A DNA stretch of 64,000 bases from Chiloscyllium plagiosum (Eukaryota), in the NCBI RefSeq assembly GCF_004010195.1, contig NC_057724.1, positions 8,038,671 to 8,102,670 on the forward strand. The letters are read 5' to 3'. A program made the translations under genes and the position numbers. The notes beneath the pieces were generated by a model that saw only the letters and a program-made list of their open reading frames with translations, was not told the DNA's origin and did no database searches. Shown piece after piece: positions 1 through 64,000 of this stretch; positions within the stretch are counted from its first letter, which is position 1; each line of letters opens with the position of its first letter.

Positions 1-397
1 TTGGGTGCACTTCCCACAGATGTAGCCAGTGGAGACGTGTGCCATGTCTCCCACCTGCCACATTCTGCAGGAGGAGCAAGCAACTGCCCTAGCATCCATA
101 CCTGACTTATCTGAACACCCACTCAGTACTAAAGTAGAAATCTTAGTTCAAGTTGCTATAAAATTAATAACAAACTTATATTCAATAGAGGAAGTTTAGA
201 ATGAACCTTACCTTATTAACTAGGTTAGAGGGGGAGGGCGGGTGGGAGACACTACAGTTGTAGAGTCTCGGGTTTAGCCGCCTTGCTGATATATATGGTC
301 ACTGCTTTCCTCCTCGGCTGGCCCTCTGGTCCACGTCACTTCCTCCGCTGCTCCCGCTCCTTCTGTGAAAGGGAAAACATCGCTGTCCGCTACTGGT
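1..397 (-). mobile_element. 5' end of a CR1-clade LINE (5'UTR and ORF1 N-terminus), running off the left edge
   Basis: ATG at 99 opens MDARAVACSSCRMWQVGDMAHVSTGYICGKCTQ, a CxxC...CxxC zinc finger typical of CR1 ORF1. The GC-rich leader interrupts an older CR1 3' fragment. Confidence 0.7.
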
Positions 398-770
398 AAG
401 TAATCCAAATGCCTTTTAAATGCTATAATTGTCCCAGCCTCCACCACTTCCTCTGGCAGCTCATTCAAAACACGCATTACCCTCTGCGTGAAAAAGTTGC
501 CTCTTAGGTCCCTTTTAAATTTTTCCCCTCTCACCCTAAACGTCTAGTTCTGGACTCCCCCACCCCAGAGAAAAAACCTTGTCTGTTTACCCTTTCCATA
601 CCCCTCATGATTTTATAAACTTATAGAAGGTCACCCCTCAGCCTCCAACGCTCCAGAGAAAACAGCCCCAGCCAATTCAGCCTTTCCCTGAAACTCAAAT
701 CCTCTAATCCTGGCAACATCATTGTAATTTTTTTCTGAACCCTTTCAAGTTTCACAACACCCTTCTGAAT
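398..770 (-). mobile_element. CR1 LINE ORF2 C-terminal fragment
   Basis: RGEKFKRDLRGNFFTQRVMRVLNELPEEVVEAGTIIAFKRHLD is the typical CR1 ORF2 C-terminus. Confidence 0.85.
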
Positions 771-924
771 ACAATGCTGAAATGAGCTTCTGACAACATT
801 TCCGTAACACCACTAAAACCATATATTTCTACCTGCATAATCTGGTTAGACTCCTCTGCGGTTGCATAAATCCTCACTTATGCAGTCATGCCATTGGCAC
901 TTGACTATTCGAATAACAAGTCAC

Positions 925-1058
925 AAGTGTGGTGCTGTAAAAGCACAGCAGGTCATGGCTTTAGCCTGAAACATCCTTCCTTGCTGCCTGACCAGCTGTG
1001 TTTTTCCAGCACCACACTCCCGATTCTGATCTCCAGCATCTGCAGTCCTCACTTTCAC
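925..1058. mobile_element. Degenerate palindromic Penelope pLTR-derived short repeat
   Basis: Inverted arms GTGTGGTGCTG.AAAAGCACAGCAGGTCA and TGACCAGCTGTG...CCAGCACCACAC; same family as 47561-47779. Confidence 0.6.
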
Positions 1059-1289
1059 TGATTCAAATAACTCAGCTGACCTCCCAAATCCTACCCTCTG
1101 TGAACTTAGTAATTCAAATCTGTGCTCTTATTTATATCAAGTCATGATCATCAATAATTCCTTTTTCACCAATTCATATTGGCTCCTGCTAAAGCAAGTA
1201 CTCAATTTTAACATTCTCCTGCTTGTTTCCAACCCTTTCCTGGATATCTCTGTGATATGTGTGGTCGTCTAAATCAGGCATTTGTCAAG

Positions 1290-1653
1290 CTACACAACAA
1301 GAAAGCAGCGAGACACCATCACTCGCTCTGTCCTGTCTTCAGGGCAGCTTGTTTATTGTTGAAGTTCATCTTGTACAGGGTGGCACTGATGAACAGGTTA
1401 AAGCAGAGGAGGGAGTGCTCCGGATTTCAAACAGGATAAGGAAATTGATCCCTGTCACCAACTGATCGGTCTTTCTCTCCCATTCTGGAAACAAGGGTTT
1501 GTCCATCCCAGCACAAATCGGAAACATGAGTTTTTCCTGGAATCAGCTCTTCTTGGGCGATGAAGGTAACGTGGAATTTGAAACACAAACAGATCAATCA
1601 TGACCGTATTGATGGTGGAGTAGGCTTGAGGGGCCGAATGGTCTATTTCTGCT
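1290..1653 (-). pseudogene. Orphan copy of the 3' end of SLC6A14-like intron 11 (relic D)
   Basis: Aligns by eye with 16668-17030 and 59538-59709; similarity stops at the acceptor AG and exon 12 is absent. Confidence 0.75.
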
Positions 1654-4472
1654 AAGGACTTGTAAAATATACAAGTGACGAGTTCATAACAAACCTTAAA
1701 TATAGAAACATGTGAACTACAGCAAAAATAGGCTAATTTTCTCTAATCTTATTACAAATCACTTGTTAGGGATACGATTAATACTGATAGAAACCAATGA
1801 AAGGTAAAGAGTGGGGTGTTTCCAATGTAAAGAGCAGGGATATAAGTGTTATTAATTAATAACTTATAAAATACAACATTGAGTTAAATGCAATAGAGAT
1901 GGCCACTTAGGCGATGTGTTGCAGCTGTAGCATGTGGGTGCTGCTTGTCTCCTAAAGAAATCCAGTTATATTGGATCAGCTTAAACACTTGATATAATAC
2001 CACACATGAGGCTCCTTAATAAGCTGAGAGCCCATTGTACTGGGTGTACAGTATGACCATGGATAGTGGATTGATGAGCTGATAGAAGACCGACAGCAAT
2101 ATCTTGTAGGGATTTGGGTGATGTGGGTTTGGCAAAGTTTATTCCTGAATTGGATGAGAACTCTAGCAAGGGTCATCCTGATGTCGGGAGAATCATGGGT
2201 TACCTTTTTATTCTTTTAGTAAGCAGTGAGCTGAGTCTGTCACTCGGCAGGGATGAGTTCCTAATTAATGGGATTATTGCCTGTTAAGCAGCTTGCTAAT
2301 GGCACTACACGCCTAATTAATATTCAGCTTCCTATCATAAGCAAACTCACCAAACAAGCTCAACATTGAGAAAACTTGACCTGGAGATTAGAGTGGGGAC
2401 GTAGTGAATTCAGCTTGTTACTTGCTCCAAATGACCTAAATATTAGGCACTGAGGTCTGAGAGATCACTCCAAGGACACCAGCCACATACACTTCATGTT
2501 CATGGGTATTGGATCTGATATGTACCAGCCCCTAAGACCCTGCTGAGCCTTCTCAGAACATTTCTACACTTCAATACTGCACCACAGTCTGCCCCATTAA
2601 CTATCATTGTAATACTGCAGCCAGTACACTCAGGGATATGAACCCAGCTCATGGCATGGCTCAGGCTGCATCTCCGGGCTAGTCACTTGCTGTCCCAGTG
2701 CTCACTCATTCTGAGCAGGCCTGGATGCTCACATCTCTCCTTGCCTTGCCTTTGTGTGTTTGCTACCTCACCCAGGGATATTATTCCAGTCTCTCCTTGC
2801 CATTTAGTGAGACACAAAGGAAGGAATTTTGTTGTGGTTGTCAGCAGGACTCTATCAAATCAAGGCGGGTATACATTACTCAGTGGGTGCTGGCACAGTA
2901 AGTCATGGGCAGTCTCTGATATCAATCCCATGGGCTTAGACATGGACAACCAGTTGCTCAGGGTGGTCAACATCAGGATTTTCTCCACGTAAGGGGTTAG
3001 GAACTGAATGTAGGTCAGCCCACCACCTGGCTTGAGTCTTTCTGCTCTATTGTGGGCTGCTTACTTCCTGGAATAAGGAAGTGGAGTGTTGACAGACTGA
3101 ATAATAGGTCTCTGCAGGTGATCAAGAGTGTCAGATGGTGTGAGTAAAGTGTCAACAGCTGAATAGCAGGTGAAGGGATGACCTATAATCTGATTCATTA
3201 AGGAAGAGAGACAATTACAAAACATTAAAATAAGGCGGTTCTGGAGACAAATCAAATGACTGGAATAACATGGTAGGTATAGGAGTCACACGCCGAGAGT
3301 CTAACCAAAGTAACAAGTACTAATCCAATACTGTAGAAACTAAATAAGGCAGAGAGATCATAAGTTATCAAGGTGATGGTGTTAAAACTGGACAGTAAGG
3401 AAGATACAAAACAGTGTAATGGGGTCACATGTAGTGCGACATGAAACCAAGATCATGGTTGAGGCCATCTTCATGGCTACAGAACATGCATCATACCAAA
3501 AGACAAACAAATTGATTATCATCTTCTGAAACCATCCAGTACAGCCCAAGGGCTGGTTGCAACAATAGGAGAGATCTGTGATCAGTAAGAGAAAATTGGG
3601 ACCTGTACCGTCATGATTTAGAGCCCCTGATTCCAAAGTGTGTCAGTGTGTGTATCCGTTTTGCAGATTGTTATGACATGGAGACAGACAGCCTATCCCT
3701 GTATTCACAACACAGTAAAATTAAAATAGTGACTCTCAAAATTGACCCCAATGGTTCCTAACGTGACCTTTTATATAATCATTATCTGACTTTGTGAAGA
3801 ATTGATACCAAACACCAAGTTTATAGCTTAAACAACAGAATTAACAATTGGTTTATTACAATATCTTTAACACCGCAATATTAAACAGCAAGTAATCTAA
3901 TTGATGTCTATGAATTTAACCCAATCTTCTTTGTTCCAGCCCCCACACAAACAAACTAACACAATTAAAGGGATAAATTGAAAGAAACATAAAAGAGAAG
4001 TAACTAGCTAATTCACTCACACAAACTCACTGATTTGTGACATCACACATATGGGATTGTAAGTTGCTTGGTTTCAAAAGACACCAGTTCATGCAAATAG
4101 CTTCCAATAGGCTTCAAGGATTATTTGTTTAATTCTTATAGCAGAAATTCTATTCACTGAGCTTTTAATAAATTGGTTATGGAAGGAATAACCAGAGAAC
4201 ATTCAAACCTCTGTCCTGTAGCTTTGGAAGCCACGATGTTCTGACAAAAACAGAGTGAAAAACCAATTCAAATTTTGCTTTCTCTTTCTGTTTCTTTGTA
4301 TCATTCCCATGTTTACACTATTTGGTACCAATTAATATCCAAATATCTGCCATCTGACAAAGCCTCTCCAGAGTTGAAATACCTGTAGATTTCTTAGAAC
4401 AAGAATTAATTTCCAGGCCTGGCCTCAAAATCACTCAACACCAGGCTATAGTCCAACAGGTTTATTTGGAAG

Positions 4473-4507
4473 CACTAGCTTTCGAAGCACTGCCTCTTCA
4501 TCAGGTG
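4473..4507 (-). ncRNA. Minimal type I hammerhead ribozyme motif
   Basis: Reverse complement reads cac-CUGAUGA-a-gaggca-g-ugcuuc-GAAA-gc-UA-gug. Confidence 0.55.
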
Positions 4508-4848
4508 GCTGTGGAAGACACAGAATTTCTCATGATATGATTATTGTGTCATGGAGATGTAATGATATAATAAATAAATTTGGATTCAGTTTTTCATCTT
4601 TTAGAATGGGATATACTAGTTTTGGTTTTTTAATATGTAAATCCCAGAACTTCTTTTAAGTTACATTCTCAAGATATCTTCAGCTTTTCTAACACAGGGT
4701 GCCACCTCAGCTCAGACTCAGTGAGCTTAACCTCACTGAAGTTAAAAATCACACAACACCTGGTTATAGTCCTACAGGTTTAATTGGAAGCACACTAGCT
4801 TTCGGAGTGACGCTATAAATTCTGTGTTAGGATTGAACCCTCCACTAT

Positions 4849-4883
4849 CACCTGATGAAGGAGTGTCGCTCCGAAAGCTCGTG
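4849..4883 (+). ncRNA. Minimal type I hammerhead ribozyme motif
   Basis: cac-CUGAUGA-a-ggagug-u-cgcucc-GAAA-gc-UC-gug: conserved core boxes, stem II, 3-bp stem I and palindromic AGCU in stem III. Confidence 0.6.
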
Positions 4884-5122
4884 CTTCCAATTAAACCTGT
4901 TGGACTACAACCTGGTGTTGTGTGATTTTTAACTTTGTACACCCCAGTCCAACACCGGCATCTCCAAATCCTCACTGAAGTTGTGAGGATAAAGTCCGTC
5001 TGCGTCCCAATGTTGTTTCAGAATGGTTCTATTTCTAAAGTCTTATCAGTAATTCCAACAATTCTATTTCTAATGAAGGCTGACTTGAAGACTTCATAGT
5101 CATATTTTTCCACTAATTTGGA

Positions 5123-6297
5123 TAGAACATAGAACATTACAGCGCAGTACAGGCCCTTTAGCCCTCGATGTTGCGCCGACCTGTCATACCAATCTGAAGC
5201 CCATCTAACCTACACTATTCTATGTACGTCCATATGCTTGTCCAATGACGACTTAAATGTACTTAAAGTTGGTAAATCTACTACTGTTGCAGGCAAAGCA
5301 TTCCATACTCTTACTACTCTCCGAGTAAAGAAACTACCTCTGACATCTGTCCTATATCTATCACCCCTCAATTTAAAGATATGCCTCCTCGTGCTCACCG
5401 TCACCATACTTGGAAAAAGGCTCTCCCTGTCCACCCTATCTAACCCTCTGATTATCTTACATGTCTCTATCAAGTCACCTCTCAACCTTCTTCTCTCTAA
5501 CGAAAACAGGTTCAAGTCCCTCAGCCTTTCCTCGTAAGACCTTCCCTCCATACCAGGCAACATCCTAGTAATCTCCTCTGCACCCTTTCCAAAGCATCCA
5601 CATCCTTCTTATAATGTGGTGGCCAGAACTGTACACAATACTCCAAGTGCGGCCGCACCAGAGTTTTGTATAGCTGTAGCATAATCTCATGGTTCCGGAA
5701 CTCGATCCCTCTATTAATAAAAGCTAAAACACTGTATGCCTTCTTAACAACCCTGTCAATCTGGGTGGCAACTTTCAAGGATCTGTGTACCTGGACACCA
5801 AGATCTCTCTGCTCATCTACACTACCAAGAATCTTACCATTAGCCCAGTACTTTGCATTCCGATTACTCCGACCAAAGTGAATCAACTCAGACTTGTCCA
5901 CATTAAACTCCATTTGCCACCTCTCAGTCCAGCTCTGCAGCTTATCTATGTCTCTCTGTAACCTACAACATCCTTCGTCACTATCCATAACTCCACCGAC
6001 CTTGGTGTCATCTGCAAATTTACTAACCCAGCCTTCTATGCCCTCATCCAGGTCGTTTATAAAAATGACGAATAGCAGTGGACCCAACACTGACCCTTGA
6101 GGTGGACCACTGGTAACTGGACTCCAGGATGAACATTTCTCATCAATCACCACCCTCTGTCTTTTTTCAGCAAGCCAATTACTGATCCAACTTGCTATAT
6201 CTCCCACAATCCCATTCTTCCGCATTTTGTACAATAGCCTACTGTGGGGAACCTTACCGAACGCCTTCCTGAAATCCATATACACCACATGTACCAT
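5123..6297 (-). mobile_element. 5'-truncated CR1 LINE (RT domain and 3' tail)
   Basis: ORF 5521-6297 has YMDFRKAF, PQGSVLGP, KFADD and LVRPHLEYC; frameshift into 5210-5563; ends in an (ATGTTCT)n-type tail. Confidence 0.93.
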
Positions 6298-6371
6298 TTT
6301 CTGTGAATGTTGAACACATCTGATAAATATTGCATTTTCTAAAATTTAAATTTGAACTTTTAAAAAAAAAT

Positions 6372-6720
6372 GTATTCATTTGTGGGAGGTGAGCATCACT
6401 GGCCAGGCCAGCATTTATTGCCCATCCCTAATTACCCAGAGGTCAGTTCAGTGTCAACCACATTACTGTTGTTCTGGAGTCACACACCAGGTAAGGATGG
6501 CAGTCTGCTTCCCAAAAGGACACTTGTGAACCAGATTGGTTTTTCTGACAACCCGAATGGTTTTATAGTCATTGTTAGACCCTTAATTCCAGATCTTAAT
6601 TGAATTCAAGTTGCACCATCTACCATGGCGTGATTCAAACCTGGGTCTCCAGAACATTATCTGGGTCTCTACATTAACAGAACAGTCCAGCAATAATACC
6701 ACTAGGCCATTGTCTCCCCT
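6372..6720 (-). mobile_element. tRNA-derived SINE with LINE-like 3' tail
   Basis: Head GGGGAGACAATGGCCTAGTGG...GGTTTGAATC (A/B boxes); tail GGGCAATAAATGCTGGCC. Related copies at ~23515-23840, ~27872-28210 and ~49310-50325 (split). Confidence 0.7.
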
Positions 6721-7554
6721 GTAATTGTGGCCATTGTCTCCCCTGAATACTTGCAGAACTTCAGCAATTTTTTCTGATGGAACTTTTATGACTTGGCAAG
6801 CTGGATCATTGAATATAAAAGTGTGTTTGCTTGTTCAGTCTCCAATTCAGAGTAGAGTTTGGAGGCAATTCTGTACCTGAAGAACGGTTTTCTCCAAGGT
6901 GTCCAATTGTGTGTATTATTTACCCATTTCTGAAATTATAACTTACCAGAAATACTGCTGCCTTACTTTCCTAATGTGATAATTTATCTTCTTTTTTAAT
7001 TATGCAGTTTCTCAATATTGTTTTATTCTCCTGACCTTAAAGGATTTCTATTTTGCAGCATAACAATGCTGTTACTGTGTTTTGTTGTCCAGTAGGGTTT
7101 TCTCATGTTTATATGGCCAAAGTAGATTATTTCCACCTTGTTTGCAAATTAATGAATGGGTCTCACATCTTTGTGGCATAATAAATATTTTCCATTTTCA
7201 GCTGCATGTGGGTTTAAAGATAATCCCATTCATTTTAATGTGTTCTAGCAGATGAATCTCACTCTATTGATTCTGTCTTGCCAAACTTTGCCATGAGTTA
7301 ATATTCTAGAAATATCTTCAAAGCTCACCAGAACCTGTACCACTGCTCACCATGTCACAGATTGCTCATACTATCAGTCTATCAAGGCAGGCCATTGATG
7401 GGTCACATCCACCATATCTTTCCTGGCAGGGATTTGAAAGGTTCACTTTGTTGAGTGTGATCAAGGAAAACCACTTGGTCATCCAATGAGAAGGAGCCCT
7501 TGTCCTAAACAATGTGTTGTTTATTAAAGTTAGCAACTGGGTACACATTCCACT

Positions 7555-8935
7555 GAGAGTAAGACCATAACTCATAGGATCAGAAATTAGGCCATTCAGC
7601 CCATTGAATCTGCTCTGCCATTCAATCATGGCTGATAAGCTTCTCAACCCCATTCATCTGCTTTCTCCCCTTGATCCATGATCCCCTTGATACTGAAGAA
7701 CCTATCCATCTCAGTCTCAAATATACGCAATGGCATGGACTCCACAGCCTTCTGTGGCAGTGAATTCCATGGATTTACCACTCTCTGGCTGATGTAGTTT
7801 CTACTTATACCAGTTCTAAGAAGTCTTCCCGTAAATCGAAGGTTGTGCTCTGGGCTCCTAGTCTCAATGGAAAAATCTTCCCAACATCTACTCTTTCCAG
7901 CCCCTTCAGTATTCTGTCAGTTCAATTAGATTCCCCCTCATTCCTCTAAATTCCATTGCGTATAGACCCAGAGTCCTCAAATGGTCCTCATATGTTAAGC
8001 TTTTCATTCCGCGGACTATTCTCGTTAACCTCCTCTGAACACGTTCCAGGGCCAGAACATCCTTCCTGAGGTGTGAGGCCCAAAACTGCACACAATACTC
8101 CAAATGTGGTCTGACTAGAGCCTTATACAGCCTCAAAAATGCATCCCTGCTCTTATATATTAAAGCCCTCTCAAAATAAATGCTATCATTGCATTTGCCT
8201 TCCTAAATACTGACTCAACCTGCAAGTTTAACTTGAGAGAATCCTGGACTAGAACTCCCAAATCTCTTTTGCACTTCAAACTTATGAATTTTCTCCTCAT
8301 TTAGAAAATAGTCCATGCCCCTATTCTTCTGACCAAAGCTCACGACCTCACACTTTCCCACATTGTACTCCGTCTGCCAGTTCATTGCCCACTCTCCTAA
8401 CCTGTCCATATCCTTCTGCAGCCTTCCTGCCTCCTCAATGCTACCCTGACTCTACAGAAGACCGAAACTGTGTGCGCCTTCTGGTCATTCCTGGGTGGCA
8501 CGGTGGCACAGTGGTTAACATTGCTGCCTCACAGCGCCAGAGACCTGGGTTCAATTCCCGACTCAGGCGACTGACTGTGTGGAGTTTGCATGTTCTCCCC
8601 GTGTCTGCGTGGGTTTCCTCCGGATGATCCGGTCTCCTCCCACAGTCCAAAGATTTGCAGGTCAGCTGAATTGGCCATGCTAAATTACCCGTAGTGTTAG
8701 GTAAGGGGTAAATGTAGGGGTATGGGTGGTTTGCGCTTTGGCGGGTCGCTGTGTACTTATTGGGCCGAAGGAACTGTTTCCACACTGTAATGTAATGCAA
8801 TCTAATCCCTCTACCTATCTTTGTATTGTCTGAAAACCTAGCCAGAATGACCTCAGTTCCTTCATCTAGATCATGAATGTACAAACATCCATTGGCTGTC
8901 CTTGATCTAACCTGCTCATTACTTCTTCAAAGAAT
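7555..8935 (-). mobile_element. Decayed CR1 LINE interrupted by a V-SINE
   Basis: ORF fragments [36 protein letters not shown] and FFEEVMSRLDQG. Confidence 0.88.
8493..8807 (+). mobile_element. HE1-type V-SINE
   Basis: tRNA-like head GGTGGCACAGTGGTT...GGTTCAATTCC, V-domain TGTGTGGAGTTTGCATGTTCTCCCCGTGTCTGCGTGGGTTTCCTCCGG, CR1-like tail. Confidence 0.88.
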
Positions 8936-8947
8936 TTTATCCACCAA

Positions 8948-9580
8948 GTACAGAGACTGGAATCCTGTGTATTATCACCAGGACTCAGGGAGGAACATGA
9001 CTGAACACTCATGATGCAGGAACTCAAATGCTCAGTAATTCTCACCAGCCCCACGCAGCCCCAAATTGATGCCCATGTTTACAGCGGGCACAGGAAACTT
9101 CAGCAAATCTCACCTCACCACCTCAACAGCAAACCCCCCCACCCCACCATGGTAGACATTGTTACAGAGACTGAAAAGAGGACATCAATAGTAGGTTTTA
9201 TTAATCAAAATCATATCCTTCCACCCAAATCAGGATGACATCTTCAATATGGCAGTTCTTAACACATTCCTCAGCTTTAACTCTTTCCGCACCTTCTATG
9301 ACAAATATTAGTTTGGATCAGATCTGGCTGCACCAAACCAGTGGTTACTGGCTGGGAACCCAGGCAGTGCAGACTGTAAGTGGGGGCTGTGAGAGCAGGA
9401 GCTTCTGCCCACAATGTACAGGGACTGGAATCCTGTGTATTATCACCAGGACCCAGGGAGGAACATGACTGAACACTCATGATGCAGGAACCTGAATGCT
9501 CAGTAATTCTCACCAGCCCCACCCTGTCCCAAATTGATGCCCATGTTTATAGTGGGCACAGGAAACTTCAGTAAACCTTA
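8948..9580. repeat. Direct repeat pair of about 165 bp (8948-9110 and 9416-9578)
   Basis: GACTGGAATCCTGTGTATTATCACCAGGAC...GGGCACAGGAAACTTCAG occurs twice, about 90% identical by eye. Confidence 0.85.
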
Positions 9581-9664
9581 TACCTAAGTCTTGGCTGAGG
9601 TGCTGACTGATCAAGGGAGCACTCAATGAAGTGACACTGATTGTACTCCAGAATGGCTGTGGAA

Positions 9665-11148
9665 TTTCAGGAGGTAAAAACAATGACTGCAGATGCTGGA
9701 AACCAGATTCTGGATCAGTGGTGCTGGAAGAGCACAGCAATTCAGGCAGCATCCAAGGACAGGCAAAATCGACGTTTCGGGCAAAAGCCCTTCATCAGGA
9801 ATAAAGGCAGAGAGACTGAAGCGTGGAGAGATAAGCTAGAGGAGGGTGGAGGTGGGGATAGAGTAGCATAGAGTAATGACCTGGGAGTTGCAGTGGGAGA
9901 GAGACTCCCTGAGATTCTTGTAGAGAGAGGAGGAAAACTTCTTCAAGGCAGGCATCCTTGCAAGAGGATTCACAGTAGGGTNNNNNNNNNNNNNNNNNNN
10001 NNNNNNNNNNNNNNNNNNNNNNNNNNNNNNNNNNNNNNNNNNNNNNNNNNNNNNNNNNNNNNNNNNNNNNNNNNNNNNNNNNNNNNNNNNNNNNNNNNNN
10101 NNNNNNNNNNNNNNNNNNNNNNNNNNNNNNNNNNNNNNNNNNNNNNNNNNNNNNNNNNNNNNNNNNNNNNNNNNNNNNNNNNNNNNNNNNNNNNNNNNNN
10201 NNNNNNNNNNNNNNNNNNNNNNNNNNNNNNNNNNNNNNNNNNNNNNNNNNNNNNNNNNNNNNNNNNNNNNNNNNNNNNNNNNNNNNNNNNNNNNNNNNNN
10301 NNNNNNNNNNNNNNNNNNNNNNNNNNNNNNNNNNNNNNNNNNNNNNNNNNNNNNNNNNNNNNNNNNNNNNNNNNNNNNNNNNNNNNNNNNNNNNNNNNNN
10401 NNNNNNNNNNNNNNNNNNNNNNNNNNNNNNNNNNNNNNNNNNNNNNNNNNNNNNNNNNNNNNNNNNNNNNNNNNNNNNNNNNNNNNNNNNNNNNNNNNNN
10501 NNNNNNNNNNNNNNNNNNNNNNNNNNNNNNNNNNNNNNNNNNNNNNNNNNNNNNNNNNNNNNNNNNNNNNNNNNNNNNNNNNNNNNNNNNNNNNNNNNNN
10601 NNNNNNNNNNNNNNNNNNNNNNNNNNNNNNNNNNNNNNNNNNNNNNNNNNNNNNNNNNNNNNNNNNNNNNNNNNNNNNNNNNNNNNNNNNNNNNNNNNNN
10701 NNNNNNNNNNNNNNNNNNNNNNNNNNNNNNNNNNNNNNNNNNNNNNNNNNNNNNNNNNNNNNNNNNNNNNNNNNNNNNNNNNNNNNNNNNNNNNNNNNNN
10801 NNNNNNNNNNNNNNNNNNNNNNNNNNNNNNNNNNNNNNNNNNNNNNNNNNNNNNNNNNNNNNNNNNNNNNNNNNNNNNNNNNNNNNNNNNNNNNNNNNNN
10901 NNNNNNNNNNNNNNNNNNNNNNNNNNNNNNNNNNNNNNNNNNNNNNNNNNNNNNNNNNNNNNNNNNNNNAGAGTGTCGGTGGAGGGGTACTGTTGTGAAT
11001 GTCTGGAGAGGAAAAAACGGAGGGCTTGGAGGCCCTGGACATGGCGGATGGAGGTGTAGAGGGATTGGATATCCATGGTGAAGATGAGGCATTGGGAGCC
11101 GGGGAAACGGAAGTCTTGGAGGAGGTGGAGGGCGTGGGTGGTGTCTCG
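9665..11148 (-). mobile_element. Penelope-like element (RT fragment and pLTR with hammerhead motif) spanning an assembly gap
   Basis: RDTTHALHLLQDFRFPGSQCLIFTMDIQSLYTSI is a PLE RT motif; CUGAUGAagggcuuuugcccGAAACGUC on the minus strand at ~9770-9798. Confidence 0.82.
9982..10969. other. Assembly gap (988 N)
   Basis: Run of N. Confidence 1.
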
Positions 11149-11177
11149 AAATTGAACAGGAATTTTCCTTTGAGTTG

Positions 11178-11315
11178 TCACTTCTCAGGAATAACCAGAA
11201 GGTGCACAGAGTTTGGGTCTTCTGTAGAGTCCAGCTGCTTCCTGTATCTTTCCCCTCTGTGTTGTTTCAAGTACGGACCCCAATCAGGAGCTGATGTGCA
11301 AGCAGCAGATATTTT
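11178..11315 (-). CDS. SLC6A14: Copy A terminal exon 14
   Basis: [45 protein letters not shown], then TGA at 11178-11180. Confidence 0.9.
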   Translation of the reverse strand, partial: KISAACTSAPDWGPYLKQHRGERYRKQLDSTEDPNSVHLLVIPEK

Positions 11316-14135
11316 CTGTGAATGGAAAAGTAAAATGTTTAATAATTTCTGCTGGATGTTCACCCACTGTTAGCTGGAAAAGAAATCCAGTTTCCAATCC
11401 AATTTTTCTGCAGTTTGATCCAACACCTGGTGATTCATGTTATACTGAATAATGTTTAACATGTACGTTCACAAAGAGTATACACACATCCATACACTGT
11501 AATTGATTGTGTTATACACTGGCAGTGAGGCAGACTGAAGGAAATTGGGCATTGCATTGAAATTATCCCTGGTGAAATGACATTATTGCAATGCATTAAA
11601 TGTAAAAGGTCAGAGACAGTGTGAGATGAAGAGGTTTAGGAATGGAATTCCAACACTTAGCGTCAAGCCTGCTAAATACACAGACACCAATGGAGGAGTG
11701 ACAGAGGCAGCTCTCACCTTTTCCCACCCTCACTGCCCTCCCCTTACCATAAAGGCCCACAATTGCAGGGAGGATTAACTGAGGCTCTAGGCTTTGCCCA
11801 CACCTTATAATATTGCAGACTAGACACAAGCAGGTGGGAGAGCAGTGGGACAGCAGCTGAAGGGAGGTCATGGGCCCTCCTGCTGTAAAGCTGCTCCTGC
11901 TGGACTGTAGGAATCTGCTGTTTGTAACAACCTCAAAGAGCAATCTCTTAACTATTGTATTAGGGCTTTCGTACCCTGGGGGCACCCTTGTAATAATGTC
12001 ACAGAGCAGATCTTCATTGGGAAGAGATACCATAGTGTGAGTTGAATTAAGAAAGACAGAAATTCTGAGTGAATGAGGCAGAGCCCCAAAATCTAACATT
12101 GTTTACATTAGAAACACTTGCAGAGGAGCCCATGGAGTAGACTGACTAGCAATGGCATAGGGATCACAGAATAGTTTATCAATAGTCCTCTGGAACCTGT
12201 ATATTGCAGAGAAAAGGTACATTTTATCAAAACTTTTGTCTTGCATTCTTCAGAACATTTTGCAAGAATCCCAAATAATTCAAGGTGAGAAACAAAATTT
12301 ATGCGACATGAATGGTTGCTAAATTGAACTCCAATTGGCAGAGACGATGATATGAGGAATACTCCCAGTAATGCTGATTAGCAGTTAACTGCCAGGTTTT
12401 GATTAAAGGATTTGAAACTTTTCTTCATGGAGAGGAGAAGGCTCAGAGGAGATTTGATTGATGTTTTCAAAATCATAGGAGGTCTGGAATTCATTGACAA
12501 CGTTAAATAAAAAAAGTGAGATTGATCTTGAAAAACCTGTACTAAAATCAGGAAATGTTTTATCTGGATGTTACTAGAAAACTATTGAATCCCATCTCCC
12601 ATTGCTGCCACCTATTGTCACAGTCAGATAAATGTAAAGATCTGCAATGCAGAAGACATCATTCTGAATCTGAGAGCTAGATTTTGTAACAGTCCAAACT
12701 CCGACTGTGTAAGATACTTAAATAGTATATTAGATTAGATTAGATTACATTACAGTGTGGAAACAGGCTCTTCGGCCCAACAAGTCCCACCCGGAGGAAA
12801 CCCACGCAGACACGGGGAGAATGTGCAAACTCCACACAGTCAGTCGCCTGAGGCGGGAATTGAACCCGGATCTCTGGCGCTGCGAGGCAGCAGTGCTAAC
12901 CACTGTGCCACCGTGAATTGCTTGAGAATTTAATGCGCTCAAACTGACAAACTATGATCCATGAACTGTGACACAAATTACAGAACATAGTGGACCTTTC
13001 ATTTCACATTTGCTAAATTAAGAATACCTGCAATTTGCAAGATATTGTAATTATTTGCAAGCTGACATCTTCATATTTGTGCAATTATTTTAAAACAAAA
13101 AACAAAGAAAATTACAGCACAGGAACAGAGTCTTCGGCCCTCCAAGCCTGCGTTGATCCAGATCTTCTATCTAAACCTGTTGCCTATTTTCTAAGGATCT
13201 GTATCACTCTGCTCCCTGTCCATTCATGTATCTGTCTCTGTACATCTGAAATGATGCTATCATGCCCACATCTACCACCTCCGCTGGCAACGTGTTCCAC
13301 GCGCCCATCACCCTCTGCATAAAGAACTTTCCACACATATCTTTCTTAAACTTTTCCCCCTCAGCTTGAACTCGTGACCCCTAGTAATTGAGTCGAACAC
13401 TGTGAGAAAAAAGCTTCTTGTTATCCACCCTGTCAGTACCTCATGATTTTGTAGACCTCAATCAGGTCCCCCCCACCTCCACCTATCTAAAGAAAATAAT
13501 CCTAATCTACTCACCTCTCTTCATAGCTAGCACCTTCCAAAGCAGGCAACATCCTGATGAACGTCCTCTGTACCGTCTCCAAAGCATCCACATCCTTTTG
13601 ATAATGTGGCGACCTTAACTGTACACAGCATTTCAAATGTGGTCGAACCAAAGTTGTACAGGGGAACCTCGATTATCCGAACGTGATGGGTGAGCACTAT
13701 TTCGTTTGTATAATAGATTACTCGGTTAATCGATTAAATGCCTTTCCTCTGGGGGTTTGGAGTTAAAATCTTCCGTTCGGGAGACTGCAGCAGCACACAG
13801 CACGCGAGGCCCCCGCCCCTTACCCTGTTCAACACCGGCTCCCCCACAACTCCATGCAACACCGACCCCGCCTCCAGCACCGTCCAACACCTCCTCCCCA
13901 CCCGGAACCCCATCGAACACTACTGCCCACCCTAACCCTGTACAACACCAACCCCCACCCCAAGCCACATGCAACACTGCCCCCTGTCTCCAACCCCTTC
14001 CAAAACCGCCCCCCAACACCGCCCCCTGCCCACCCCAAATGCCATACACACCCACCCCCACGGGGCAGCTGGACTGGACACCAACAAGACTGCTGCTGCT
14101 GCAACTGCCTTTGTGGGGTAAGTCTCCAAATAGCT

Positions 14136-14166
<31 letters not shown>

Positions 14167-17100
14167 CTTTTTACTGCAACTAGTGGACAGGTTCCACCTT
14201 TACCCTGTACAGGACACTGTTGGAGAGATTATGTGGGGAAGGGGGTGTTCAGGGTACACCCCTGTGTAGAACTCCAGGGAAAGTATGGGGAGAGAGGGTG
14301 GGAGGCAGTCATTTGGAGATTGTGCCTGTTTAATTACTGTAAACAAAAGATGCGATCTCTGTTGGAAACACATCTTTGATGTAATGTTTCCATCAGGACC
14401 TCGAGATCTCCTTCAGATAATCTGACTTTCGGATAATTAGTATTCGGATAATCGAGGTTCCTCTGTATATAACTGTAACATGACCTGCCAAAATGCATCA
14501 TCTCACATTTGCCCAGATTGAACTCCATCTGCCATTTCTCTGCTGAACTCTCCAATCTATCTATATTCAGCTGCATTGTCTGACAGTCCCCTTCACTATC
14601 TACTCCTCCATTAATCTTAGTGCCATCTGCAAACTTGCTAATCAGGCCACCTATACCTTCCTCCAGATCATTTATGTATATCACAAACAACAGTGGTCCC
14701 AGCATGGATCCCTGTGGAACACCACTGGTCACAGTTCACCATTTTGAGAAACTACATTCCACTACTACTCTCTGTCTCCTGTTGCTCAGCCAGTTCTCTA
14801 TCAATCTAGCTAGTACACCCTGGACCCCATGCGACTTCACTTTTCCAATCAGCTTTACCATGGGGAATCCTATCAAACGCCTTACTGAAGTCTATGTATG
14901 TGACATCCACAGCACTTCCCTCATCAATCAACTTTGTCAGTTCCTCAAAGAATTCTATTAAGTTGGGACCTTCCCTGCACAAAACCATGCTGCCTATCAC
15001 ACATATGCTGATTTTTTTTTCAAATGGGAATAGATCATATCCCTCAGTATCTGCTCCAGCAGCTTCCCTACCACTGACATCAGGCTCATCAGTCTATAAT
15101 TACCTGAATTATCCCTGCTACCATTCTTAAACAAGGGGATAACATTAGCAATTCTGCAGTTTTCCAGGACCTCACCATGTTCAAGTATGCTGTAAAGATA
15201 TCTGTTAATGCCCTAGCTATTTTCTGTCTCGCTTCCCTCAGTAACCTGGGATAGATCTTATCTGGATTTGGGGACTTGTCCACCTTAATGCCTTTTAGAA
15301 TATCCAACACTTCCTCCCTCCTTATGCTGAACTTGACCTAGAGTAATCAAACATCTACCCCTAACCTCAAAGTCTGCCGTGTCCCTCTCCTCAATGAATA
15401 CCGACACAGAGTACTCATTAAGAATCTCACCCACTTTCTCTAACTCCACACATAACTTCCCTCCTTTGTCCTTCAGTGGGCCAACCCTTTCTCTAGTTAC
15501 CTTCTTGCTCCTTTTTCCGAATAAAAAGCCTTGGGATTGTCCTTAAATATTTGCTAAAGATATTCCATGACCCCTTTTAGCCCGCTTAACTAAAACCATT
15601 GTTTTAATTGTGTAAATGTTATAAGTTACACTTTTTTTGTAACACTGAAGTCTCCATAGTCCTATCAGACCATAGGGCTGCTCTCTCATTAGAGAGTGAG
15701 GTGACTGGTGGTGGTTTACCCTGAGGGTCACCATGCCTCAGACAAGGGGAGAGTTCCTGGAGGAGAGTTCTTCATGGTAACCTCAGCTGGAACGGGAATT
15801 GGCATCACTCAGCATCACCAACTCACCATCCAACCAACTGAGCTAACTGACCCACCTTGTTTTAGTTGTTTAATTAACACAATTCATATGTTTTGTGATG
15901 AACCCTTGGTACTTTCAGGTAAAGAGCCTTTGTAATTTTACTATTTTTCTTCACTCTGACCCTAACTGCTGTACATTCTTATGTTATATGTTCTGTCTCT
16001 CACTGTCACACTCTGCAGTTATCCTTACCTGATCCTTACACAGTGCAATAACACTGTGAATTATACCTCAGTGACGTCTTTGCGCACACAACCTCCAATG
16101 TACACCCATTACTCCAGCTTCAATCCCTAACCAAGATGGTATTCACAGTGAACTAAACTGAGCATGAGTGTAAGTAGAACAAAAGGATATCTTGACTTTG
16201 AAAGGATAAGCTGTGTGTTGAATCAATTGGAACTCCAAAGCCTAATTTTATGTTCTCTGTTCCTTAATCTTTAAAAGATTTCAAAACTGTCCCTCACCTG
16301 CCACAAGGTGGGGCCCTCAGCTTGGACAACTCTCACCATGGCCACAATGGGGATCCACATAATACAGAAGATGGTCATACACCAGCCCAGTGCTCCTGAC
16401 CAGACAGGGTATTCAACAGGTCCATATGTTGGAGGGGTGAGTGTTGCTAAGGACCAGATTAAGACTGCCTGAATGAAATGATACAAAACTAGATCAGAAA
16501 TAGAATGAGATTGACTATTTTCAGTTTAAATCATAATAATGTGAAACAGCTCCTTACCACCAGCAAACATGGAGAGATCAGAATCCAACAGATTCTCCAC
16601 CACAGCCAGAAGAGCCAATTCCTTTCCCCAATCATCATCTCAATGTCCTTGATGAATCTGTTTATCCCTATACACAACAAGGAAGCAGAGAGACACCATC
16701 ACTCGCTCTGTCCTGTCTTCAGGGCAGCTTGTTTACTATCGAAGTTCATCTTGTACTGGGTGGCCCACTAATGAACAGGTTTAAGCAGAAAAGGAGTCAC
16801 TTGGCATTTTAAGGATAAGGAAATTGAACCCTGTCACCAAATGATCAATCTTTCCCTCCCATTTTAGGAACAAGGGTCTGTCCATCCCAGCACAAATTGG
16901 AAACATGAGTTTTCCTGGAATGAGCTCTTTTGGGTGAAGAAGGTAATGTGGAATTTGAAACTCAAACAGATCAGTCATGACCGTATTGATAGTGGAGCAG
17001 GCTTGAGGGGCCGAATGGCCTATTTCTGCTGTTGCTCACATGTTTCTGTATTTAGGATTTGTTACAAACATTTCAGTTTCATATTTTACAAGTCCTTAGA

Positions 17101-20100
17101 GATGTTGATAGATCATGACATCATGGTAGAGGAAGCTGTTCAAGTTGGGAGAGGAAATGTGATTAACCTCAAGACTACTGCCTGTATCACTGACAAACAC
17201 ACTGGATAAATAAAACATTGGAGTTAAATGTGTGGCTCAGATTGGTGTGGGAGGTATAGGGTTCAGTTCATGGGACACTAGGATAGTACTGTGGTCAAAG
17301 GAAAGTGTACCATTGGGGTGGACATGCCTCAGTTGAACCACACTTGGGGTGGGGAAAGTGAATCATAGAGCTGTACAGCATGGAAACAGACCCTTCAGTC
17401 CAACCCGTCCATGCCAACCAGATATCCTAAATTAATCTAGTCCCATTTGTCAGCAGTTTGCACATATCCCTCAAATCAATTCCTATTTATATACCATCCA
17501 GATATCTTTCAAAATGTTACGATGTCGAAATGCAGGTGTTGGACTGGGTGGGCAAAATTAAAAATCACACAACACCAGGTCTGTTGGACTATAACTTGAT
17601 GTTGTGTGATTTTTAACTTTTAAAATGTTGTAATTGTACCAGCCTCCATCACTTCCTCTGGCAGCTTATTCCACACATGCACCACCCTCTGCAAGAAAAA
17701 GTAGCCCTTTAGGTCCCTTTTAAATCTTTCCCCCTCACCTTAAATCTATGCCCTCTAGTTTTGGACTCCGCTAGTCCAGGGAAAAGGCCATAGCTAAACA
17801 CCCTATCCGTGCTCTTCATGGTTTTATAACCTTCTATAAGGTTACCCCTCAGCCTCTAATGCTCGATGGAAAATAGCCTCAGCTTATTTAGCCTCTCCCC
17901 AAAGCTCAAACCCTCCAACCCTGGCAACATCCTTGTACATCTTTTCTGAAACATTTCAAGTTGCACAACATCCTTCCCATAGCAGGGACACCAAAACTGA
18001 ACACAGTATTCCAAAAGTGGCCTAACCGATGTCCTGTAAACTGCATTTAACAAAGAAGAGCACTTGAATTCTCGTCACCTTCTGATATAAAGAGCTATCT
18101 ACACCACGTCCAGCAGCTGATTCATTTGGTCTGATTTTATTAAAGAAACTACAAAGTGCTGTAATTTAATTGATTTTGTTTCAGTATTTTTCAAGATTCA
18201 CTGACCATAGATCCAGCTGAGACCGATGAGTTGCAGGAGAGCTGTTATAAAGAGAATCCAGTCTGTAGCGTAATGATCGATAAAATTTAACCAGTAAATC
18301 CCAGCCTAAAATTACATGGAAAATTCAAAAATATTACACAGGAAAATTATTAAGTACTCTTACTTTCAAATTCAGACTTTAAAGAGATTTGTAATATGAA
18401 GACCTATGGGTAAAAAAACATAATTCTAATTGAAGCAAAATCTTGCATATGATGGAAATCTGAAACAACCACAGAAAATATTGGAAAAACTTTCCAAGTC
18501 TGGCAGCACCTGTGCAGAGAGAAACTGAGTTACTGTTCCGAGTCTGGTATGACCCATTGTCAGAAATGTTCCAACACAATTCTAACTTGATGCTCAATAT
18601 TCGCTCATTCATTTATGTCTGGGCATCTATTACATTGCTGTTCTCTCTTCTATATTGATAACTGAATGTGATTTTCAAAAATGAGCCAGCAGAATTTACC
18701 TGCACTGTTCTAACTGTGATCTCACGTGGGTCAAATACTTTCTAGATTTAAACATGATCACCCTTTCTGTACATCTTAACCCTCTGTCTCCAGATTTAAC
18801 TGCCTGGGAACATTGGGGGGTATTTCCACAAATCCCATGAAAACAATGATTTCTCTCAGTATCCCAAAGTTCAGCAATATAACTTTGAGATCCACTACAA
18901 ACTAGGCAGGAGAATAGTTTCTTCAGACACAATGAGAGGTGTACCAAAGCCAAATTAGACCATGAATGTTTTGCTAAAGTGACAAAACATTACATTAGAA
19001 AATATCGTCAATATCAATATGATGAGTATTGGACAACGGAACTGCCAACACTTCAATAAAACAAATAACTGATGAAATTTTGGAAAATTATTATCGAAGT
19101 CTGGCTTGATGTGAATACAAGAGTTGCCAGATACACTTCAAGGGTTTTAGCCATACAGAGATGAAATTGACGTTTCTTAAGAGGCATGACTTTCAAAGAT
19201 AAACAGATGCTTATAGCTGAAGCTCTTTACCAAGCTATATTGCCACATTATACCAGGGGCATATGGGCATAGAGTGAAAAAAGGCATCTGAACAGCTCAC
19301 TCTGTAATGGTCATGGATCAACAGGAACACTGAGATGTCAGTGAGAATGTGTCAAAGTCACCCACCATATCAACAGAAAGAACCTCTCTACCCTTATAAG
19401 ATTGCATTGTAGCCTTGGCTGCAGTTTGTAACATTTATTTCCCATCACTGGTGACAATTTTCACAAAGTGACTGACTAATTTTCCAACCATCAGACATTG
19501 GAATGATAACTCAACTATACCCATAGCAGTTACCACGTATACAAAGCGTATTCCATTCAGTGATAACAAATGTGTTTGCTGAGAAATCTTATAACATAAT
19601 AAGCAGAATTGTGGTCCTGTTTCCCAGTCCTAGTGTGAGATTGGAATGTCTGAGAGCGAACTCAGAATCACAGCAACATGTCAATATGACAAGATCACTG
19701 CACAACATTAAACAGCTGCAAAAGGAAAGGACCAGAGCACAAGCTCTTGCTGTATTACTTCATCCCATGAATTTGATCAACTTTTAAGAGTTACTGAGTA
19801 CATGTGATAGCAGCTTAAATCACTGTTAAACAACCTACCTGTGTCACATATAGAAGGCCAAGCAGATAAAATAACGAACAAATGCCAGCTGTCAGAAGAA
19901 GGCGCTTTGATCGGAGCAATGTAGGGAACTGGTCCTGCAGGGCTGTCATAACTGTTTCTGATGAAGAAAATGTCAAATGAAGTGATTAATTAATAACTTG
20001 CACAATGACAGGACAAAACATCACTGGACACACCAAAGCCCTGGGAGTTTGGAGTAAAAGGTTTCTGCATCCATTTCTCTAGCCCTGAGTCATGTATTTT

Positions 20101-23100
20101 TTTCCCCAGTTGTGTTCCTGGTGCTCTAATGCAGAGGATAACTGCATCATCATTATCCTCCGATATCACGTAGGGTGTTTCAACATGAGTGAGTTTCAAC
20201 ATTAGTAAGTGAGTTTGCTGACCATCCTGTTCCCTGTGAGGCAGGTAAATAAAAGTCTCCATCTGTTTAACAACAGTATTTGTCTCAATTAAATGTGAAG
20301 GGATAAATTCTAGGCATGAGAGCAAAGAAAAGAGATGGAACATGAACATCAAGATTAAAACCACCATAATAGATATCAAACAGATTGCATTATGAAATTG
20401 TTCAGATGTCATGTGATTTTCTTTCCCCCGAATTTTACTTCAAAGCAGTTGCTAAACAATAAAACAAAGACATTAATTCTTCTTTCAGACAACGAGGAAA
20501 CAATTGCTACAAAGAAATATTATAGATTTATCCACTAACATCACCGACAGCACTTTTTTGCTCAATTCCGTCATTATTCCTTCAAAAGAAATCAGTTGTT
20601 TAAATGATGCAATGCCATTTTTACCTAAACCTCCAAATGATGTGTCAACTCCCAGAGTGAACAGCATGAAGAAAAATAAAACAGACCATAATGGTGCCCA
20701 CGGCAACTGTGCAAGGGCCTCTGGGTAGGCAATGAAGACCAAACCAAAACCTGAACAGTGAACAGAATTGATAAAGTACAATTAATGTTGCTGTAAACAG
20801 GTTATTGACTTAAAATCCATTTAATTTATTATTTCTTAATTTGTCAACATTTGCAAAATTGTTCATTTCACCAGACTGCAATGGTGTGCTGATATACATT
20901 TACAATATAAATCATTATAATTACATTATATAACCAATCACTCTCAATTAAGAATTTACAATATTTGAAAGCAGTGAACACTGAGTTCAGAGTGACGTTT
21001 ATATTCAAGGCAAAAAAAAAATCTCTCCAATATGTTGTTGAGACTGGCATTCTAAAGCAGGGTATAATGTTGGAGAATCGGGAATGAGAGAGAAATAATT
21101 GAACAGATAATTTAGCGCAGTGCGTTTCCTAAATTGTTAGGGGTTGCAAAGTGTAGATGCACAAACGGACCTCGGTAACTGTGTCGCTAAGTCACTGATG
21201 ATTAACATGTATGGACAGCAAGCTATTAGGAAGCCTTGTGGAATGTCAGCCTGTATAGCAAGAGAATTTGAGTAAAGCAATAGTGAAGTCTTGCTTCAAT
21301 TGTCTAAGAACTTGGTTACAGTTGAAAAGTGTGGCGCTGGAAAGAGCACAGCAGATCAGGCAGCGTCCAAGGAGCAGGAGAGTCAACATTTCGGTTAAAA
21401 GACCTTCATCATGAATATGGATGAGGAAGGAGACTGAGAAATAAATAGGGGGTGGGAGTATGGCAGGTGGAAAGGTGATATATGAATGCCCATAGAGATG
21501 ATTATGATAGTTTGTTGGGAAGGATGGAGTGGATAGATGGGATGGAAGATGGGCAGGTAAGACAGGACAAGATGGCAGTGCCAAGATGAAAGGTTGGATC
21601 TGGGATGGCAGAATGGGGTGGGCAGATTTGGAAACTGGTGAAGTCAATATTGATGCCACGTGGTTGGAGGGCCCTGCGGCGAAAGATGATGTGTCCTTCC
21701 TCCAGTTGGCAGGTGGCTTTGATTTGGTGGTGGAGGGGGTCAAGGATTTGCATGTCCTCAGGGGAGTGGGAAGGGGAGTTGAAGTGTTTGGCCACAGAGA
21801 GGTGAGGTTGTTTGGTGTGTGTGAAGCAGAAATGTTCCCTGAACTATTCCGTGTGTTGGCACTCGGTCTCCCTAATGTAAAGGAGACCACATCGAGAGCA
21901 ATGGATGAGGTTCGAGGGTGTGCAGTAAAATCTCTGCCGGATTTGAAATTATCCTTTATTGCCTTGGACGAAGGTGAGGTGGAGGTGTGGGTGCAGGTTT
22001 TGCACCTCGTGCAGTGGCAAGGGAAGGTGTTGGGTGCAGGGGGTGGGTTGGTGGAAATTGTGGACCTAACAAGGGAGTCCCGGATGGAATGGTATCTGTA
22101 GAACGCAGATTGAGGTGGGGAGGGAAATATATCTCTGGTGGTGGGGTGTGAATGTAGGTGGCAAAAATGGTGGAGAACAACGCACTGTATCTAGAGATTC
22201 ATGGGGTGGAACGTGAGGACTTGGGGGTTCAATTCTTTTGCGGTTGGGGGGATAGGGTTCAAGGATGGAGGTGCGGTAAGTGGAGGAGAGCTTGGTTAGA
22301 CTACACCTGGAATATTGTGTACAGTTTGGTCTCCTTTTCTCAGGAAAGATATCATTGCCATAGAAGGACTGCAATTAAAGTTCACTAGACATGTTCCCAG
22401 GTTGGCACAACTATCCAATGAAGAAAGATTGTGAAAACTGGATCTATAGTCTCTAGGATTTTGAAGAATGAGAGGTCATCACTTTGAAACTTACAAAATA
22501 GTTAAAGAGAATGTTCTGAATTTGAAGCCGTGTGATGTACCTTTAAGAGAGAGTGAAAGCTGTTTTGTACTGAAAGCTTGCAGGCACCTGTCATGTGACT
22601 GATTAGCAGTCTCAGAGTGTATTGGAAAATTGAAAATATGTAACATTTGGCTGTAAACTAGATACTTCAGTTGTTTTGACCACAATTCAAATCTAACCAA
22701 TCAATTTAAATTATGCCCCAGGATACTAAAACCCAACAGAATTTGAATTTAATGCTTTTGCCAACCTCGAACCAATGAGACGATCCAATGCTTGGGGCAT
22801 AAAGAAGCAGATATTTTGACAGACAGAGAGAGACCAAGTGCCATCGGCAGACTAACTGCCAGCATCACACTCTCTATCAAAGGCACCTTTTTCACATGAA
22901 ACATCTTTGCAGCAAAAGACTGAAGATGACCCAGGGAGAGCTACAGCCAGAGGAAGACAGACACTGAAAACAACAGCCGCTGTCTGGTTTTGAAATTAAA
23001 TTGATGCAATTTTAATATGAGTTTTTATGGGAACAGTATATAGTTATACAGTGTGATGTAGATAACAAACATTTAAGAGAAAGGAGGATTAGAGGTGCAA

Positions 23101-26100
23101 ATAGTTGTTGTTTAATGTTCATTTTTAGAGTTAAAGAATAAATTGATTTTTTTTCTTTAAACAGTGAAATTTGAGAGTTCTTTGTCTCTCATATTTTAAC
23201 AGATTATGGGGCGAGGTGAGTTCTTCTGGCTGTTTGGTTTAATTAGCAGAAGAGTTCACCGCAGTGTTGTAACAAGAATGACAGGGTAGCTGCAAAGAAG
23301 ATGTTTCCTGTGCCTGCAGAATCTAAAACCAGGGACCACAATTTAAAAACGAACGGGGATGTCACTTCGGGCCAAGATGAGGAGAAATCAGTTTACTCGG
23401 GGGTTGAAACATTCTCCACTTCAGAGGGCTGTGAAAGCTCAGTCTTTGAGTAAATTTAAGACAGAGATTGATATAATTTGGGGCGGGGGGGGGGGGGGGG
23501 GGAACGGTGTGGGTTGGGTGTTGCTCTAGTGGTATTATCACTGACCTGTTAATACAGAGACGCACATTATTCTGGGCACCTGGAATCAAATCTCACCATG
23601 ACAGATGGTACATTTTGAATTCAATAACAATCTAGAATTAAGAGACTAATGATGACCATGAATCCATTGTCAATTATCATTAAAAAAAACTATGTTTCTC
23701 TCACATCCTTTAGGGAATGAAACTGCCAACCTAATCTGTCCTACATGTGACTCCAGACCCAAGCCAGTCTTAACTGCCCTCGAGGTAATTAGGGATTGGT
23801 AATAAATGCTGGCCTAGCCAATGACACTCTCATCTCATAAATATATCTTGAGAAAAAGATTTCCAGTGATGTACAGAGGCAGAGAATGGAATGAGTAAAC
23901 GGCACTGATCATTCAGGATTATATGGACATTGGGAGAACGTGCAAAACCCACACAGCCAGACAGTCACCTAAGGCTGGATTCAAACCCAGGTCCCTAATG
24001 CTGAAATGGAGCAGTGCTAACCACTGAGCCACTGTGCAGCCCTCGTCATTATTACTTACTTATTACAGCATCATCAACAGATATAACTGTTGCTCTTTGG
24101 AGGGTCAGTGTGGAGTTGTTGGGCCGAAGGGCCTGTTTCCACACTGTAGGGAATCTAATCTAATATAACTGGCATTGCACAGAATGTTCATATGAAACTG
24201 GTTTTTCACATGAAAAACTTTCTGGAAAATGTGCTTTCAACAATTTATGATTTGAGACCACAATACAGTACTTTAATTGATGTCATAAATAAACAAAATT
24301 GCTTCAGATTAAAAGTATAAGTTGACATTTTAGAATTCATTCAAATTTTCTTCATAAAAAATTAAACATGGTTCATATAAAATGTAACTCTAAGTTAAAT
24401 AACAGATCTTATACTGGACTATAATGTTAATTTATTGCTTTGATATTGCTGTTTCTGCGATTATTTCAAAAGCTCACTTTAAAGAGCTAAGGTTCAATCC
24501 CCAGGCATTCCATTGCATTATTCAGCTTCAATCCCTGTCCAGTATAAATCAAACATCATGGCAATAGGTGTTGCTCTTCAGAGCCTGGTTATCAATTTGG
24601 ATCTGAGGATTGATCATTGTGCCTAGATACTTGAACGTCAGGTTGATTCACTTCAGACAGCGCATTAAAGCTGTCTGACCCTGAATATTTAGAACAGCTC
24701 TAATTACCTGACTGTGCAACCTCTGAAACAGGCTTGNNNNNNNNNNNNNNNNNNNNNNNNNNNNNNNNNNNNNNNNNNNNNNNNNNNNNNNNNNNNNNNN
24801 NNNNNNNNNNNNNNNNNNNNNNNNNNNNNNNNNNNNNNNNNNNNNNNNNNNNNNNNNNNNNNNNNNNNNNNNNNNNNNNNNNNNNNNNNNNNNNNNNNNN
24901 NNNNNNNNNNNNNNNNNNNNNNNNNNNNNNNNNNNNNNNNNNNNNNNNNNNNNNNNNNNNNNNNNNNNNNNNNNNNNNNNNNNNNNNNNNNNNNNNNNNN
25001 NNNNNNNNNNNNNNNNNNNNNNNNNNNNNNNNNNNNNNNNNNNNNNNNNNNNNNNNNNNNNNNNNNNNNNNNNNNNNNNNNNNNNNNNNNNNNNNNNNNN
25101 NNNNNNNNNNNNNNNNNNNNNNNNNNNNNNNNNNNNNNNNNNNNNNNNNNNNNNNNNNNNNNNNNNNNNNNNNNNNNNNNNNNNNNNNNNNNNNNNNNNN
25201 NNNNNNNNNNNNNNNNNNNNNNNNNNNNNNNNNNNNAGTTTGGCCACAATGAGTCCGAGTAAAATTGAAGGGAATGGAAACCGACAGCAGGGTGGGGAAC
25301 GGAGGGGTGAGAACTTTCCACTGGCTGGAGTCAGAGCAAGCACGAAGGAAATTAGTTGTGGTGACTAGGAACTGAGCAACTCATCCCCAGGACATCTCTG
25401 TTGGAGTTGCTCACGATCAGGTTCGTAGCCCAGCCACCTTCAGCTGCTTTATCAAATGTTTTCACTCCATCATAATGTCAGAAATGGGGATGTTTGCTGA
25501 AGGTTGCACAAAGTTCAATACCATTTTCCCAACTCCTAGGACAGTGAAGCAGTTCATGCCCATATTCAGTAAGACTTGGTAACATTTAAGCTTGAGCTAA
25601 GCAAACTTCACAGCATACAAGTACCAAATAATGACCATATAATCCCTACAGTGTGGAAACAGGCCGTTTGGCCCAACAAGTCCATACCAATCCTCCAAAG
25701 AGCATCCCAGCCAGACTCACCACCATTCCTTACCCTATGCCAGTAATCCTGCATTTCCCATGGCTAATCCACCTAGCCAGCACCTCCCTGGACACTATGG
25801 ACAATTTAGGGTGGCCAATCAACCCAACCTGCAGATCTTTGGCTGTGGGAGGAAACTGGAGCACCCAGGAAATACACGCAGACACGGGGAGAATGTGCAA
25901 GCTCCACACAGACAGCCCCAATGATGGAATCAAACCTGGGTCCCTGGTGCTGTGAGGCAGCAGTGCTAAACACTGAGCCACTGATGCTGACCATCTCCAA
26001 TGAATGAGAATCCAGCCACCTTCCTGCGGCATTTATTCATCCTCGGGGTTACCACTGACTAGAAACCTCAATGGAACATCCATATAAATATTGTGGCTAC

Positions 26101-29100
26101 GACGGCCATTTCGAGGTGGGAAACTCTGTGGTGAATTGCTCTTTTCCAAATCTTCCCAAAATCTAACCATCATTTATAAGGCACAGGTCAGCAGAGTAAT
26201 GGAATACTCCACACTTGCCTAAATAAATGTGCCCCACAACACTCATGAACCTCTCCACCGTCCATGACCAAGCAAGCCTCTCAGTTGGTGTTATGTATTT
26301 GATTAGTTGAACTTAGGAGAGATACTGAGCTATTTGCAGGTTTATACAACTCCCAGTTTGTTAACATAATCAAACAACGGTACACAGCTTTCTAGAGATA
26401 TGGCTAACTCAGTGAAATCTATGCAGCTTCTTCTTACATGTCTCTATAATGTGATCTTTTACATTATCTCGATGGAAAATGCTGTTCGAGATAATAAACC
26501 TTTCAAAAAGCTGGCCTTTTTTCCCAGCCTCCATCTTAAATACTTATTTCCTCTATCACTTGTGCAATGTGGCAGCTATGTATACTACTCACCAAATTCC
26601 ATAGACAGCACTTTCCAAATCTATGATGTCTACCATCAAGGAGGACAAAGGCAGCAAATACACAGGAACAACATCACTTGCAATTTACCCTGCAAGGCCC
26701 TCAGCATCCCGATTTGGAAATATATCACTGTTGCATTAGTGTCGCTGGGTCAAAATCCTGGAACTCCCTCCCTGACAATACTGAGGGTGTCCAGACACTA
26801 ATTCGACTCCAGTAGTTCAAAGAGACAGCTCACCACCACCTTCTCAAGGGTAAATATTAATGACCAACAAAAGATGGCATAGCCAACGATGCCCAAATGG
26901 CTTGTAATAATACAACAGATATCCTTACAGTTACTTAAGCAAAACACTGCAAATGCTGAATATTGGGAAATAAAAACAAAAGTATTGGAGGTACTCAGCA
27001 ATTTGACTAATACTTGCAGAGAGAGAGAAACAGAATTAACATTTCAGGTCATTGACCTGTCAATAGAACTGAAGGAAAATAAAACAGAGAGTAGGATATG
27101 GCCATATTGGGAGCCCATGGTTTCAGTAAAAGTTAACGATATCTGAAGTGCCGGTGTTAAAGGTTGCAACATCAGATCAATGTGACAGAGACAGAAGCAG
27201 GATGTGAGGAATGTAGTCAAAAGGCAGCTGTGAGAGTTGTTGCTTTTGAGTGAATTTTAGAAAGCCTAGCTCCATAAATCACAGAGGGTGCAAAAGAGAA
27301 TATAAGATTCAGAATTGGACCAGGTGAAGGTTAGGAAGGTAGAAATTGGATACAAAATGAATGAAACTTTCCAGTTCTTGCTGAGGGGAAGAGGTGACAC
27401 TGAAATAGTTGTCAACGTACTGGGAAAGTAATGAAGCAGTTACCAAGGTAACAGGTACATAACTCCAGGAAATGGTAAGAGTGGTCAGAGATCACCTGAC
27501 CATTAATGGAATTTCTGTTGATAAATGCCACAGTGTTGTGATATGGCCCTCTTATAGCCATATGTCGATGACACCTTGTTTCTTGTGAATATCTGAACTC
27601 TATATTCCCAAATCCTATTGCCTGGGTGACAACACAAGCCTCATTGTTGGGGCACAGATGGCATTACTCATTGTCCTGATGTATTTGTGGGTGCATGACC
27701 TAAAGATACCATACAGGGCCCCTATTGCTCCTTAGAAGTACCTAGTTGTCACAAACTACGTACATAACTGGACTAAGGAGGTTCTTAGCTGTGAGCACAG
27801 TCAGTGGAGGAATACCCTGCAGATGAGGGCTGCACACATTCCTCTACACAGTGAGAGATGTCTCACACCCTGGGGAGGCAATGGCTTAGTGATATTATCC
27901 TTGCAATATGAGAGACACAGGTAATGTTCTGGGAACGTAGGTTCAAATCCTACCACAGCAGATAGTGGAATTTAAAGTTAACAAAAATCTGGAATTTAGA
28001 ACATAATGATGACCATGAATCCATTGTCAATTGTTTGAAAAAAACTCATCTCATTCACTAATGCCCTTTAGGGAAGGAAATCTGCCATCCTTGCCTGGTC
28101 TTGATATACATGTGACTCCAGACACACAGCAATAAGGTTGGCTCTTAATTACCCTCTGAGCCTCACCGCATCCCATGATGGTCACAAAGTGTTGGTAAAT
28201 ACTAGCTGCCAATGTTTGTGGGTGAGGGCCCATGGATTGTGGTGTTTGATGGTGAGCAACATGGAAGCTGTGCACAGTCAGTAGTGACCTGAAGTTGCCA
28301 GGTACTCACTCTGGCTTCTAGCCCAAGAATTCACAACATCTTGGTTGTTTGGCGTGTATGGTAAGATAGGAAATGGGCTATTCATCAGCAATTAGTGTCA
28401 TTAATAAGGCACTAAACAAGTTACAGTTCCCCTTACTGCCTAGTAAGAAACACACCTCAACATTCAACAAATTCATAAAAGATCAGCGAGTTGTTCCTGA
28501 TGGAGATGGACCATGTCAGAGTTCTATCTTAAATTTCACCGTAGGCCACGTGGCTCACACCCCGAACAGAGTCTACCCACAGTAACTGCGACAAGGCTAG
28601 CAACATATTTCTGCAACTTTAGTAACTACTGGAGGTGAGGTGGGTAACTTGATACTGGAATGTCAGATATGTTGTGGTATCCTCTTACAGACATTATCAG
28701 CATTTTATTGTTTTCTCCCCATGATTATTCTTCATCACCTGGGAGATAAACCAGCCCCTTCACAAATGAATTATAAATTCTAATTTATTTGTTTCAGAAA
28801 TTCATGCTTAGTCACTAATTATAACTGTGTTCATCACAATCATTTGCTTAGTCACTAATTATAACTGTGTTCATCACAATCATTTACCTTTCCTGATGAT
28901 TTAATTCCCTTTGATAACGCTGCCCCAACTATCAGTCGGACCAGAAGCAGACAGAGGGCTAAATACCAGACTATCTCCCCAGTCTCATCTATTGAACTGG
29001 AACGGCGTAAAACCACTTTACTGAAGGAAATGAAAATAGAGAGCATCTGTGTTAGGATAAAATTCATTGCCCATATTAACGATTAGATACAAAGCACCTA

Positions 29101-32100
29101 AGTACTTAATGAAATAAATATATGTAGATTTGAACATCATAAAGTTTGCCTATAGTTTTTAAAAATTGTTCCTGAGGTTAGACGAGATTTGATCTTCTCT
29201 CTGATCTATCTCACTCTTCCTATTGCCTTTCAAAATAGATCTTTGTTTTAACAGTGAGTGCTAATGTTGTTGACCAGAGGGGATTTGATTTGAAGGAGTT
29301 TGTGGCAGAGTTTCACTGACTGCCTCACTTTGCACTGTTAAAACTATTTGATTTAATCACTATGTCTCCCAGTGAACTTTGCTCCTTCATATTGTTCAAC
29401 ATGGTGTCTACTTCCAGACAATTAATCTAAATGCAATTCCCAGGTCTATCTGTTAAATACAAGACAATATCACAATTAAAAGCAGAGAAAGGGACGTTGA
29501 TCATTGATAATTTGAAACATTTAATGTTTAGGAATTCTGGTGATGAATATTTTCCTTGAGGAATAATTTTTTAAAACTTTTTTGTGATATAAATGTTGTC
29601 AAAGCAGGGTTTTGAAACCAGAAGCCTATTAACTGGAAAAGGGTCCCTGCCAATGATGCCATTTTGTAACAGGTTTGTGATGTAAGTAGCCCCTCTATCA
29701 AACTCAAACAGCTTCCATTTCATCAAACAGGGCATTCACTAAATAACCATCTAAAGAGCGATTACTGCTGTGCAGGTTATCGGTGTGGCTATCTGCAGCA
29801 ATGTACTTACTCCCAGTATTGCTCACTTGGGCCCTGGTGAGGAATGGAGATTTCTGATCCATTTGGACAACTTTCATTGTTTGTCTGCAGCCATGTTGTA
29901 TTAACGATTTCAAAGTATCCATCATTCAGAGTGAGGTTACAGAATGGGTCTGGAAAATGTGGAATGTGTTTCAGTATTACATTTAAATTTTGCATTCCAT
30001 TTCAACATAACCAGGGTCACTGTTTCACTCTGACTGAATCAGTTAATCATTTTGATTACAAGGGTAAGGTCATGCATAGATTGGAACACAGAGGTACAGT
30101 CCGTGCACTCACTCTCAGCACAGTCCAGCTCTGGTGTTCAATCTGCTTGTTCTCTTGTTTCACAAAGTCTGTCATATAAGGAATCATAAAACCAAATTAA
30201 AATTTTACAGTATAAAAAGTTTCATCAAAAATATTCAGTAGTAGTTATTGTAGGAGACTTTAAGGATTATAATGAGCTGGATTTGCCAGGGAAGGGGAGT
30301 CTCACACACCTGGCTTCACCACTCTTTTTTTTGTCAGAATGAATGAATGAAGCTCCACATTTCTGAGTGGGAGATTCAACTCAGGACTCTCTCAGAAATA
30401 TGGAGGCACATTTTCACTCTGACAGTTCTTTCACAGCACAGAGCCTGCCTGAGGAAGGCAAAACATGACCTTTTTCACAGCAGGCAGCTGCTATCTTCTG
30501 ACACTTTAAGGTTCCTGACAGCCACTTTAACAGCTGCGGTCAAACAGTAAGTTCAAAAGATAAATGTGTGTTATGGTGCAGGAAAGGGAAGGTGCTAGAC
30601 TGATAGGAGGAGGGTGGCAGCTAAATGGGTGATAGAAGGTGGGTGCCATGTGGATTGGAGCAGGGTGCCAGGCTGCCAGGCTGGATAAGGTGACAACTGA
30701 GGAGAGGTAGGGTGTCAAGTGGGTAAGGAACCATGATGCAGGATAGCAACAGATCCTGCTAAATAATCTGTATTTAAGGGAGGTTGGGGTTGGTGGGAGA
30801 ATTTGTGGAGAGAGGGAAGGGGGCAGTCTTGGGGGTCAGTTCCAGCAGCAGTGACATTGGGAAAAAGGGAATGTGGGGATATGGATGATCCAACAGTAAC
30901 AGTGAGTGGGAGAATGGGGCCAAGTTTGACATCATCAGAGATCAGGAGGTGATGTTAGATCTCCTGAGGAAGTTGTGGTGGGGACTGTGGGAGGGGTGCA
31001 GGTTATCTGGTCAGGGTTTGGATACTGTAAGGGGTCTAGGGGAGATATTGATCACATTATAGGAGGTAAGTATGAAATATGTTTCATCAGTTACTCGGGC
31101 ATTGAACCATGTATGTAATAATCTATCTTTTGCTGAGGAGCTATTTAACATAGTTTCATTGGTCATGTCACCTTTGGGTATGTTGTAAAGCTGTTTAAAT
31201 CTTGACCTCTTCATATGGACACACTGGTTACAAAGGCCCAACAATGTCTCTTCTTCCTCAGCCAGCTGAGGAAATTCGGAATGACGGCGATTACCCTTGC
31301 CAACTTTTTTAAGTGCACCATCGAGAGCATTCTGTCTGGATGTATCACTACCTGGTATGGCAACTGTACCACTCAAGATTGGAGACAGTTACAGAGAGTG
31401 GTGAACTCGGCCCAGAATCACAAAGATCAACCTCCCATCTATAGAATCCATCTACCAGGCCCGCTGTCAAGGAAAGGCTGCCAGCATTTTTAAAGATCAA
31501 TCCCATCCTGGCAATGTCCTTCTACAACCTCTACCATCGGGGAGAAGGTACAGAAGCCTGAACATACACAACAGCCGTTTTCAAAACAGTTTCTACCCAA
31601 CTGTTGTTAGAGTACTGAATGGATTCACAAACACTTAACATTCGCCTGTACCTGCGTTTTTATTTTTGCCGCTATTTACATATTATTTACTTATCTATGC
31701 TATTTAACTCTGTGATCTGCCTGTATTGCTCACAAGACAAAGCTTTTCACTGAGCCTTGGTACACGTGACAATAAATTCAATTCAATTCAATTCAATTCT
31801 CTGATTCTTGAGCCTTCAGCCAATTGGGACAGTTTCTGTCTATCTATTCTGTCCAAACCCCCTCATACGTTTGAATAGCTTTACCAAATCTCTTCTCAAC
31901 TTTTTCATCTCAAAAGAGAACTGTCACAGCTTTGTCAATCTATCTAGGCGTCTGAACCTCAATCCCTGGAAACATTCCCATCAGCCTTTTCAGGACCCTC
32001 TCATGTGCAGTGCAGAGCCCAGGACTGGACACAATAATCCGGCTGAAACTGAACCATAACCAATACGGTCAAGGTGATCCCTGACTGTATTGTACAGACT

Positions 32101-35100
32101 GTGACTGTGGGTGATGTGTGACATTGAGTGATGGATGATTAAAATGACAAGAATTAATAGCAATCTCTGATGTAAATGTAGGAAAGGAAACAAACTTCAA
32201 ACATTTCCCAAATTCATATATGGGGGTTTCACCTCCCCTGTTATCAACAAAGCCCTCAACTGCATCTTCTCTATTTCCCACACCTCCGCCCTCGAACCCC
32301 ACTTGCCCCAACTGCAACAAGGATAGAATCCCCTGGTTCTCACATTCCACCTACAAATCTCCAAATTCAGCATATCATCCTCCGTCATTTTCACCACCTA
32401 CAGTCAGACACCACCACCAAAAATATATTTCCCTTCTCACCCCTACCTGTGTTTTGCAGGGACCGTTCCCTCCATGACTCCCTCGTTAGGTCCACACTCC
32501 CCACCAAACCCCTTTCCACACCTGGCATCTTCACCAGCCGGTGTAAGAGCTGCAAAAACTGCACCAACATCTCCCCTCTCACCTCCTTCCAAGGTCCCAA
32601 AGGAGCATTCCAAATCCGGCAGAGATTTACTTGCATATCCTTGAACCCCATTTACTGCAGCCATTGTTCTCAATGTGATCTACTCTACATCGAAGAAACT
32701 GACCGCAAACTTGTGAAAATGTTCAGGGAACACCTCTGGCCCGTATGCACCTTCCAACTGCACCTTCCTGTAGCCATCCATTTCAACTCCCCCTCCCACT
32801 CCCCAGACGACTTATCCATTCTGGGTCTCCTCCACCATCTAAACAAGGCCACTTCCAAACTGGAGGAGGAACACCTCATTTCCGCCTTGGGAGCCTACAA
32901 CCACACAGCCTCAACATTAAATCCATCAGTTTCCAAATCTTCCCTCACCCCACCCCAGATTCTAACCCTTTGACTTGGCTCCACCCTCTTGAGTTGACCT
33001 ATTTGTCCATCTTCCTTCCCACCTTTCCTACTTATCACAATCATCTCCTACCTTCGGCCAGCTATCGCCATCCCAACTATCTATCCCCTAGCCCGACCTC
33101 CACCATTTATTTCTTAGCCCTCTGATGCTCCTCAGATGCTGCCTGACCTGCTGCGCTTTTTCCAGGGCCACATTTTATCGATTCTGACTTCTCCACTATC
33201 TCCCAACTCCATAGATAGTCAGGGTGCACCCACAGTCCCAGTCTGTGCAAAAGGAAAGTTGCTTCAGAAATTTTAAATGGACTCATTTCAAGATTTCAGA
33301 CATACTCTTGCCAATTCAAACAGAAGTAATCTTTGATAACAATGTTAGATATTAGGAGTGAAACAGTGTCAGTGTGGGAGGTGAAATGAAAGTGAAAAAA
33401 ACAAGGCTTTTAAATAACACAATAAAAACTGAGTATTTCATAGAGTCAGATGGTATAAGAAATATATATGAGATTGTAGACGTTTGGAAAGAACCCAGAA
33501 GAGGAGAAAAAGTTGAGAAAATGATACCTGCACAAAACACAGAGATAGAGAAGAGAATCAATGTGAGTCACAGTACTGGGATGTTAGAGAGATACAGACA
33601 ATGAACTTAGTCAGAAAGAACACAAGACAGACTTATTGACAAGGTGAAAGAATAAAAGACATATGAACAACTTTATCAAAGACTGACAAATTCTGATGTT
33701 TCACTATTTAGTTCTGACTGACTGTCCTGCTATTCCAGTGACTCAGAGCCATGATTCCTGCTGCTGCTTTCTATCCGAGTCTTTCTGCTGTATGGTCACA
33801 ATGAGGATGGTCACTGAAACTATTGTCCATCTCTCTCCCTCACTCAGACTGACAGAATGAACTATGAACAGTCGGTGTGTAAAATCCCCCAACAGAATTG
33901 AGCACTGTACCTTTGGGGGTCCTGCTGCATGTTTCATCTGCTCCCCACCAACTGAAGCAGTCTGCCCATGGCAGGGGCGATTGAAAGGAAGCAAACAGGT
34001 AGTACAGACTGTAGCCAATGATACAGGCATATGAAATATTGGCAATTATAATCAGAAGGACCATAGCAATCCCCACACCTGAAAACATGAAAGAACAGAA
34101 GATTAGATTGTGAGCTCTTGATGTGAAATAAAGTATTTGACATGGGTTTGACTGGTCATTCAATCAAATTGGATTTTCTTTCAGTGGGCACAGTACAGAG
34201 CAGGGAGACTGCCCTGGTTGACCACACCTTTCAGGACATGTCTGTTGTGTTTGGTCAGTATTGGCTGCTTCAACATTCAATGTCCAACAGTAGAGACTTT
34301 AAAGGCTCTTTGTATTAAACAGGAGATTTAGAATTCTCTGTCTCGGTTCCAAGAATGATGATCCCTGTCTTCACCTTTAGACTCCTTCTCACTAATCATC
34401 ATTGTGGCTGGTAATAATCACACATTCCCAGTCTTGGTAATAAATACCATCTTCAGCACTTCATAAGGTGCACGGCAGATCAGAGTGCAAACACGACATC
34501 AGCAAGTCCAGTTTAAACATCGACCAGATAAGGAAAATTTAACAATATTTGGGTAAGACGTTGACACTGACTTATTGTACGGCTTATTTAAGCTTGTTAT
34601 GACTATTTTGGGAAATAAACATTAACCTTGGAATATTGGTACAGCTTTCCACACTCCAATAGGTCCGAGGCTGGCAAACTGCCCAAGGGAACATTCCAAG
34701 AAAAACATTGGAATCCCAACTAGTGCCAGGATGAGAGCGTAGGGAATAAGAAATACACCTGGAAAATAGTAGAAAGGATTTCAATGTAGATAAAATCATA
34801 TGTTCAAGCTGAAACTCGGTGCCTCCACTGTGTTCACTGGGTTAAAATTAATCCTGAAATCTCTATGAATGCATGTTTTGTCTGTCTGTCTGCATACCTA
34901 GCAATCTACTGAGATGGTTGACTTTCAGCTGCACTTTTATTTTTCTACTACATACTGGAGGTTGTACTCAAATGGCCACTTTCTGAATTTCACTCTCTAA
35001 ATGAATCAAATATCTTTCCCTGTCATTTTATACAATCATGTCATGACCTTTTTTTATGCATTCGCCCTTGGTCTCCATCAATCCAATGGTGTGGGTTGTG

Positions 35101-36044
35101 AAGAGCCCTGATTCGAGCAGGTTTGATGATAATGTACAAGCCTGAACCCAGGGCCTGGCTGAGGAGCCTGCTATTCTGAGGATTTCACACACTGTGCAGT
35201 TAATATATTTGATGTGGATGGTTCATGAATTCTATATAATATCACTTGAAAATATAAATTAATAAATGAACTATTTACTTTGGTTTATAAATAGCATCGA
35301 ATTGATGCATCGCGTGGCTAATTCTGAAGTATCACCTTGACACATCTCTCACATCAGAAAAAAAAAACGGCAAATTTGTTGACTGTGGGATTGAATTCAC
35401 ACTTCACATTAATTGTTTAACCCTGTACTATTTACTGTATTATTTTTAGTGCAATGAACACTTGCTATTTCCTGAATATCAACATTCTGTACAAATCGAT
35501 GAATTGACCCATTTAGCTCTGCCTGCTCACTCTGCAATATTTTAAATTTGTCTACAGTACCTCCTCCATTTCTATAAGCCAGGTAAGGGAACCTCCAGAT
35601 GTTGCCCAGACCGACAGCGTAACCAATCATTGAGAGCAAGTAGTCAGTCTTCGAAGACCAGTTACCCCGCTCCACATTCTCATCACCCACAGCACCATGT
35701 TCATTGGCAGCATCCTGGGAGAAAGAATGGAAATGGTAAGCTCAGAAATGGGTCTTTCTCCAAACTAGATCTCAGCAAGATGTACTGTCACCACTCCTCA
35801 CAACTACCTTTATAGGAAAACTATGTTGTTCTCCAATGTGCAGCAATGTCTTGCAGATTATAAACAGCCAGAAGTTCACAGAGAGTGTACAGTTCATAAC
35901 AGCCAAAATCTACAAATTAACAGTATCTCTCATTGTCCAACACAGGTTTTACAGTTTTGTTGAAATACATACCATGTCGGCTGGATGGTTTGTCTGAATA
36001 TCATTCTGTGAGAATCCAGATAAAGACAGTTCCTTCTGGTCCAT
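11178..36044 (-). CDS. SLC6A14: SLC6A14-like Na+/Cl- dependent amino-acid transporter, copy A (spliced; exons 1-6 and 9-14 seen, exons 7-8 not seen)
   Basis: Twelve exons with canonical AG/GT sites and compatible phases, except across the missing 7-8 block. Motifs [66 protein letters not shown] and DWGPYL..HRGERY are typical of SLC6A14. Likely a paralogue rather than the strict orthologue; coding status uncertain. Confidence 0.88.
12733..12915 (-). mobile_element. Internally deleted V-SINE
   Basis: Head and V-domain joined directly to the 3' tail and (TCTAA)n repeats. Confidence 0.85.
13105..15590 (-). mobile_element. CR1 LINE (ORF2 remnants) in copy A intron 13, interrupted by a MITE
   Basis: Fragments [40 protein letters not shown] and KFADG; (TTCTTTG)-like tail near 13105. 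Confidence 0.9.
13659..14465. mobile_element. Non-autonomous Tc1/mariner-pogo type DNA transposon (MITE)
   Basis: 23-bp TIRs CAG(G/A)GGAACCTCGATTATCCGAA (22/23 match), flanked by TA at 13657-13658 and 14466-14467; C-rich interior with a (CA)n tract at ~14139-14166. Confidence 0.88.
15650..15856 (-). mobile_element. tRNA-derived SINE, second family
   Basis: Reverse strand begins GGGTCAGTTAGCTCAGTTGG (A box), followed by a ~200 bp body. Confidence 0.6.
16298..16468 (-). CDS. SLC6A14: Copy A exon 13 (TM12)
   Basis: [57 protein letters not shown]; 171 nt; donor gtgagg. Confidence 0.92.
16558..16667 (-). CDS. SLC6A14: Copy A exon 12 (TM11)
   Basis: [37 protein letters not shown]; 110 nt; donor gtaagg. 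Confidence 0.92.
17362..18050 (-). mobile_element. CR1 3' fragment containing a deleted palindromic Penelope-associated repeat (~17520-17620)
   Basis: [16 protein letters not shown]...[18 protein letters not shown] and a CR1 tail; the insert is flanked by AAAATGTT. Confidence 0.85.
18206..18305 (-). CDS. SLC6A14: Copy A exon 11 (TM10)
   Basis: [33 protein letters not shown]; 100 nt; donor gtcagt. Confidence 0.9.
19080..19560 (+). mobile_element. Highly decayed Gypsy integrase remnant
   Basis: Broken frames read ...QGHMGIE... and ...[16 protein letters not shown]...PW, resembling the HHCC zinc-binding region and start of rve. Confidence 0.5.
19839..19957 (-). CDS. SLC6A14: Copy A exon 10 (TM9)
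   Basis: [40 protein letters not shown]; 119 nt; donor gtaggt. Confidence 0.9.
20625..20750 (-). CDS. SLC6A14: Copy A exon 9 (EL4, TM8)
   Basis: [42 protein letters not shown]; 126 nt; AG/GT flanked. Confidence 0.93.
21320..22290 (-). mobile_element. Penelope-like 3' fragment (GIY-YIG) with pLTR
   Basis: [17 protein letters not shown]...LEEGHIIFR...[10 protein letters not shown] is the PLE GIY-YIG C-terminus. Confidence 0.82.
22512..23274 (+). mobile_element. Solo LTR (763 bp) inserted in a + strand CR1 fragment
   Basis: TGTT...AACA termini, 4-bp TSD AGAA (22508-22511 and 23275-23278), internal AATAAA at ~23137; CR1 sequence resumes on both sides. Confidence 0.82.
24737..25236. other. Assembly gap (500 N, probably a placeholder size)
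   Basis: Run of exactly 500 N, located where exons 7-8 of copy A are expected. Confidence 1.
25237..26900 (+). mobile_element. Decayed L2/CR1-group LINE RT and 3' end, with a V-SINE inserted at ~25640-25985 (-)
   Basis: Degenerate GVPQGS/FADD-like segments near 25400-25510; 3' end similar to the tail of the SINE at 6372-6720; clear V-domain in the insert. Confidence 0.65.
28806..28885. repeat. Perfect 40-bp tandem duplication next to the exon 6 donor
   Basis: GCTTAGTCACTAATTATAACTGTGTTCATCACAATCATTT x2. Confidence 0.95.
28888..29020 (-). CDS. SLC6A14: Copy A exon 6 (TM4)
   Basis: [44 protein letters not shown]; 133 nt; AG/GT flanked. Confidence 0.92.
29811..29949 (-). CDS. SLC6A14: Copy A exon 5 (EL2)
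   Basis: [46 protein letters not shown], with several N-x-S/T sequons; 139 nt; donor gtaagt. Confidence 0.9.
31205..31799 (+). mobile_element. Rex1/Babar-like LINE 3' end with (AATTC)n tail
   Basis: [16 protein letters not shown]...[18 protein letters not shown]...LQRVVNSAQ, then AATAAA and a pentamer tail at ~31775-31799. Confidence 0.78.
32225..33200 (+). mobile_element. Penelope-like GIY-YIG endonuclease fragment
   Basis: ORF 32449-32973: [25 protein letters not shown]...FREH...HFNSPSHS; partial pLTR at ~33125-33195. Confidence 0.85.
33911..34078 (-). CDS. SLC6A14: Copy A exon 4 (TM3, start of EL2)
   Basis: [56 protein letters not shown]; 168 nt; AG/GT flanked. Confidence 0.92.
34627..34758 (-). 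CDS. SLC6A14: Copy A exon 3 (TM2)
   Basis: [44 protein letters not shown]; 132 nt; AG/GT flanked. Confidence 0.93.
35561..35714 (-). CDS. SLC6A14: Copy A exon 2 (TM1)
   Basis: Acceptor ttctcccag; [51 protein letters not shown]; donor gtactg; 154 nt. Confidence 0.93.
35973..36044 (-). CDS. SLC6A14: Copy A putative coding exon 1 ([24 protein letters not shown])
   Basis: ATG at 36044, 72 nt open frame, phase-0 donor gtatgt, 258 bp from exon 2. A paralogous 72-nt exon lies at 48192-48263. Confidence 0.7.
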
Positions 36045-36279
36045 TTTCAGACATCAATGAATTATTCTTGCACTTGCACAAGAATTGGATGTAAACCTTG
36101 AGGACACTACTTTTGCCAAAAGTCGTTGAACATCTCATTAATTAATGATTTTTGCCCAGTCAGAAATCAGCCTTTCACAGTATTTCAGAAGGGGTGTAAC
36201 CCTGTTTAAGGTGCCTGAGAAGCTCTGCTTAGTTAATCATTCAATTTCCACACTAAACATTTCTATTGAAGTTAAATGA

Positions 36280-36410
36280 TTTGTTTTCAGAACATTCAGG
36301 ATCAAAGTGCATCAATTTTATGTCTACTGACTTTGGACAAAGTGCTAGTTTTAAAAGGGACAGCTCCCAAGTGAATCTAAAACAATTTGGACTTCAGGCA
36401 AAGCAAAAGT
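36280..36410 (-). promoter_or_regulatory. Candidate promoter block upstream of copy A exon 1
   Basis: Short blocks shared with 48510-48622 (CATTCAG.ATC.AAGTGCAT, TTTTAAA.GGGACAG, AGGCAAAGC.AAA). The TATA-like TTTAAA lies about 300 bp upstream of the ATG in both copies. Confidence 0.4.
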
Positions 36411-37494
36411 ATGTAAGATTTCATATAAAAAGGAACTGGTCTTCTCCCAAATCAGAAACATCACTGTTATTCACTGTTGCCCAAGTTCATTTTACACACT
36501 GACATTTTCATTATTTTCAAAAATGTGGGATGGACTTTTTGTGAAATACACTTGGATTTGGGAAAAACACGATTGCTGGAAGTCCTACCTCCATTTCTAT
36601 CACCAGGCATTTTTAGCAGATCCAAGAACATAATGAACATGGCAAACCCCTCCTGAGAGGTAGCTCGCATCACTGGAGAAGTGAGCATTCAGAAATTCTG
36701 GAAATTTCATGGAGGCAACTGAAATTTCCAAGCCACGCAAAATCACTTCTCCAAGTAGAGACATGAACCAAGTGTTGGAGATACGGAAATTATATAAAAA
36801 AATATATATTTGTGTTGCCTTCATTAGTATTTTATCATGAGTTATAACTGTGCTCACTAAAGTGAAGCGGAATAGCTCCAAGTGTTGGATAAGGTATTGG
36901 ATATTAAATAATATGGTTCCTACGTTGTTACCTCTGACAACCGTTCAGTCATCAATTGAAAGTCAAAAAAAGTCTTCATTTGCATTGATGTAGGTTATTG
37001 ATCGGACAAGGTGATATTCTGCATTGTGTCATTATACAGGGCCAGCCCAGTGAGAGATCCAGAGCTAATTATTTGGAGACTCCCATTGCTTTCATATGTC
37101 AGTTACTGATCAGCTCATGCATCTGTTTGGCCGTATGGAAGCTTTACTAAATGTATGACCTTCAGGCTGTTTCAAAAGCACCAACAGGCTTGGAAGTGCA
37201 ACATTCTTTTGCTTGTCATCGAAGAGTGGGTTCAGTGGAATTGACAGATGTATGAAATTTTGAAGATAATAATGGCCTTTAAGTACTTAGTTAAGTAATG
37301 GCTGCTTACTTTTGCTGATTTGTGAGCTGCTAAAATATATAGCTTTCTATATGCATAATCAAGTGATGTATTATTTATTTAACAGGTTCTTGAGATTTTT
37401 CAATGGCATCCAATTATTGTTACTATATCTTTTGCGGACTGTTTATAAAGTGGATGCCACATGTGTGGGCTGGGTGAGGTGCACGATACCAGAG

Positions 37495-38245
37495 ACTTTA
37501 TATTAATCGTGTTATGGACAGATTATAAGTTTACAAGCAGGCGGTGTTGTTCTGCGGTTGGTGATGGCCTGAATGCCCTTCCACATGCTCCGCGTATCGC
37601 CGCTATCCTGAAAGTAGCTGTGTATTCTCTGGGTGTGCACACTTTGCCTCTTTGATGGCCCAGGCTCAGGTTGGCCCTCGCTGTTGTTAGGGCCGCCTTG
37701 TCATCTGCTCTGAAGGCGGAACCACGGGTCCGCAGCAGCGCACACTCCTTTGCGGTCATCCTCACCTTCTGGTTGGGTGAGAAGTGATAGTTTTGGACAC
37801 AGAGACATCATCAATGCACTTGCTAATGTAGCAAATCACCGACACAGTTGATGGAATTGCCATCGGTTGCTGCCTCCATGAAGAAGCACCAGTCAGTGTG
37901 CTCAAAACAGACCTGAAGAGCAGAAATGGCTCCTGCAGGCCAGGTTCTCACCTGCTTCAGAACCAGGTTGACACATCTGACGAGCGGTCTGTATGCTGAG
38001 ATTAGCGTAACAGAGATGTGGTGTGAGGAGCCGAGCTCGGGCCCAGGCTCTGCTCCGTATGCATTGAGGATGTTTGTATAAACGAGATCCAGCATGTTCC
38101 TCCTTCTCATCGCAATGTCCACATGCTGATGGAATTTAGGGAGCACAGCCTTGAGAGTCGCACGGTTGAAATTTCCAGCAACAATAAACAGACCATAAAG
38201 ATGTGCGTGCAGCAGTCTACCAGTTGCCCAATACAGTTCACTGAG
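37495..38245 (-). mobile_element. Rex1/Babar-like LINE internal fragment (AP endonuclease C-terminus and linker)
   Basis: [23 protein letters not shown]...LDLVYTNI...LGSSHH...[10 protein letters not shown]. Confidence 0.75.
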
Positions 38246-39185
38246 TGCTGGATTTGAGTGGTGCTGGAAAAGCACTAACACATTCCATCCACCTGGACAC
38301 CCCGCGTTGGCCTATTACCTGCCCTCAACCTCTTCATTTCCAACTGCCGCTGGGACATTTACCGCCTCAACCTGTCTACCCCCCTCCCCCACTCCAACCT
38401 CTCACCCTCACAACGCGCTGCCCTCCACTCCCTCTGCTCCAATCCTGACCTCACCAACAAGCCAGTGGTAGTCTGGCGCACTGACCTCTACACTGCTGAA
38501 GCCAGACGCCAACTCGAGGACACCACCTTCTACCGCCCTCTCGACCATGACCCCACGCCCCATCACCAAACCATCATCTCTCAGACCATACAGAACCTCA
38601 TCACCTTAGGAGATCTCCCACCTACAGCTTCCAACCTCATAGTCCGGGAACCCCGCACTGCCCGATTCTACCTCCTTCCCAAGATCCAGAAGTCTGACCA
38701 CCCTGGCTGACCCATCGTCTCAGCGTGTTCCTGCCCCACTGAACTTAACTCTACCTACCTCGACACTGTCCTATCCCCCCAGTCCAGGAACTCCCCACAT
38801 ACGTTCGAGACACCACCCATGCCCTCCACCTCCTCCAAGACTTCCGTTTCCCTGGCCCCCAATGCCACATCTTCACCATGGATATCCAATCCCTCTACAC
38901 CTCCATCTGCCATGACCAGGGCCTTTAAACCCTCCATTTCTTCCTCTCCAGACATCCCCAACAGTACCCTTCCACCGACACTCTCTTTCGTTTGGCCGAA
39001 CTGGTCCTCACCCTTAACAATTTCTCCTTCGAATCCTCCCACTTCCTCCAGACCAAAGGGGTAGCCTTGGGCACCCATATGGGAAAAAGTGAGGACTGCT
39101 GATGCTGGAGACCAGAGTTGAAAAATGTGGTGCTAGAAAAACACAGCAGGCCAGGCAGCATTCGAGGAGCAGGAGAATTGACGTC
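38245..39185 (+). mobile_element. Penelope-like RT fragment with pLTR pieces
   Basis: PRTARFYLLPKIQK, FTMDIQSLYTSI and FLQTKGVALGT(H)MG motifs; inverted pLTR at ~39085-39185. Confidence 0.85.
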
Positions 39186-40467
39186 TCAACACCCAGGCAC
39201 CAGCATCGGGCAAAGCCGAGGCCTGGTCTCAGAAGCAAGCTGCAGCTCTGCATGGTTACAGCATAATTACATCTACTCACATGGTTACAGCAATTTCCTT
39301 TGTTGGGTTGTTTTAACGTGTTTTTAAACCAGTTGTTAAATGAGGAACTATTCTGACATTTCTCAAAATGGGATTGGATTGTTTAAACTATCTGTTTTGA
39401 CACTGATTTGCCATTGACTCTGTCTCATGTTTGCTGCTCTCAGAGGCAGTAGGACAATTCCCATCCACAAAGACACGAAAATTACACTTGTTGGTACTGT
39501 GGGATGAAGATGGGATTATAACTCTCCATCTCCATGATAAATCCCATCTTCAACAGTCAATAGTTGGAAAATTCTGACCTGTCCCAGATTCACCACGTGA
39601 AACTTAACCTAGCTCACCTCAGAGCATTTACACTGGATTCCTACAATTGAGAAAACTGCCAGCAATTACTTTGGGGTCAGTAAGGGTGTGATTCATTAAT
39701 GCGTCATCTTTGATCTGGATTTAGTTCTGGTTCAGGCATTGATTGGGAATCCCTTGCCTGTCCACGTCATTTGCTATCAGGCTTGTGTGGGCTTCCATCA
39801 CTGACAGACACTGTATGAGATTGAAAGATGGGAATCTGCATACTACTATCCTGACCTTGCTTTTGTTCTGCAATGTCTCATAACTAATATACAGTATACC
39901 TTTAAGAAACATGCGTCACAAAGATAACATCATGAGCAAGGCTATAAAGGTCCCTAATTCCACTTTATCGGGATCATTTGAAGCATGATGTGCAGATGCA
40001 ATTTTTTTACTGCTTGTAACCAATAACTTAGCCGAGACACTGAAGTCTCTGTGTCTGCATACTAGGAACTGCAATAAATGCCTAATAAATTCTCCAGTTT
40101 TACTTTACCCATGTCCAGGTCTTATTTACAAGAGCTAATTATAGAGATGACATCATCAGATACAAACAGCAAGGGCCCAATTAAGTGATCAATCATGATG
40201 GCAGCACAATGGTAATGAGCACTCACTGTTAAGAAATTATCCTCGTTCTCAGTGGTAGACACTTGGAAACATTATTAAAGATCAGGCAGACTTGGACTTC
40301 AAAGCATTTACTAAATTGACAGCACCAGTTTGTGCAAATTTCTGCAAATGAAACAACAAATAGGTGGAAAATATCAGTTCTGCAAAGTTCTCTCTTTTAA
40401 TAAAAAGAAACAAACCAACTACTTACTTTCTGATCCAAAGAGTCAAATGCATCTTACTGCAATAAAA

Positions 40468-40774
40468 CCATAGAATCATAGAATCCCTACAGTGTGGTAA
40501 CAGGCCCTTCTGCCCACACCGATCGTCAGAAAAGCATCCCTCCCCCTATCCCTGGAACCCTGCATTTCCCATGGCTAACCCACCCAGCCTACACATCCCT
40601 GTACACTATGGACAATTTAGCATGGCCAATCCATCTAACCGCCACATCTTTGGACAGTGAGAGGAAACCAAAGCACCCAGAGGAAACCCACGCAGACAAA
40701 GACAGAATGTGCAAACTCCACACAGATTGTCGCCTGAGGCTGGAATCGAATCTGGGACCCTGGAGCTGTGAGGC
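40468..40774 (-). mobile_element. V-SINE
   Basis: V-domain and CR1-like tail on the minus strand. Confidence 0.82.
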
Positions 40775-40974
40775 TAAAAACTAAAAAAAAGTCTCCTCTC
40801 AGCTTTTGTATAATGTCCTCCTAAAAAAACTGACATCTTCTAAAACACTAAAATAGCATATTGCACCAGGTTATCATGAGAATGTTATACGGGAAAAATG
40901 TGGAGATTGAGTAAACATGATGGGCAGCATGTGAAGTTGTGTACTGAACCGGAAATTTCAACAACTTGTGAATG

Positions 40975-41192
40975 GAGTCAGAATCAGAGTCAGAGATGTA
41001 CAGCACAGAAACAGACCCTTCGTCCAACTTGTCCATGCCGAGCGGATATCTCAACCCAATCTCGTCCCATGTGCCAGCACCTGGCCCATATCCCTCCAAA
41101 CCCTTCCTATTCATAGACCCATTCAGTTGCCTTTTAAATGTTGCAATCAGACTAGTCACCGCCATTTCCTCTGGCAGCTCATTCCATACACT
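40975..41192 (-). mobile_element. CR1 3' terminal fragment
   Basis: VWNELPEEM...FKRQLNGSMNRKGLEGYGPGAG plus tail. Confidence 0.82.
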
Positions 41193-41675
41193 GCATTTCA
41201 GTAACAAAAACAGTCCAAGCTATTATATTTTTCAAAAGGAAATTAGGTAAAGAAGTGAAAAGGAACAATGAAAAAAAATTCATGAGAACCCAAAGAAAGT
41301 TCAATTTGGATAGTTAAAAGCTGTTTATAAAGCAACAGTGGAACAGCTAACTGAGGTGGACTTAATGATGTCCTCCTGCAATTTGTATAAACTTTATTGT
41401 TTTGGTAGATATATTGAAAATTGAAGCAGTTCAACTAATTTTTGCAATAAATTTTCAGGAATAGAATAAACAGATTTTTCTGTAAGCTTTTCCAAATTTT
41501 GGGTGATTTCCTTTGAACTTTCATGTAACTTTTGGCTCATTTAAAGCAGCCCCATTCTGCACTAATCCAATGAGCAGAGAATGGACATTTGTCCAATTAT
41601 TCGCCAAGTGTAGTTTATAAGCTTCTATTGTAATTCCAACCCACAAAGAGAATGATTTAAAAATGACATTCTTAC

Positions 41676-41794
41676 CTAAAGGGGCAAACAGATTGCCAAT
41701 GTGAACAGCATGAGGAAAAATAAAATGGACCATAAAGGTGCCCACAGCAACTGTGCAGCAATCTCAGGATACACAATGAAAGCCAAACCAAAGC
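41676..41794 (-). pseudogene. Frameshifted SLC6A14-like exon 9 (copy B)
   Basis: [35 protein letters not shown], then a 7-nt deletion relative to copy C (119 vs 126 nt) giving an in-frame TAG. Splice sites are still intact. Confidence 0.88.
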
Positions 41795-43252
41795 CTGAAT
41801 TATGGAAACATGTGATATGGTAAAACTAACTGTGCTGTAAGGAGAGGATAAATGTCCCTCTATTTTAACCAATAATGTACCAGGAAACCACTCCTCAAAA
41901 CAGTCACTATTGTGAAATTTTCCCTTTATGAATCCATCCTGGGTCACCATTAAATAATATTGTCAATTTAATGCCAAATTTATGCTATGGAGACTTTGCC
42001 AACATGTTATCTTTATAGCGTGCAAGTGGCCATAACAGTATTGATACAAAATATTATTTACATTTGTTTTTAAATTTGGGGAGGGTTATAGATGAAACAT
42101 CCATGAAGATGGCTAGTGATAGGACACAAGCCCGACGAATATCTGCAGCTAGGACACAGGCTGGTTCCAAGACTGCCACAACCTGACATGCAAGGCCATC
42201 ATGGAAGCTAGCATTATGGAAACATGTAAAGACTAATAGGTTGGAGAAATGAGCAACCTTTTATTTTCCTGCTGTGTAAAATGTTCTGTCTGTAATGAAG
42301 TTGGTGAGGTACCATGACTATATGCTGGGCAACGTACTGTATAGTATAAAAGTGGAACAATTTCCCTTCAAACTTTATAATGCTCCTGTGAAACTGGTAA
42401 CTCCTATCACCATACTGGGAGCCTAGAGGGCCAGAGCTATCATATTGAGCTTAGGAACTAAATTGCACAAATTGATGTAATTTGAATATCATATCATATT
42501 ATCATTTATCAATATTGTTTTGAACCATTTATGCCTGAAGCATTCAATGGCTATTATTGTTTTACTAACAAATCCTCATTGCAACCTTGACCAAAATAAC
42601 TCAGTTAATCTGAGACCTGCACAATACCCACCTACAAACCATCCCAATCCACGACTCAAAACATTTTGACTCTTAAATTATAACCCCTCAGTCGGACGTT
42701 CACTTAATTGAATTGGCAAAATCTTCTTTGAAGACGTCACAATATTTAATGGAACTCCAAACCTCTTCAGGACCAATCTCCTCTAATTTGTGAAAGTCAG
42801 TTTAGTTTATTCTGCAGTTATAACAATTGGATCCAGACTTTGCCAACAGAATAGAAAGGTTGTAGTTTGGTGAAATAGGAACATGTGAAAAAGGTGCAGG
42901 AATCATCCATTCTGTCCGTGACCCATCTCCACCATTCAACTAGATCAAGCCTGATTTGCCTGTTACCTCAATCCACATTCCTGTGCAACCCTGATAACCC
43001 TTTCACCCATTACTTAACAAGAATCTATTGAACTTGACCTTAGAAAGTATGCAAAGTCAATGTCTCCACCACATATTCATGAAGAGAGTTCCAAAGACTC
43101 TCAATCCTCTGTCAGAGCGAAAAAAAAACACATGTTTTAAATGGGCAAACCTTATTTCTAAGACACAGTTCTAATTTCTTCCATGAAGACCTATCGGGAT
43201 CTTAAATATGTCAGTCCAGCAGATACAACACTAGCCTGTCCAATTGCTTTCA

Positions 43253-43586
43253 GGGTGGCATGGTGGCTCAGTGGTTAGCACAGCTGCCAGGGACCTGGGT
43301 TCAATTCCAGCCTCGGGCGATTGTCTGTGTGGAGTTTGTACATTCTCCCATGTCTCTGCGGGTTTCCTCTGGGTGCTCTGGTTTCCTCCCACAATCCAAA
43401 GATGTGCAAGTTAGGTGGATTGGCTCAGCTAAACTGCCCATAATGTCTAGGGCTGTGTAGGTTAGGTGCATTATTCAGTGGTAGATATATGATAGTAGGG
43501 GAATGGGTCTGGGTTGGTTAATCTTTGGAGGGCCAGTGTGGACTTGTTGGGCCGAAGGGCCTGTTTCCACACTTTAGGGATTCTAC
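43253..43586 (+). mobile_element. V-SINE inserted in a decayed minus-strand CR1 (~42875-44036)
   Basis: tRNA head, V-domain and tail; the flanks translate to CR1 RT remnants. Confidence 0.82.
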
Positions 43587-44036
43587 GAAGCTATCGTACA
43601 CATTCCAGGTAGTAGACTGATAAGTTTACTCTACATTGATTCCAATGCATTTACTTCCTCCTTAAATAAGTTGTCTGGACACAGGCAGTCTCACTAATGC
43701 CCTACATAACTGAACTATAACCTACCTCCGTTGGAATTCAATACACCCCACAATAAACTATAACATTCTGTTAGCTTTGCTATATACATGTTAATTCTGC
43801 ATGTTAGTTGTTTTTGTGGTTCATGCAGTAAGACAGCAAAATACCTCCGCATTTTAGAACTCAGAACTACACCATCATTTAAATGAGATGCTTCTTCTCT
43901 ATTCTTCTTATCAAAATGGACAATCTCATATTTCCACATTACACCCCATTTGCCACATCTTTATCTACTCACGTATCCTATGTATATCTTTTTATCGCCT
44001 CCTTGTGTCCCTTTCTCAGCTCATTTTGCTACCTAC

Positions 44037-47000
44037 TGTGATGATACTATGGCTTTAAGGGGTGCATTTTGTTCTGTTTTCTTTTCTGAAGAAAGGTTGA
44101 GACAGACGTACACAGCAGTTTCCTTAAAGTCAAGAAAGTTAACAGCTACTGAGGCCATGAGTATTTTTAAAAGTTGGAACAACAGGAATAGCCAAATCGG
44201 TGGGTCATGCTCCCAAAGAACCAGGTCTTTTTGTTTTATTTTATTAATAGCAGTTGTTGGGGTCCTGAAGCTGTTTCTCCTCTCTCTATTACAGCTAAAA
44301 TCTGGGAGTTCTCTTCCTGCTGCTAGAATTGCATGAGACAATCTATTTTATTGAATTCACCTTTGTTTATGGGATGTTACTATATTGGCACAGTTACTGT
44401 TTAGTAGTTAATTAAGTTGTTATTCAGTTAAATTTTCCAAAAGAGATAATTTATTCCAATTACATGTTTCTTTTGTTGTATTTTAATGATAGTGTATGAA
44501 TAAAGTGTGCTTTGCTTCAAGACTGGTAGTTTGACCCATCAAATTGCATCTAGAACGCAACACATGCCTTTAAAATAAGGAAAAGTCAAGGTCTGGGCTA
44601 TTTTTAAAAATATTTTGAGGGGGTTTGGTCTGGCCCATAACAAATTAAGGGTGCCTATCAGGAACAATATCTCTAATTGGATTCAGGATAATTGGATTCA
44701 AAAGCAATGGTGAGTGTTGGTGTTTTAATTTCAGGTGTTGCATTTGGTTGACTTAAGTATAGGATGCTTTGTATAGTAATGGCTCTTTCAGTTACTAAGA
44801 GTATCCTGGGGGTGGAAGAAGTCACTTTGGGAGTTTTACAGAAAGTGATCAAGGCAATGAGCAAACAACCTAGAACTTGGGTTACCTGAGTCTGTGGGGA
44901 AAGGGAAAAAAGTGTGGCAATCGCACAGCACTTACAATTGCCAGGAATACCACTGAAATGGCGAAATTCAATTAAAAAGGAAGCAGCTTGAGTTAGATGC
45001 AAAACAAAAAGGAAGAGAAAAGGAAATGAAACACTTTGTATTATGATTAAAAGCAGAACCAGAAGAAAAGGAAAGGAAGGCCCAAGCAATGAAAGGGACA
45101 AACAGAGAGAAGAAAGAGAGAGCTTTTGAACTTCAGAGGTTGGAACTGAAAACTCAAAGTCGACTTAAAATGGTGGAGGTAGAATTGAAAGGTACCGAGC
45201 AATGAAAGGGACAAACAGAGAGAAGAAAGAGAGAAAGAGAGAAAGAGAGAGCTTTTGAACTTCAGAGGTTGGAACTGAAAACTCAAAGTCGACTTAAAAT
45301 GGTGGAGGTAGAATTGAAAGGTAGGAGTTGTGAAGAGGACAGAGATGGAGAGCAATCCCATTGTAGCCAAAGGCCCAGTGGGAATCTGTTTAAGTATGTC
45401 CAAGTGATGTCTAAATTTGATGATAAGGATGTAGAAGCCTTTTACATTTCATTTGAGTAAGTGTTTCAACATTTGAAATGGCCGGTGACCATGTGGGTAT
45501 TATTGATCTAAACAAAGTTGATAGGTACAGTCAGTGAGGTATTTGAATCACTATCAGAGAAGGCACCTGGGGAGTACAATGAGGTGAAAAAAGCCATCTT
45601 AAATGCACACGAGCTAGTACCAGAAGCATAAAGACAACAAGTTTGGCTTCCAATATCAATTTCAATCTGTGAGGGATATAAATTAGGGAAAAGAGAAAAG
45701 GAGATAACATTGAAGAGAGTAAAGATAGTTTACCACAAGGAAAAAAGGAAATCCCTGAGGGCGAAAGAGAACTAAAAAAACGCAGGAGTTTTCACTGTAA
45801 TGAAGTTGGCGACATGAAGTCACAGTGTTGCTTATTTAGAAAAAAATCACTGAGAAGACAGATGCGGGAAAACAGGATAAACAAGTGAGTTTTGTTGAAG
45901 TGGTACAGGCAAGCACAGTGGAAGCTAATAATATGGAAAGATATTACAACCTGATCAGGAATTGGTTGAGAAGGAAGTGTCAGATCTCTTTAAAGAATTT
46001 ATTTGCATGGTAAGGTTTAACTCATGTATGCCAGCAGGAACAGTAAAAGAAATTCAGATTTTAAGAGATACAGGAGCAAGTCAATCTTTGATGGTGACAG
46101 TTGAGGAGATATGTACTTTAGTAGGAATACTGCCAGAAATGGTCATCATGTGTGGAATTCATGGTGAGAAGAGTGTTCCATTCTCCACGTGCTCTGGTTT
46201 CCTCCCAATGTCCAAAGATGTGCAGGCTAGGTGAATTGGCTGTGCTAAATTGCTTATTGTGTACAGGGATGTGTACATTAGGTGCATGAGTTAGGGGACA
46301 CGGAGAATAATAGGGTAAGGAATGGGTCTGGATGGGTTACTCTTTCGAGGGTTGATGTGGACTTGTTGGGCCAAATGGCCTGTTTCCACACTGTAGGGAT
46401 TCTATGATTATATAAAGTGAGGGTGGAGAATGTGGTGTGAAGTGGTGAAGTGATGATGGGAGCAATAAAGAAATTCTCAGTTCCAGGGATACAGTTTATC
46501 CCTGGTAATCATCTAGCTGGATCACAGGTGGGTGTGATGCCTACTGTGGTTGAAAAGCCAGGGAAAATCAGGCACTAAGGTGTTACATGAAGTATAACCT
46601 GGGATTTCTCCTAACTATGATATCAAGGTCACAAAGCTGCAAGTGGAAACAGGAGGAGGAATCAAAAAGAGGAAGGATAAGGATAATGGTAAAGAAAAAA
46701 ACAAGAACAGGTGGAGGACAAAGTGGATATTTTAAGTTCAGAGAAATTATCTGAATTATGACAGAAAGATTAAAAACTAAAGCAGTTGTATCAAAAAGTA
46801 TATACAGAAGAAGAATAAGTTTATCCCAGAATATTACTATCATAAAAATGAAGTTTAATGAGGAAATGGAGATGTTAGCTCTATTATCGATGGGTTATAG
46901 AAAGGAGATGTTGCAGGTAGCACATAAATTATCAGGAGGGGGGAATTTGTGGGTAAGGAAAACTCAAGCCAAAATGCAAAAACATTTTTATTGGCTGGAC

Positions 47001-47410
47001 TGTATTTGAATGTGGTTGACTTTTGCCAGACATGTCATATATGTCAGTTAATCGGAAAACCTCAGGCAGTGATAAAACCAACATCCTTATTACCCATTCC
47101 CCCATTTGTGAAACCTTTTACAAGAGTTTTAATTGATTGCTTAGGGCCCTACCTAAATGAAATATGAAAATCAGTATTTGTTGACCATAATGGATGCGGC
47201 TACTGGATTTCCAAAAGACATTCCATTGTGCAATATCACGGTGAAAAGGATTGTGGATGAATTACTCTTTTTTCTAACGAGACACAGACTACCCACAGAA
47301 ATACAATCGAATCAAGGGTCAAACTTTACATCAAAATTATTTAAGGAAGTTATGAATAACTTTGGAACAAAACAATTCAAATCCACTGTGCACCATCCAG
47401 AATGACAGAT
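44037..47410 (+). mobile_element. Gmr1-like Ty3/Gypsy LTR retrotransposon, 3'-truncated (5' LTR 44037-44642, gag, protease, integrase)
   Basis: LTR TGTG...AACA with AATAAA. Gag has a coiled coil, a KFDDKDVEAFYISFE...LKWP capsid-like block and an HCNEVGDMKSQC knuckle. Protease ILRDTGASQSL is followed by integrase AH...CQTCHICQ, IDCLGP and QSNQGSNF, with no RT in between. V-SINE insert at ~46178-46410. Confidence 0.82.
45085..45323. repeat. Tandem duplication of about 110 bp within the Gypsy gag
   Basis: AGCAATGAAAGGGACAAACAG...GTAGAATTGAAAGGTA at 45085-45194 and 45198-45323; the second copy has extra GA repeats. Confidence 0.9.
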
Positions 47411-47560
47411 AACATTAGAACTGTGTTGATATGTTGCACGAGGTGGTGATCCGCTCTGCGACTTGTCTCCCCCAGTGTAGAAGAGATTACATTGTGAACA
47501 GCAAATACAACAGACTAAATTGAGTGAAGTGTGGGAAATGGGTCTAATATGGCTAAGTGC

Positions 47561-47779
47561 TGAAAATGTGCTGCTGGAAAAGTGCAGCAGGTCAGGCAGC
47601 ATCCAAGGAACAGGAGAATCAACGTTTCGGGCATAAGCTCTTCTTCAGGAATTCCTGAAGAAGGGCTTATGCCCGAAACGTCGATTCTCCTGCTCCTTGG
47701 ATGCTGTCTGACCTGTTGCGCTTTTCCAGCAACACATTTTCAGCTCTGAACTCCAGCATCTGCAGTCCTCACTTTCTCC
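47561..47779. mobile_element. Palindromic Penelope pLTR mini-element with paired hammerhead motifs and 18-bp TSD
   Basis: Near-perfect inverted repeat 47559-47743 centred on GGAATTCC; CUGAAGAagggcuuaugcccGAAACGUC on +; TSD TCTAATATGGCTAAGTGC at 47543-47560 and 47780-47797; nested in a decayed GIY-YIG fragment (~47430-47995). Confidence 0.85.
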
Positions 47780-48191
47780 TCTAATATGGCTAAGTGCCCT
47801 ATTAACTTCAGCTGCACCAGAGGAAAAGGGTGGACATTTCTGAGTTGCCCCTGTATCAAGGTAGCAGCATTACAATCGATTTACCAGAGATGGAATAACT
47901 TGGAGAATGGGATTGAGTCCTTACCAGGATGGAGGGTGTGAGGATGAATAGTCCAGGTAAAGGTGTGAGTCAATGGGTTTGGAGTGGATAATGGTTGATT
48001 TGGAACAAAAGTAAATGATACTTTTCTACTCACAGAATAAACAATGCAACTGTTCCCCATTTGCCAGGAATCAGTTTGTAAACTGAACCCTCAAAGAAGC
48101 TCTGCAATTCACAACAACTAATACCCCCAAATTATCGATACCTCACAGGGTTCTGCTTGAGGCTACTGTTTAATGTTTGATAAATACTTAC

Positions 48192-48263
48192 CATGTGCTT
48201 TGGAGCATGTGTTTGATGGTAAGTCTGTGAGAACCCAGATAAAGCCAATTCTCTTTTGTCCAT
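48192..48263 (-). CDS. Orphan SLC6A14-like exon 1 (MDKRELALSGFSQTYHQTHAPKHM)
   Basis: 72-nt open frame from ATG to a consensus gtaagt donor; same length and phase as 35973-36044; shares the MDxxELxLSGFSQ pattern. Confidence 0.6.
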
Positions 48264-48509
48264 TTGGTCACTGATGAAAGATTCTTCTGTTACTAAATGT
48301 ATGCTTGAAGAAGACAGTGTTACAGTACTATGGTTAAGTAAGTGATAGAATTCTGAAACAGTCTAAATGCAATGCAAAGTACAGTGACTCTTTCGTGTGT
48401 AATTTAAAGTGCGTGCAACTCTGCTTACACAGGTTATGGGTTTAACTAAGATCCCAGAATATTTAAGCTATTCATGGATTCAATATTCCAAATAGCTGTT
48501 GTGTACATC

Positions 48510-48622
48510 ATTGTCTGAGCATTCAGTATCCAAGTGCATTTACAGTTTTGGCTGCAGATCAATTTTTAAAGGGGACAGTACATTACAGCTGTACATATAT
48601 CAAAAAACAAGGCAAAGCCAAA
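48510..48622 (-). promoter_or_regulatory. Candidate promoter block upstream of the orphan exon 1
   Basis: Paralogous to 36280-36410 with similar spacing to the ATG. Confidence 0.35.
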
Positions 48623-48645
48623 CCCTCCATGCATTCACTAAAATA

Positions 48646-48855
48646 TGATGTGGAGAAGCCAGTGCTGGACTGGGGTGGACAATGTTAAAAATCACACAAC
48701 ACCAGGTTATAATCCAACAGGTTTATTTGGAAGCACTAGCTTTCAAAGCACTGCTTCTTCATCAAGTTCCTGATAAATGAACAGCACGCTGAAATCTAGT
48801 GCTTCCAAATAAACTTGTTGAACTACAATCTGGTGTTCTGTGACTTTTAACTTTG
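48646..48855. mobile_element. Palindromic hammerhead-type Penelope-associated mini-element with 12-bp TSD
   Basis: Inverted arms of the same family as 4744-4969; TTCACTAAAATA at 48634-48645 and 48856-48867. Confidence 0.75.
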
Positions 48856-49454
48856 TTCACTAAAATAATGGAAGTTGCTCCTTAAACTGATAAATGATCT
48901 AGGCAATTTGAGTTCCTTACAACTACTGCAGAAAGACTTCTTCTGCTCTATTTATATAGTAATTATAGTCTGAATTTTAACTTTTTGACCCTTTCGTGTC
49001 TCTGATGCCAATAGTAAATTGAGAATCTGGAAGTGTTAGCAATTTACTTTTCCACAGCATTTTGACCCAGACATTGTATCTGCATCAATCTTCTGAGTTT
49101 CCTGACTCACTGCTGTGAAGTGATATGATAATGCCCTGTATCAGTCTGTTTCAGCTCCATTGGTTAATGGAGTTCTATGTGGATCAGAATTGAAAAATTA
49201 CAGATATATTTGACATAATCTTGACTTGCACAGATGGAGGCTCAGTGTACCAAGGCAGCAGTACAGTTCCATGATGTGTCCAGAGTGTGATGCTAAGCTA
49301 TAGATTCTTTCATGGGATGTGGACATAACTGTCAAGACCAGCAATTGTTGTTCATCCCGATTGCCCTTGAAGTGAGTGCTTGGCTAAAAAAGTTTGGAGC
49401 TGGTTATGAACTAATCAACCACATTATTGTGGAACTGGGCTCATATTTGGGCAT

Positions 49455-50115
49455 GGTTCTGGATTAGTGGTGCTGGAAGAGCACAGCAGTTCAGGCAGCA
49501 TCCGAGGAGCAGTGAAATCAACGTTTTGGACAAAAGCCCTTCATCAGGAATAAAGGCAGAGAGCCTGACAGGTGGAGAGATAAGCTGGAAGAAGGTGGAA
49601 AAGAAGATAGGCAGGTAGGACGTCATGGGGACAGTGCTGAGCTGGAAGTTTGGAACTATGGTGAGGTGGGGGAAGGGGAAATGAGAAAACTGTTGAAGTC
49701 CACATTGATGGCCTGGGGTTGAAGTCTTCCAAGGCAGAAGATGAGGCGTTCTTCCTCCAGGCATCTGGTGGTGAGGGAGCGGCGCTGAAAGAGGCCCAGG
49801 ACCTCCATGTCCTCGGCAGAGTGGGAGGGGCAGATGAAATGTTGGGTCACAGGGCGGTGTGATTGATTGGTGTGGGTGTCCCGGAGATGTTCCCTAAAGC
49901 GCTCTGCTAGGAGGCGTCCAGTCTCCCCAATATAGAGGAGACCGCATCGGGAGCAACGGATACAATAAATGATATTGGTGGATGTGCAGGGCCTTTTAGG
50001 GCCTTGGATGGAGGTGAGGGAGGAGGTGTGGGCGCAAGTTTTGCAATTCCTGCAGTGGCAGGGGAAGGTGCCAGGATGGAAGGGTGGGTTGTAGGGGGCG
50101 TGGACCTGACCAGGC
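49455..50115 (-). mobile_element. Penelope-like GIY-YIG 3' fragment with pLTR, inserted into a SINE
   Basis: QHFICPSHSAEDMEVLGL...LEEERLIFCLGRLQPQAINVDF; pLTR with CUGAUGA motif at ~49455-49550. Confidence 0.85.
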
Positions 50116-51479
50116 CAGGATGGGAGAGACTCAGTAAAGGTGGAAAATTACCTTTCCTGAAGAACATTAGTGAGTCAGATGTGTTTTTATAACAATTGAC
50201 AATAGTCACTCAAAATAACTCGGTAAGCGAGATCTCGCAATTAAACTTATCTGATGGTAGGATTTGAATGCCAGAGGATTAGACAGTTCTGTTTTACTAT
50301 TCTAATGTCATTACCACTATCTCCCTTAACTTACTCTCTTTTGTTTACTTTCTTACCTATTTCCTTCATCATTGAATACTCTTAAACCAGATCTTACTTT
50401 ACAAAATGAACAGTAAAGTTACTCACCTGATTTTACTTACCAAGGCCACCACTCATCTCATACCTGCCCCGTTTTCCATTTCATGAACTGATGCTTTCCC
50501 TGTGGGATTCAGCCTTGAATGCTTTAAAAACTCACCCCTCTCTTGTGGTTTTTCAACCTCCGGTCAGCTTGAGGTTGCAGACAGAGAAATAAAAAGGGTG
50601 CAGGGAGCAATGGGGAGGTAAATTAAAAGCACTTTATCAAGCAATTCGACAAACAAGTTAAGTCACAGAATCAGAGTCATACAGCTTGGAAGCAGACCCT
50701 TTGGTCCAACCAGTCCATTACTTAATTGGCTGATCTCACTTGGCATGCAGCAGTGGCGTTAACTGACATTATTAGCCCTGCCTTGGTTGAATGGAAGAGC
50801 AGATTCAATGGGCTGAATGGCCTAATTCTGCTTCCATATCTAATGGTCTTATTGCTATCTCTAAGAGATTTCAGATTTAAACCAGTAACTTTGGTTCTAA
50901 ATTCAAGGCAAGCTTTGCGCTTTGCTCCGCAACACCAGTCTGTGGTAAACAGCACTGACTCACATTGAGTTACTGTCTGTCATTGAAATATGATGTGTTG
51001 GAATCCTTGCTTCATCTTCTAAATTTTGCTTCATCTCCCGAATGCCCTTCCAGCTTGCCACAGGAGTTGGTGCTCAGGTCGATGAAGACTTTTGAAAGGA
51101 GGTCACTCACTCTGAAGAAACAGCATCACAGGACTCATACACACAGCTCAGTGAGGCCAACAAGGAAAGGTGTTGGCTTATGATCTGGTGAGTCACACAT
51201 CTCAAGTGAGCAAGGAGGTGTGTTGGACATAAAGACAGTAGTGGTGGGTTCCTATTAGATGGTCTGGGCCTTTCCAGCCTTTGCCCAGTCAGTGTAGATG
51301 CAGAGACTGATTTGAAGTTCTGTCAACTTTTCTGGCAGCACTTTTCACCACCAGAGTTACATTGAAAGAGTTCATCCCTGGATTGATTGGCATAATGTCT
51401 CAGGCATTAGCTCTGATGGACAGAGAGTTAACCTGCAATGGAACATCCAACACAGCAGGTAACTGAGAATATGCTGGCT

Positions 51480-51950
51480 CTTACTAATGATCTGAGCACT
51501 CAGACTGCCACCTTAGAGCAATGAGGGAAACCTTGATTTTGATATTTAATGTCACAACAAACTGCAGGAAATATCCTTGAGCCTCGTCAAGGAGAGTGAC
51601 ACAGCTTGGACCGTGCATTTGTCACCTATCACTGGCTTCCACCAGATGCATGGTACCATACCTTACATTGAGAGGGACCCCATCACCCAACCTGCAGAGT
51701 TCACCAACCCAGAGTCCATCAAGGTCCAGCTCCGTTGTGACCACAGCTGCCAGATCCTGGAAGTGCAAACTAGATAACATGGAACCGCCACGATGTACAC
51801 ATACCAGAGAACTCACAGGTTCCTGGTTCATTCCTCAGGTAATGCAGGGATGGATGCTGGGAAGCAAGGCCGACCACCTCTAACCATGGCTCTAGGCATC
51901 TTTACTAAACTTTCACACTGATGCACAATAGAGATACAATGCTGTTCATT
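51480..51950 (+). mobile_element. Decayed PIF/Harbinger transposase remnant
   Basis: TGFHQMHGTI...SIKVQLRCDHSCQILEV and GWMLGSK resemble the Harbinger GFPxVxGAIDC, SINVQLVCD and GWLLGDxGY motifs. Confidence 0.5.
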
Positions 51951-52029
51951 CTTCTACCAGGGCCGAGTGGAACAGACAATAGGCCTCCCCATGATAAGGT
52001 TTTCCTGAATGGAGGGGTCTAATAGATAG

Positions 52030-52290
52030 TCTCGGGCAACTGTTTGTGTGGAGTTTGCACATTCTCCCAGTCTCTGAGTGGGTTTCCTCCGGGTGCTCCG
52101 GTTTCCTCCCACAGTCCAAAGATGTGCAAGTTAGATGAATTGGCCATGCTAAATTGTCCGTAGTGTTAGGTGCATTAGTTAGGGGTAAATGTAGGGGAAT
52201 GGGTCTGGGTGGGCTGCTCTTCGGAGGGTCGGTGTGGACTTGTTGGGCCGAAGGGCTTGTTTCCACACTGTAAGGAATCTAATCTAATCT
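52030..52290 (+). mobile_element. 5'-truncated V-SINE
   Basis: V-domain and tail ending in (AATCT)n. Confidence 0.85.
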
Positions 52291-52597
52291 AACTGCAGGA
52301 TAGCCCAGAAAGGGTTGGATGCTGCATCACTGTGGTGTGCGATACCCTTTACAACTGCAGGTGACAAAGTGGGGAATGTCCTGGATATAACAGAGCCTCG
52401 AGAGCAACTTTCTGGTGGTTAAATTGACAATCAGGACCAGCCAAGAGACAATGACAGAGCTATGCCCCATCAAGTGCAAAGGGCCGGACAGAACCTGAAT
52501 AAGACACACTTCAGGAATAATGAGCTGGGTTTGAACATCCTTTCAATGAATAACTTCTTCTTGATTTTATTACGGGCAGTCCTGGGATTGGCCCACA

Positions 52598-52938
52598 GGG
52601 GTGGCACAGTGGCTACATTAACACTGCTGCCTCATGGTGCCAGGGGCCTGGGTTCCATTTCAATCTTGTGAGATTGTCCAGTGTGGAGTTTGCATGTTTT
52701 CCCAGTGTCTGCATGGGTTTCCTCAGGACACTCTGGTTTCCTCCAATAGTCCAAAGATGTTAAGGGGTTATCAGGATTGGCCATGCTAAATTATCCTGTA
52801 GTGTCCAGGGATGTATGAGCTAGAGTGGATTAGCCATGGGAAATGTTGGATTACAGGGATAGGCTTGGCTCTGGATGGGATGCTGTTTGGAAGATAAGTT
52901 TGGGCTGAATGGTCTCTTTCTGTACTGGAGAGATTCTC
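52598..52938 (+). mobile_element. Older V-SINE
   Basis: Degenerate tRNA head and V-domain. Confidence 0.75.
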
Positions 52939-54394
52939 TGATGTGGACTTGGTTATTTCTGCAGTCCTTGAATTTTTCTGTTGCTGAATATCCAACTGAC
53001 TGTGTGTGGTTTCTTCAAGGGACCCTACTTTAAATTATCTGTACTTTACAGATCCATCTCACCGTTCAGGAGAAAGCAGCAGGCAGTGATGAGGGGACAT
53101 GAACGTTACAAGATACTGAGGTTGGGTGGGTTTTAAGGCTTCAGTCAGCAAATGGCCTCATGTGTCTCTCAGTCCCTCATGCTAGTTACAGTTCTGATGA
53201 AGGGTGACCAGACTGGAAGCGTTAAATCTGTTTTCTCCCCATAGATGCTGCCAAACCTGGTGAGTTTCTTCAGCATTTTCTGTTTTTGCCTCATGATAAT
53301 GTAGCATGTTGGGAATAATTCAAAGACCTACCTTCTTTTTAACCTGCAACATGACTATTTGATGTTACAGAATTCATGTAGTCTGCTCAATTAAGCATCC
53401 GAAAGAACAGGATTTATACACAGAAAGGCAGGGCTTCGTGCATGGCTCACTGTGCCCTAGGAGAGAGTGGAGATGTGAACTGCCCGTTATCCATCTCCCA
53501 GCCTTGGGTGGCAGTGCACTCTCTCAAAAAGCTGAAAGATCATCCAAAGCATTGTCTGCAAAGATCCCATCCTCTCAGTCACAAGGGGCATGTAAGTGTG
53601 GGTGATCTGTGCAGGGTGGGTCCTACCATCATCACTGCGCATTGCTCAACGCCTCAGTGTTGTCCAAATTAAAGTCAACCTTGGCTGCAGTCAGCAAAGA
53701 TCCATGAAGTCTGAGACTACCACTCGGATGAGGAAGGGGGAGCTGCTTGTGAACGATGAGCATTGCAGGGCCATTCCAACCTTGGGATGTCTGACCTCTC
53801 AAATAGGTATGAATTAACCAGATCCAACAACAACAATGATACCAGAGCAGACATTTTAAGACAGTGTGAATGAACATTTATTTATAACAGCGCTTAAGTA
53901 CTTTCAAGGATGTGTCAGCAGTGGCATCAATATGCACTTAGTCAGATATTTCTTTCCTTGGGTCACCATGCTGAATCCTCCTGAAGCTACAGAGGAAGGA
54001 AGCAATTCTCCCAGTCAGATATTTGATTTGCTGATGAATAGGAAGCTGGACAGATTTGGGGTAAGAGCAGATGATCTCACAATTGAAGACACAGTCAGGG
54101 TCACACAGCTCTTTTTGGTGTCCAACAGCTTCAACACGAGTGAGCAGGCAGCATCATGATAGAACATCTAAGTGGGGTAAGTCTACCAGGATATACTGGA
54201 AAGCGATAGATTCAAAGGAGCTGATTTCAAACATGATTCACTTCAGAGAGAGAGAAAGAAAGAGCCATCAGCAGTTAACTTGAAAAGAATTGATGTCCAC
54301 ACAATATTGGAGTCTGAAAGAGTGAGCTCCACAAGAAGTTTAGATCACAGTGAGCAGAAAACAAATTGTCAGTTTAATAGAGTTTTTTTTAATA

Positions 54395-54760
54395 TTCATT
54401 TGTAGTGATGGGTGTCACTGGCTGGCCAGCATGTATTGCCTGTTCCTAGATGCCTTTGAGAAGGTGGTGCCTTCTTGATCCGCTGAAGTCCACTTGCTGG
54501 GTTTTGACCCACAATGTCCTTAGGGAGGGAATTCCAAGATTTTGACCCAGTGACACGGAAAATATATTTCCAAGTCAGGATGGTGAGTGGGGAACTTGAA
54601 GATGGTGGTGTTCCCATGTGTCTACTGCCCTTCTAGATGGTAATGGTTATGGGTTTGGAAGGTGCTGTCTGAGGATCTTTGGTGAATCCTGCAGTGTATC
54701 CTGTATATAGTACGCATTGCCGCTCCTGAGCCTTGGTGGTGGAGGGAGTAGAAGCTTCTG
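54395..54760 (-). mobile_element. L2/CR1-group LINE 3' end
   Basis: [17 protein letters not shown] and tail; related to ~26570-26900. Confidence 0.65.
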
Positions 54761-55028
54761 GGTATAGTGCCATACCACAGGAATAGATTGAGAACCCGAG
54801 GTTGAACCAGAGCCAAATGAAAACAATAGAGAGGCAGAAGCAGTCAGCTGGACAGGACCCAAACAGATTTAACCGGAAAACTAAAGATGTACAGCAGACA
54901 GACTAAAAAAGTGAAACCGTATTTGGGATCCCCACTGAAACAACAATGGGAAGTACATTAGAATAGTGGTTGATTTTAGGACAATTGTTTACCCACTGAA
55001 AATAAATTTTTACTTGAAAGTTTCACAT

Positions 55029-55160
55029 TTAGGGTGTCGCTAGAAGCTGTACCCCATAAGAAGTATCTCTTGAATCAGGCCTTTTCCTGTATCTTTCCCC
55101 TCTGTGTTGTTCCAAGTACGGACCCCAATCAGGGGCTGGTGCACAAGCTGCAGATATCTT
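55029..55160 (-). CDS. SLC6A14: Copy C terminal exon 14
   Basis: [43 protein letters not shown], then TAA at 55029-55031. Confidence 0.9.
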   Translation of the reverse strand, partial: KISAACAPAPDWGPYLEQHRGERYRKRPDSRDTSYGVQLLATP

Positions 55161-58100
55161 CTGTGAAGGAAAAAGCAAAATGTTACATTTCTACCTGATT
55201 TTAACCAGGTACGTAGCCTCTAACTGGGGGAATTGGAAACAAAATCCTGCTTCTTATGAATTAATCCTGATTTTAATGTAATGAGGAAATCACATTTGGA
55301 AGCCCAAGTGGTCCCATTGTTTCAGTGCTGGGCTTTGTCATGATGGTTTAATTCATCCCTGCTCCAGGATTCCTGACCAGTCCCGCAGTCCTAGTGACAG
55401 CTCCTGACTGTTCATGAAACGCTCTGTATTTAAAGGGACCTGAGCAACAGTTGGAATGGCTGTGTCCTAGTTTCCTTAGGAAAGCAGAAGAATGATGACA
55501 TAAAGACATGAGAAAGCTGCTTTCAAACCCCAGCCCCAACCCTCAATCCCACCCCATTCTGACTCATTTCCCAACACTCGAGGTGAAGGGAGGGATTGCT
55601 CCCCATGGAGAGAGCAAGTGGCCAGCTGCCTTGTTGTGGCTGGAGTTTGCAGGAGTAGTGAGCAGCAGTAGGACACTCCTGAGAACATGGAAACAGCCCC
55701 CATGTGGTTTAATCTCCTAGAAAGGACAGGAAAAGTAAATCACAAAGCACCTACAGGTGATAGTCCCACTTTCTGTCTACCCCAGCATTCTCCTGCACAG
55801 CACAGTCAGAACAAATTCCTCTGCATCTCCACTCATCTATCTCTCTTCCAGCCTCGTCTGAACATTGTTACAATGGAGAGGGAAAGTTCATCAAATATTT
55901 AAAATGTAGTTTGTAAAACAATATCTCAACAAACCAGTTGGGAAACAGCTTGCACTTAATCTAAGACTTCGTGATCAGAAGAATTTAACTGTAACATTGT
56001 GGGATGGGAGCTTTAATGGAGGAATGATGGCAGTATCTTGAATTTCTCTATTTCATATTGTCAGCACTTTACTGGAGGACGGGAGTCTTAAATCCAAACA
56101 AATGGAAGACAGGAGTAGATCAAAGGAGCCGTACAAATTGATCTGTTGTTCAGAAGGCTGATAGGCCGAAGGACTCAGAGGATGATAAGTCAGACAATTG
56201 GGAGTAAGAGATTGGTCAGGAAGGTAACCAGCAAGACATATGAAAATGACTGAAGTTTTTCTCTAGATATGACAAACAGGAAATAATTATTGGAATTTAA
56301 TATAGGCACATTACAGACAGAGACGAGTGTTACAATGGAGAAGGAGAAAACAGCAAAGAGCTTAAACAAATATTTTGCACACTATAACACAATAGAAAAT
56401 ATAAGAAAAGCTTCTGGACATGATGAGGAACCAAGGGTTAAACTTTGCCACAAATATATATGTATTTCCATGCTGGGCTAAACTCAGAAACGAAAAAAGG
56501 AGGCAGCTATCCTGCTACTGCTGCTCGCCTTGGTGAGATGTACAGCCATTCAACTTCATGCTTGACTTTGGTGGGTACAGTGTACAGTATGAGAAAACAA
56601 GACCATAGGCACTTCTCCCCAACAGTGAAGGACAATTGTTTCCATACAGCTTAAGGATAGCTACACCACAAACATGACAATAGGTGAGGAGGCAGGATCT
56701 CCATGAACAATCAGAATGGGTACAGATTTGATTGAGCCTGTGCTATTGGTTTCATTCTGTGCCATGCTCTGGTTGTCTAATCAATCTAACTGACGTATTC
56801 CTCCAACCCGAGAAATAAATAACTCATTTAAATTCACAGGCAGTATGAAGGTCTTGTGTTACCTGAATGAAAGCAACAATGTGGGTTGGTCACACCTTGC
56901 TTGTTTTCAGCCCATTACAATATTATCCCGCTCAATTCGCACACATTGACACTATTTAAATAATGGCATGAATACAAAATCAGCAGACAAAAGCATAACA
57001 GATTACCCAGCAAAACAGCATAAATAATTGTTTATTTTCTCAAATTTTCTGCTGACTTGCTGAAGGAGCAGTGTAAATTGGGAGACTGATTCATAAGAAC
57101 AGAAGAACCAGAAATGGATTATTCAGCTCCTGAAGCCTGCTCCATCATTTAATATGATCATGGCTGATCTCATCTCTGTCTCAACTCCACTTTCCTGTGC
57201 TCCCCATCAACTTTAATACTCAATACCTCAGCATCCACCACACACTGAATTCCACAGATTTATGACTCTTTAACAAAAGTAATTTCTCCTCATCTCTGTT
57301 GTAAATCGTCTACTCCTTATCCTGAAACTATGACCCCTCATTAGATTGTCCCACATGAGGAAATATCTCTGTAAACCTCACTGAAATTTATCAACATGTT
57401 TCCTTACCTGCCACAAGGTGGAGCCCTCAGCTTGGACAACTCTCACTATGGCCACAATGGGAATCCACATAATACAGAAGATGGTCATACACCAGCCCAC
57501 TGCTATTGCCCAGACAGGGTATTCAACAGGTCCATATGTTGGTGAGGCAAACGTTGTCAAGGACCAGATCAAGAGAACCTATTTAAAATGATTGCACAAA
57601 ACAAAATCATAAGCACAATGAGATTGATTCTCTCACCTTGATTGTTGAACAATACTGAAAATAAAATGTTATAAAAGTACATAAGAACATACAATCAAAA
57701 ATGGGCCATTCAGCCCAACAGATCAATACCCAGAGAGTGTTTAAGTTCCAAGCAATCTCCCACTGCTTTCTAACTCTATCTGTATAAGCTTTCATCCTTT
57801 CTCTCTCATGTAACAATCTGGCTTCCCTTTAAATATTTGCTATTTGCCTGAACTGCTTCTTGTGTTCGCACATTCCACGTTCTATTTGTTCCTTGATTAA
57901 AGAGTTTTCGCCTGAACTTCTTCCTAGCTTTATGAATGACTAACATGTAGTTGTGCCTCCTGTGGGTACACCATACATCCTAAGTTGTCGAAGACTGTAG
58001 AAAATGCAACCAATCCCCAAGATATCACACCCCTTAGGAATGCAGCATTTTGTTTATAAATTCCCCCTAACCTCTTACTACACAGTGCCCTGGTTAACAA

Positions 58101-61100
58101 TTTGGCTATTCAGCAAAAAGTCTTTGTACTTGCTACCTGTGAAGATGGTATAGAGGGACCTTAACTATCCGAATATTAATTATCCGAATTTCGGATGATC
58201 CAAAGAAGATCTCAAGGTCCCAATAGAAACATTACATCAAAGAGGAGTCAGCAACACTGATCGTGTCTTTTGTTTACAATGATTAAAAGTGAATTTGGCT
58301 TACTGAAATGCTGCCGAGAACAGTCCTGGACATTAATGGGAGCCCAGGCACCGTCTCCAACAGACTGACCCTTCCGCCCTCTCTCTCTTCCTACACTTTC
58401 CCTGGAGTTCTACACAGGGGTGTACCCTAAACCACTTCACAGATAATCCCTCCAATATTGTCCTGTACAAGGCAGAGTGGGAACTTGTCAAAAAGCTGTG
58501 TGTGTGGCTGCGTGCGTGTATTGTCTTGATACTCACCCCCCAAAGGCAACTGCAGTCTTGCTGTTGGTGTCCAGTTCAGCTGCCGTCTCCATTCCGGCAG
58601 TTTGCAAGGGGCGGGGCGGGAGTTGCAAAGTGTGCTGCTGCCCATTCTCCTGAATGGGGAGTGGACATAGCAAGTGTTCACTCTGTCAATCCCATTGAAG
58701 TGAAGCAGTGGCGGGGAGAGGCCTCAGCAATGCTGCAGGTCCCTTACACATAAGTGTGTGTCTGCTCAGAAACAAACCCTGAGACAGAAAGAGGGAGAAA
58801 GGCAGGCAAAGCAAGGAAAAAGGAAACTTCAGAAAACTCCGAGTCCCAGAGGAGAGGCATTGGATCAGTTAACCAAATAATCAATTATCTGAATGAAATA
58901 CTGCCCTCCCATTATATTTGGATAATCAAGACTCCTCTGGACAGTGGACTTGTTGGATAGCATTCCTATCGGTGGAAGCTCCTTGACTACCTCCCGTAAC
59001 TTCCCTTTACCGTGCTCAGTAACACATCCCACTCCTTGATTCTCTGCTTTCCTCCGAGTTGTGACGGACTCTGGAGAAAACTGACAATTCCTCCCAATTC
59101 TTTACACAGAAGAGTGTTCATTCTACTGAGGTGGAGAGCCACAGTACAGACATGTTACTAAGATATGGAAATCTAGGAAGCCTTGTTGTCTACGAATTTC
59201 AACCAACTCCACCAATGCTAAAGTTTGCTATTTGCCTGAACTGCTTCTTGTGTTCGCACATTCCACGTTCTATTTGTTCCTTGATTAAAGAGTTTTCGCC
59301 TGAACTTCTTCCTAGCTTTATGAATGACTGACATTTATTTGATATTTTCAAGTTTCAAACTGACATTTATTTGATATTTTAATCAGTTAGTCATAATTTA
59401 CTAAATAGTAATCTAACATCTCCTTACCACCATCAAACATGGAGTGAGAAAAAACCAACAAACTCTCCACCAGAGCCAGAAAAGCCAATTTCTTTCCCCG
59501 ATCATCATCTCAATGTCCTTGATGAATCGGTTTGTCCCTGTGAACAAGGAAGCAGAGAGACACCATCACTCGCTCTGTCCTGTCGTCGGGGCAGCTTGTT
59601 TACTGTTGAAGTTCATCTTGTACAGGGTGTCACTGATGAATAGGTTAAACCAGAGAAGGGATTACTCGGGATTTCAAACCAGGTGAGTAACTTGTTCCCT
59701 GTCACCAACCCAATTATCGTGAAAATACAATGTTTGTATACATCCTGAAGAGGTGTCTCTAAGAAAGGCTCATGTTTCTGATCTGTGCTGAGACGGACAG
59801 ACCCTGTTATCAGAATGGGTGAGCCTCAAAGGGAGTCCGGTGCAGAGATGAAGAAAAGAAAATGGATTTCAGTAGATCACAGGAAATATCACAAATACAA
59901 AAGCTGTTCTGTTCTCCCACCTGCCTTGATGACTGGGAGCTACTGAATGGGTTCTGTTGTAAACAGCAGTTTAACTTAGGATGAACATATTTGAACAGTT
60001 TTCCTATCAGGAACAGACAAAACTGACCCGAACAACAACCAGCTGTAACATAGCAATACGAAGTGTTGAAGTGTGGTCAGTGCAGGAAGCTCTGGAACTA
60101 CTAAAGGACAGATCTTTAATACTTCAAGGAGGGTGCACTTTTAATCCTATTGTTTTCCCATGTGAAGAACTATTTAAATCATATCATTCAATTAATTTGT
60201 CATGTGTCTTCTAAAGAACAATGAAGATCTGTGTGTCAGCAATTTTATCTGAATTATTTTGTATTGTTTCAGTTCTTTCCCAACTTACCATACAGCCAGC
60301 TTACACCCATGAGTTCCAGCAGTGTTATTATAATGGGGACCCATCCAATACAGAAATGATCAATTAAATGTATCCAGTAAATTCCAGCCTGAAATTACAA
60401 TAAGACATGAGCTCTTCAGAAAACACAGCAGGTCTCATACACAAAATAGGTGATTCTTGTGATATAAAAGTTGTGGTGCTTCTATTCAGGTACAATCTGA
60501 GCTTGACTAGGATCTCAGGCTCTGTATTTAGTAACAGCAGAGTCACTCAGTTCCACAGTATCATTGCACATTATCACACAAAGGGTAAAATAACTGCTAC
60601 CAAATCACAGTCTTTCTTTATTTCTAAATAATTTAAGGTTTTTGACTTCCTAGTTATATCTAACAATACATGAAAACTCAGAACAAATTATAAGAGCAAC
60701 TTACCTGGGTTACACTCACAAGGCCAAACAAATAAAACAACATGCAAATGCCAATTGTCAGACAAAAGCGCTTCGATCGCAGATATTTGGGAAACCTGTC
60801 CAGCAGAATGGTTATGACTTTTTCTGGGAAAATGAAAATTGTTATATGCGATTAGTAATTAATTAATAACTTACACAGTCCCACAGAAACCCAACCTGGA
60901 GGTACCAAAGCTCAGAAGATCACATGGGCAGATGGAGTCACATTCCATTTTATCATCAGTCTACTGTCAATTATTGGAGAGATTCTAAGGCTGTCAATCC
61001 TTTACAGCAGTCAAACCTGAATATTATCACAAGCCTCATTTGTGTTAAACATGTTTGCCCCAAAAACAGAGATTTGACAACGTAGGATCTGAGTTCCATG

Positions 61101-63452
61101 ACAAACAATTGAAACCTGGACAAATATGACCTGACTGGGGGAGTGAATATAAATTTCTAATGGGTAAATCATGTCTTACAAAACTGATTTGAACATTTTG
61201 CAAGAATTAACATGATAGATAAAAGAGTACAGATGAACTTCCAGAGACATTTAACTGAATATGCTCAAGATTCCACTCAGAGAAATGTAAGTATATTTCA
61301 GGAGGTATATCTCTGACACACATCAAAAATTGATTAGCAAGAATAACAGATAAGTACTGCAGTTGGTTTGATGTGACTTCATGTTTTCAACAAATATCTG
61401 ACACTGGGTTTTGCATTTTTCACCAATTACTTAAATGAAGAAATGTAAAGCCATGTATTCAAGTTAGCTGACAACATTAACTTATGACATGGAGGTGCTG
61501 GTGCTGGACTAGGGTGGACAAGGTTAAAAATCACAACAGCAGGTTATAGTCCAACAGGTTTATTTGCAAGTACTAACTTTCAGAGCAGGATCCTGCTCCA
61601 CAACTACCTGGTGAAGGAGCAGTGCTCTGAAAGCTAGTACTCCCAATTAAACCTGTTGGACTATAACCTGGTGTTGTGTGATTTTTAACATTTAAATTAG
61701 GTAGCACAGTAGGTTGTGCAGGAAATTAAAAAGAGACATTGTTAGATTAAGTGAGTGAGATAAAGAGGTAGGTTGAGCTCAATATGGCAAATTTCAATCA
61801 TCCCCCTTGGACTGAAGATGTATTTATTACAGTAATCTTTAAATGGTGAGGAAAATAAGAAGTGTGGACAAGAAGGAAGATTCAAGGGTGCAGGCACAAA
61901 ACTCAAAAACGTAACAACCACGTACAACCTATAATCTAAAAGTTTAACAGAATCTTTCATCTCAATGGGTTGACCACAGCTGGAGGTTTGGGTTGAGTTC
62001 TGTATTCTGCCCCTCTGGAAGGTTTATATTAAACTTGAAGGAGGCGAGTGAAACTTCACCAGAATTATATCAGTGAAATAATTAATTGTATTAGAAAATT
62101 TCAAAACTGAGATTGATTGACTTGTGTTAGACAAGGATATTATTACTTTGTTCCTGTACAAGAGTAGTGGAAGATGAGGAGAGCTGGGATAGGATTAAGG
62201 AGAGAACTGAGAGAGATCAATATGGGAATGAGACTGAGTGTGACTACGTGGGATAAATCCTGAGAGGGAGCAGTGAGGAGGTTTCATATCATGGATGGAC
62301 ATCTGAGATCTGTTACATGCTATTCCTACACCTTTTAGGATCTTCAGGACACTACATTTTGTCTTGAGTAATTACATGTGTACAGAATGTCTCCTGCTGC
62401 TCCACTTCAAGCCTAGGATTCCTGGGTCTGTGTGAAAACTGGAGTCACTGTGGATGGTCAGGCAGGATGAGAGGTTTCTGGGTCATACTTTGCAGAAGGT
62501 AATCATCCCACAGGCAGTGAGGGGTCAGTATAAAATTCTGATACCATCTGGAAGAGCAAGAAGACACAGAAATTTAACAATGAATTGGCATTGAATTGGC
62601 ATGGTCCAGTTAAGAAGGCAAAGAGTGAGCCCAAAGGGCCAAAAGTACATTAAAAAAAACTGGGATGTATCCTAAAGATCCAAGCTAATCTTTTAAAGGG
62701 TCTATCTCAAAACTGGGCAGACCACAGGCTACCTCCAATCTGTACCTGGACACAACAGACCTGAATTCAAAATCACACCAATTCTTCCCAGGAGTAAAAA
62801 CAATATAATTCTTGGCACTTCCTATTGAGGTGAGCGTGGCATGATGGGATATTTCCTGAAGAGAGCTATGTATCTTGTTAAAAACAAACTATGCCATTAT
62901 ATGGTCCAAAAGGAAATTGAATAAAAATGGGAAAAGGAAAAATAAGAAAAGATACATGAAAAGCATAAGAAAATTCAATTTGGATAGCTAAAAGCTGTTT
63001 ATAAAGGAACAGTGGAACAGCTATCTGCAGTGAGCTTAGTGACCTCCTACAATTTGTATGAACTTTATTGTTCTGGTAAAAGTTTTGCAATAAATTTTCA
63101 GGTTTACAAAACACAGGAATTATTCTGCGAGTTTTTCTAAATGTTGTGGTGATTTCCTCTGAATTTTAATGTAGCTGTTAGCTCATTTAAAGCAGCCCCA
63201 TTCTCCACTACAATGTTGAGTAGAGAATTGAAACACAAGGCCAAAGAACATTCATCGAGAGTAGTTTATCAACTTCTTCTGTATTTCAAAACCAGAAAGC
63301 GGATGATTAAAAAATGTCGTTCTTACCTAATGCTGTAAACAGAGTGTCGATTGCCAAAGTGACCAGCATGAGGAAAAATAAAACGGACCATAAAGGTGCC
63401 CATGGCAACTGTGCAGCAATCTCCGGATACGCAATGAAAGCCAAACCAAAAC
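55029..63452 (-). CDS. SLC6A14: SLC6A14-like transporter, copy C (exons 9-14; 5' part lies beyond the window)
   Basis: Six in-phase exons; exons 9-13 have the same lengths as in copy A (126/119/100/110/171 nt); no internal stops. Confidence 0.9.
57408..57578 (-). CDS. SLC6A14: Copy C exon 13
   Basis: [57 protein letters not shown]; 171 nt. Confidence 0.92.
57836..59329. repeat. Exact 106-bp direct repeat (57836-57941 and 59224-59329)
   Basis: TTTGCTATTTGCCTGAACTGC...CTTTATGAATGACT, identical in both copies by eye. Confidence 0.92.
58151..58939. mobile_element. Second, more diverged copy of the TA-flanked MITE, in opposite orientation to 13659-14465
   Basis: Degenerate TIRs (TAGAGGGACCTTAACTATCCGAA and TTGGATAATCAAGACTCCTCTG); subterminal sequence is the reverse complement of ~14060-14465. 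Confidence 0.78.
59428..59537 (-). CDS. SLC6A14: Copy C exon 12
   Basis: [37 protein letters not shown]; 110 nt. Confidence 0.92.
60289..60388 (-). CDS. SLC6A14: Copy C exon 11
   Basis: [33 protein letters not shown]; 100 nt; donor gtaagt. Confidence 0.92.
60705..60823 (-). CDS. SLC6A14: Copy C exon 10
   Basis: [40 protein letters not shown]; 119 nt; donor gtaagt. Confidence 0.9.
61487..61690. mobile_element. Palindromic hammerhead-type Penelope-associated mini-element within an old CR1
   Basis: Inverted arms as at 4744-4969; mutated core CUGGUGA...GAAAGCUA at ~61608-61638. Confidence 0.7.
63327..63452 (-). CDS. SLC6A14: Copy C exon 9
   Basis: [42 protein letters not shown]; 126 nt; donor gtaaga. 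Confidence 0.92.
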
Positions 63453-63664
63453 CTAAATGGTGGATACATGTGATATGGTAAAAGTAATTGTGCTGCAAGG
63501 AAAGAATAAAGGTCCTTCTACTTCAACCAACAATGTACCAGGAGACCACTCTCAAAAGAGTGACCGTTGTGACATTTTCCCTTTATTAAATCATCTTGGG
63601 ACACTTTTGGGTAATACCATTAATTCTGTGCCAGATTTGAGCTGTAGAGACATTTCCAAAATGT

Positions 63665-64000
63665 TAGCTTCAAAGTGTGCATGTTTCAGGCCAAGGAGTG
63701 GCAGATATAGTTTAATTTAAACAAATGTGAGCTACTGCATTTTGGGAAGGCAAATCAGGGCAGGATTTATGCACTTAATGGGAAGATCCTGGGGGGTGTT
63801 GCTGAACAAACAGACCTTGGAGCACAAGTTCATAATTCCTTGAAAGTGGAGTTATCGGTAGATATGACAGTGAAGAAGGCATTTGATATGCTTGCCTTTA
63901 TTGAATATAGGAGTTGGGAGGTCATTGGTTAGACCAATTTTGGAATACTACATTCAGTTCTGGTCTCCCTGCTATAAGAAGGATGTTGTGAAACTTGAAA
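63665..64000 (+). mobile_element. CR1 LINE RT C-terminal fragment
   Basis: WQI.FNLNKCELLHFGKAN...EQTDLG and VRPILEYYIQFWSP remnants. Confidence 0.8.

Follow-up and report, generated by a model that had tools for sequence, protein, structure and literature searches.

A 64,000-nucleotide stretch of the Chiloscyllium plagiosum genome (the window) holds part of a tandem array of SLC6A14 (ATB0,+) transporter genes whose expansion likely started in an ancestor common to sharks and rays, with copies that are still turning over and carry remodelled S1 pockets predicted to differ in substrate range or affinity. What is new here, at the level of predicted proteins, is that the paralogs diverge most at putative substrate-pocket positions while the ion sites stay conserved. 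Turnover would continue through duplication, deletion and exon-scale gene conversion. Since most of their Na1, Na2, Cl- and gate residues are conserved, the copies would remain Na+/Cl- coupled amino-acid importers of the LeuT fold. Many species would retain one copy with the ancestral pocket and remodel the side-chain part of the S1 pocket in others, and one broad transporter may have become a panel. The copies probably carry different small molecules, as their divergence is greatest at the residues that select the cargo.

Three gene-derived SLC6A14-like units (A, B and C) lie in the window, all on the minus strand (Table 1), and no genes other than the transporter units were found there. An earlier note on this DNA had counted at least four same-strand paralogous units; the array and its strand stand, whereas the fourth unit, D, proved to be an intron fragment. 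Its descriptions of A as near-complete (13 of 14 exons visible, in frame), of C as an intact 3′ half (exons 9-14 with an open frame and canonical splice sites) and of B as a relic (exon 9 frameshifted) were borne out, and B also has an intact exon 1 that the note had missed.

Table 1. Features of the SLC6A14-like array in the window.
Feature	Position	Strand	Remark
Copy A, probably intact SLC6A14-like gene	11178..36044	-	95% identity to Chiloscyllium P0003 over 500 columns
Copy A exons 1-3	36044-35973; 35714-35561; 34758-34627	-	
Copy A exons 4-6	34078-33911; 29949-29811; 29020-28888	-	
Copy A exon 4 (TM3)	33911..34078	-	
Assembly gap, 500 N, inside copy A	24737..25236	.	
Copy A exon 8, last 28 nt	24735-24708	-	
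Copy A exons 9-11	20750-20625; 19957-19839; 18305-18206	-	
CAA (Gln) codon, copy A TM10, at GlyT2 Glu648 position	18231..18233	-	ortholog P0003 aligned to GlyT2
Copy A exons 12-14	16667-16558; 16468-16298; 11315-11178	-	
Copy C, 3′ half, intact	55029..63452	-	93% identity to Chiloscyllium P0045 over 246 columns
Copy C exons 9-11	63452-63327; 60823-60705; 60388-60289	-	
Copy C exons 12-14	59537-59428; 57578-57408; 55160-55029	-	
Relic B orphan exon 1, C-type	48192..48263	-	ATG, phase 0, GT donor intact; best match P0006, 81%
Relic B exon 9 with flanking introns	41206..42027	-	introns 77% identical to copy C
Fragment D, non-coding, A-like intron 11 3′ end	1291..1733	-	1652-1733 inverted relative to A
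Inverted scrap of copy A exon 14 end, 46 nt	8448..8493	+	91% identical

Copy A shows 12 whole exons plus the final 28 nt of exon 8; every visible junction has AG/GT, and there is no internal stop. The read sequence lacks exon 7 and most of exon 8, which cover TM5-TM7 with the pocket positions S324 and W327; they are probably hidden in the 500-N gap, at whose edge the end of exon 8 emerges. On either side of this gap the blocks match P0003 best (93-99% per block), evidence against a mis-join. Exon 2 matches GlyT2 with an E value of 4e-20, the ortholog P0003 carries the Pfam SNF domain PF00209 (651 bits), and the protein is 65% identical to that of a chimaera and 63% to gar SLC6A14.

The 5′ half of copy C lies beyond the window. 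Exon 9 of relic B (41794-41676), which shares 85% identity with C and 72% with A, has lost 7 nt and with them its frame, and the best matches of its exons 1 and 9 are C-type proteins. Fragment D (1291-1653), previously taken for a relic of a gene copy, is non-coding scrap: it is 88% identical to the 3′ end of copy A intron 11, its last 167 nt are 89% identical to C, and the match ends at the exon-12 acceptor. A coding relic is ruled out there, with no protein match and an empty six-frame profile scan. No Rfam family reached its gathering score when the whole window was scanned for structured RNA in this conserved intron-11 end. A weak exon-13-like protein match at 51561-51809 (E 0.006-0.05), with no profile match, is regarded as chance; at the nucleotide level no full exon scored above shuffles, and only the 28-nt exon-8 stub beat its own. 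Two Hemiscyllium models consist of a transporter fused to FERM-domain pieces; no FERM exons were found within the window.

The closest relatives of the window copies are bamboo-shark proteins, and membership in the SLC6 family (NSS, PF00209) is indicated by the SNF domain and by the Na1, Na2, Cl- and gate residues, which are kept wherever they are visible in A and C, with S423T as in GlyT1/2. Against six chimaera and ray-finned SLC6A14 proteins, the ortholog of A reaches 860-994 bits, compared with 662 for GlyT2, 563 for PROT and 543 for GlyT1; assignment to the SLC6A14 orthogroup rather than to SLC6A5/7/9, which stand outside the trees, is by score. In trees of SLC6A14 proteins (41/161 rows, with tetrapods, coelacanth, lungfish and lamprey outside the sample), the sampled shark and ray copies form one clade (support 99/99), the ray-finned copies another (100/97), and the chimaera, with one protein among the matches listed, falls outside. 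AU tests on 22 rows rejected both a grouping of derived shark copies with ray-finned second copies (p 5e-48) and a branching of derived shark copies before the jawed-vertebrate split (p 3e-4).

Most sampled sharks have 5-11 distinct proteins and rays 1-4, counted as proteins less than 90% identical rather than verified loci; the database proteins are predicted models, of which four scrambled ones were left out and some may be pseudogenes or chimeras. The records imply that the RefSeq copies within each species lie mostly on one chromosome. Several paralog lines are common to sharks and rays, alongside single-lineage blooms. An ancestral-type line of sharks and rays has Y52/S125/V128/S324/W327 in 13 of 13 members, and a derived line, found in sharks, sawfish, skates and electric ray, has T129D with S324A in 10 of 10. 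The shark-ray split is placed at over 270 My (as cited in PMC11979771). Together with relic B beside intact copies, these trees and counts agree with the earlier note's view of SLC6A14-like genes in a lineage-specific birth-and-death expansion, with a first refinement: the expansion is elasmobranch-wide, predates the shark-ray split and is not special to this genome. Exchange among copies may have left traces as well. The dS between A and C is 0.65 in exons 9-11 and 0.29 in exons 12-14 (Fisher p 0.012). In trios chosen after seeing the data, with relatives represented by proteins only, exon 4 of copy A sides with another paralog line 7:2 (p 0.006), while its exons 5-6 favour a third line 14:2 (p 2e-6). 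Exon 4 of copy A is nearer the P0012/P0008 line than the Hemiscyllium A-type copies, a pattern for which gene conversion is the probable source. Species-wide homogenisation of exons 12-14 was considered and rejected: across all six blocks, paralogs within a species exceed between-order pairs in similarity by just 0.01-0.05, so conversion would be local and not concerted evolution.

Two N gaps occur in the window, one of them inside copy A, and haplotigs or mis-joins could in principle mimic paralogs; however, A and C share only 72% protein identity over 246 columns and 74% nucleotide identity in exon 11 (recomputed, and the same figure from which the earlier note had judged haplotigs unlikely), so they are not haplotigs. 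Their dS is 0.45, genomes assembled independently contain a separate ortholog of each, and an artefact, already refuted for A versus C, keeps a very small probability. The copies might instead be old paralogs common to bony vertebrates, or members of other SLC6 orthogroups, since gar and Polypterus both carry a pair of copies on a single chromosome and two teleost models each fuse two copies. The trees and AU tests separate the elasmobranch copies from these, and the bit scores cited above tie them to SLC6A14; this very improbable account is already rejected for the sampled taxa, sarcopterygians being outside the sample. The outcomes that the earlier note had named as fatal to its view, copies scattered among ancient SLC6 orthogroups or an array common to bony vertebrates, were thus not seen, by bit scores and among the sampled taxa respectively.

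Evidence for the remodelled pockets comes from residues mapped on the known fold by alignment to GlyT2 and numbered with the help of Table 2 of PMC12655857. The pocket positions that vary between paralogs are Y52, S125, V128, T129, S324, W327 and S427; these seven side-chain sites were picked by the analyst, and the variation had been noticed before the site list was taken from papers. In 16 of 16 species tested, within-species paralogs differ at 0.61-0.77 of the seven pocket positions, at 0.14-0.25 of other columns and at 0.06-0.30 of ion/gate positions. Parsimony changes per site reach 29.6 in the pocket against 15.6 in matched columns (p 3e-4), whereas ion sites are not raised (3.7 vs 5.0); all eight S1 residues of the published table give a weaker excess (17.8 vs 11.6, p 0.03). 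S427 varies just as much in ray-finned fishes (entropy 2.70 vs 2.74). The selectivity of ATB0,+ is shaped by V128, W327, S427, S125 and T129, and Lys/Arg transport is lost in the V128F mutant (PMC9599917).

Neither A nor C carries the S1 set Y52, V128, S324, W327 and S427 with the polar cleft S125/T129. Copy A keeps Y52 and has S125I, V128A, T129N and S427G (the exon 4 changes S125I/V128A/T129N by homology); the half of its pocket that sits in the gap, with the TM6-7 sites, was read from the ortholog P0003. In place of the TM10 glutamate it has Gln, a residue found there in 8 of the 127 elasmobranch rows, every one of them a carpet shark. The third-Na+ glutamate of GlyT2 is also present in ATB0,+ (PMC9564218, section 15), and E650M in GlyT2 lowers coupling from 3 to 2 Na+ (PMC6166138), a Glu-to-Met change, whereas the copy A line has Gln. 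Loss of this proposed third-Na+ ligand predicts weaker coupling in the copy A lineage, and copy A, which also has smaller residues at V128 and S427, would probably move 2 Na+ per substrate, concentrate it less and reverse more readily. Copy C, in contrast, retains the TM10 glutamate expected for 3 Na+ coupling. It shows S427A, and its ortholog P0045 has Y52S, V128D and W327S; W327S and the acidic TM3 residue suggest that this ortholog possibly has a large polar pocket for cationic or bulky substrates. These functional readings of A and C draw on single-mutant data from relatives.

That the expansion may supply new amino-acid or osmolyte specificities, as first proposed, gains from the pocket divergence; for osmolytes, S324A/G is a lead that lies outside the orthologs of A and C. 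An array serving mainly as an osmolyte-uptake kit (sarcosine, betaine, beta-alanine) for urea/methylamine osmoregulation would be a special case of the array with remodelled pockets, and we consider it unlikely. S324 is Ala or Gly in 48 of 125 elasmobranch rows (19 of 22 species), sarcosine and beta-alanine are skate cell osmolytes, and ATB0,+ transports beta-alanine. In GlyT2, the matching Ser-to-Ala/Gly change permits sarcosine transport (PMC9564218, section 15). However, the orthologs of A and C keep S324, Gly occurs there in 5 of 30 ray-finned rows too, and the pocket diversity goes far beyond the needs of one osmolyte class. Chimaeras also use urea and methylamines, yet gave one copy among the matches listed. 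In the available parts of a catshark embryonic gut paper (PMC8923501) slc6a14 is not named, nor is 'slc6' mentioned in those of a stingray kidney salinity paper (PMC9396271).

Extra copies might instead raise or redistribute uptake, the pocket changes being drift tolerated under relaxed selection in a permissive transporter. The dN/dS of A versus C (exons 9-14), 0.34, which also counts in favour of the remodelled array, is fairly high, relics B and D point to ongoing loss, and V128I in human ATB0,+ changed little except serine affinity (PMC9599917). Drift does not predict derived pockets fixed across sharks and rays, nor variation concentrated at pocket sites with ion sites not raised, and such a split in dosage or expression seems distinctly unlikely. 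As an extension of the remodelled array, which we offer as speculation with a small chance of being right, the panel could include methylamine/beta-amino-acid osmolyte carriers (S324A lines) and a 2-Na+ reversible carpet-shark version for release and uptake (the copy A line), with new pockets arising from helix-exon swaps between neighbours.

Databases already label these genes 'B(0+)-like'; the array is auto-annotated and its gene-family evolution is of an ordinary kind. No paper on an elasmobranch SLC6A14 expansion was found, with subscription journals and bioRxiv supplements outside the search and a prior mention possible. The slc6a14 literature held no shark paper by title and mentioned elasmobranchs in a table entry only; the main texts of the bamboo shark and catshark genome papers lack 'slc6', and the available supplements of the whale shark paper list the gene solely as an orthogroup member. 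In the available sections of PMC9564218, a chimaera is the sole shark-side SLC6A14 source.

ATB0,+ stands out for transporting 18 of the 20 amino acids, and it also carries drugs and prodrugs (PMC9599917). Current understanding of its pocket breadth comes from a handful of mutants and from homology models; elasmobranchs provide, in one array, more than 100 natural pocket variants of a single scaffold, some of which were already fixed before sharks and rays parted. Because the third-sodium glutamate has been lost naturally here, the proposed Na3 site of ATB0,+ can be tested directly; shark physiology, in turn, gains named candidate carriers for osmolyte and nutrient uptake. SLC6A14 is single in mammals, whereas most sampled sharks have several proteins; the elasmobranch copies share its orthogroup (by tree and score), domain and most ion/gate residues, and differ in pocket residues and, in the copy A line, in the missing glutamate. 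Among solved structures GlyT2 (SLC6A5) comes closest, and the residue rules are taken from it (third Na+ from E648/E650, sarcosine exclusion from S479/S481), but GlyT2 and GlyT1 (SLC6A9) are glycine-specific and form separate orthogroups; GlyT1 also lacks the TM10 Glu, with Met where the copy A line has Gln. Birth-and-death tandem arrays with gene conversion are a general model, matched here by intact copies, relics, lineage-specific blooms and putative exon mosaics, except that a transporter substrate pocket diversifies instead of an immune or odorant receptor site. Ray-finned slc6a14 duplicates (gar, bichirs and two acanthomorph models) are of independent origin, with just 2-3 copies among those sampled, yet their second copies likewise differ most at the pocket (pocket versus other differences 0.57 vs 0.16 in gar and 0.40 vs 0.11 in Erpetoichthys).

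The array is a real, elasmobranch-wide birth-and-death expansion of SLC6A14 (ATB0,+), and the lineage-specific expansion proposed in the earlier note is upheld by the elasmobranch clade, topology tests, copy counts and relic B described below. Family membership is supported by scores: the Chiloscyllium ortholog of copy A aligns with six SLC6A14 proteins of chimaera and ray-finned fishes at 860-994 bits and with GlyT2, PROT and GlyT1 at 662, 563 and 543 bits, respectively. The best 75 of 81 candidate proteins found with exon 13 of copy A were sharks and rays throughout, nearly all named 'B(0+)-like', and two further searches (best 120 each) contributed ray and ray-finned fish proteins and a single one from a chimaera. 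From 190 collected proteins, two unnamed entries, one labelled contaminant and four scrambled models were excluded, two fused teleost models were split, five others (four Hemiscyllium, one Ciona) were trimmed, and A and C were added, giving 187 rows, or 161 after near-identical rows were collapsed within species. In two Hemiscyllium models, P0007 and P0016, the transporter is joined to distinct FERM-domain pieces, lying downstream in one case and upstream in the other, which suggests that a FERM gene may have been co-duplicated with the transporter inside the Hemiscyllium array.

The vertebrates sampled in the trees were sharks, rays, one chimaera and ray-finned fishes. With IQ-TREE on 41 rows, all 28 elasmobranch rows formed a single clade (99/99) and 11 ray-finned rows a separate one (100/97), the chimaera protein lying outside both. 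Grouping the derived shark copies with the second copies of ray-finned fishes was rejected (AU p 5e-48, 22 rows), as was an origin of the derived shark copies before the jawed-vertebrate split (AU p 3e-4, 22 rows). Two starred clades mix sharks and rays, and more ray rows fall inside the derived clade of the 41-row tree; duplication therefore began before the shark-ray split, cited in PMC11979771 as more than 270 My old. Counting proteins less than 90% identical among the matches listed, an approximate measure since these are predicted models, 11 of 12 shark species hold 5-11 each (the exception, Carcharodon, holds 2), ten ray species 1-4, the chimaera 1 and 21 ray-finned species 1-3. The gene was duplicated independently in ray-finned fishes: in both gar and Polypterus a single chromosome carries two copies, and two models from teleosts are each a fusion of two copies.

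The window is repeat-rich, with a GC content of 41% and depleted CpG (o/e 0.25), and with every SLC6 exon on the minus strand. Its exon and intron content resolves into the genes A and C, the relic B and the scrap D. Of the at least four paralogous units claimed earlier, A, C and B are borne out, while D is a non-coding piece of intron 11, protein and profile comparison of its sequence finding no coding capacity. Exons are numbered after the 14-exon mammalian gene. The visible exons of A have AG/GT at all junctions and no internal stops; a sensitive search of the window gave no match for exon 7 or for the greater part of exon 8, whose preserved end, with the donor site, begins at the edge of the second N gap. 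A and C are 95% and 93% identical to two different Chiloscyllium proteins and 72% identical to each other, the Chiloscyllium matches marking the genome as that of a bamboo-shark relative. The overall dN/dS of 0.34 between A and C indicates that purifying selection has acted on both. Both B exons match C-type proteins best. The orphan exon 1 of B is intact and identical in phase to that of A, for which it could serve as an alternative upstream first exon.

Features located in the stretch (exon numbers as in the text)
Feature	Position	Strand	Details
Copy A	ATG at 36044 to stop ending at 11178	minus	12 complete exons plus the final 28 nt of exon 8
Copy C		minus	exons 9-14 intact
B, exon 1	48263-48192	minus	intact
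B, exon 9	41794-41676	minus	frameshifted
D			about 440 nt of intron-11 sequence, ending at the exon-12 acceptor
N gaps	9982-10969; 24737-25236
Decayed LTR-retrotransposon-like element	44300-47400	plus	between B exons 1 and 9; integrase core E 6e-6, zinc-binding pieces E 3e-4, matches under Pfam cut-offs
Reverse-transcriptase fragments (RVT_1)	5524-6345; 14337-14735	minus
Related repeats, three copies	21246-22290; 32182-33030; 49600-50150		long ORFs, 64-71% identity
Local direct duplication	8941-9110 / 9409-9578		92%
Local direct duplication	45082-45323		87%

In human ATB0,+, whose numbering is used here, the substrate (S1) pocket comprises Y52, V128, S324, W327 and S427 with the backbone of G55-L56-G57 (PMC12655857, Table 2), and S125, T129 and S427 form a polar cleft (PMC9599917). 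These sites were placed on the shark proteins via a GlyT2 alignment, the variation having been seen first and the published lists applied afterwards. Mean entropy at seven side-chain sites was 2.18 bits against 0.97 in matched columns across 129 elasmobranch rows, whose relatedness overstates significance. Counted on the tree, changes per site were 29.6 against 15.6 (seven sites, p 3e-4), or 17.8 against 11.6 with all eight tabled S1 residues (p 0.03); ion sites showed 3.7 against 5.0. Between paralogs within a species (16/16 species), 61-77% of pocket sites differ, compared with 14-25% elsewhere. Pockets are stable inside each paralog line: the ancestral type is constant in 13/13 rows of its line, and the T129D/S324A type occurs in 10/10 rows of its own, spanning sharks, sawfish, skates and electric ray. 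Remodelling is marked and site-specific, and one line lacks the third-sodium residue. S427 is as variable in ray-finned fishes as in elasmobranchs. In the second copies of gar and two teleosts (P0145, P0076, P0077), W327 has likewise given way to Ser, Thr or Phe, so that pocket changes arose in parallel following independent duplications.

Copy A carries S125I, V128A, T129N and S427G. In GlyT2 a TM10 glutamate binds the third Na+ (PMC12685064); at this position (GlyT2 Glu648) copy C keeps Glu, whereas copy A has Gln (codon 18233-18231, minus), a residue present there in 8/127 elasmobranch rows among the matches listed, exclusively carpet sharks. The GlyT2 mutant E650M moves 2 Na+ per glycine with chloride dependence almost abolished (PMC6166138), and the TM10 Glu is common to ATB0,+ (PMC9564218, section 15). 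From these data we infer that A may have weaker, more reversible coupling, although the GlyT2 change is Glu-to-Met, not Gln. Ten residues before this Gln, exon 11 of A (18305-18206) encodes Asp where 119/127 elasmobranch rows have Gly, which might offset the lost charge. Y52S, V128D and W327S in the ortholog of C point to a pocket that may be large and polar. In 48/125 elasmobranch rows among the matches listed, Ala or Gly replaces S324, and the equivalent Ser change enables GlyT2 to carry sarcosine (PMC9564218, section 15). Such copies are the best lead for an osmolyte reading, a lead that does not apply to the orthologs of A and C, both of which have Ser. This kind of system is familiar; the elasmobranch array, whose genes carry B(0+)-like as an automatic annotation, seems undescribed, as do its predictions, which are easily tested. 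The open-access literature searched, shark and ray papers among it, gave no description of the expansion or of pocket divergence.

The synonymous distance separating A from C drops from 0.65 across exons 9-11 to 0.29 across exons 12-14 (p 0.012). Exon 4 of A, which encodes TM3, matches another paralog line at 95-96%, and its exons 5 and 6 resemble those of a third. Together these contrasts, the comparisons being picked post hoc, suggest exon-scale conversion that could shift pocket helices among copies. Over the 80 nt preceding exon 12, A and C share 89% identity; ahead of the other five exons the figure is 50-68%. About 160 nt upstream of the exon-12 acceptor (A 16671-16840, C 59543-59709, D 1296-1462) are 83-89% identical, far above other intron flanks; the similarity may be owed to conversion or to an element conserved for splicing, and an Rfam search gave no match.

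Numerous other repeat fragments occur throughout the window. The LTR-like element is probably Gypsy, the RVT_1 fragments are presumably CR1-like, and the three-copy repeat, two copies of which gave no match in a Pfam scan, is possibly Penelope-like. Intron 12 spans 89 nt in A (16469-16557) and 1849 nt in C (57579-59427), where it carries a 118-nt duplication of 97% identity (57836-57953, 59224-59341).

Follow-up and report, generated by a model that had tools for sequence, protein, structure and literature searches.

An SLC6A14-like gene with an altered substrate pocket in a shark paralog array

Introduction

Does a changed motif in the third transmembrane helix (TM3) of a shark transporter mark a reshaped substrate pocket, or the random decay of one gene copy among many? 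The question is raised by an SLC6A14 (ATB0,+)-like gene of Chiloscyllium plagiosum, here called copy A, on the minus strand of a 64-kb stretch of chromosome C15 (the window, meaning the whole stretch of DNA analyzed). A preliminary description had reported Ser-Tyr-Ala (SYA) in place of the Tyr-Tyr-Asn (YYN) motif and favored a reshaped pocket. Here, copy A is compared with its paralogs and with related proteins of sharks, rays and ray-finned fishes.

Results

Copy A extends from an ATG at 36044 to a stop codon at 11178, and twelve exons with an open frame, canonical splice sites and matching phases were identified. The features of the window are:

35973..36044, minus strand: exon 1, open, with the ATG at 36044
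35561..35714, minus strand: exon 2, open, with the canonical TM1 [13 protein letters not shown] at 35624-35586
34627..34758, minus strand: exon 3 (TM2), open
33911..34078, minus strand: exon 4 (TM3 and start of extracellular loop 2), AG/GT, 168 nt, open frame
34041..34043, minus strand: Ala at the LeuT V104 / SLC6A14 V128 pocket position, by alignment to DAT V152 (PMC9599917, excerpt)
34026..34034, minus strand: Ser-Tyr-Ala for Tyr-Tyr-Asn (human SLC6A14 131-133), gate Tyr kept, by alignment
29811..29949, minus strand: exon 5 (extracellular loop 2), open
28888..29020, minus strand: exon 6 (TM4), open
24737..25236, no strand: assembly gap of 500 N, presumed location of the exon for TM5 and of most of that for TM6-7
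24708..24736, minus strand: 3' tail of exon 8 (KPVSEVAQS and GT donor), open, adjoining the gap
20625..20750, minus strand: exon 9 (TM8: LGVDTSFGG), open
19839..19957, minus strand: exon 10 (TM9), open
18206..18305, minus strand: exon 11 (TM10), with Gln at 18233-18231
16558..16667, minus strand: exon 12, open
16298..16468, minus strand: exon 13, open
11178..11315, minus strand: exon 14, open, ending at the TGA stop
55035..63474, minus strand: neighbouring paralog, 3' exons (9-14), with another TM8/TM10 pocket, by exon mapping

Exon 4 (34078-33911, minus strand) has phase 1 on both sides and reads (G)[40 protein letters not shown]... About 110 codons, belonging to the TM5-TM7 exons, were not found elsewhere within the 64-kb window. 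The final 29 bases of exon 8, with the GT donor, adjoin the 500-N gap, and we infer that the missing exons lie in this gap (24737-25236). Two unplaced contigs were considered as their source and rejected: C87777 matches the flanks of copy A at 88-95% identity and has an exon that looks degenerate, and C68206 reaches 80% identity.

The database protein P0003 (201 aa, Chiloscyllium according to its source) is identical to the first exons of copy A and stops short. A full-length ortholog is P0004, which is joined to copy A as its sister (support 0.99) in a tree that leaves out codons 121-140; 22 of the 462 compared residues differ, none of them in the pocket, and the TM6/TM7 residues and ligands of copy A were taken from this protein. 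P0004 scores 651 bits against the PF00209 (SNF) profile over profile positions 1-523; copy A lacks the roughly 110 gap codons. A structural model, proposed as a check in the preliminary description, was made for P0004 with AlphaFold (pLDDT 75.5, pTM 0.77; three of five models poor) and has an intact fold, with TM scores of 0.81-0.82 to GlyT2/PROT. Against its nearest stop-free or near-intact relatives, copy A has a whole-gene dN/dS of 0.33-0.37; a close relative in the array carries six stops. The closest named relatives of the copy A exon, among the matches listed, come from hemiscylliid sharks. One RNA run gave a depth of 0.4-2 over the bins of exons 4-6 in sense direction, reads which, at 90% likeness and with no splice joints listed, may stem from any paralog.

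Other features of the gene were recorded as well. In TM4, Trp is replaced by Arg (28938-28936, minus strand), a change common to P0004 and 9 of 72 shark proteins at a site that is variable in fish too. A short open stretch flanked by AG/GT lies just upstream of exon 5 (30169-30112, minus strand); it is an exon in the database models P0003 and P0002, and no RNA support was seen for it. Farther towards the neighbouring paralog lie lone remnants of exon 1 and exon 9 (48263-48192 and 41801-41691, minus strand), between that gene and copy A. Around exon 5, a scan for repeats revealed nothing notable.

The changed TM3 motif was confirmed exactly as first described. SYA falls on YYN in ungapped alignments to human GlyT2 and PROT, and the same string is present in P0003 and in the ortholog P0004, so that it is not a one-off error. 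In the alignment to full-length DAT (9jkh), where query residue 2 is DAT 142, the Ala four residues before the gate Tyr corresponds to DAT V152, which is the LeuT V104 and SLC6A14 V128 position (PMC9599917, excerpt). The kept gate Tyr, the Ala at the pocket position and the canonical TM1 had all been read correctly. What did not stand is the notion that SYA is special to copy A, since most copies in this gene array lack YYN. Among 28 TM3 exons on C15, three carry YYN and two SYA, and 16 have Ser in first place.

In sharks and rays, SYA was found in 5 of 72 proteins. It occurs in two separate clades, one formed by copy A and P0004, the other by P0007, P0133, P0012 (Rhincodon), P0023 (Stegostoma) and a further gene of C. 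plagiosum itself at 8.57 Mb on C15; the motif is kept in a sister species, the whale shark and the zebra shark. When copy A was compared with the 8.57-Mb paralog, codons 126-140 had a dN of 0 despite a dS of 0.48, and we therefore conclude that the SYA helix is constrained; exon 4 as a whole has a dN/dS of 0.04. SYA is thus neither private to this copy nor drifting with a dN/dS near 1, and the earlier reading of a reshaped pocket instead of random decay is supported at the sequence level by purifying selection on the helix. Recent gene conversion was rejected as the source of the shared SYA, because the dS of exon 4 (0.58; 0.48 over codons 126-140) is not below that of the gene (0.33) and because the intron flanks of copy A are closer to those of neighbours in its TM10 Gln clade (see below) than to those of the 8.57-Mb paralog. 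Old retention or convergence remain. Loss of YYN is a family trait of the elasmobranch expansion and not of copy A alone.

The TM3 exon of copy A has 40 matches in the genome, 29 of them on C15 (G000:C15) from 4.3 to 12.3 Mb. From this interval, 1.84 Mb around the matches were taken for exon mapping, and 30 gene or fragment models were obtained. Seven of them have stop-free exons 2-14, and the remaining ones are cut by gaps or tile ends or contain stops. About two dozen or more copies of one SLC6A14-like gene are found on one chromosome, and the array has a birth-and-death pattern.

Some of these loci deviate in other ways. Locus L049 (G000:C15:4610920, plus strand) reads IGYATC in TM3, with the Tyr one position early and Ala at the gate position; the shift probably stems from compensating indels, and this is the only stop-free copy seen without an in-register gate Tyr. 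At 8.519, 8.528 and 8.705 Mb on C15, exon 2 encodes a TM1 with GNAVGFGN and hence Asn at the LeuT N21 position, a site that is Cys in 41, Tyr in 16, Ser in 7 and Asn in 5 of the 72 shark/ray proteins. Two half genes (exons 5-14) without the first four exons lie back to back in opposite orientation at G000:C15:8093720-8175504 and may be an assembly collapse. A separate SLC6A14-like gene on C20 (G000:C20:22222266-22275219, minus strand) keeps YYN and has its TM6 Trp replaced (Phe, Leu); at the TM8 pocket site, its shark orthologs carry Met or Leu. In the Hemiscyllium model P0010 the transporter is fused to RA-like and FERM domains (residues 672-813), probably from a merged neighbour gene; as a synteny anchor, this fused part yielded only the names of its Pfam domains.

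The search with exon 4 matched 187 proteins, 120 of which were listed, and all named ones among those listed are from sharks or rays of at least 15 genera. The listed matches and 23 cluster members were restricted to 595-660 aa (91 of 143) and, after dropping pairs with at least 95% identity, reduced to 72 proteins. For the control, 109 fish proteins were reduced to 93, with a Ciona match and off-length proteins dropped and no tetrapods in the set. YYN is present in all 93 proteins of ray-finned fish and in 6 of 72 shark/ray paralogs, a set biased to SY-type helices since the copy A exon was the query; the count of TM3 exons in the C. plagiosum genome is free of this bias. The gate Tyr is present in 72 of 72 shark/ray proteins. 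YYN was also found in all five proteins recovered with the C20 exon, one of which later grouped with the canonical C15 copy.

Overall identity is 77% among the shark paralogs versus 72% among the fish orthologs. For the pocket we used nine sites in human numbering, Y52, S125, V128, T129, Y321, S324, W327, S423 and S427 (PMC9599917 and PMC12655857, excerpts). Their mean entropy is 1.79 bits in sharks versus 0.65 bits in fish, an excess that was matched by 0 of 20,000 random TM sets, and 54 distinct nine-residue signatures occur among 68 shark/ray proteins. In the tree without codons 121-140, which had fish SLC6A14 as its root and contained no sequences of SLC6A5/7/9, tetrapods or chimaeras, the canonical YYN copies branch first and the non-YYN shark and ray copies lie beyond, with weak deep supports. 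The relatives of copy A carry SLC6A14 names in databases and are nested with the canonical YYN copies in this fish-rooted tree. One clade spans sharks and rays with the same pocket. N133 and Q424 appeared to covary, 15 of 16 non-Gln proteins also lacking Asn (p 0.001); this was one of nine pairs tried and the p value ignores relatedness, so that it is a lead only.

Codon models were run with our own code and scaled nucleotide branch lengths. In 20 stop-screened genes and fragments (8 sites), pocket dN/dS was 1.52 (1.10-2.04) and 1.68 (1.21-2.31), and in 11 stop-free genes of greater completeness (nine sites) the values were 2.09 (1.51-2.81) with one tree and 1.80 (1.27-2.43) with exon trees. 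All four 95% intervals lie above 1. Among randomly drawn TM sets, 3 of 20,000 and, twice, 0 of 10,000 attained the pocket value. Other TM sites have a dN/dS of 0.39-0.46, and 15 ligand positions for carboxyl, amino, Na and Cl, selected by the LeuT/SERT assignments and the GlyT2 alignment, have one of 0.08-0.09. Site tests in the 20-gene set gave p 0.005 and 0.0007 for M7/M8 and 0.02 and 0.005 for M8a/M8, and M1a/M2a was not significant; in the 11-gene set all three tests were significant with one tree and none with exon trees (p 1, 0.07, 0.34). The two YYN flank codons alone (dN/dS 1.4-1.8) and the TM3 128-137 block (1.07-1.27) have intervals that include 1.

Identity was also compared within and between six clades, picked from the tree, at 12 sites of the pocket region: the nine above, both YYN flanks and Q424, which was added after seeing the data. 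At these sites identity is 0.79-0.97 within clades and 0.37 between them; for the rest of the protein the values are 0.85-0.90 and 0.78. The pocket is stable within and divergent between clades, which is predicted by specialisation and not by relaxation. Copy A and the canonical shark copy P0109 match at 3 of the 12 pocket-region sites, versus 76% elsewhere.

In human SLC6A14 numbering, the changes of copy A are S125I, V128A, T129N, Y131S, N133A, S423T, Q424S and S427G. The Na1, Na2 and Cl ligands and the extracellular gates (TM1 G-x-A-V-G-x-G-N, Arg, TM3 Tyr, TM8 Asp, TM10 Asp) are kept; in copy A itself, ligands and gates are seen for TM1, TM3, TM8 and TM10, and the Na2 Asp is kept in exon 9. 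Since Y52, Y132 and the ion ligands are kept, together with S324 and W327 as read from P0004, copy A should bind an alpha-amino acid in the usual way, and the amino and carboxyl groups of the substrate would be held as in ATB0,+. V128A together with S427G is predicted to enlarge the deep pocket, and S125I together with S427G would do away with the proposed polar cleft for the side chains of Lys/Arg. N133A and Q424S together would eliminate the hydrogen-bond pair of subsite B, and Y131S may open the vestibule above. Copy A lacks the Gln that is equivalent to SERT T439, as mapped via DAT and GlyT2 with a DAT-SERT offset that we assumed.

Published work bears on several of these positions. The residue at the V128 position restrains the TM6 Trp in GlyT1, and the polar cleft for cationic side chains in SLC6A14 has been modelled and proposed (both PMC9599917, excerpt). 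The YYN Asn corresponds to SERT N177, which is in the subsite-B hydrogen-bond network with T439 (PMC7470834, excerpt), and in GlyT2 the first Tyr of YYN is in contact with inhibitors at the pocket entrance (PMC12685064, excerpt). A larger and less polar pocket would accept large neutral amino acids and only weakly Lys/Arg. Our prediction that copy A takes up large neutral or aromatic amino acids and transports cationic ones weakly is tentative, and we would put it somewhat below even odds.

A further change concerns TM10, where copy A has Gln (18233-18231, minus strand) for the Glu of the proposed third Na+ site (GlyT2 E648). The Glu is found in 93 of 93 fish and 66 of 71 shark proteins, and Gln in the other 5 of the 71. 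Copies with Gln group together in a single clade (support 1.00), and the residue is common to C. plagiosum's own C15 copies at 7.84, 8.34, 8.48 and 12.20 Mb. In GlyT2, E648M impairs Na+ affinity (PMC4919009), and ATB0,+ has the same Glu and couples 3 Na+ (PMC9564218); the structural assignment of the Na3 site is disputed (PMC13663745). The exchange of Glu for Gln would be expected to lower coupling from 3 towards 2 Na+. At 4.42 and 8.30 Mb on C15, and likewise in 6 of 68 shark proteins, the Na2 Asp in exon 9 is Ser, a possible second change of ion coupling.

Discussion

Judged from its sequence, copy A is probably a functional SLC6A14-like Na+/Cl- amino-acid symporter with a re-specified pocket, in an array whose members likely differ in substrates; we give this reading a probability of about two in three. 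The array might instead have grown for dosage or tissue-specific expression, with a tolerant pocket and copies that are still broad, ATB0,+-like carriers. Such relaxed constraint would fit the TM3 128-137 block and the exon-tree site tests, as the intervals of the former include 1 and the latter are not significant, and ATB0,+ is already broad, with V128I changing little (PMC9599917, excerpt). However, within clades the pockets are conserved like the rest of the protein while identity between clades falls to 0.37, pocket dN/dS exceeds 1 in four fits, and the same sites are nearly fixed in the 93 fish proteins. We therefore regard relaxed constraint as unlikely. That copy A is a young pseudogene or truncated gene, with SYA as inherited baggage, is highly improbable: the only named protein identical to its first exons, P0003, has just 201 aa, some 110 codons are unseen and many neighbours have stops, but 12 stop-free exons with canonical splice sites and consistent phases, an exon 8 tail that adjoins the gap, a full-length ortholog at 95% and a whole-gene dN/dS of 0.33-0.37 against stop-free or near-intact relatives all speak for an intact gene.

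Elasmobranchs rely on urea and methylamines, and copy A could carry osmolytes or non-alpha amino acids (betaine, sarcosine, beta-alanine, taurine, carnitine, TMAO) for osmoregulation. Human ATB0,+ is reported to carry carnitine (title of a reference in PMC9599917), and a lower Na+ coupling would suit the exchange of abundant solutes. Nevertheless, the carboxyl, amino and Na1 ligands are fixed (dN/dS 0.09), and TMAO is an unlikely cargo because the residues that bind the carboxylate are held at this value. P0004 also keeps Y52, W327 and the TM6 Ser (GlyT2 S479), which has been described as a hindrance to bulkier ligands (PMC13663745). An osmolyte cargo of copy A is thus very unlikely, and an amino-acid symporter with a re-specified pocket is the reading we prefer.

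Copy A resembles human SLC6A14/ATB0,+ (PMC9599917, PMC9564218 and PMC12655857, the first and last in excerpt) in its gate Tyr, TM1 and ion ligands, in W327, S324 and the full-length match to PF00209 via P0004, and in the canonical YYN copies at the base of the shark clade. It differs in its altered pocket (S125, V128, T129, YYN, S427) and in the Gln at the proposed Na3 site. Carriers of the ATB0,+ lineage take neutral as well as cationic amino acids, at 3 Na+ : 1 Cl-. From these comparisons, copy A appears to be an ATB0,+-derived variant that has the ATB0,+ architecture without the canonical pocket and the Na3 Glu. GlyT2 (SLC6A5; PDB 9wbr, 9hue) is the best solved relative by sequence (E 8e-198, about 50% identity) and fold (TM 0.81), with the same TM1 and gate residues, but the Ala, SYA, Gly and Gln of copy A stand against I283, YYN, T582 and E648 in GlyT2. 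GlyT1 (SLC6A9) likewise has another residue, Met, in place of the Na3 Glu of TM10 and couples 2 Na+ (PMC4919009); however, it belongs to another branch, copy A has Gln, and P0004 has Ser in TM6 where GlyT1 has Gly. In the AAAP/SLC36/SLC38 transporters, substrate size is set by how large the residue at the LeuT V104 position is, and Ala there goes with longer side chains in SNAT5 (both PMC9599917, excerpt). Those transporters are of another family, whereas here tandem paralogs of one SLC6 gene change at TM1, TM3, TM6, TM8 and TM10 together.

We found no description of an elasmobranch SLC6A14 expansion in a search of openly available literature, which for genome papers covered the main text. 'slc6' is absent from the main text of two shark genome papers (PMC11979771, PMC8455134), the supplements of which may list the family, and the array copies carry automatic '-like' names in public databases. 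The finding of interest is the pocket-focused diversification of the family together with the Na3 change; SYA alone is minor.

A TM3 pocket that is nearly fixed across ray-finned fishes is varied in sharks and rays, and their copies likely form a repertoire of transporters with different cargoes. It is possible, if rather less than an even chance, that one nutrient transporter has become a receptor-like repertoire in these animals, in an array older than the shark-ray split, with the core fixed, the pocket rewritten by selection copy by copy, one branch with changed Na+ coupling and some cargoes not known for any SLC6A14, for example osmolytes, or amino acids recovered from the urine, the gut or seawater. 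There is as yet little explanation for the unusual breadth of SLC6A14, a target in drug delivery and in cancer, and the natural series of pockets that share one scaffold offers a mutagenesis panel, already made, for SLC6 specificity. The branch with Glu exchanged for Gln offers a natural test of the disputed third Na+ site, and the array provides named candidates for the carriers that handle amino acids and osmolytes in the nitrogen-conserving elasmobranchs.
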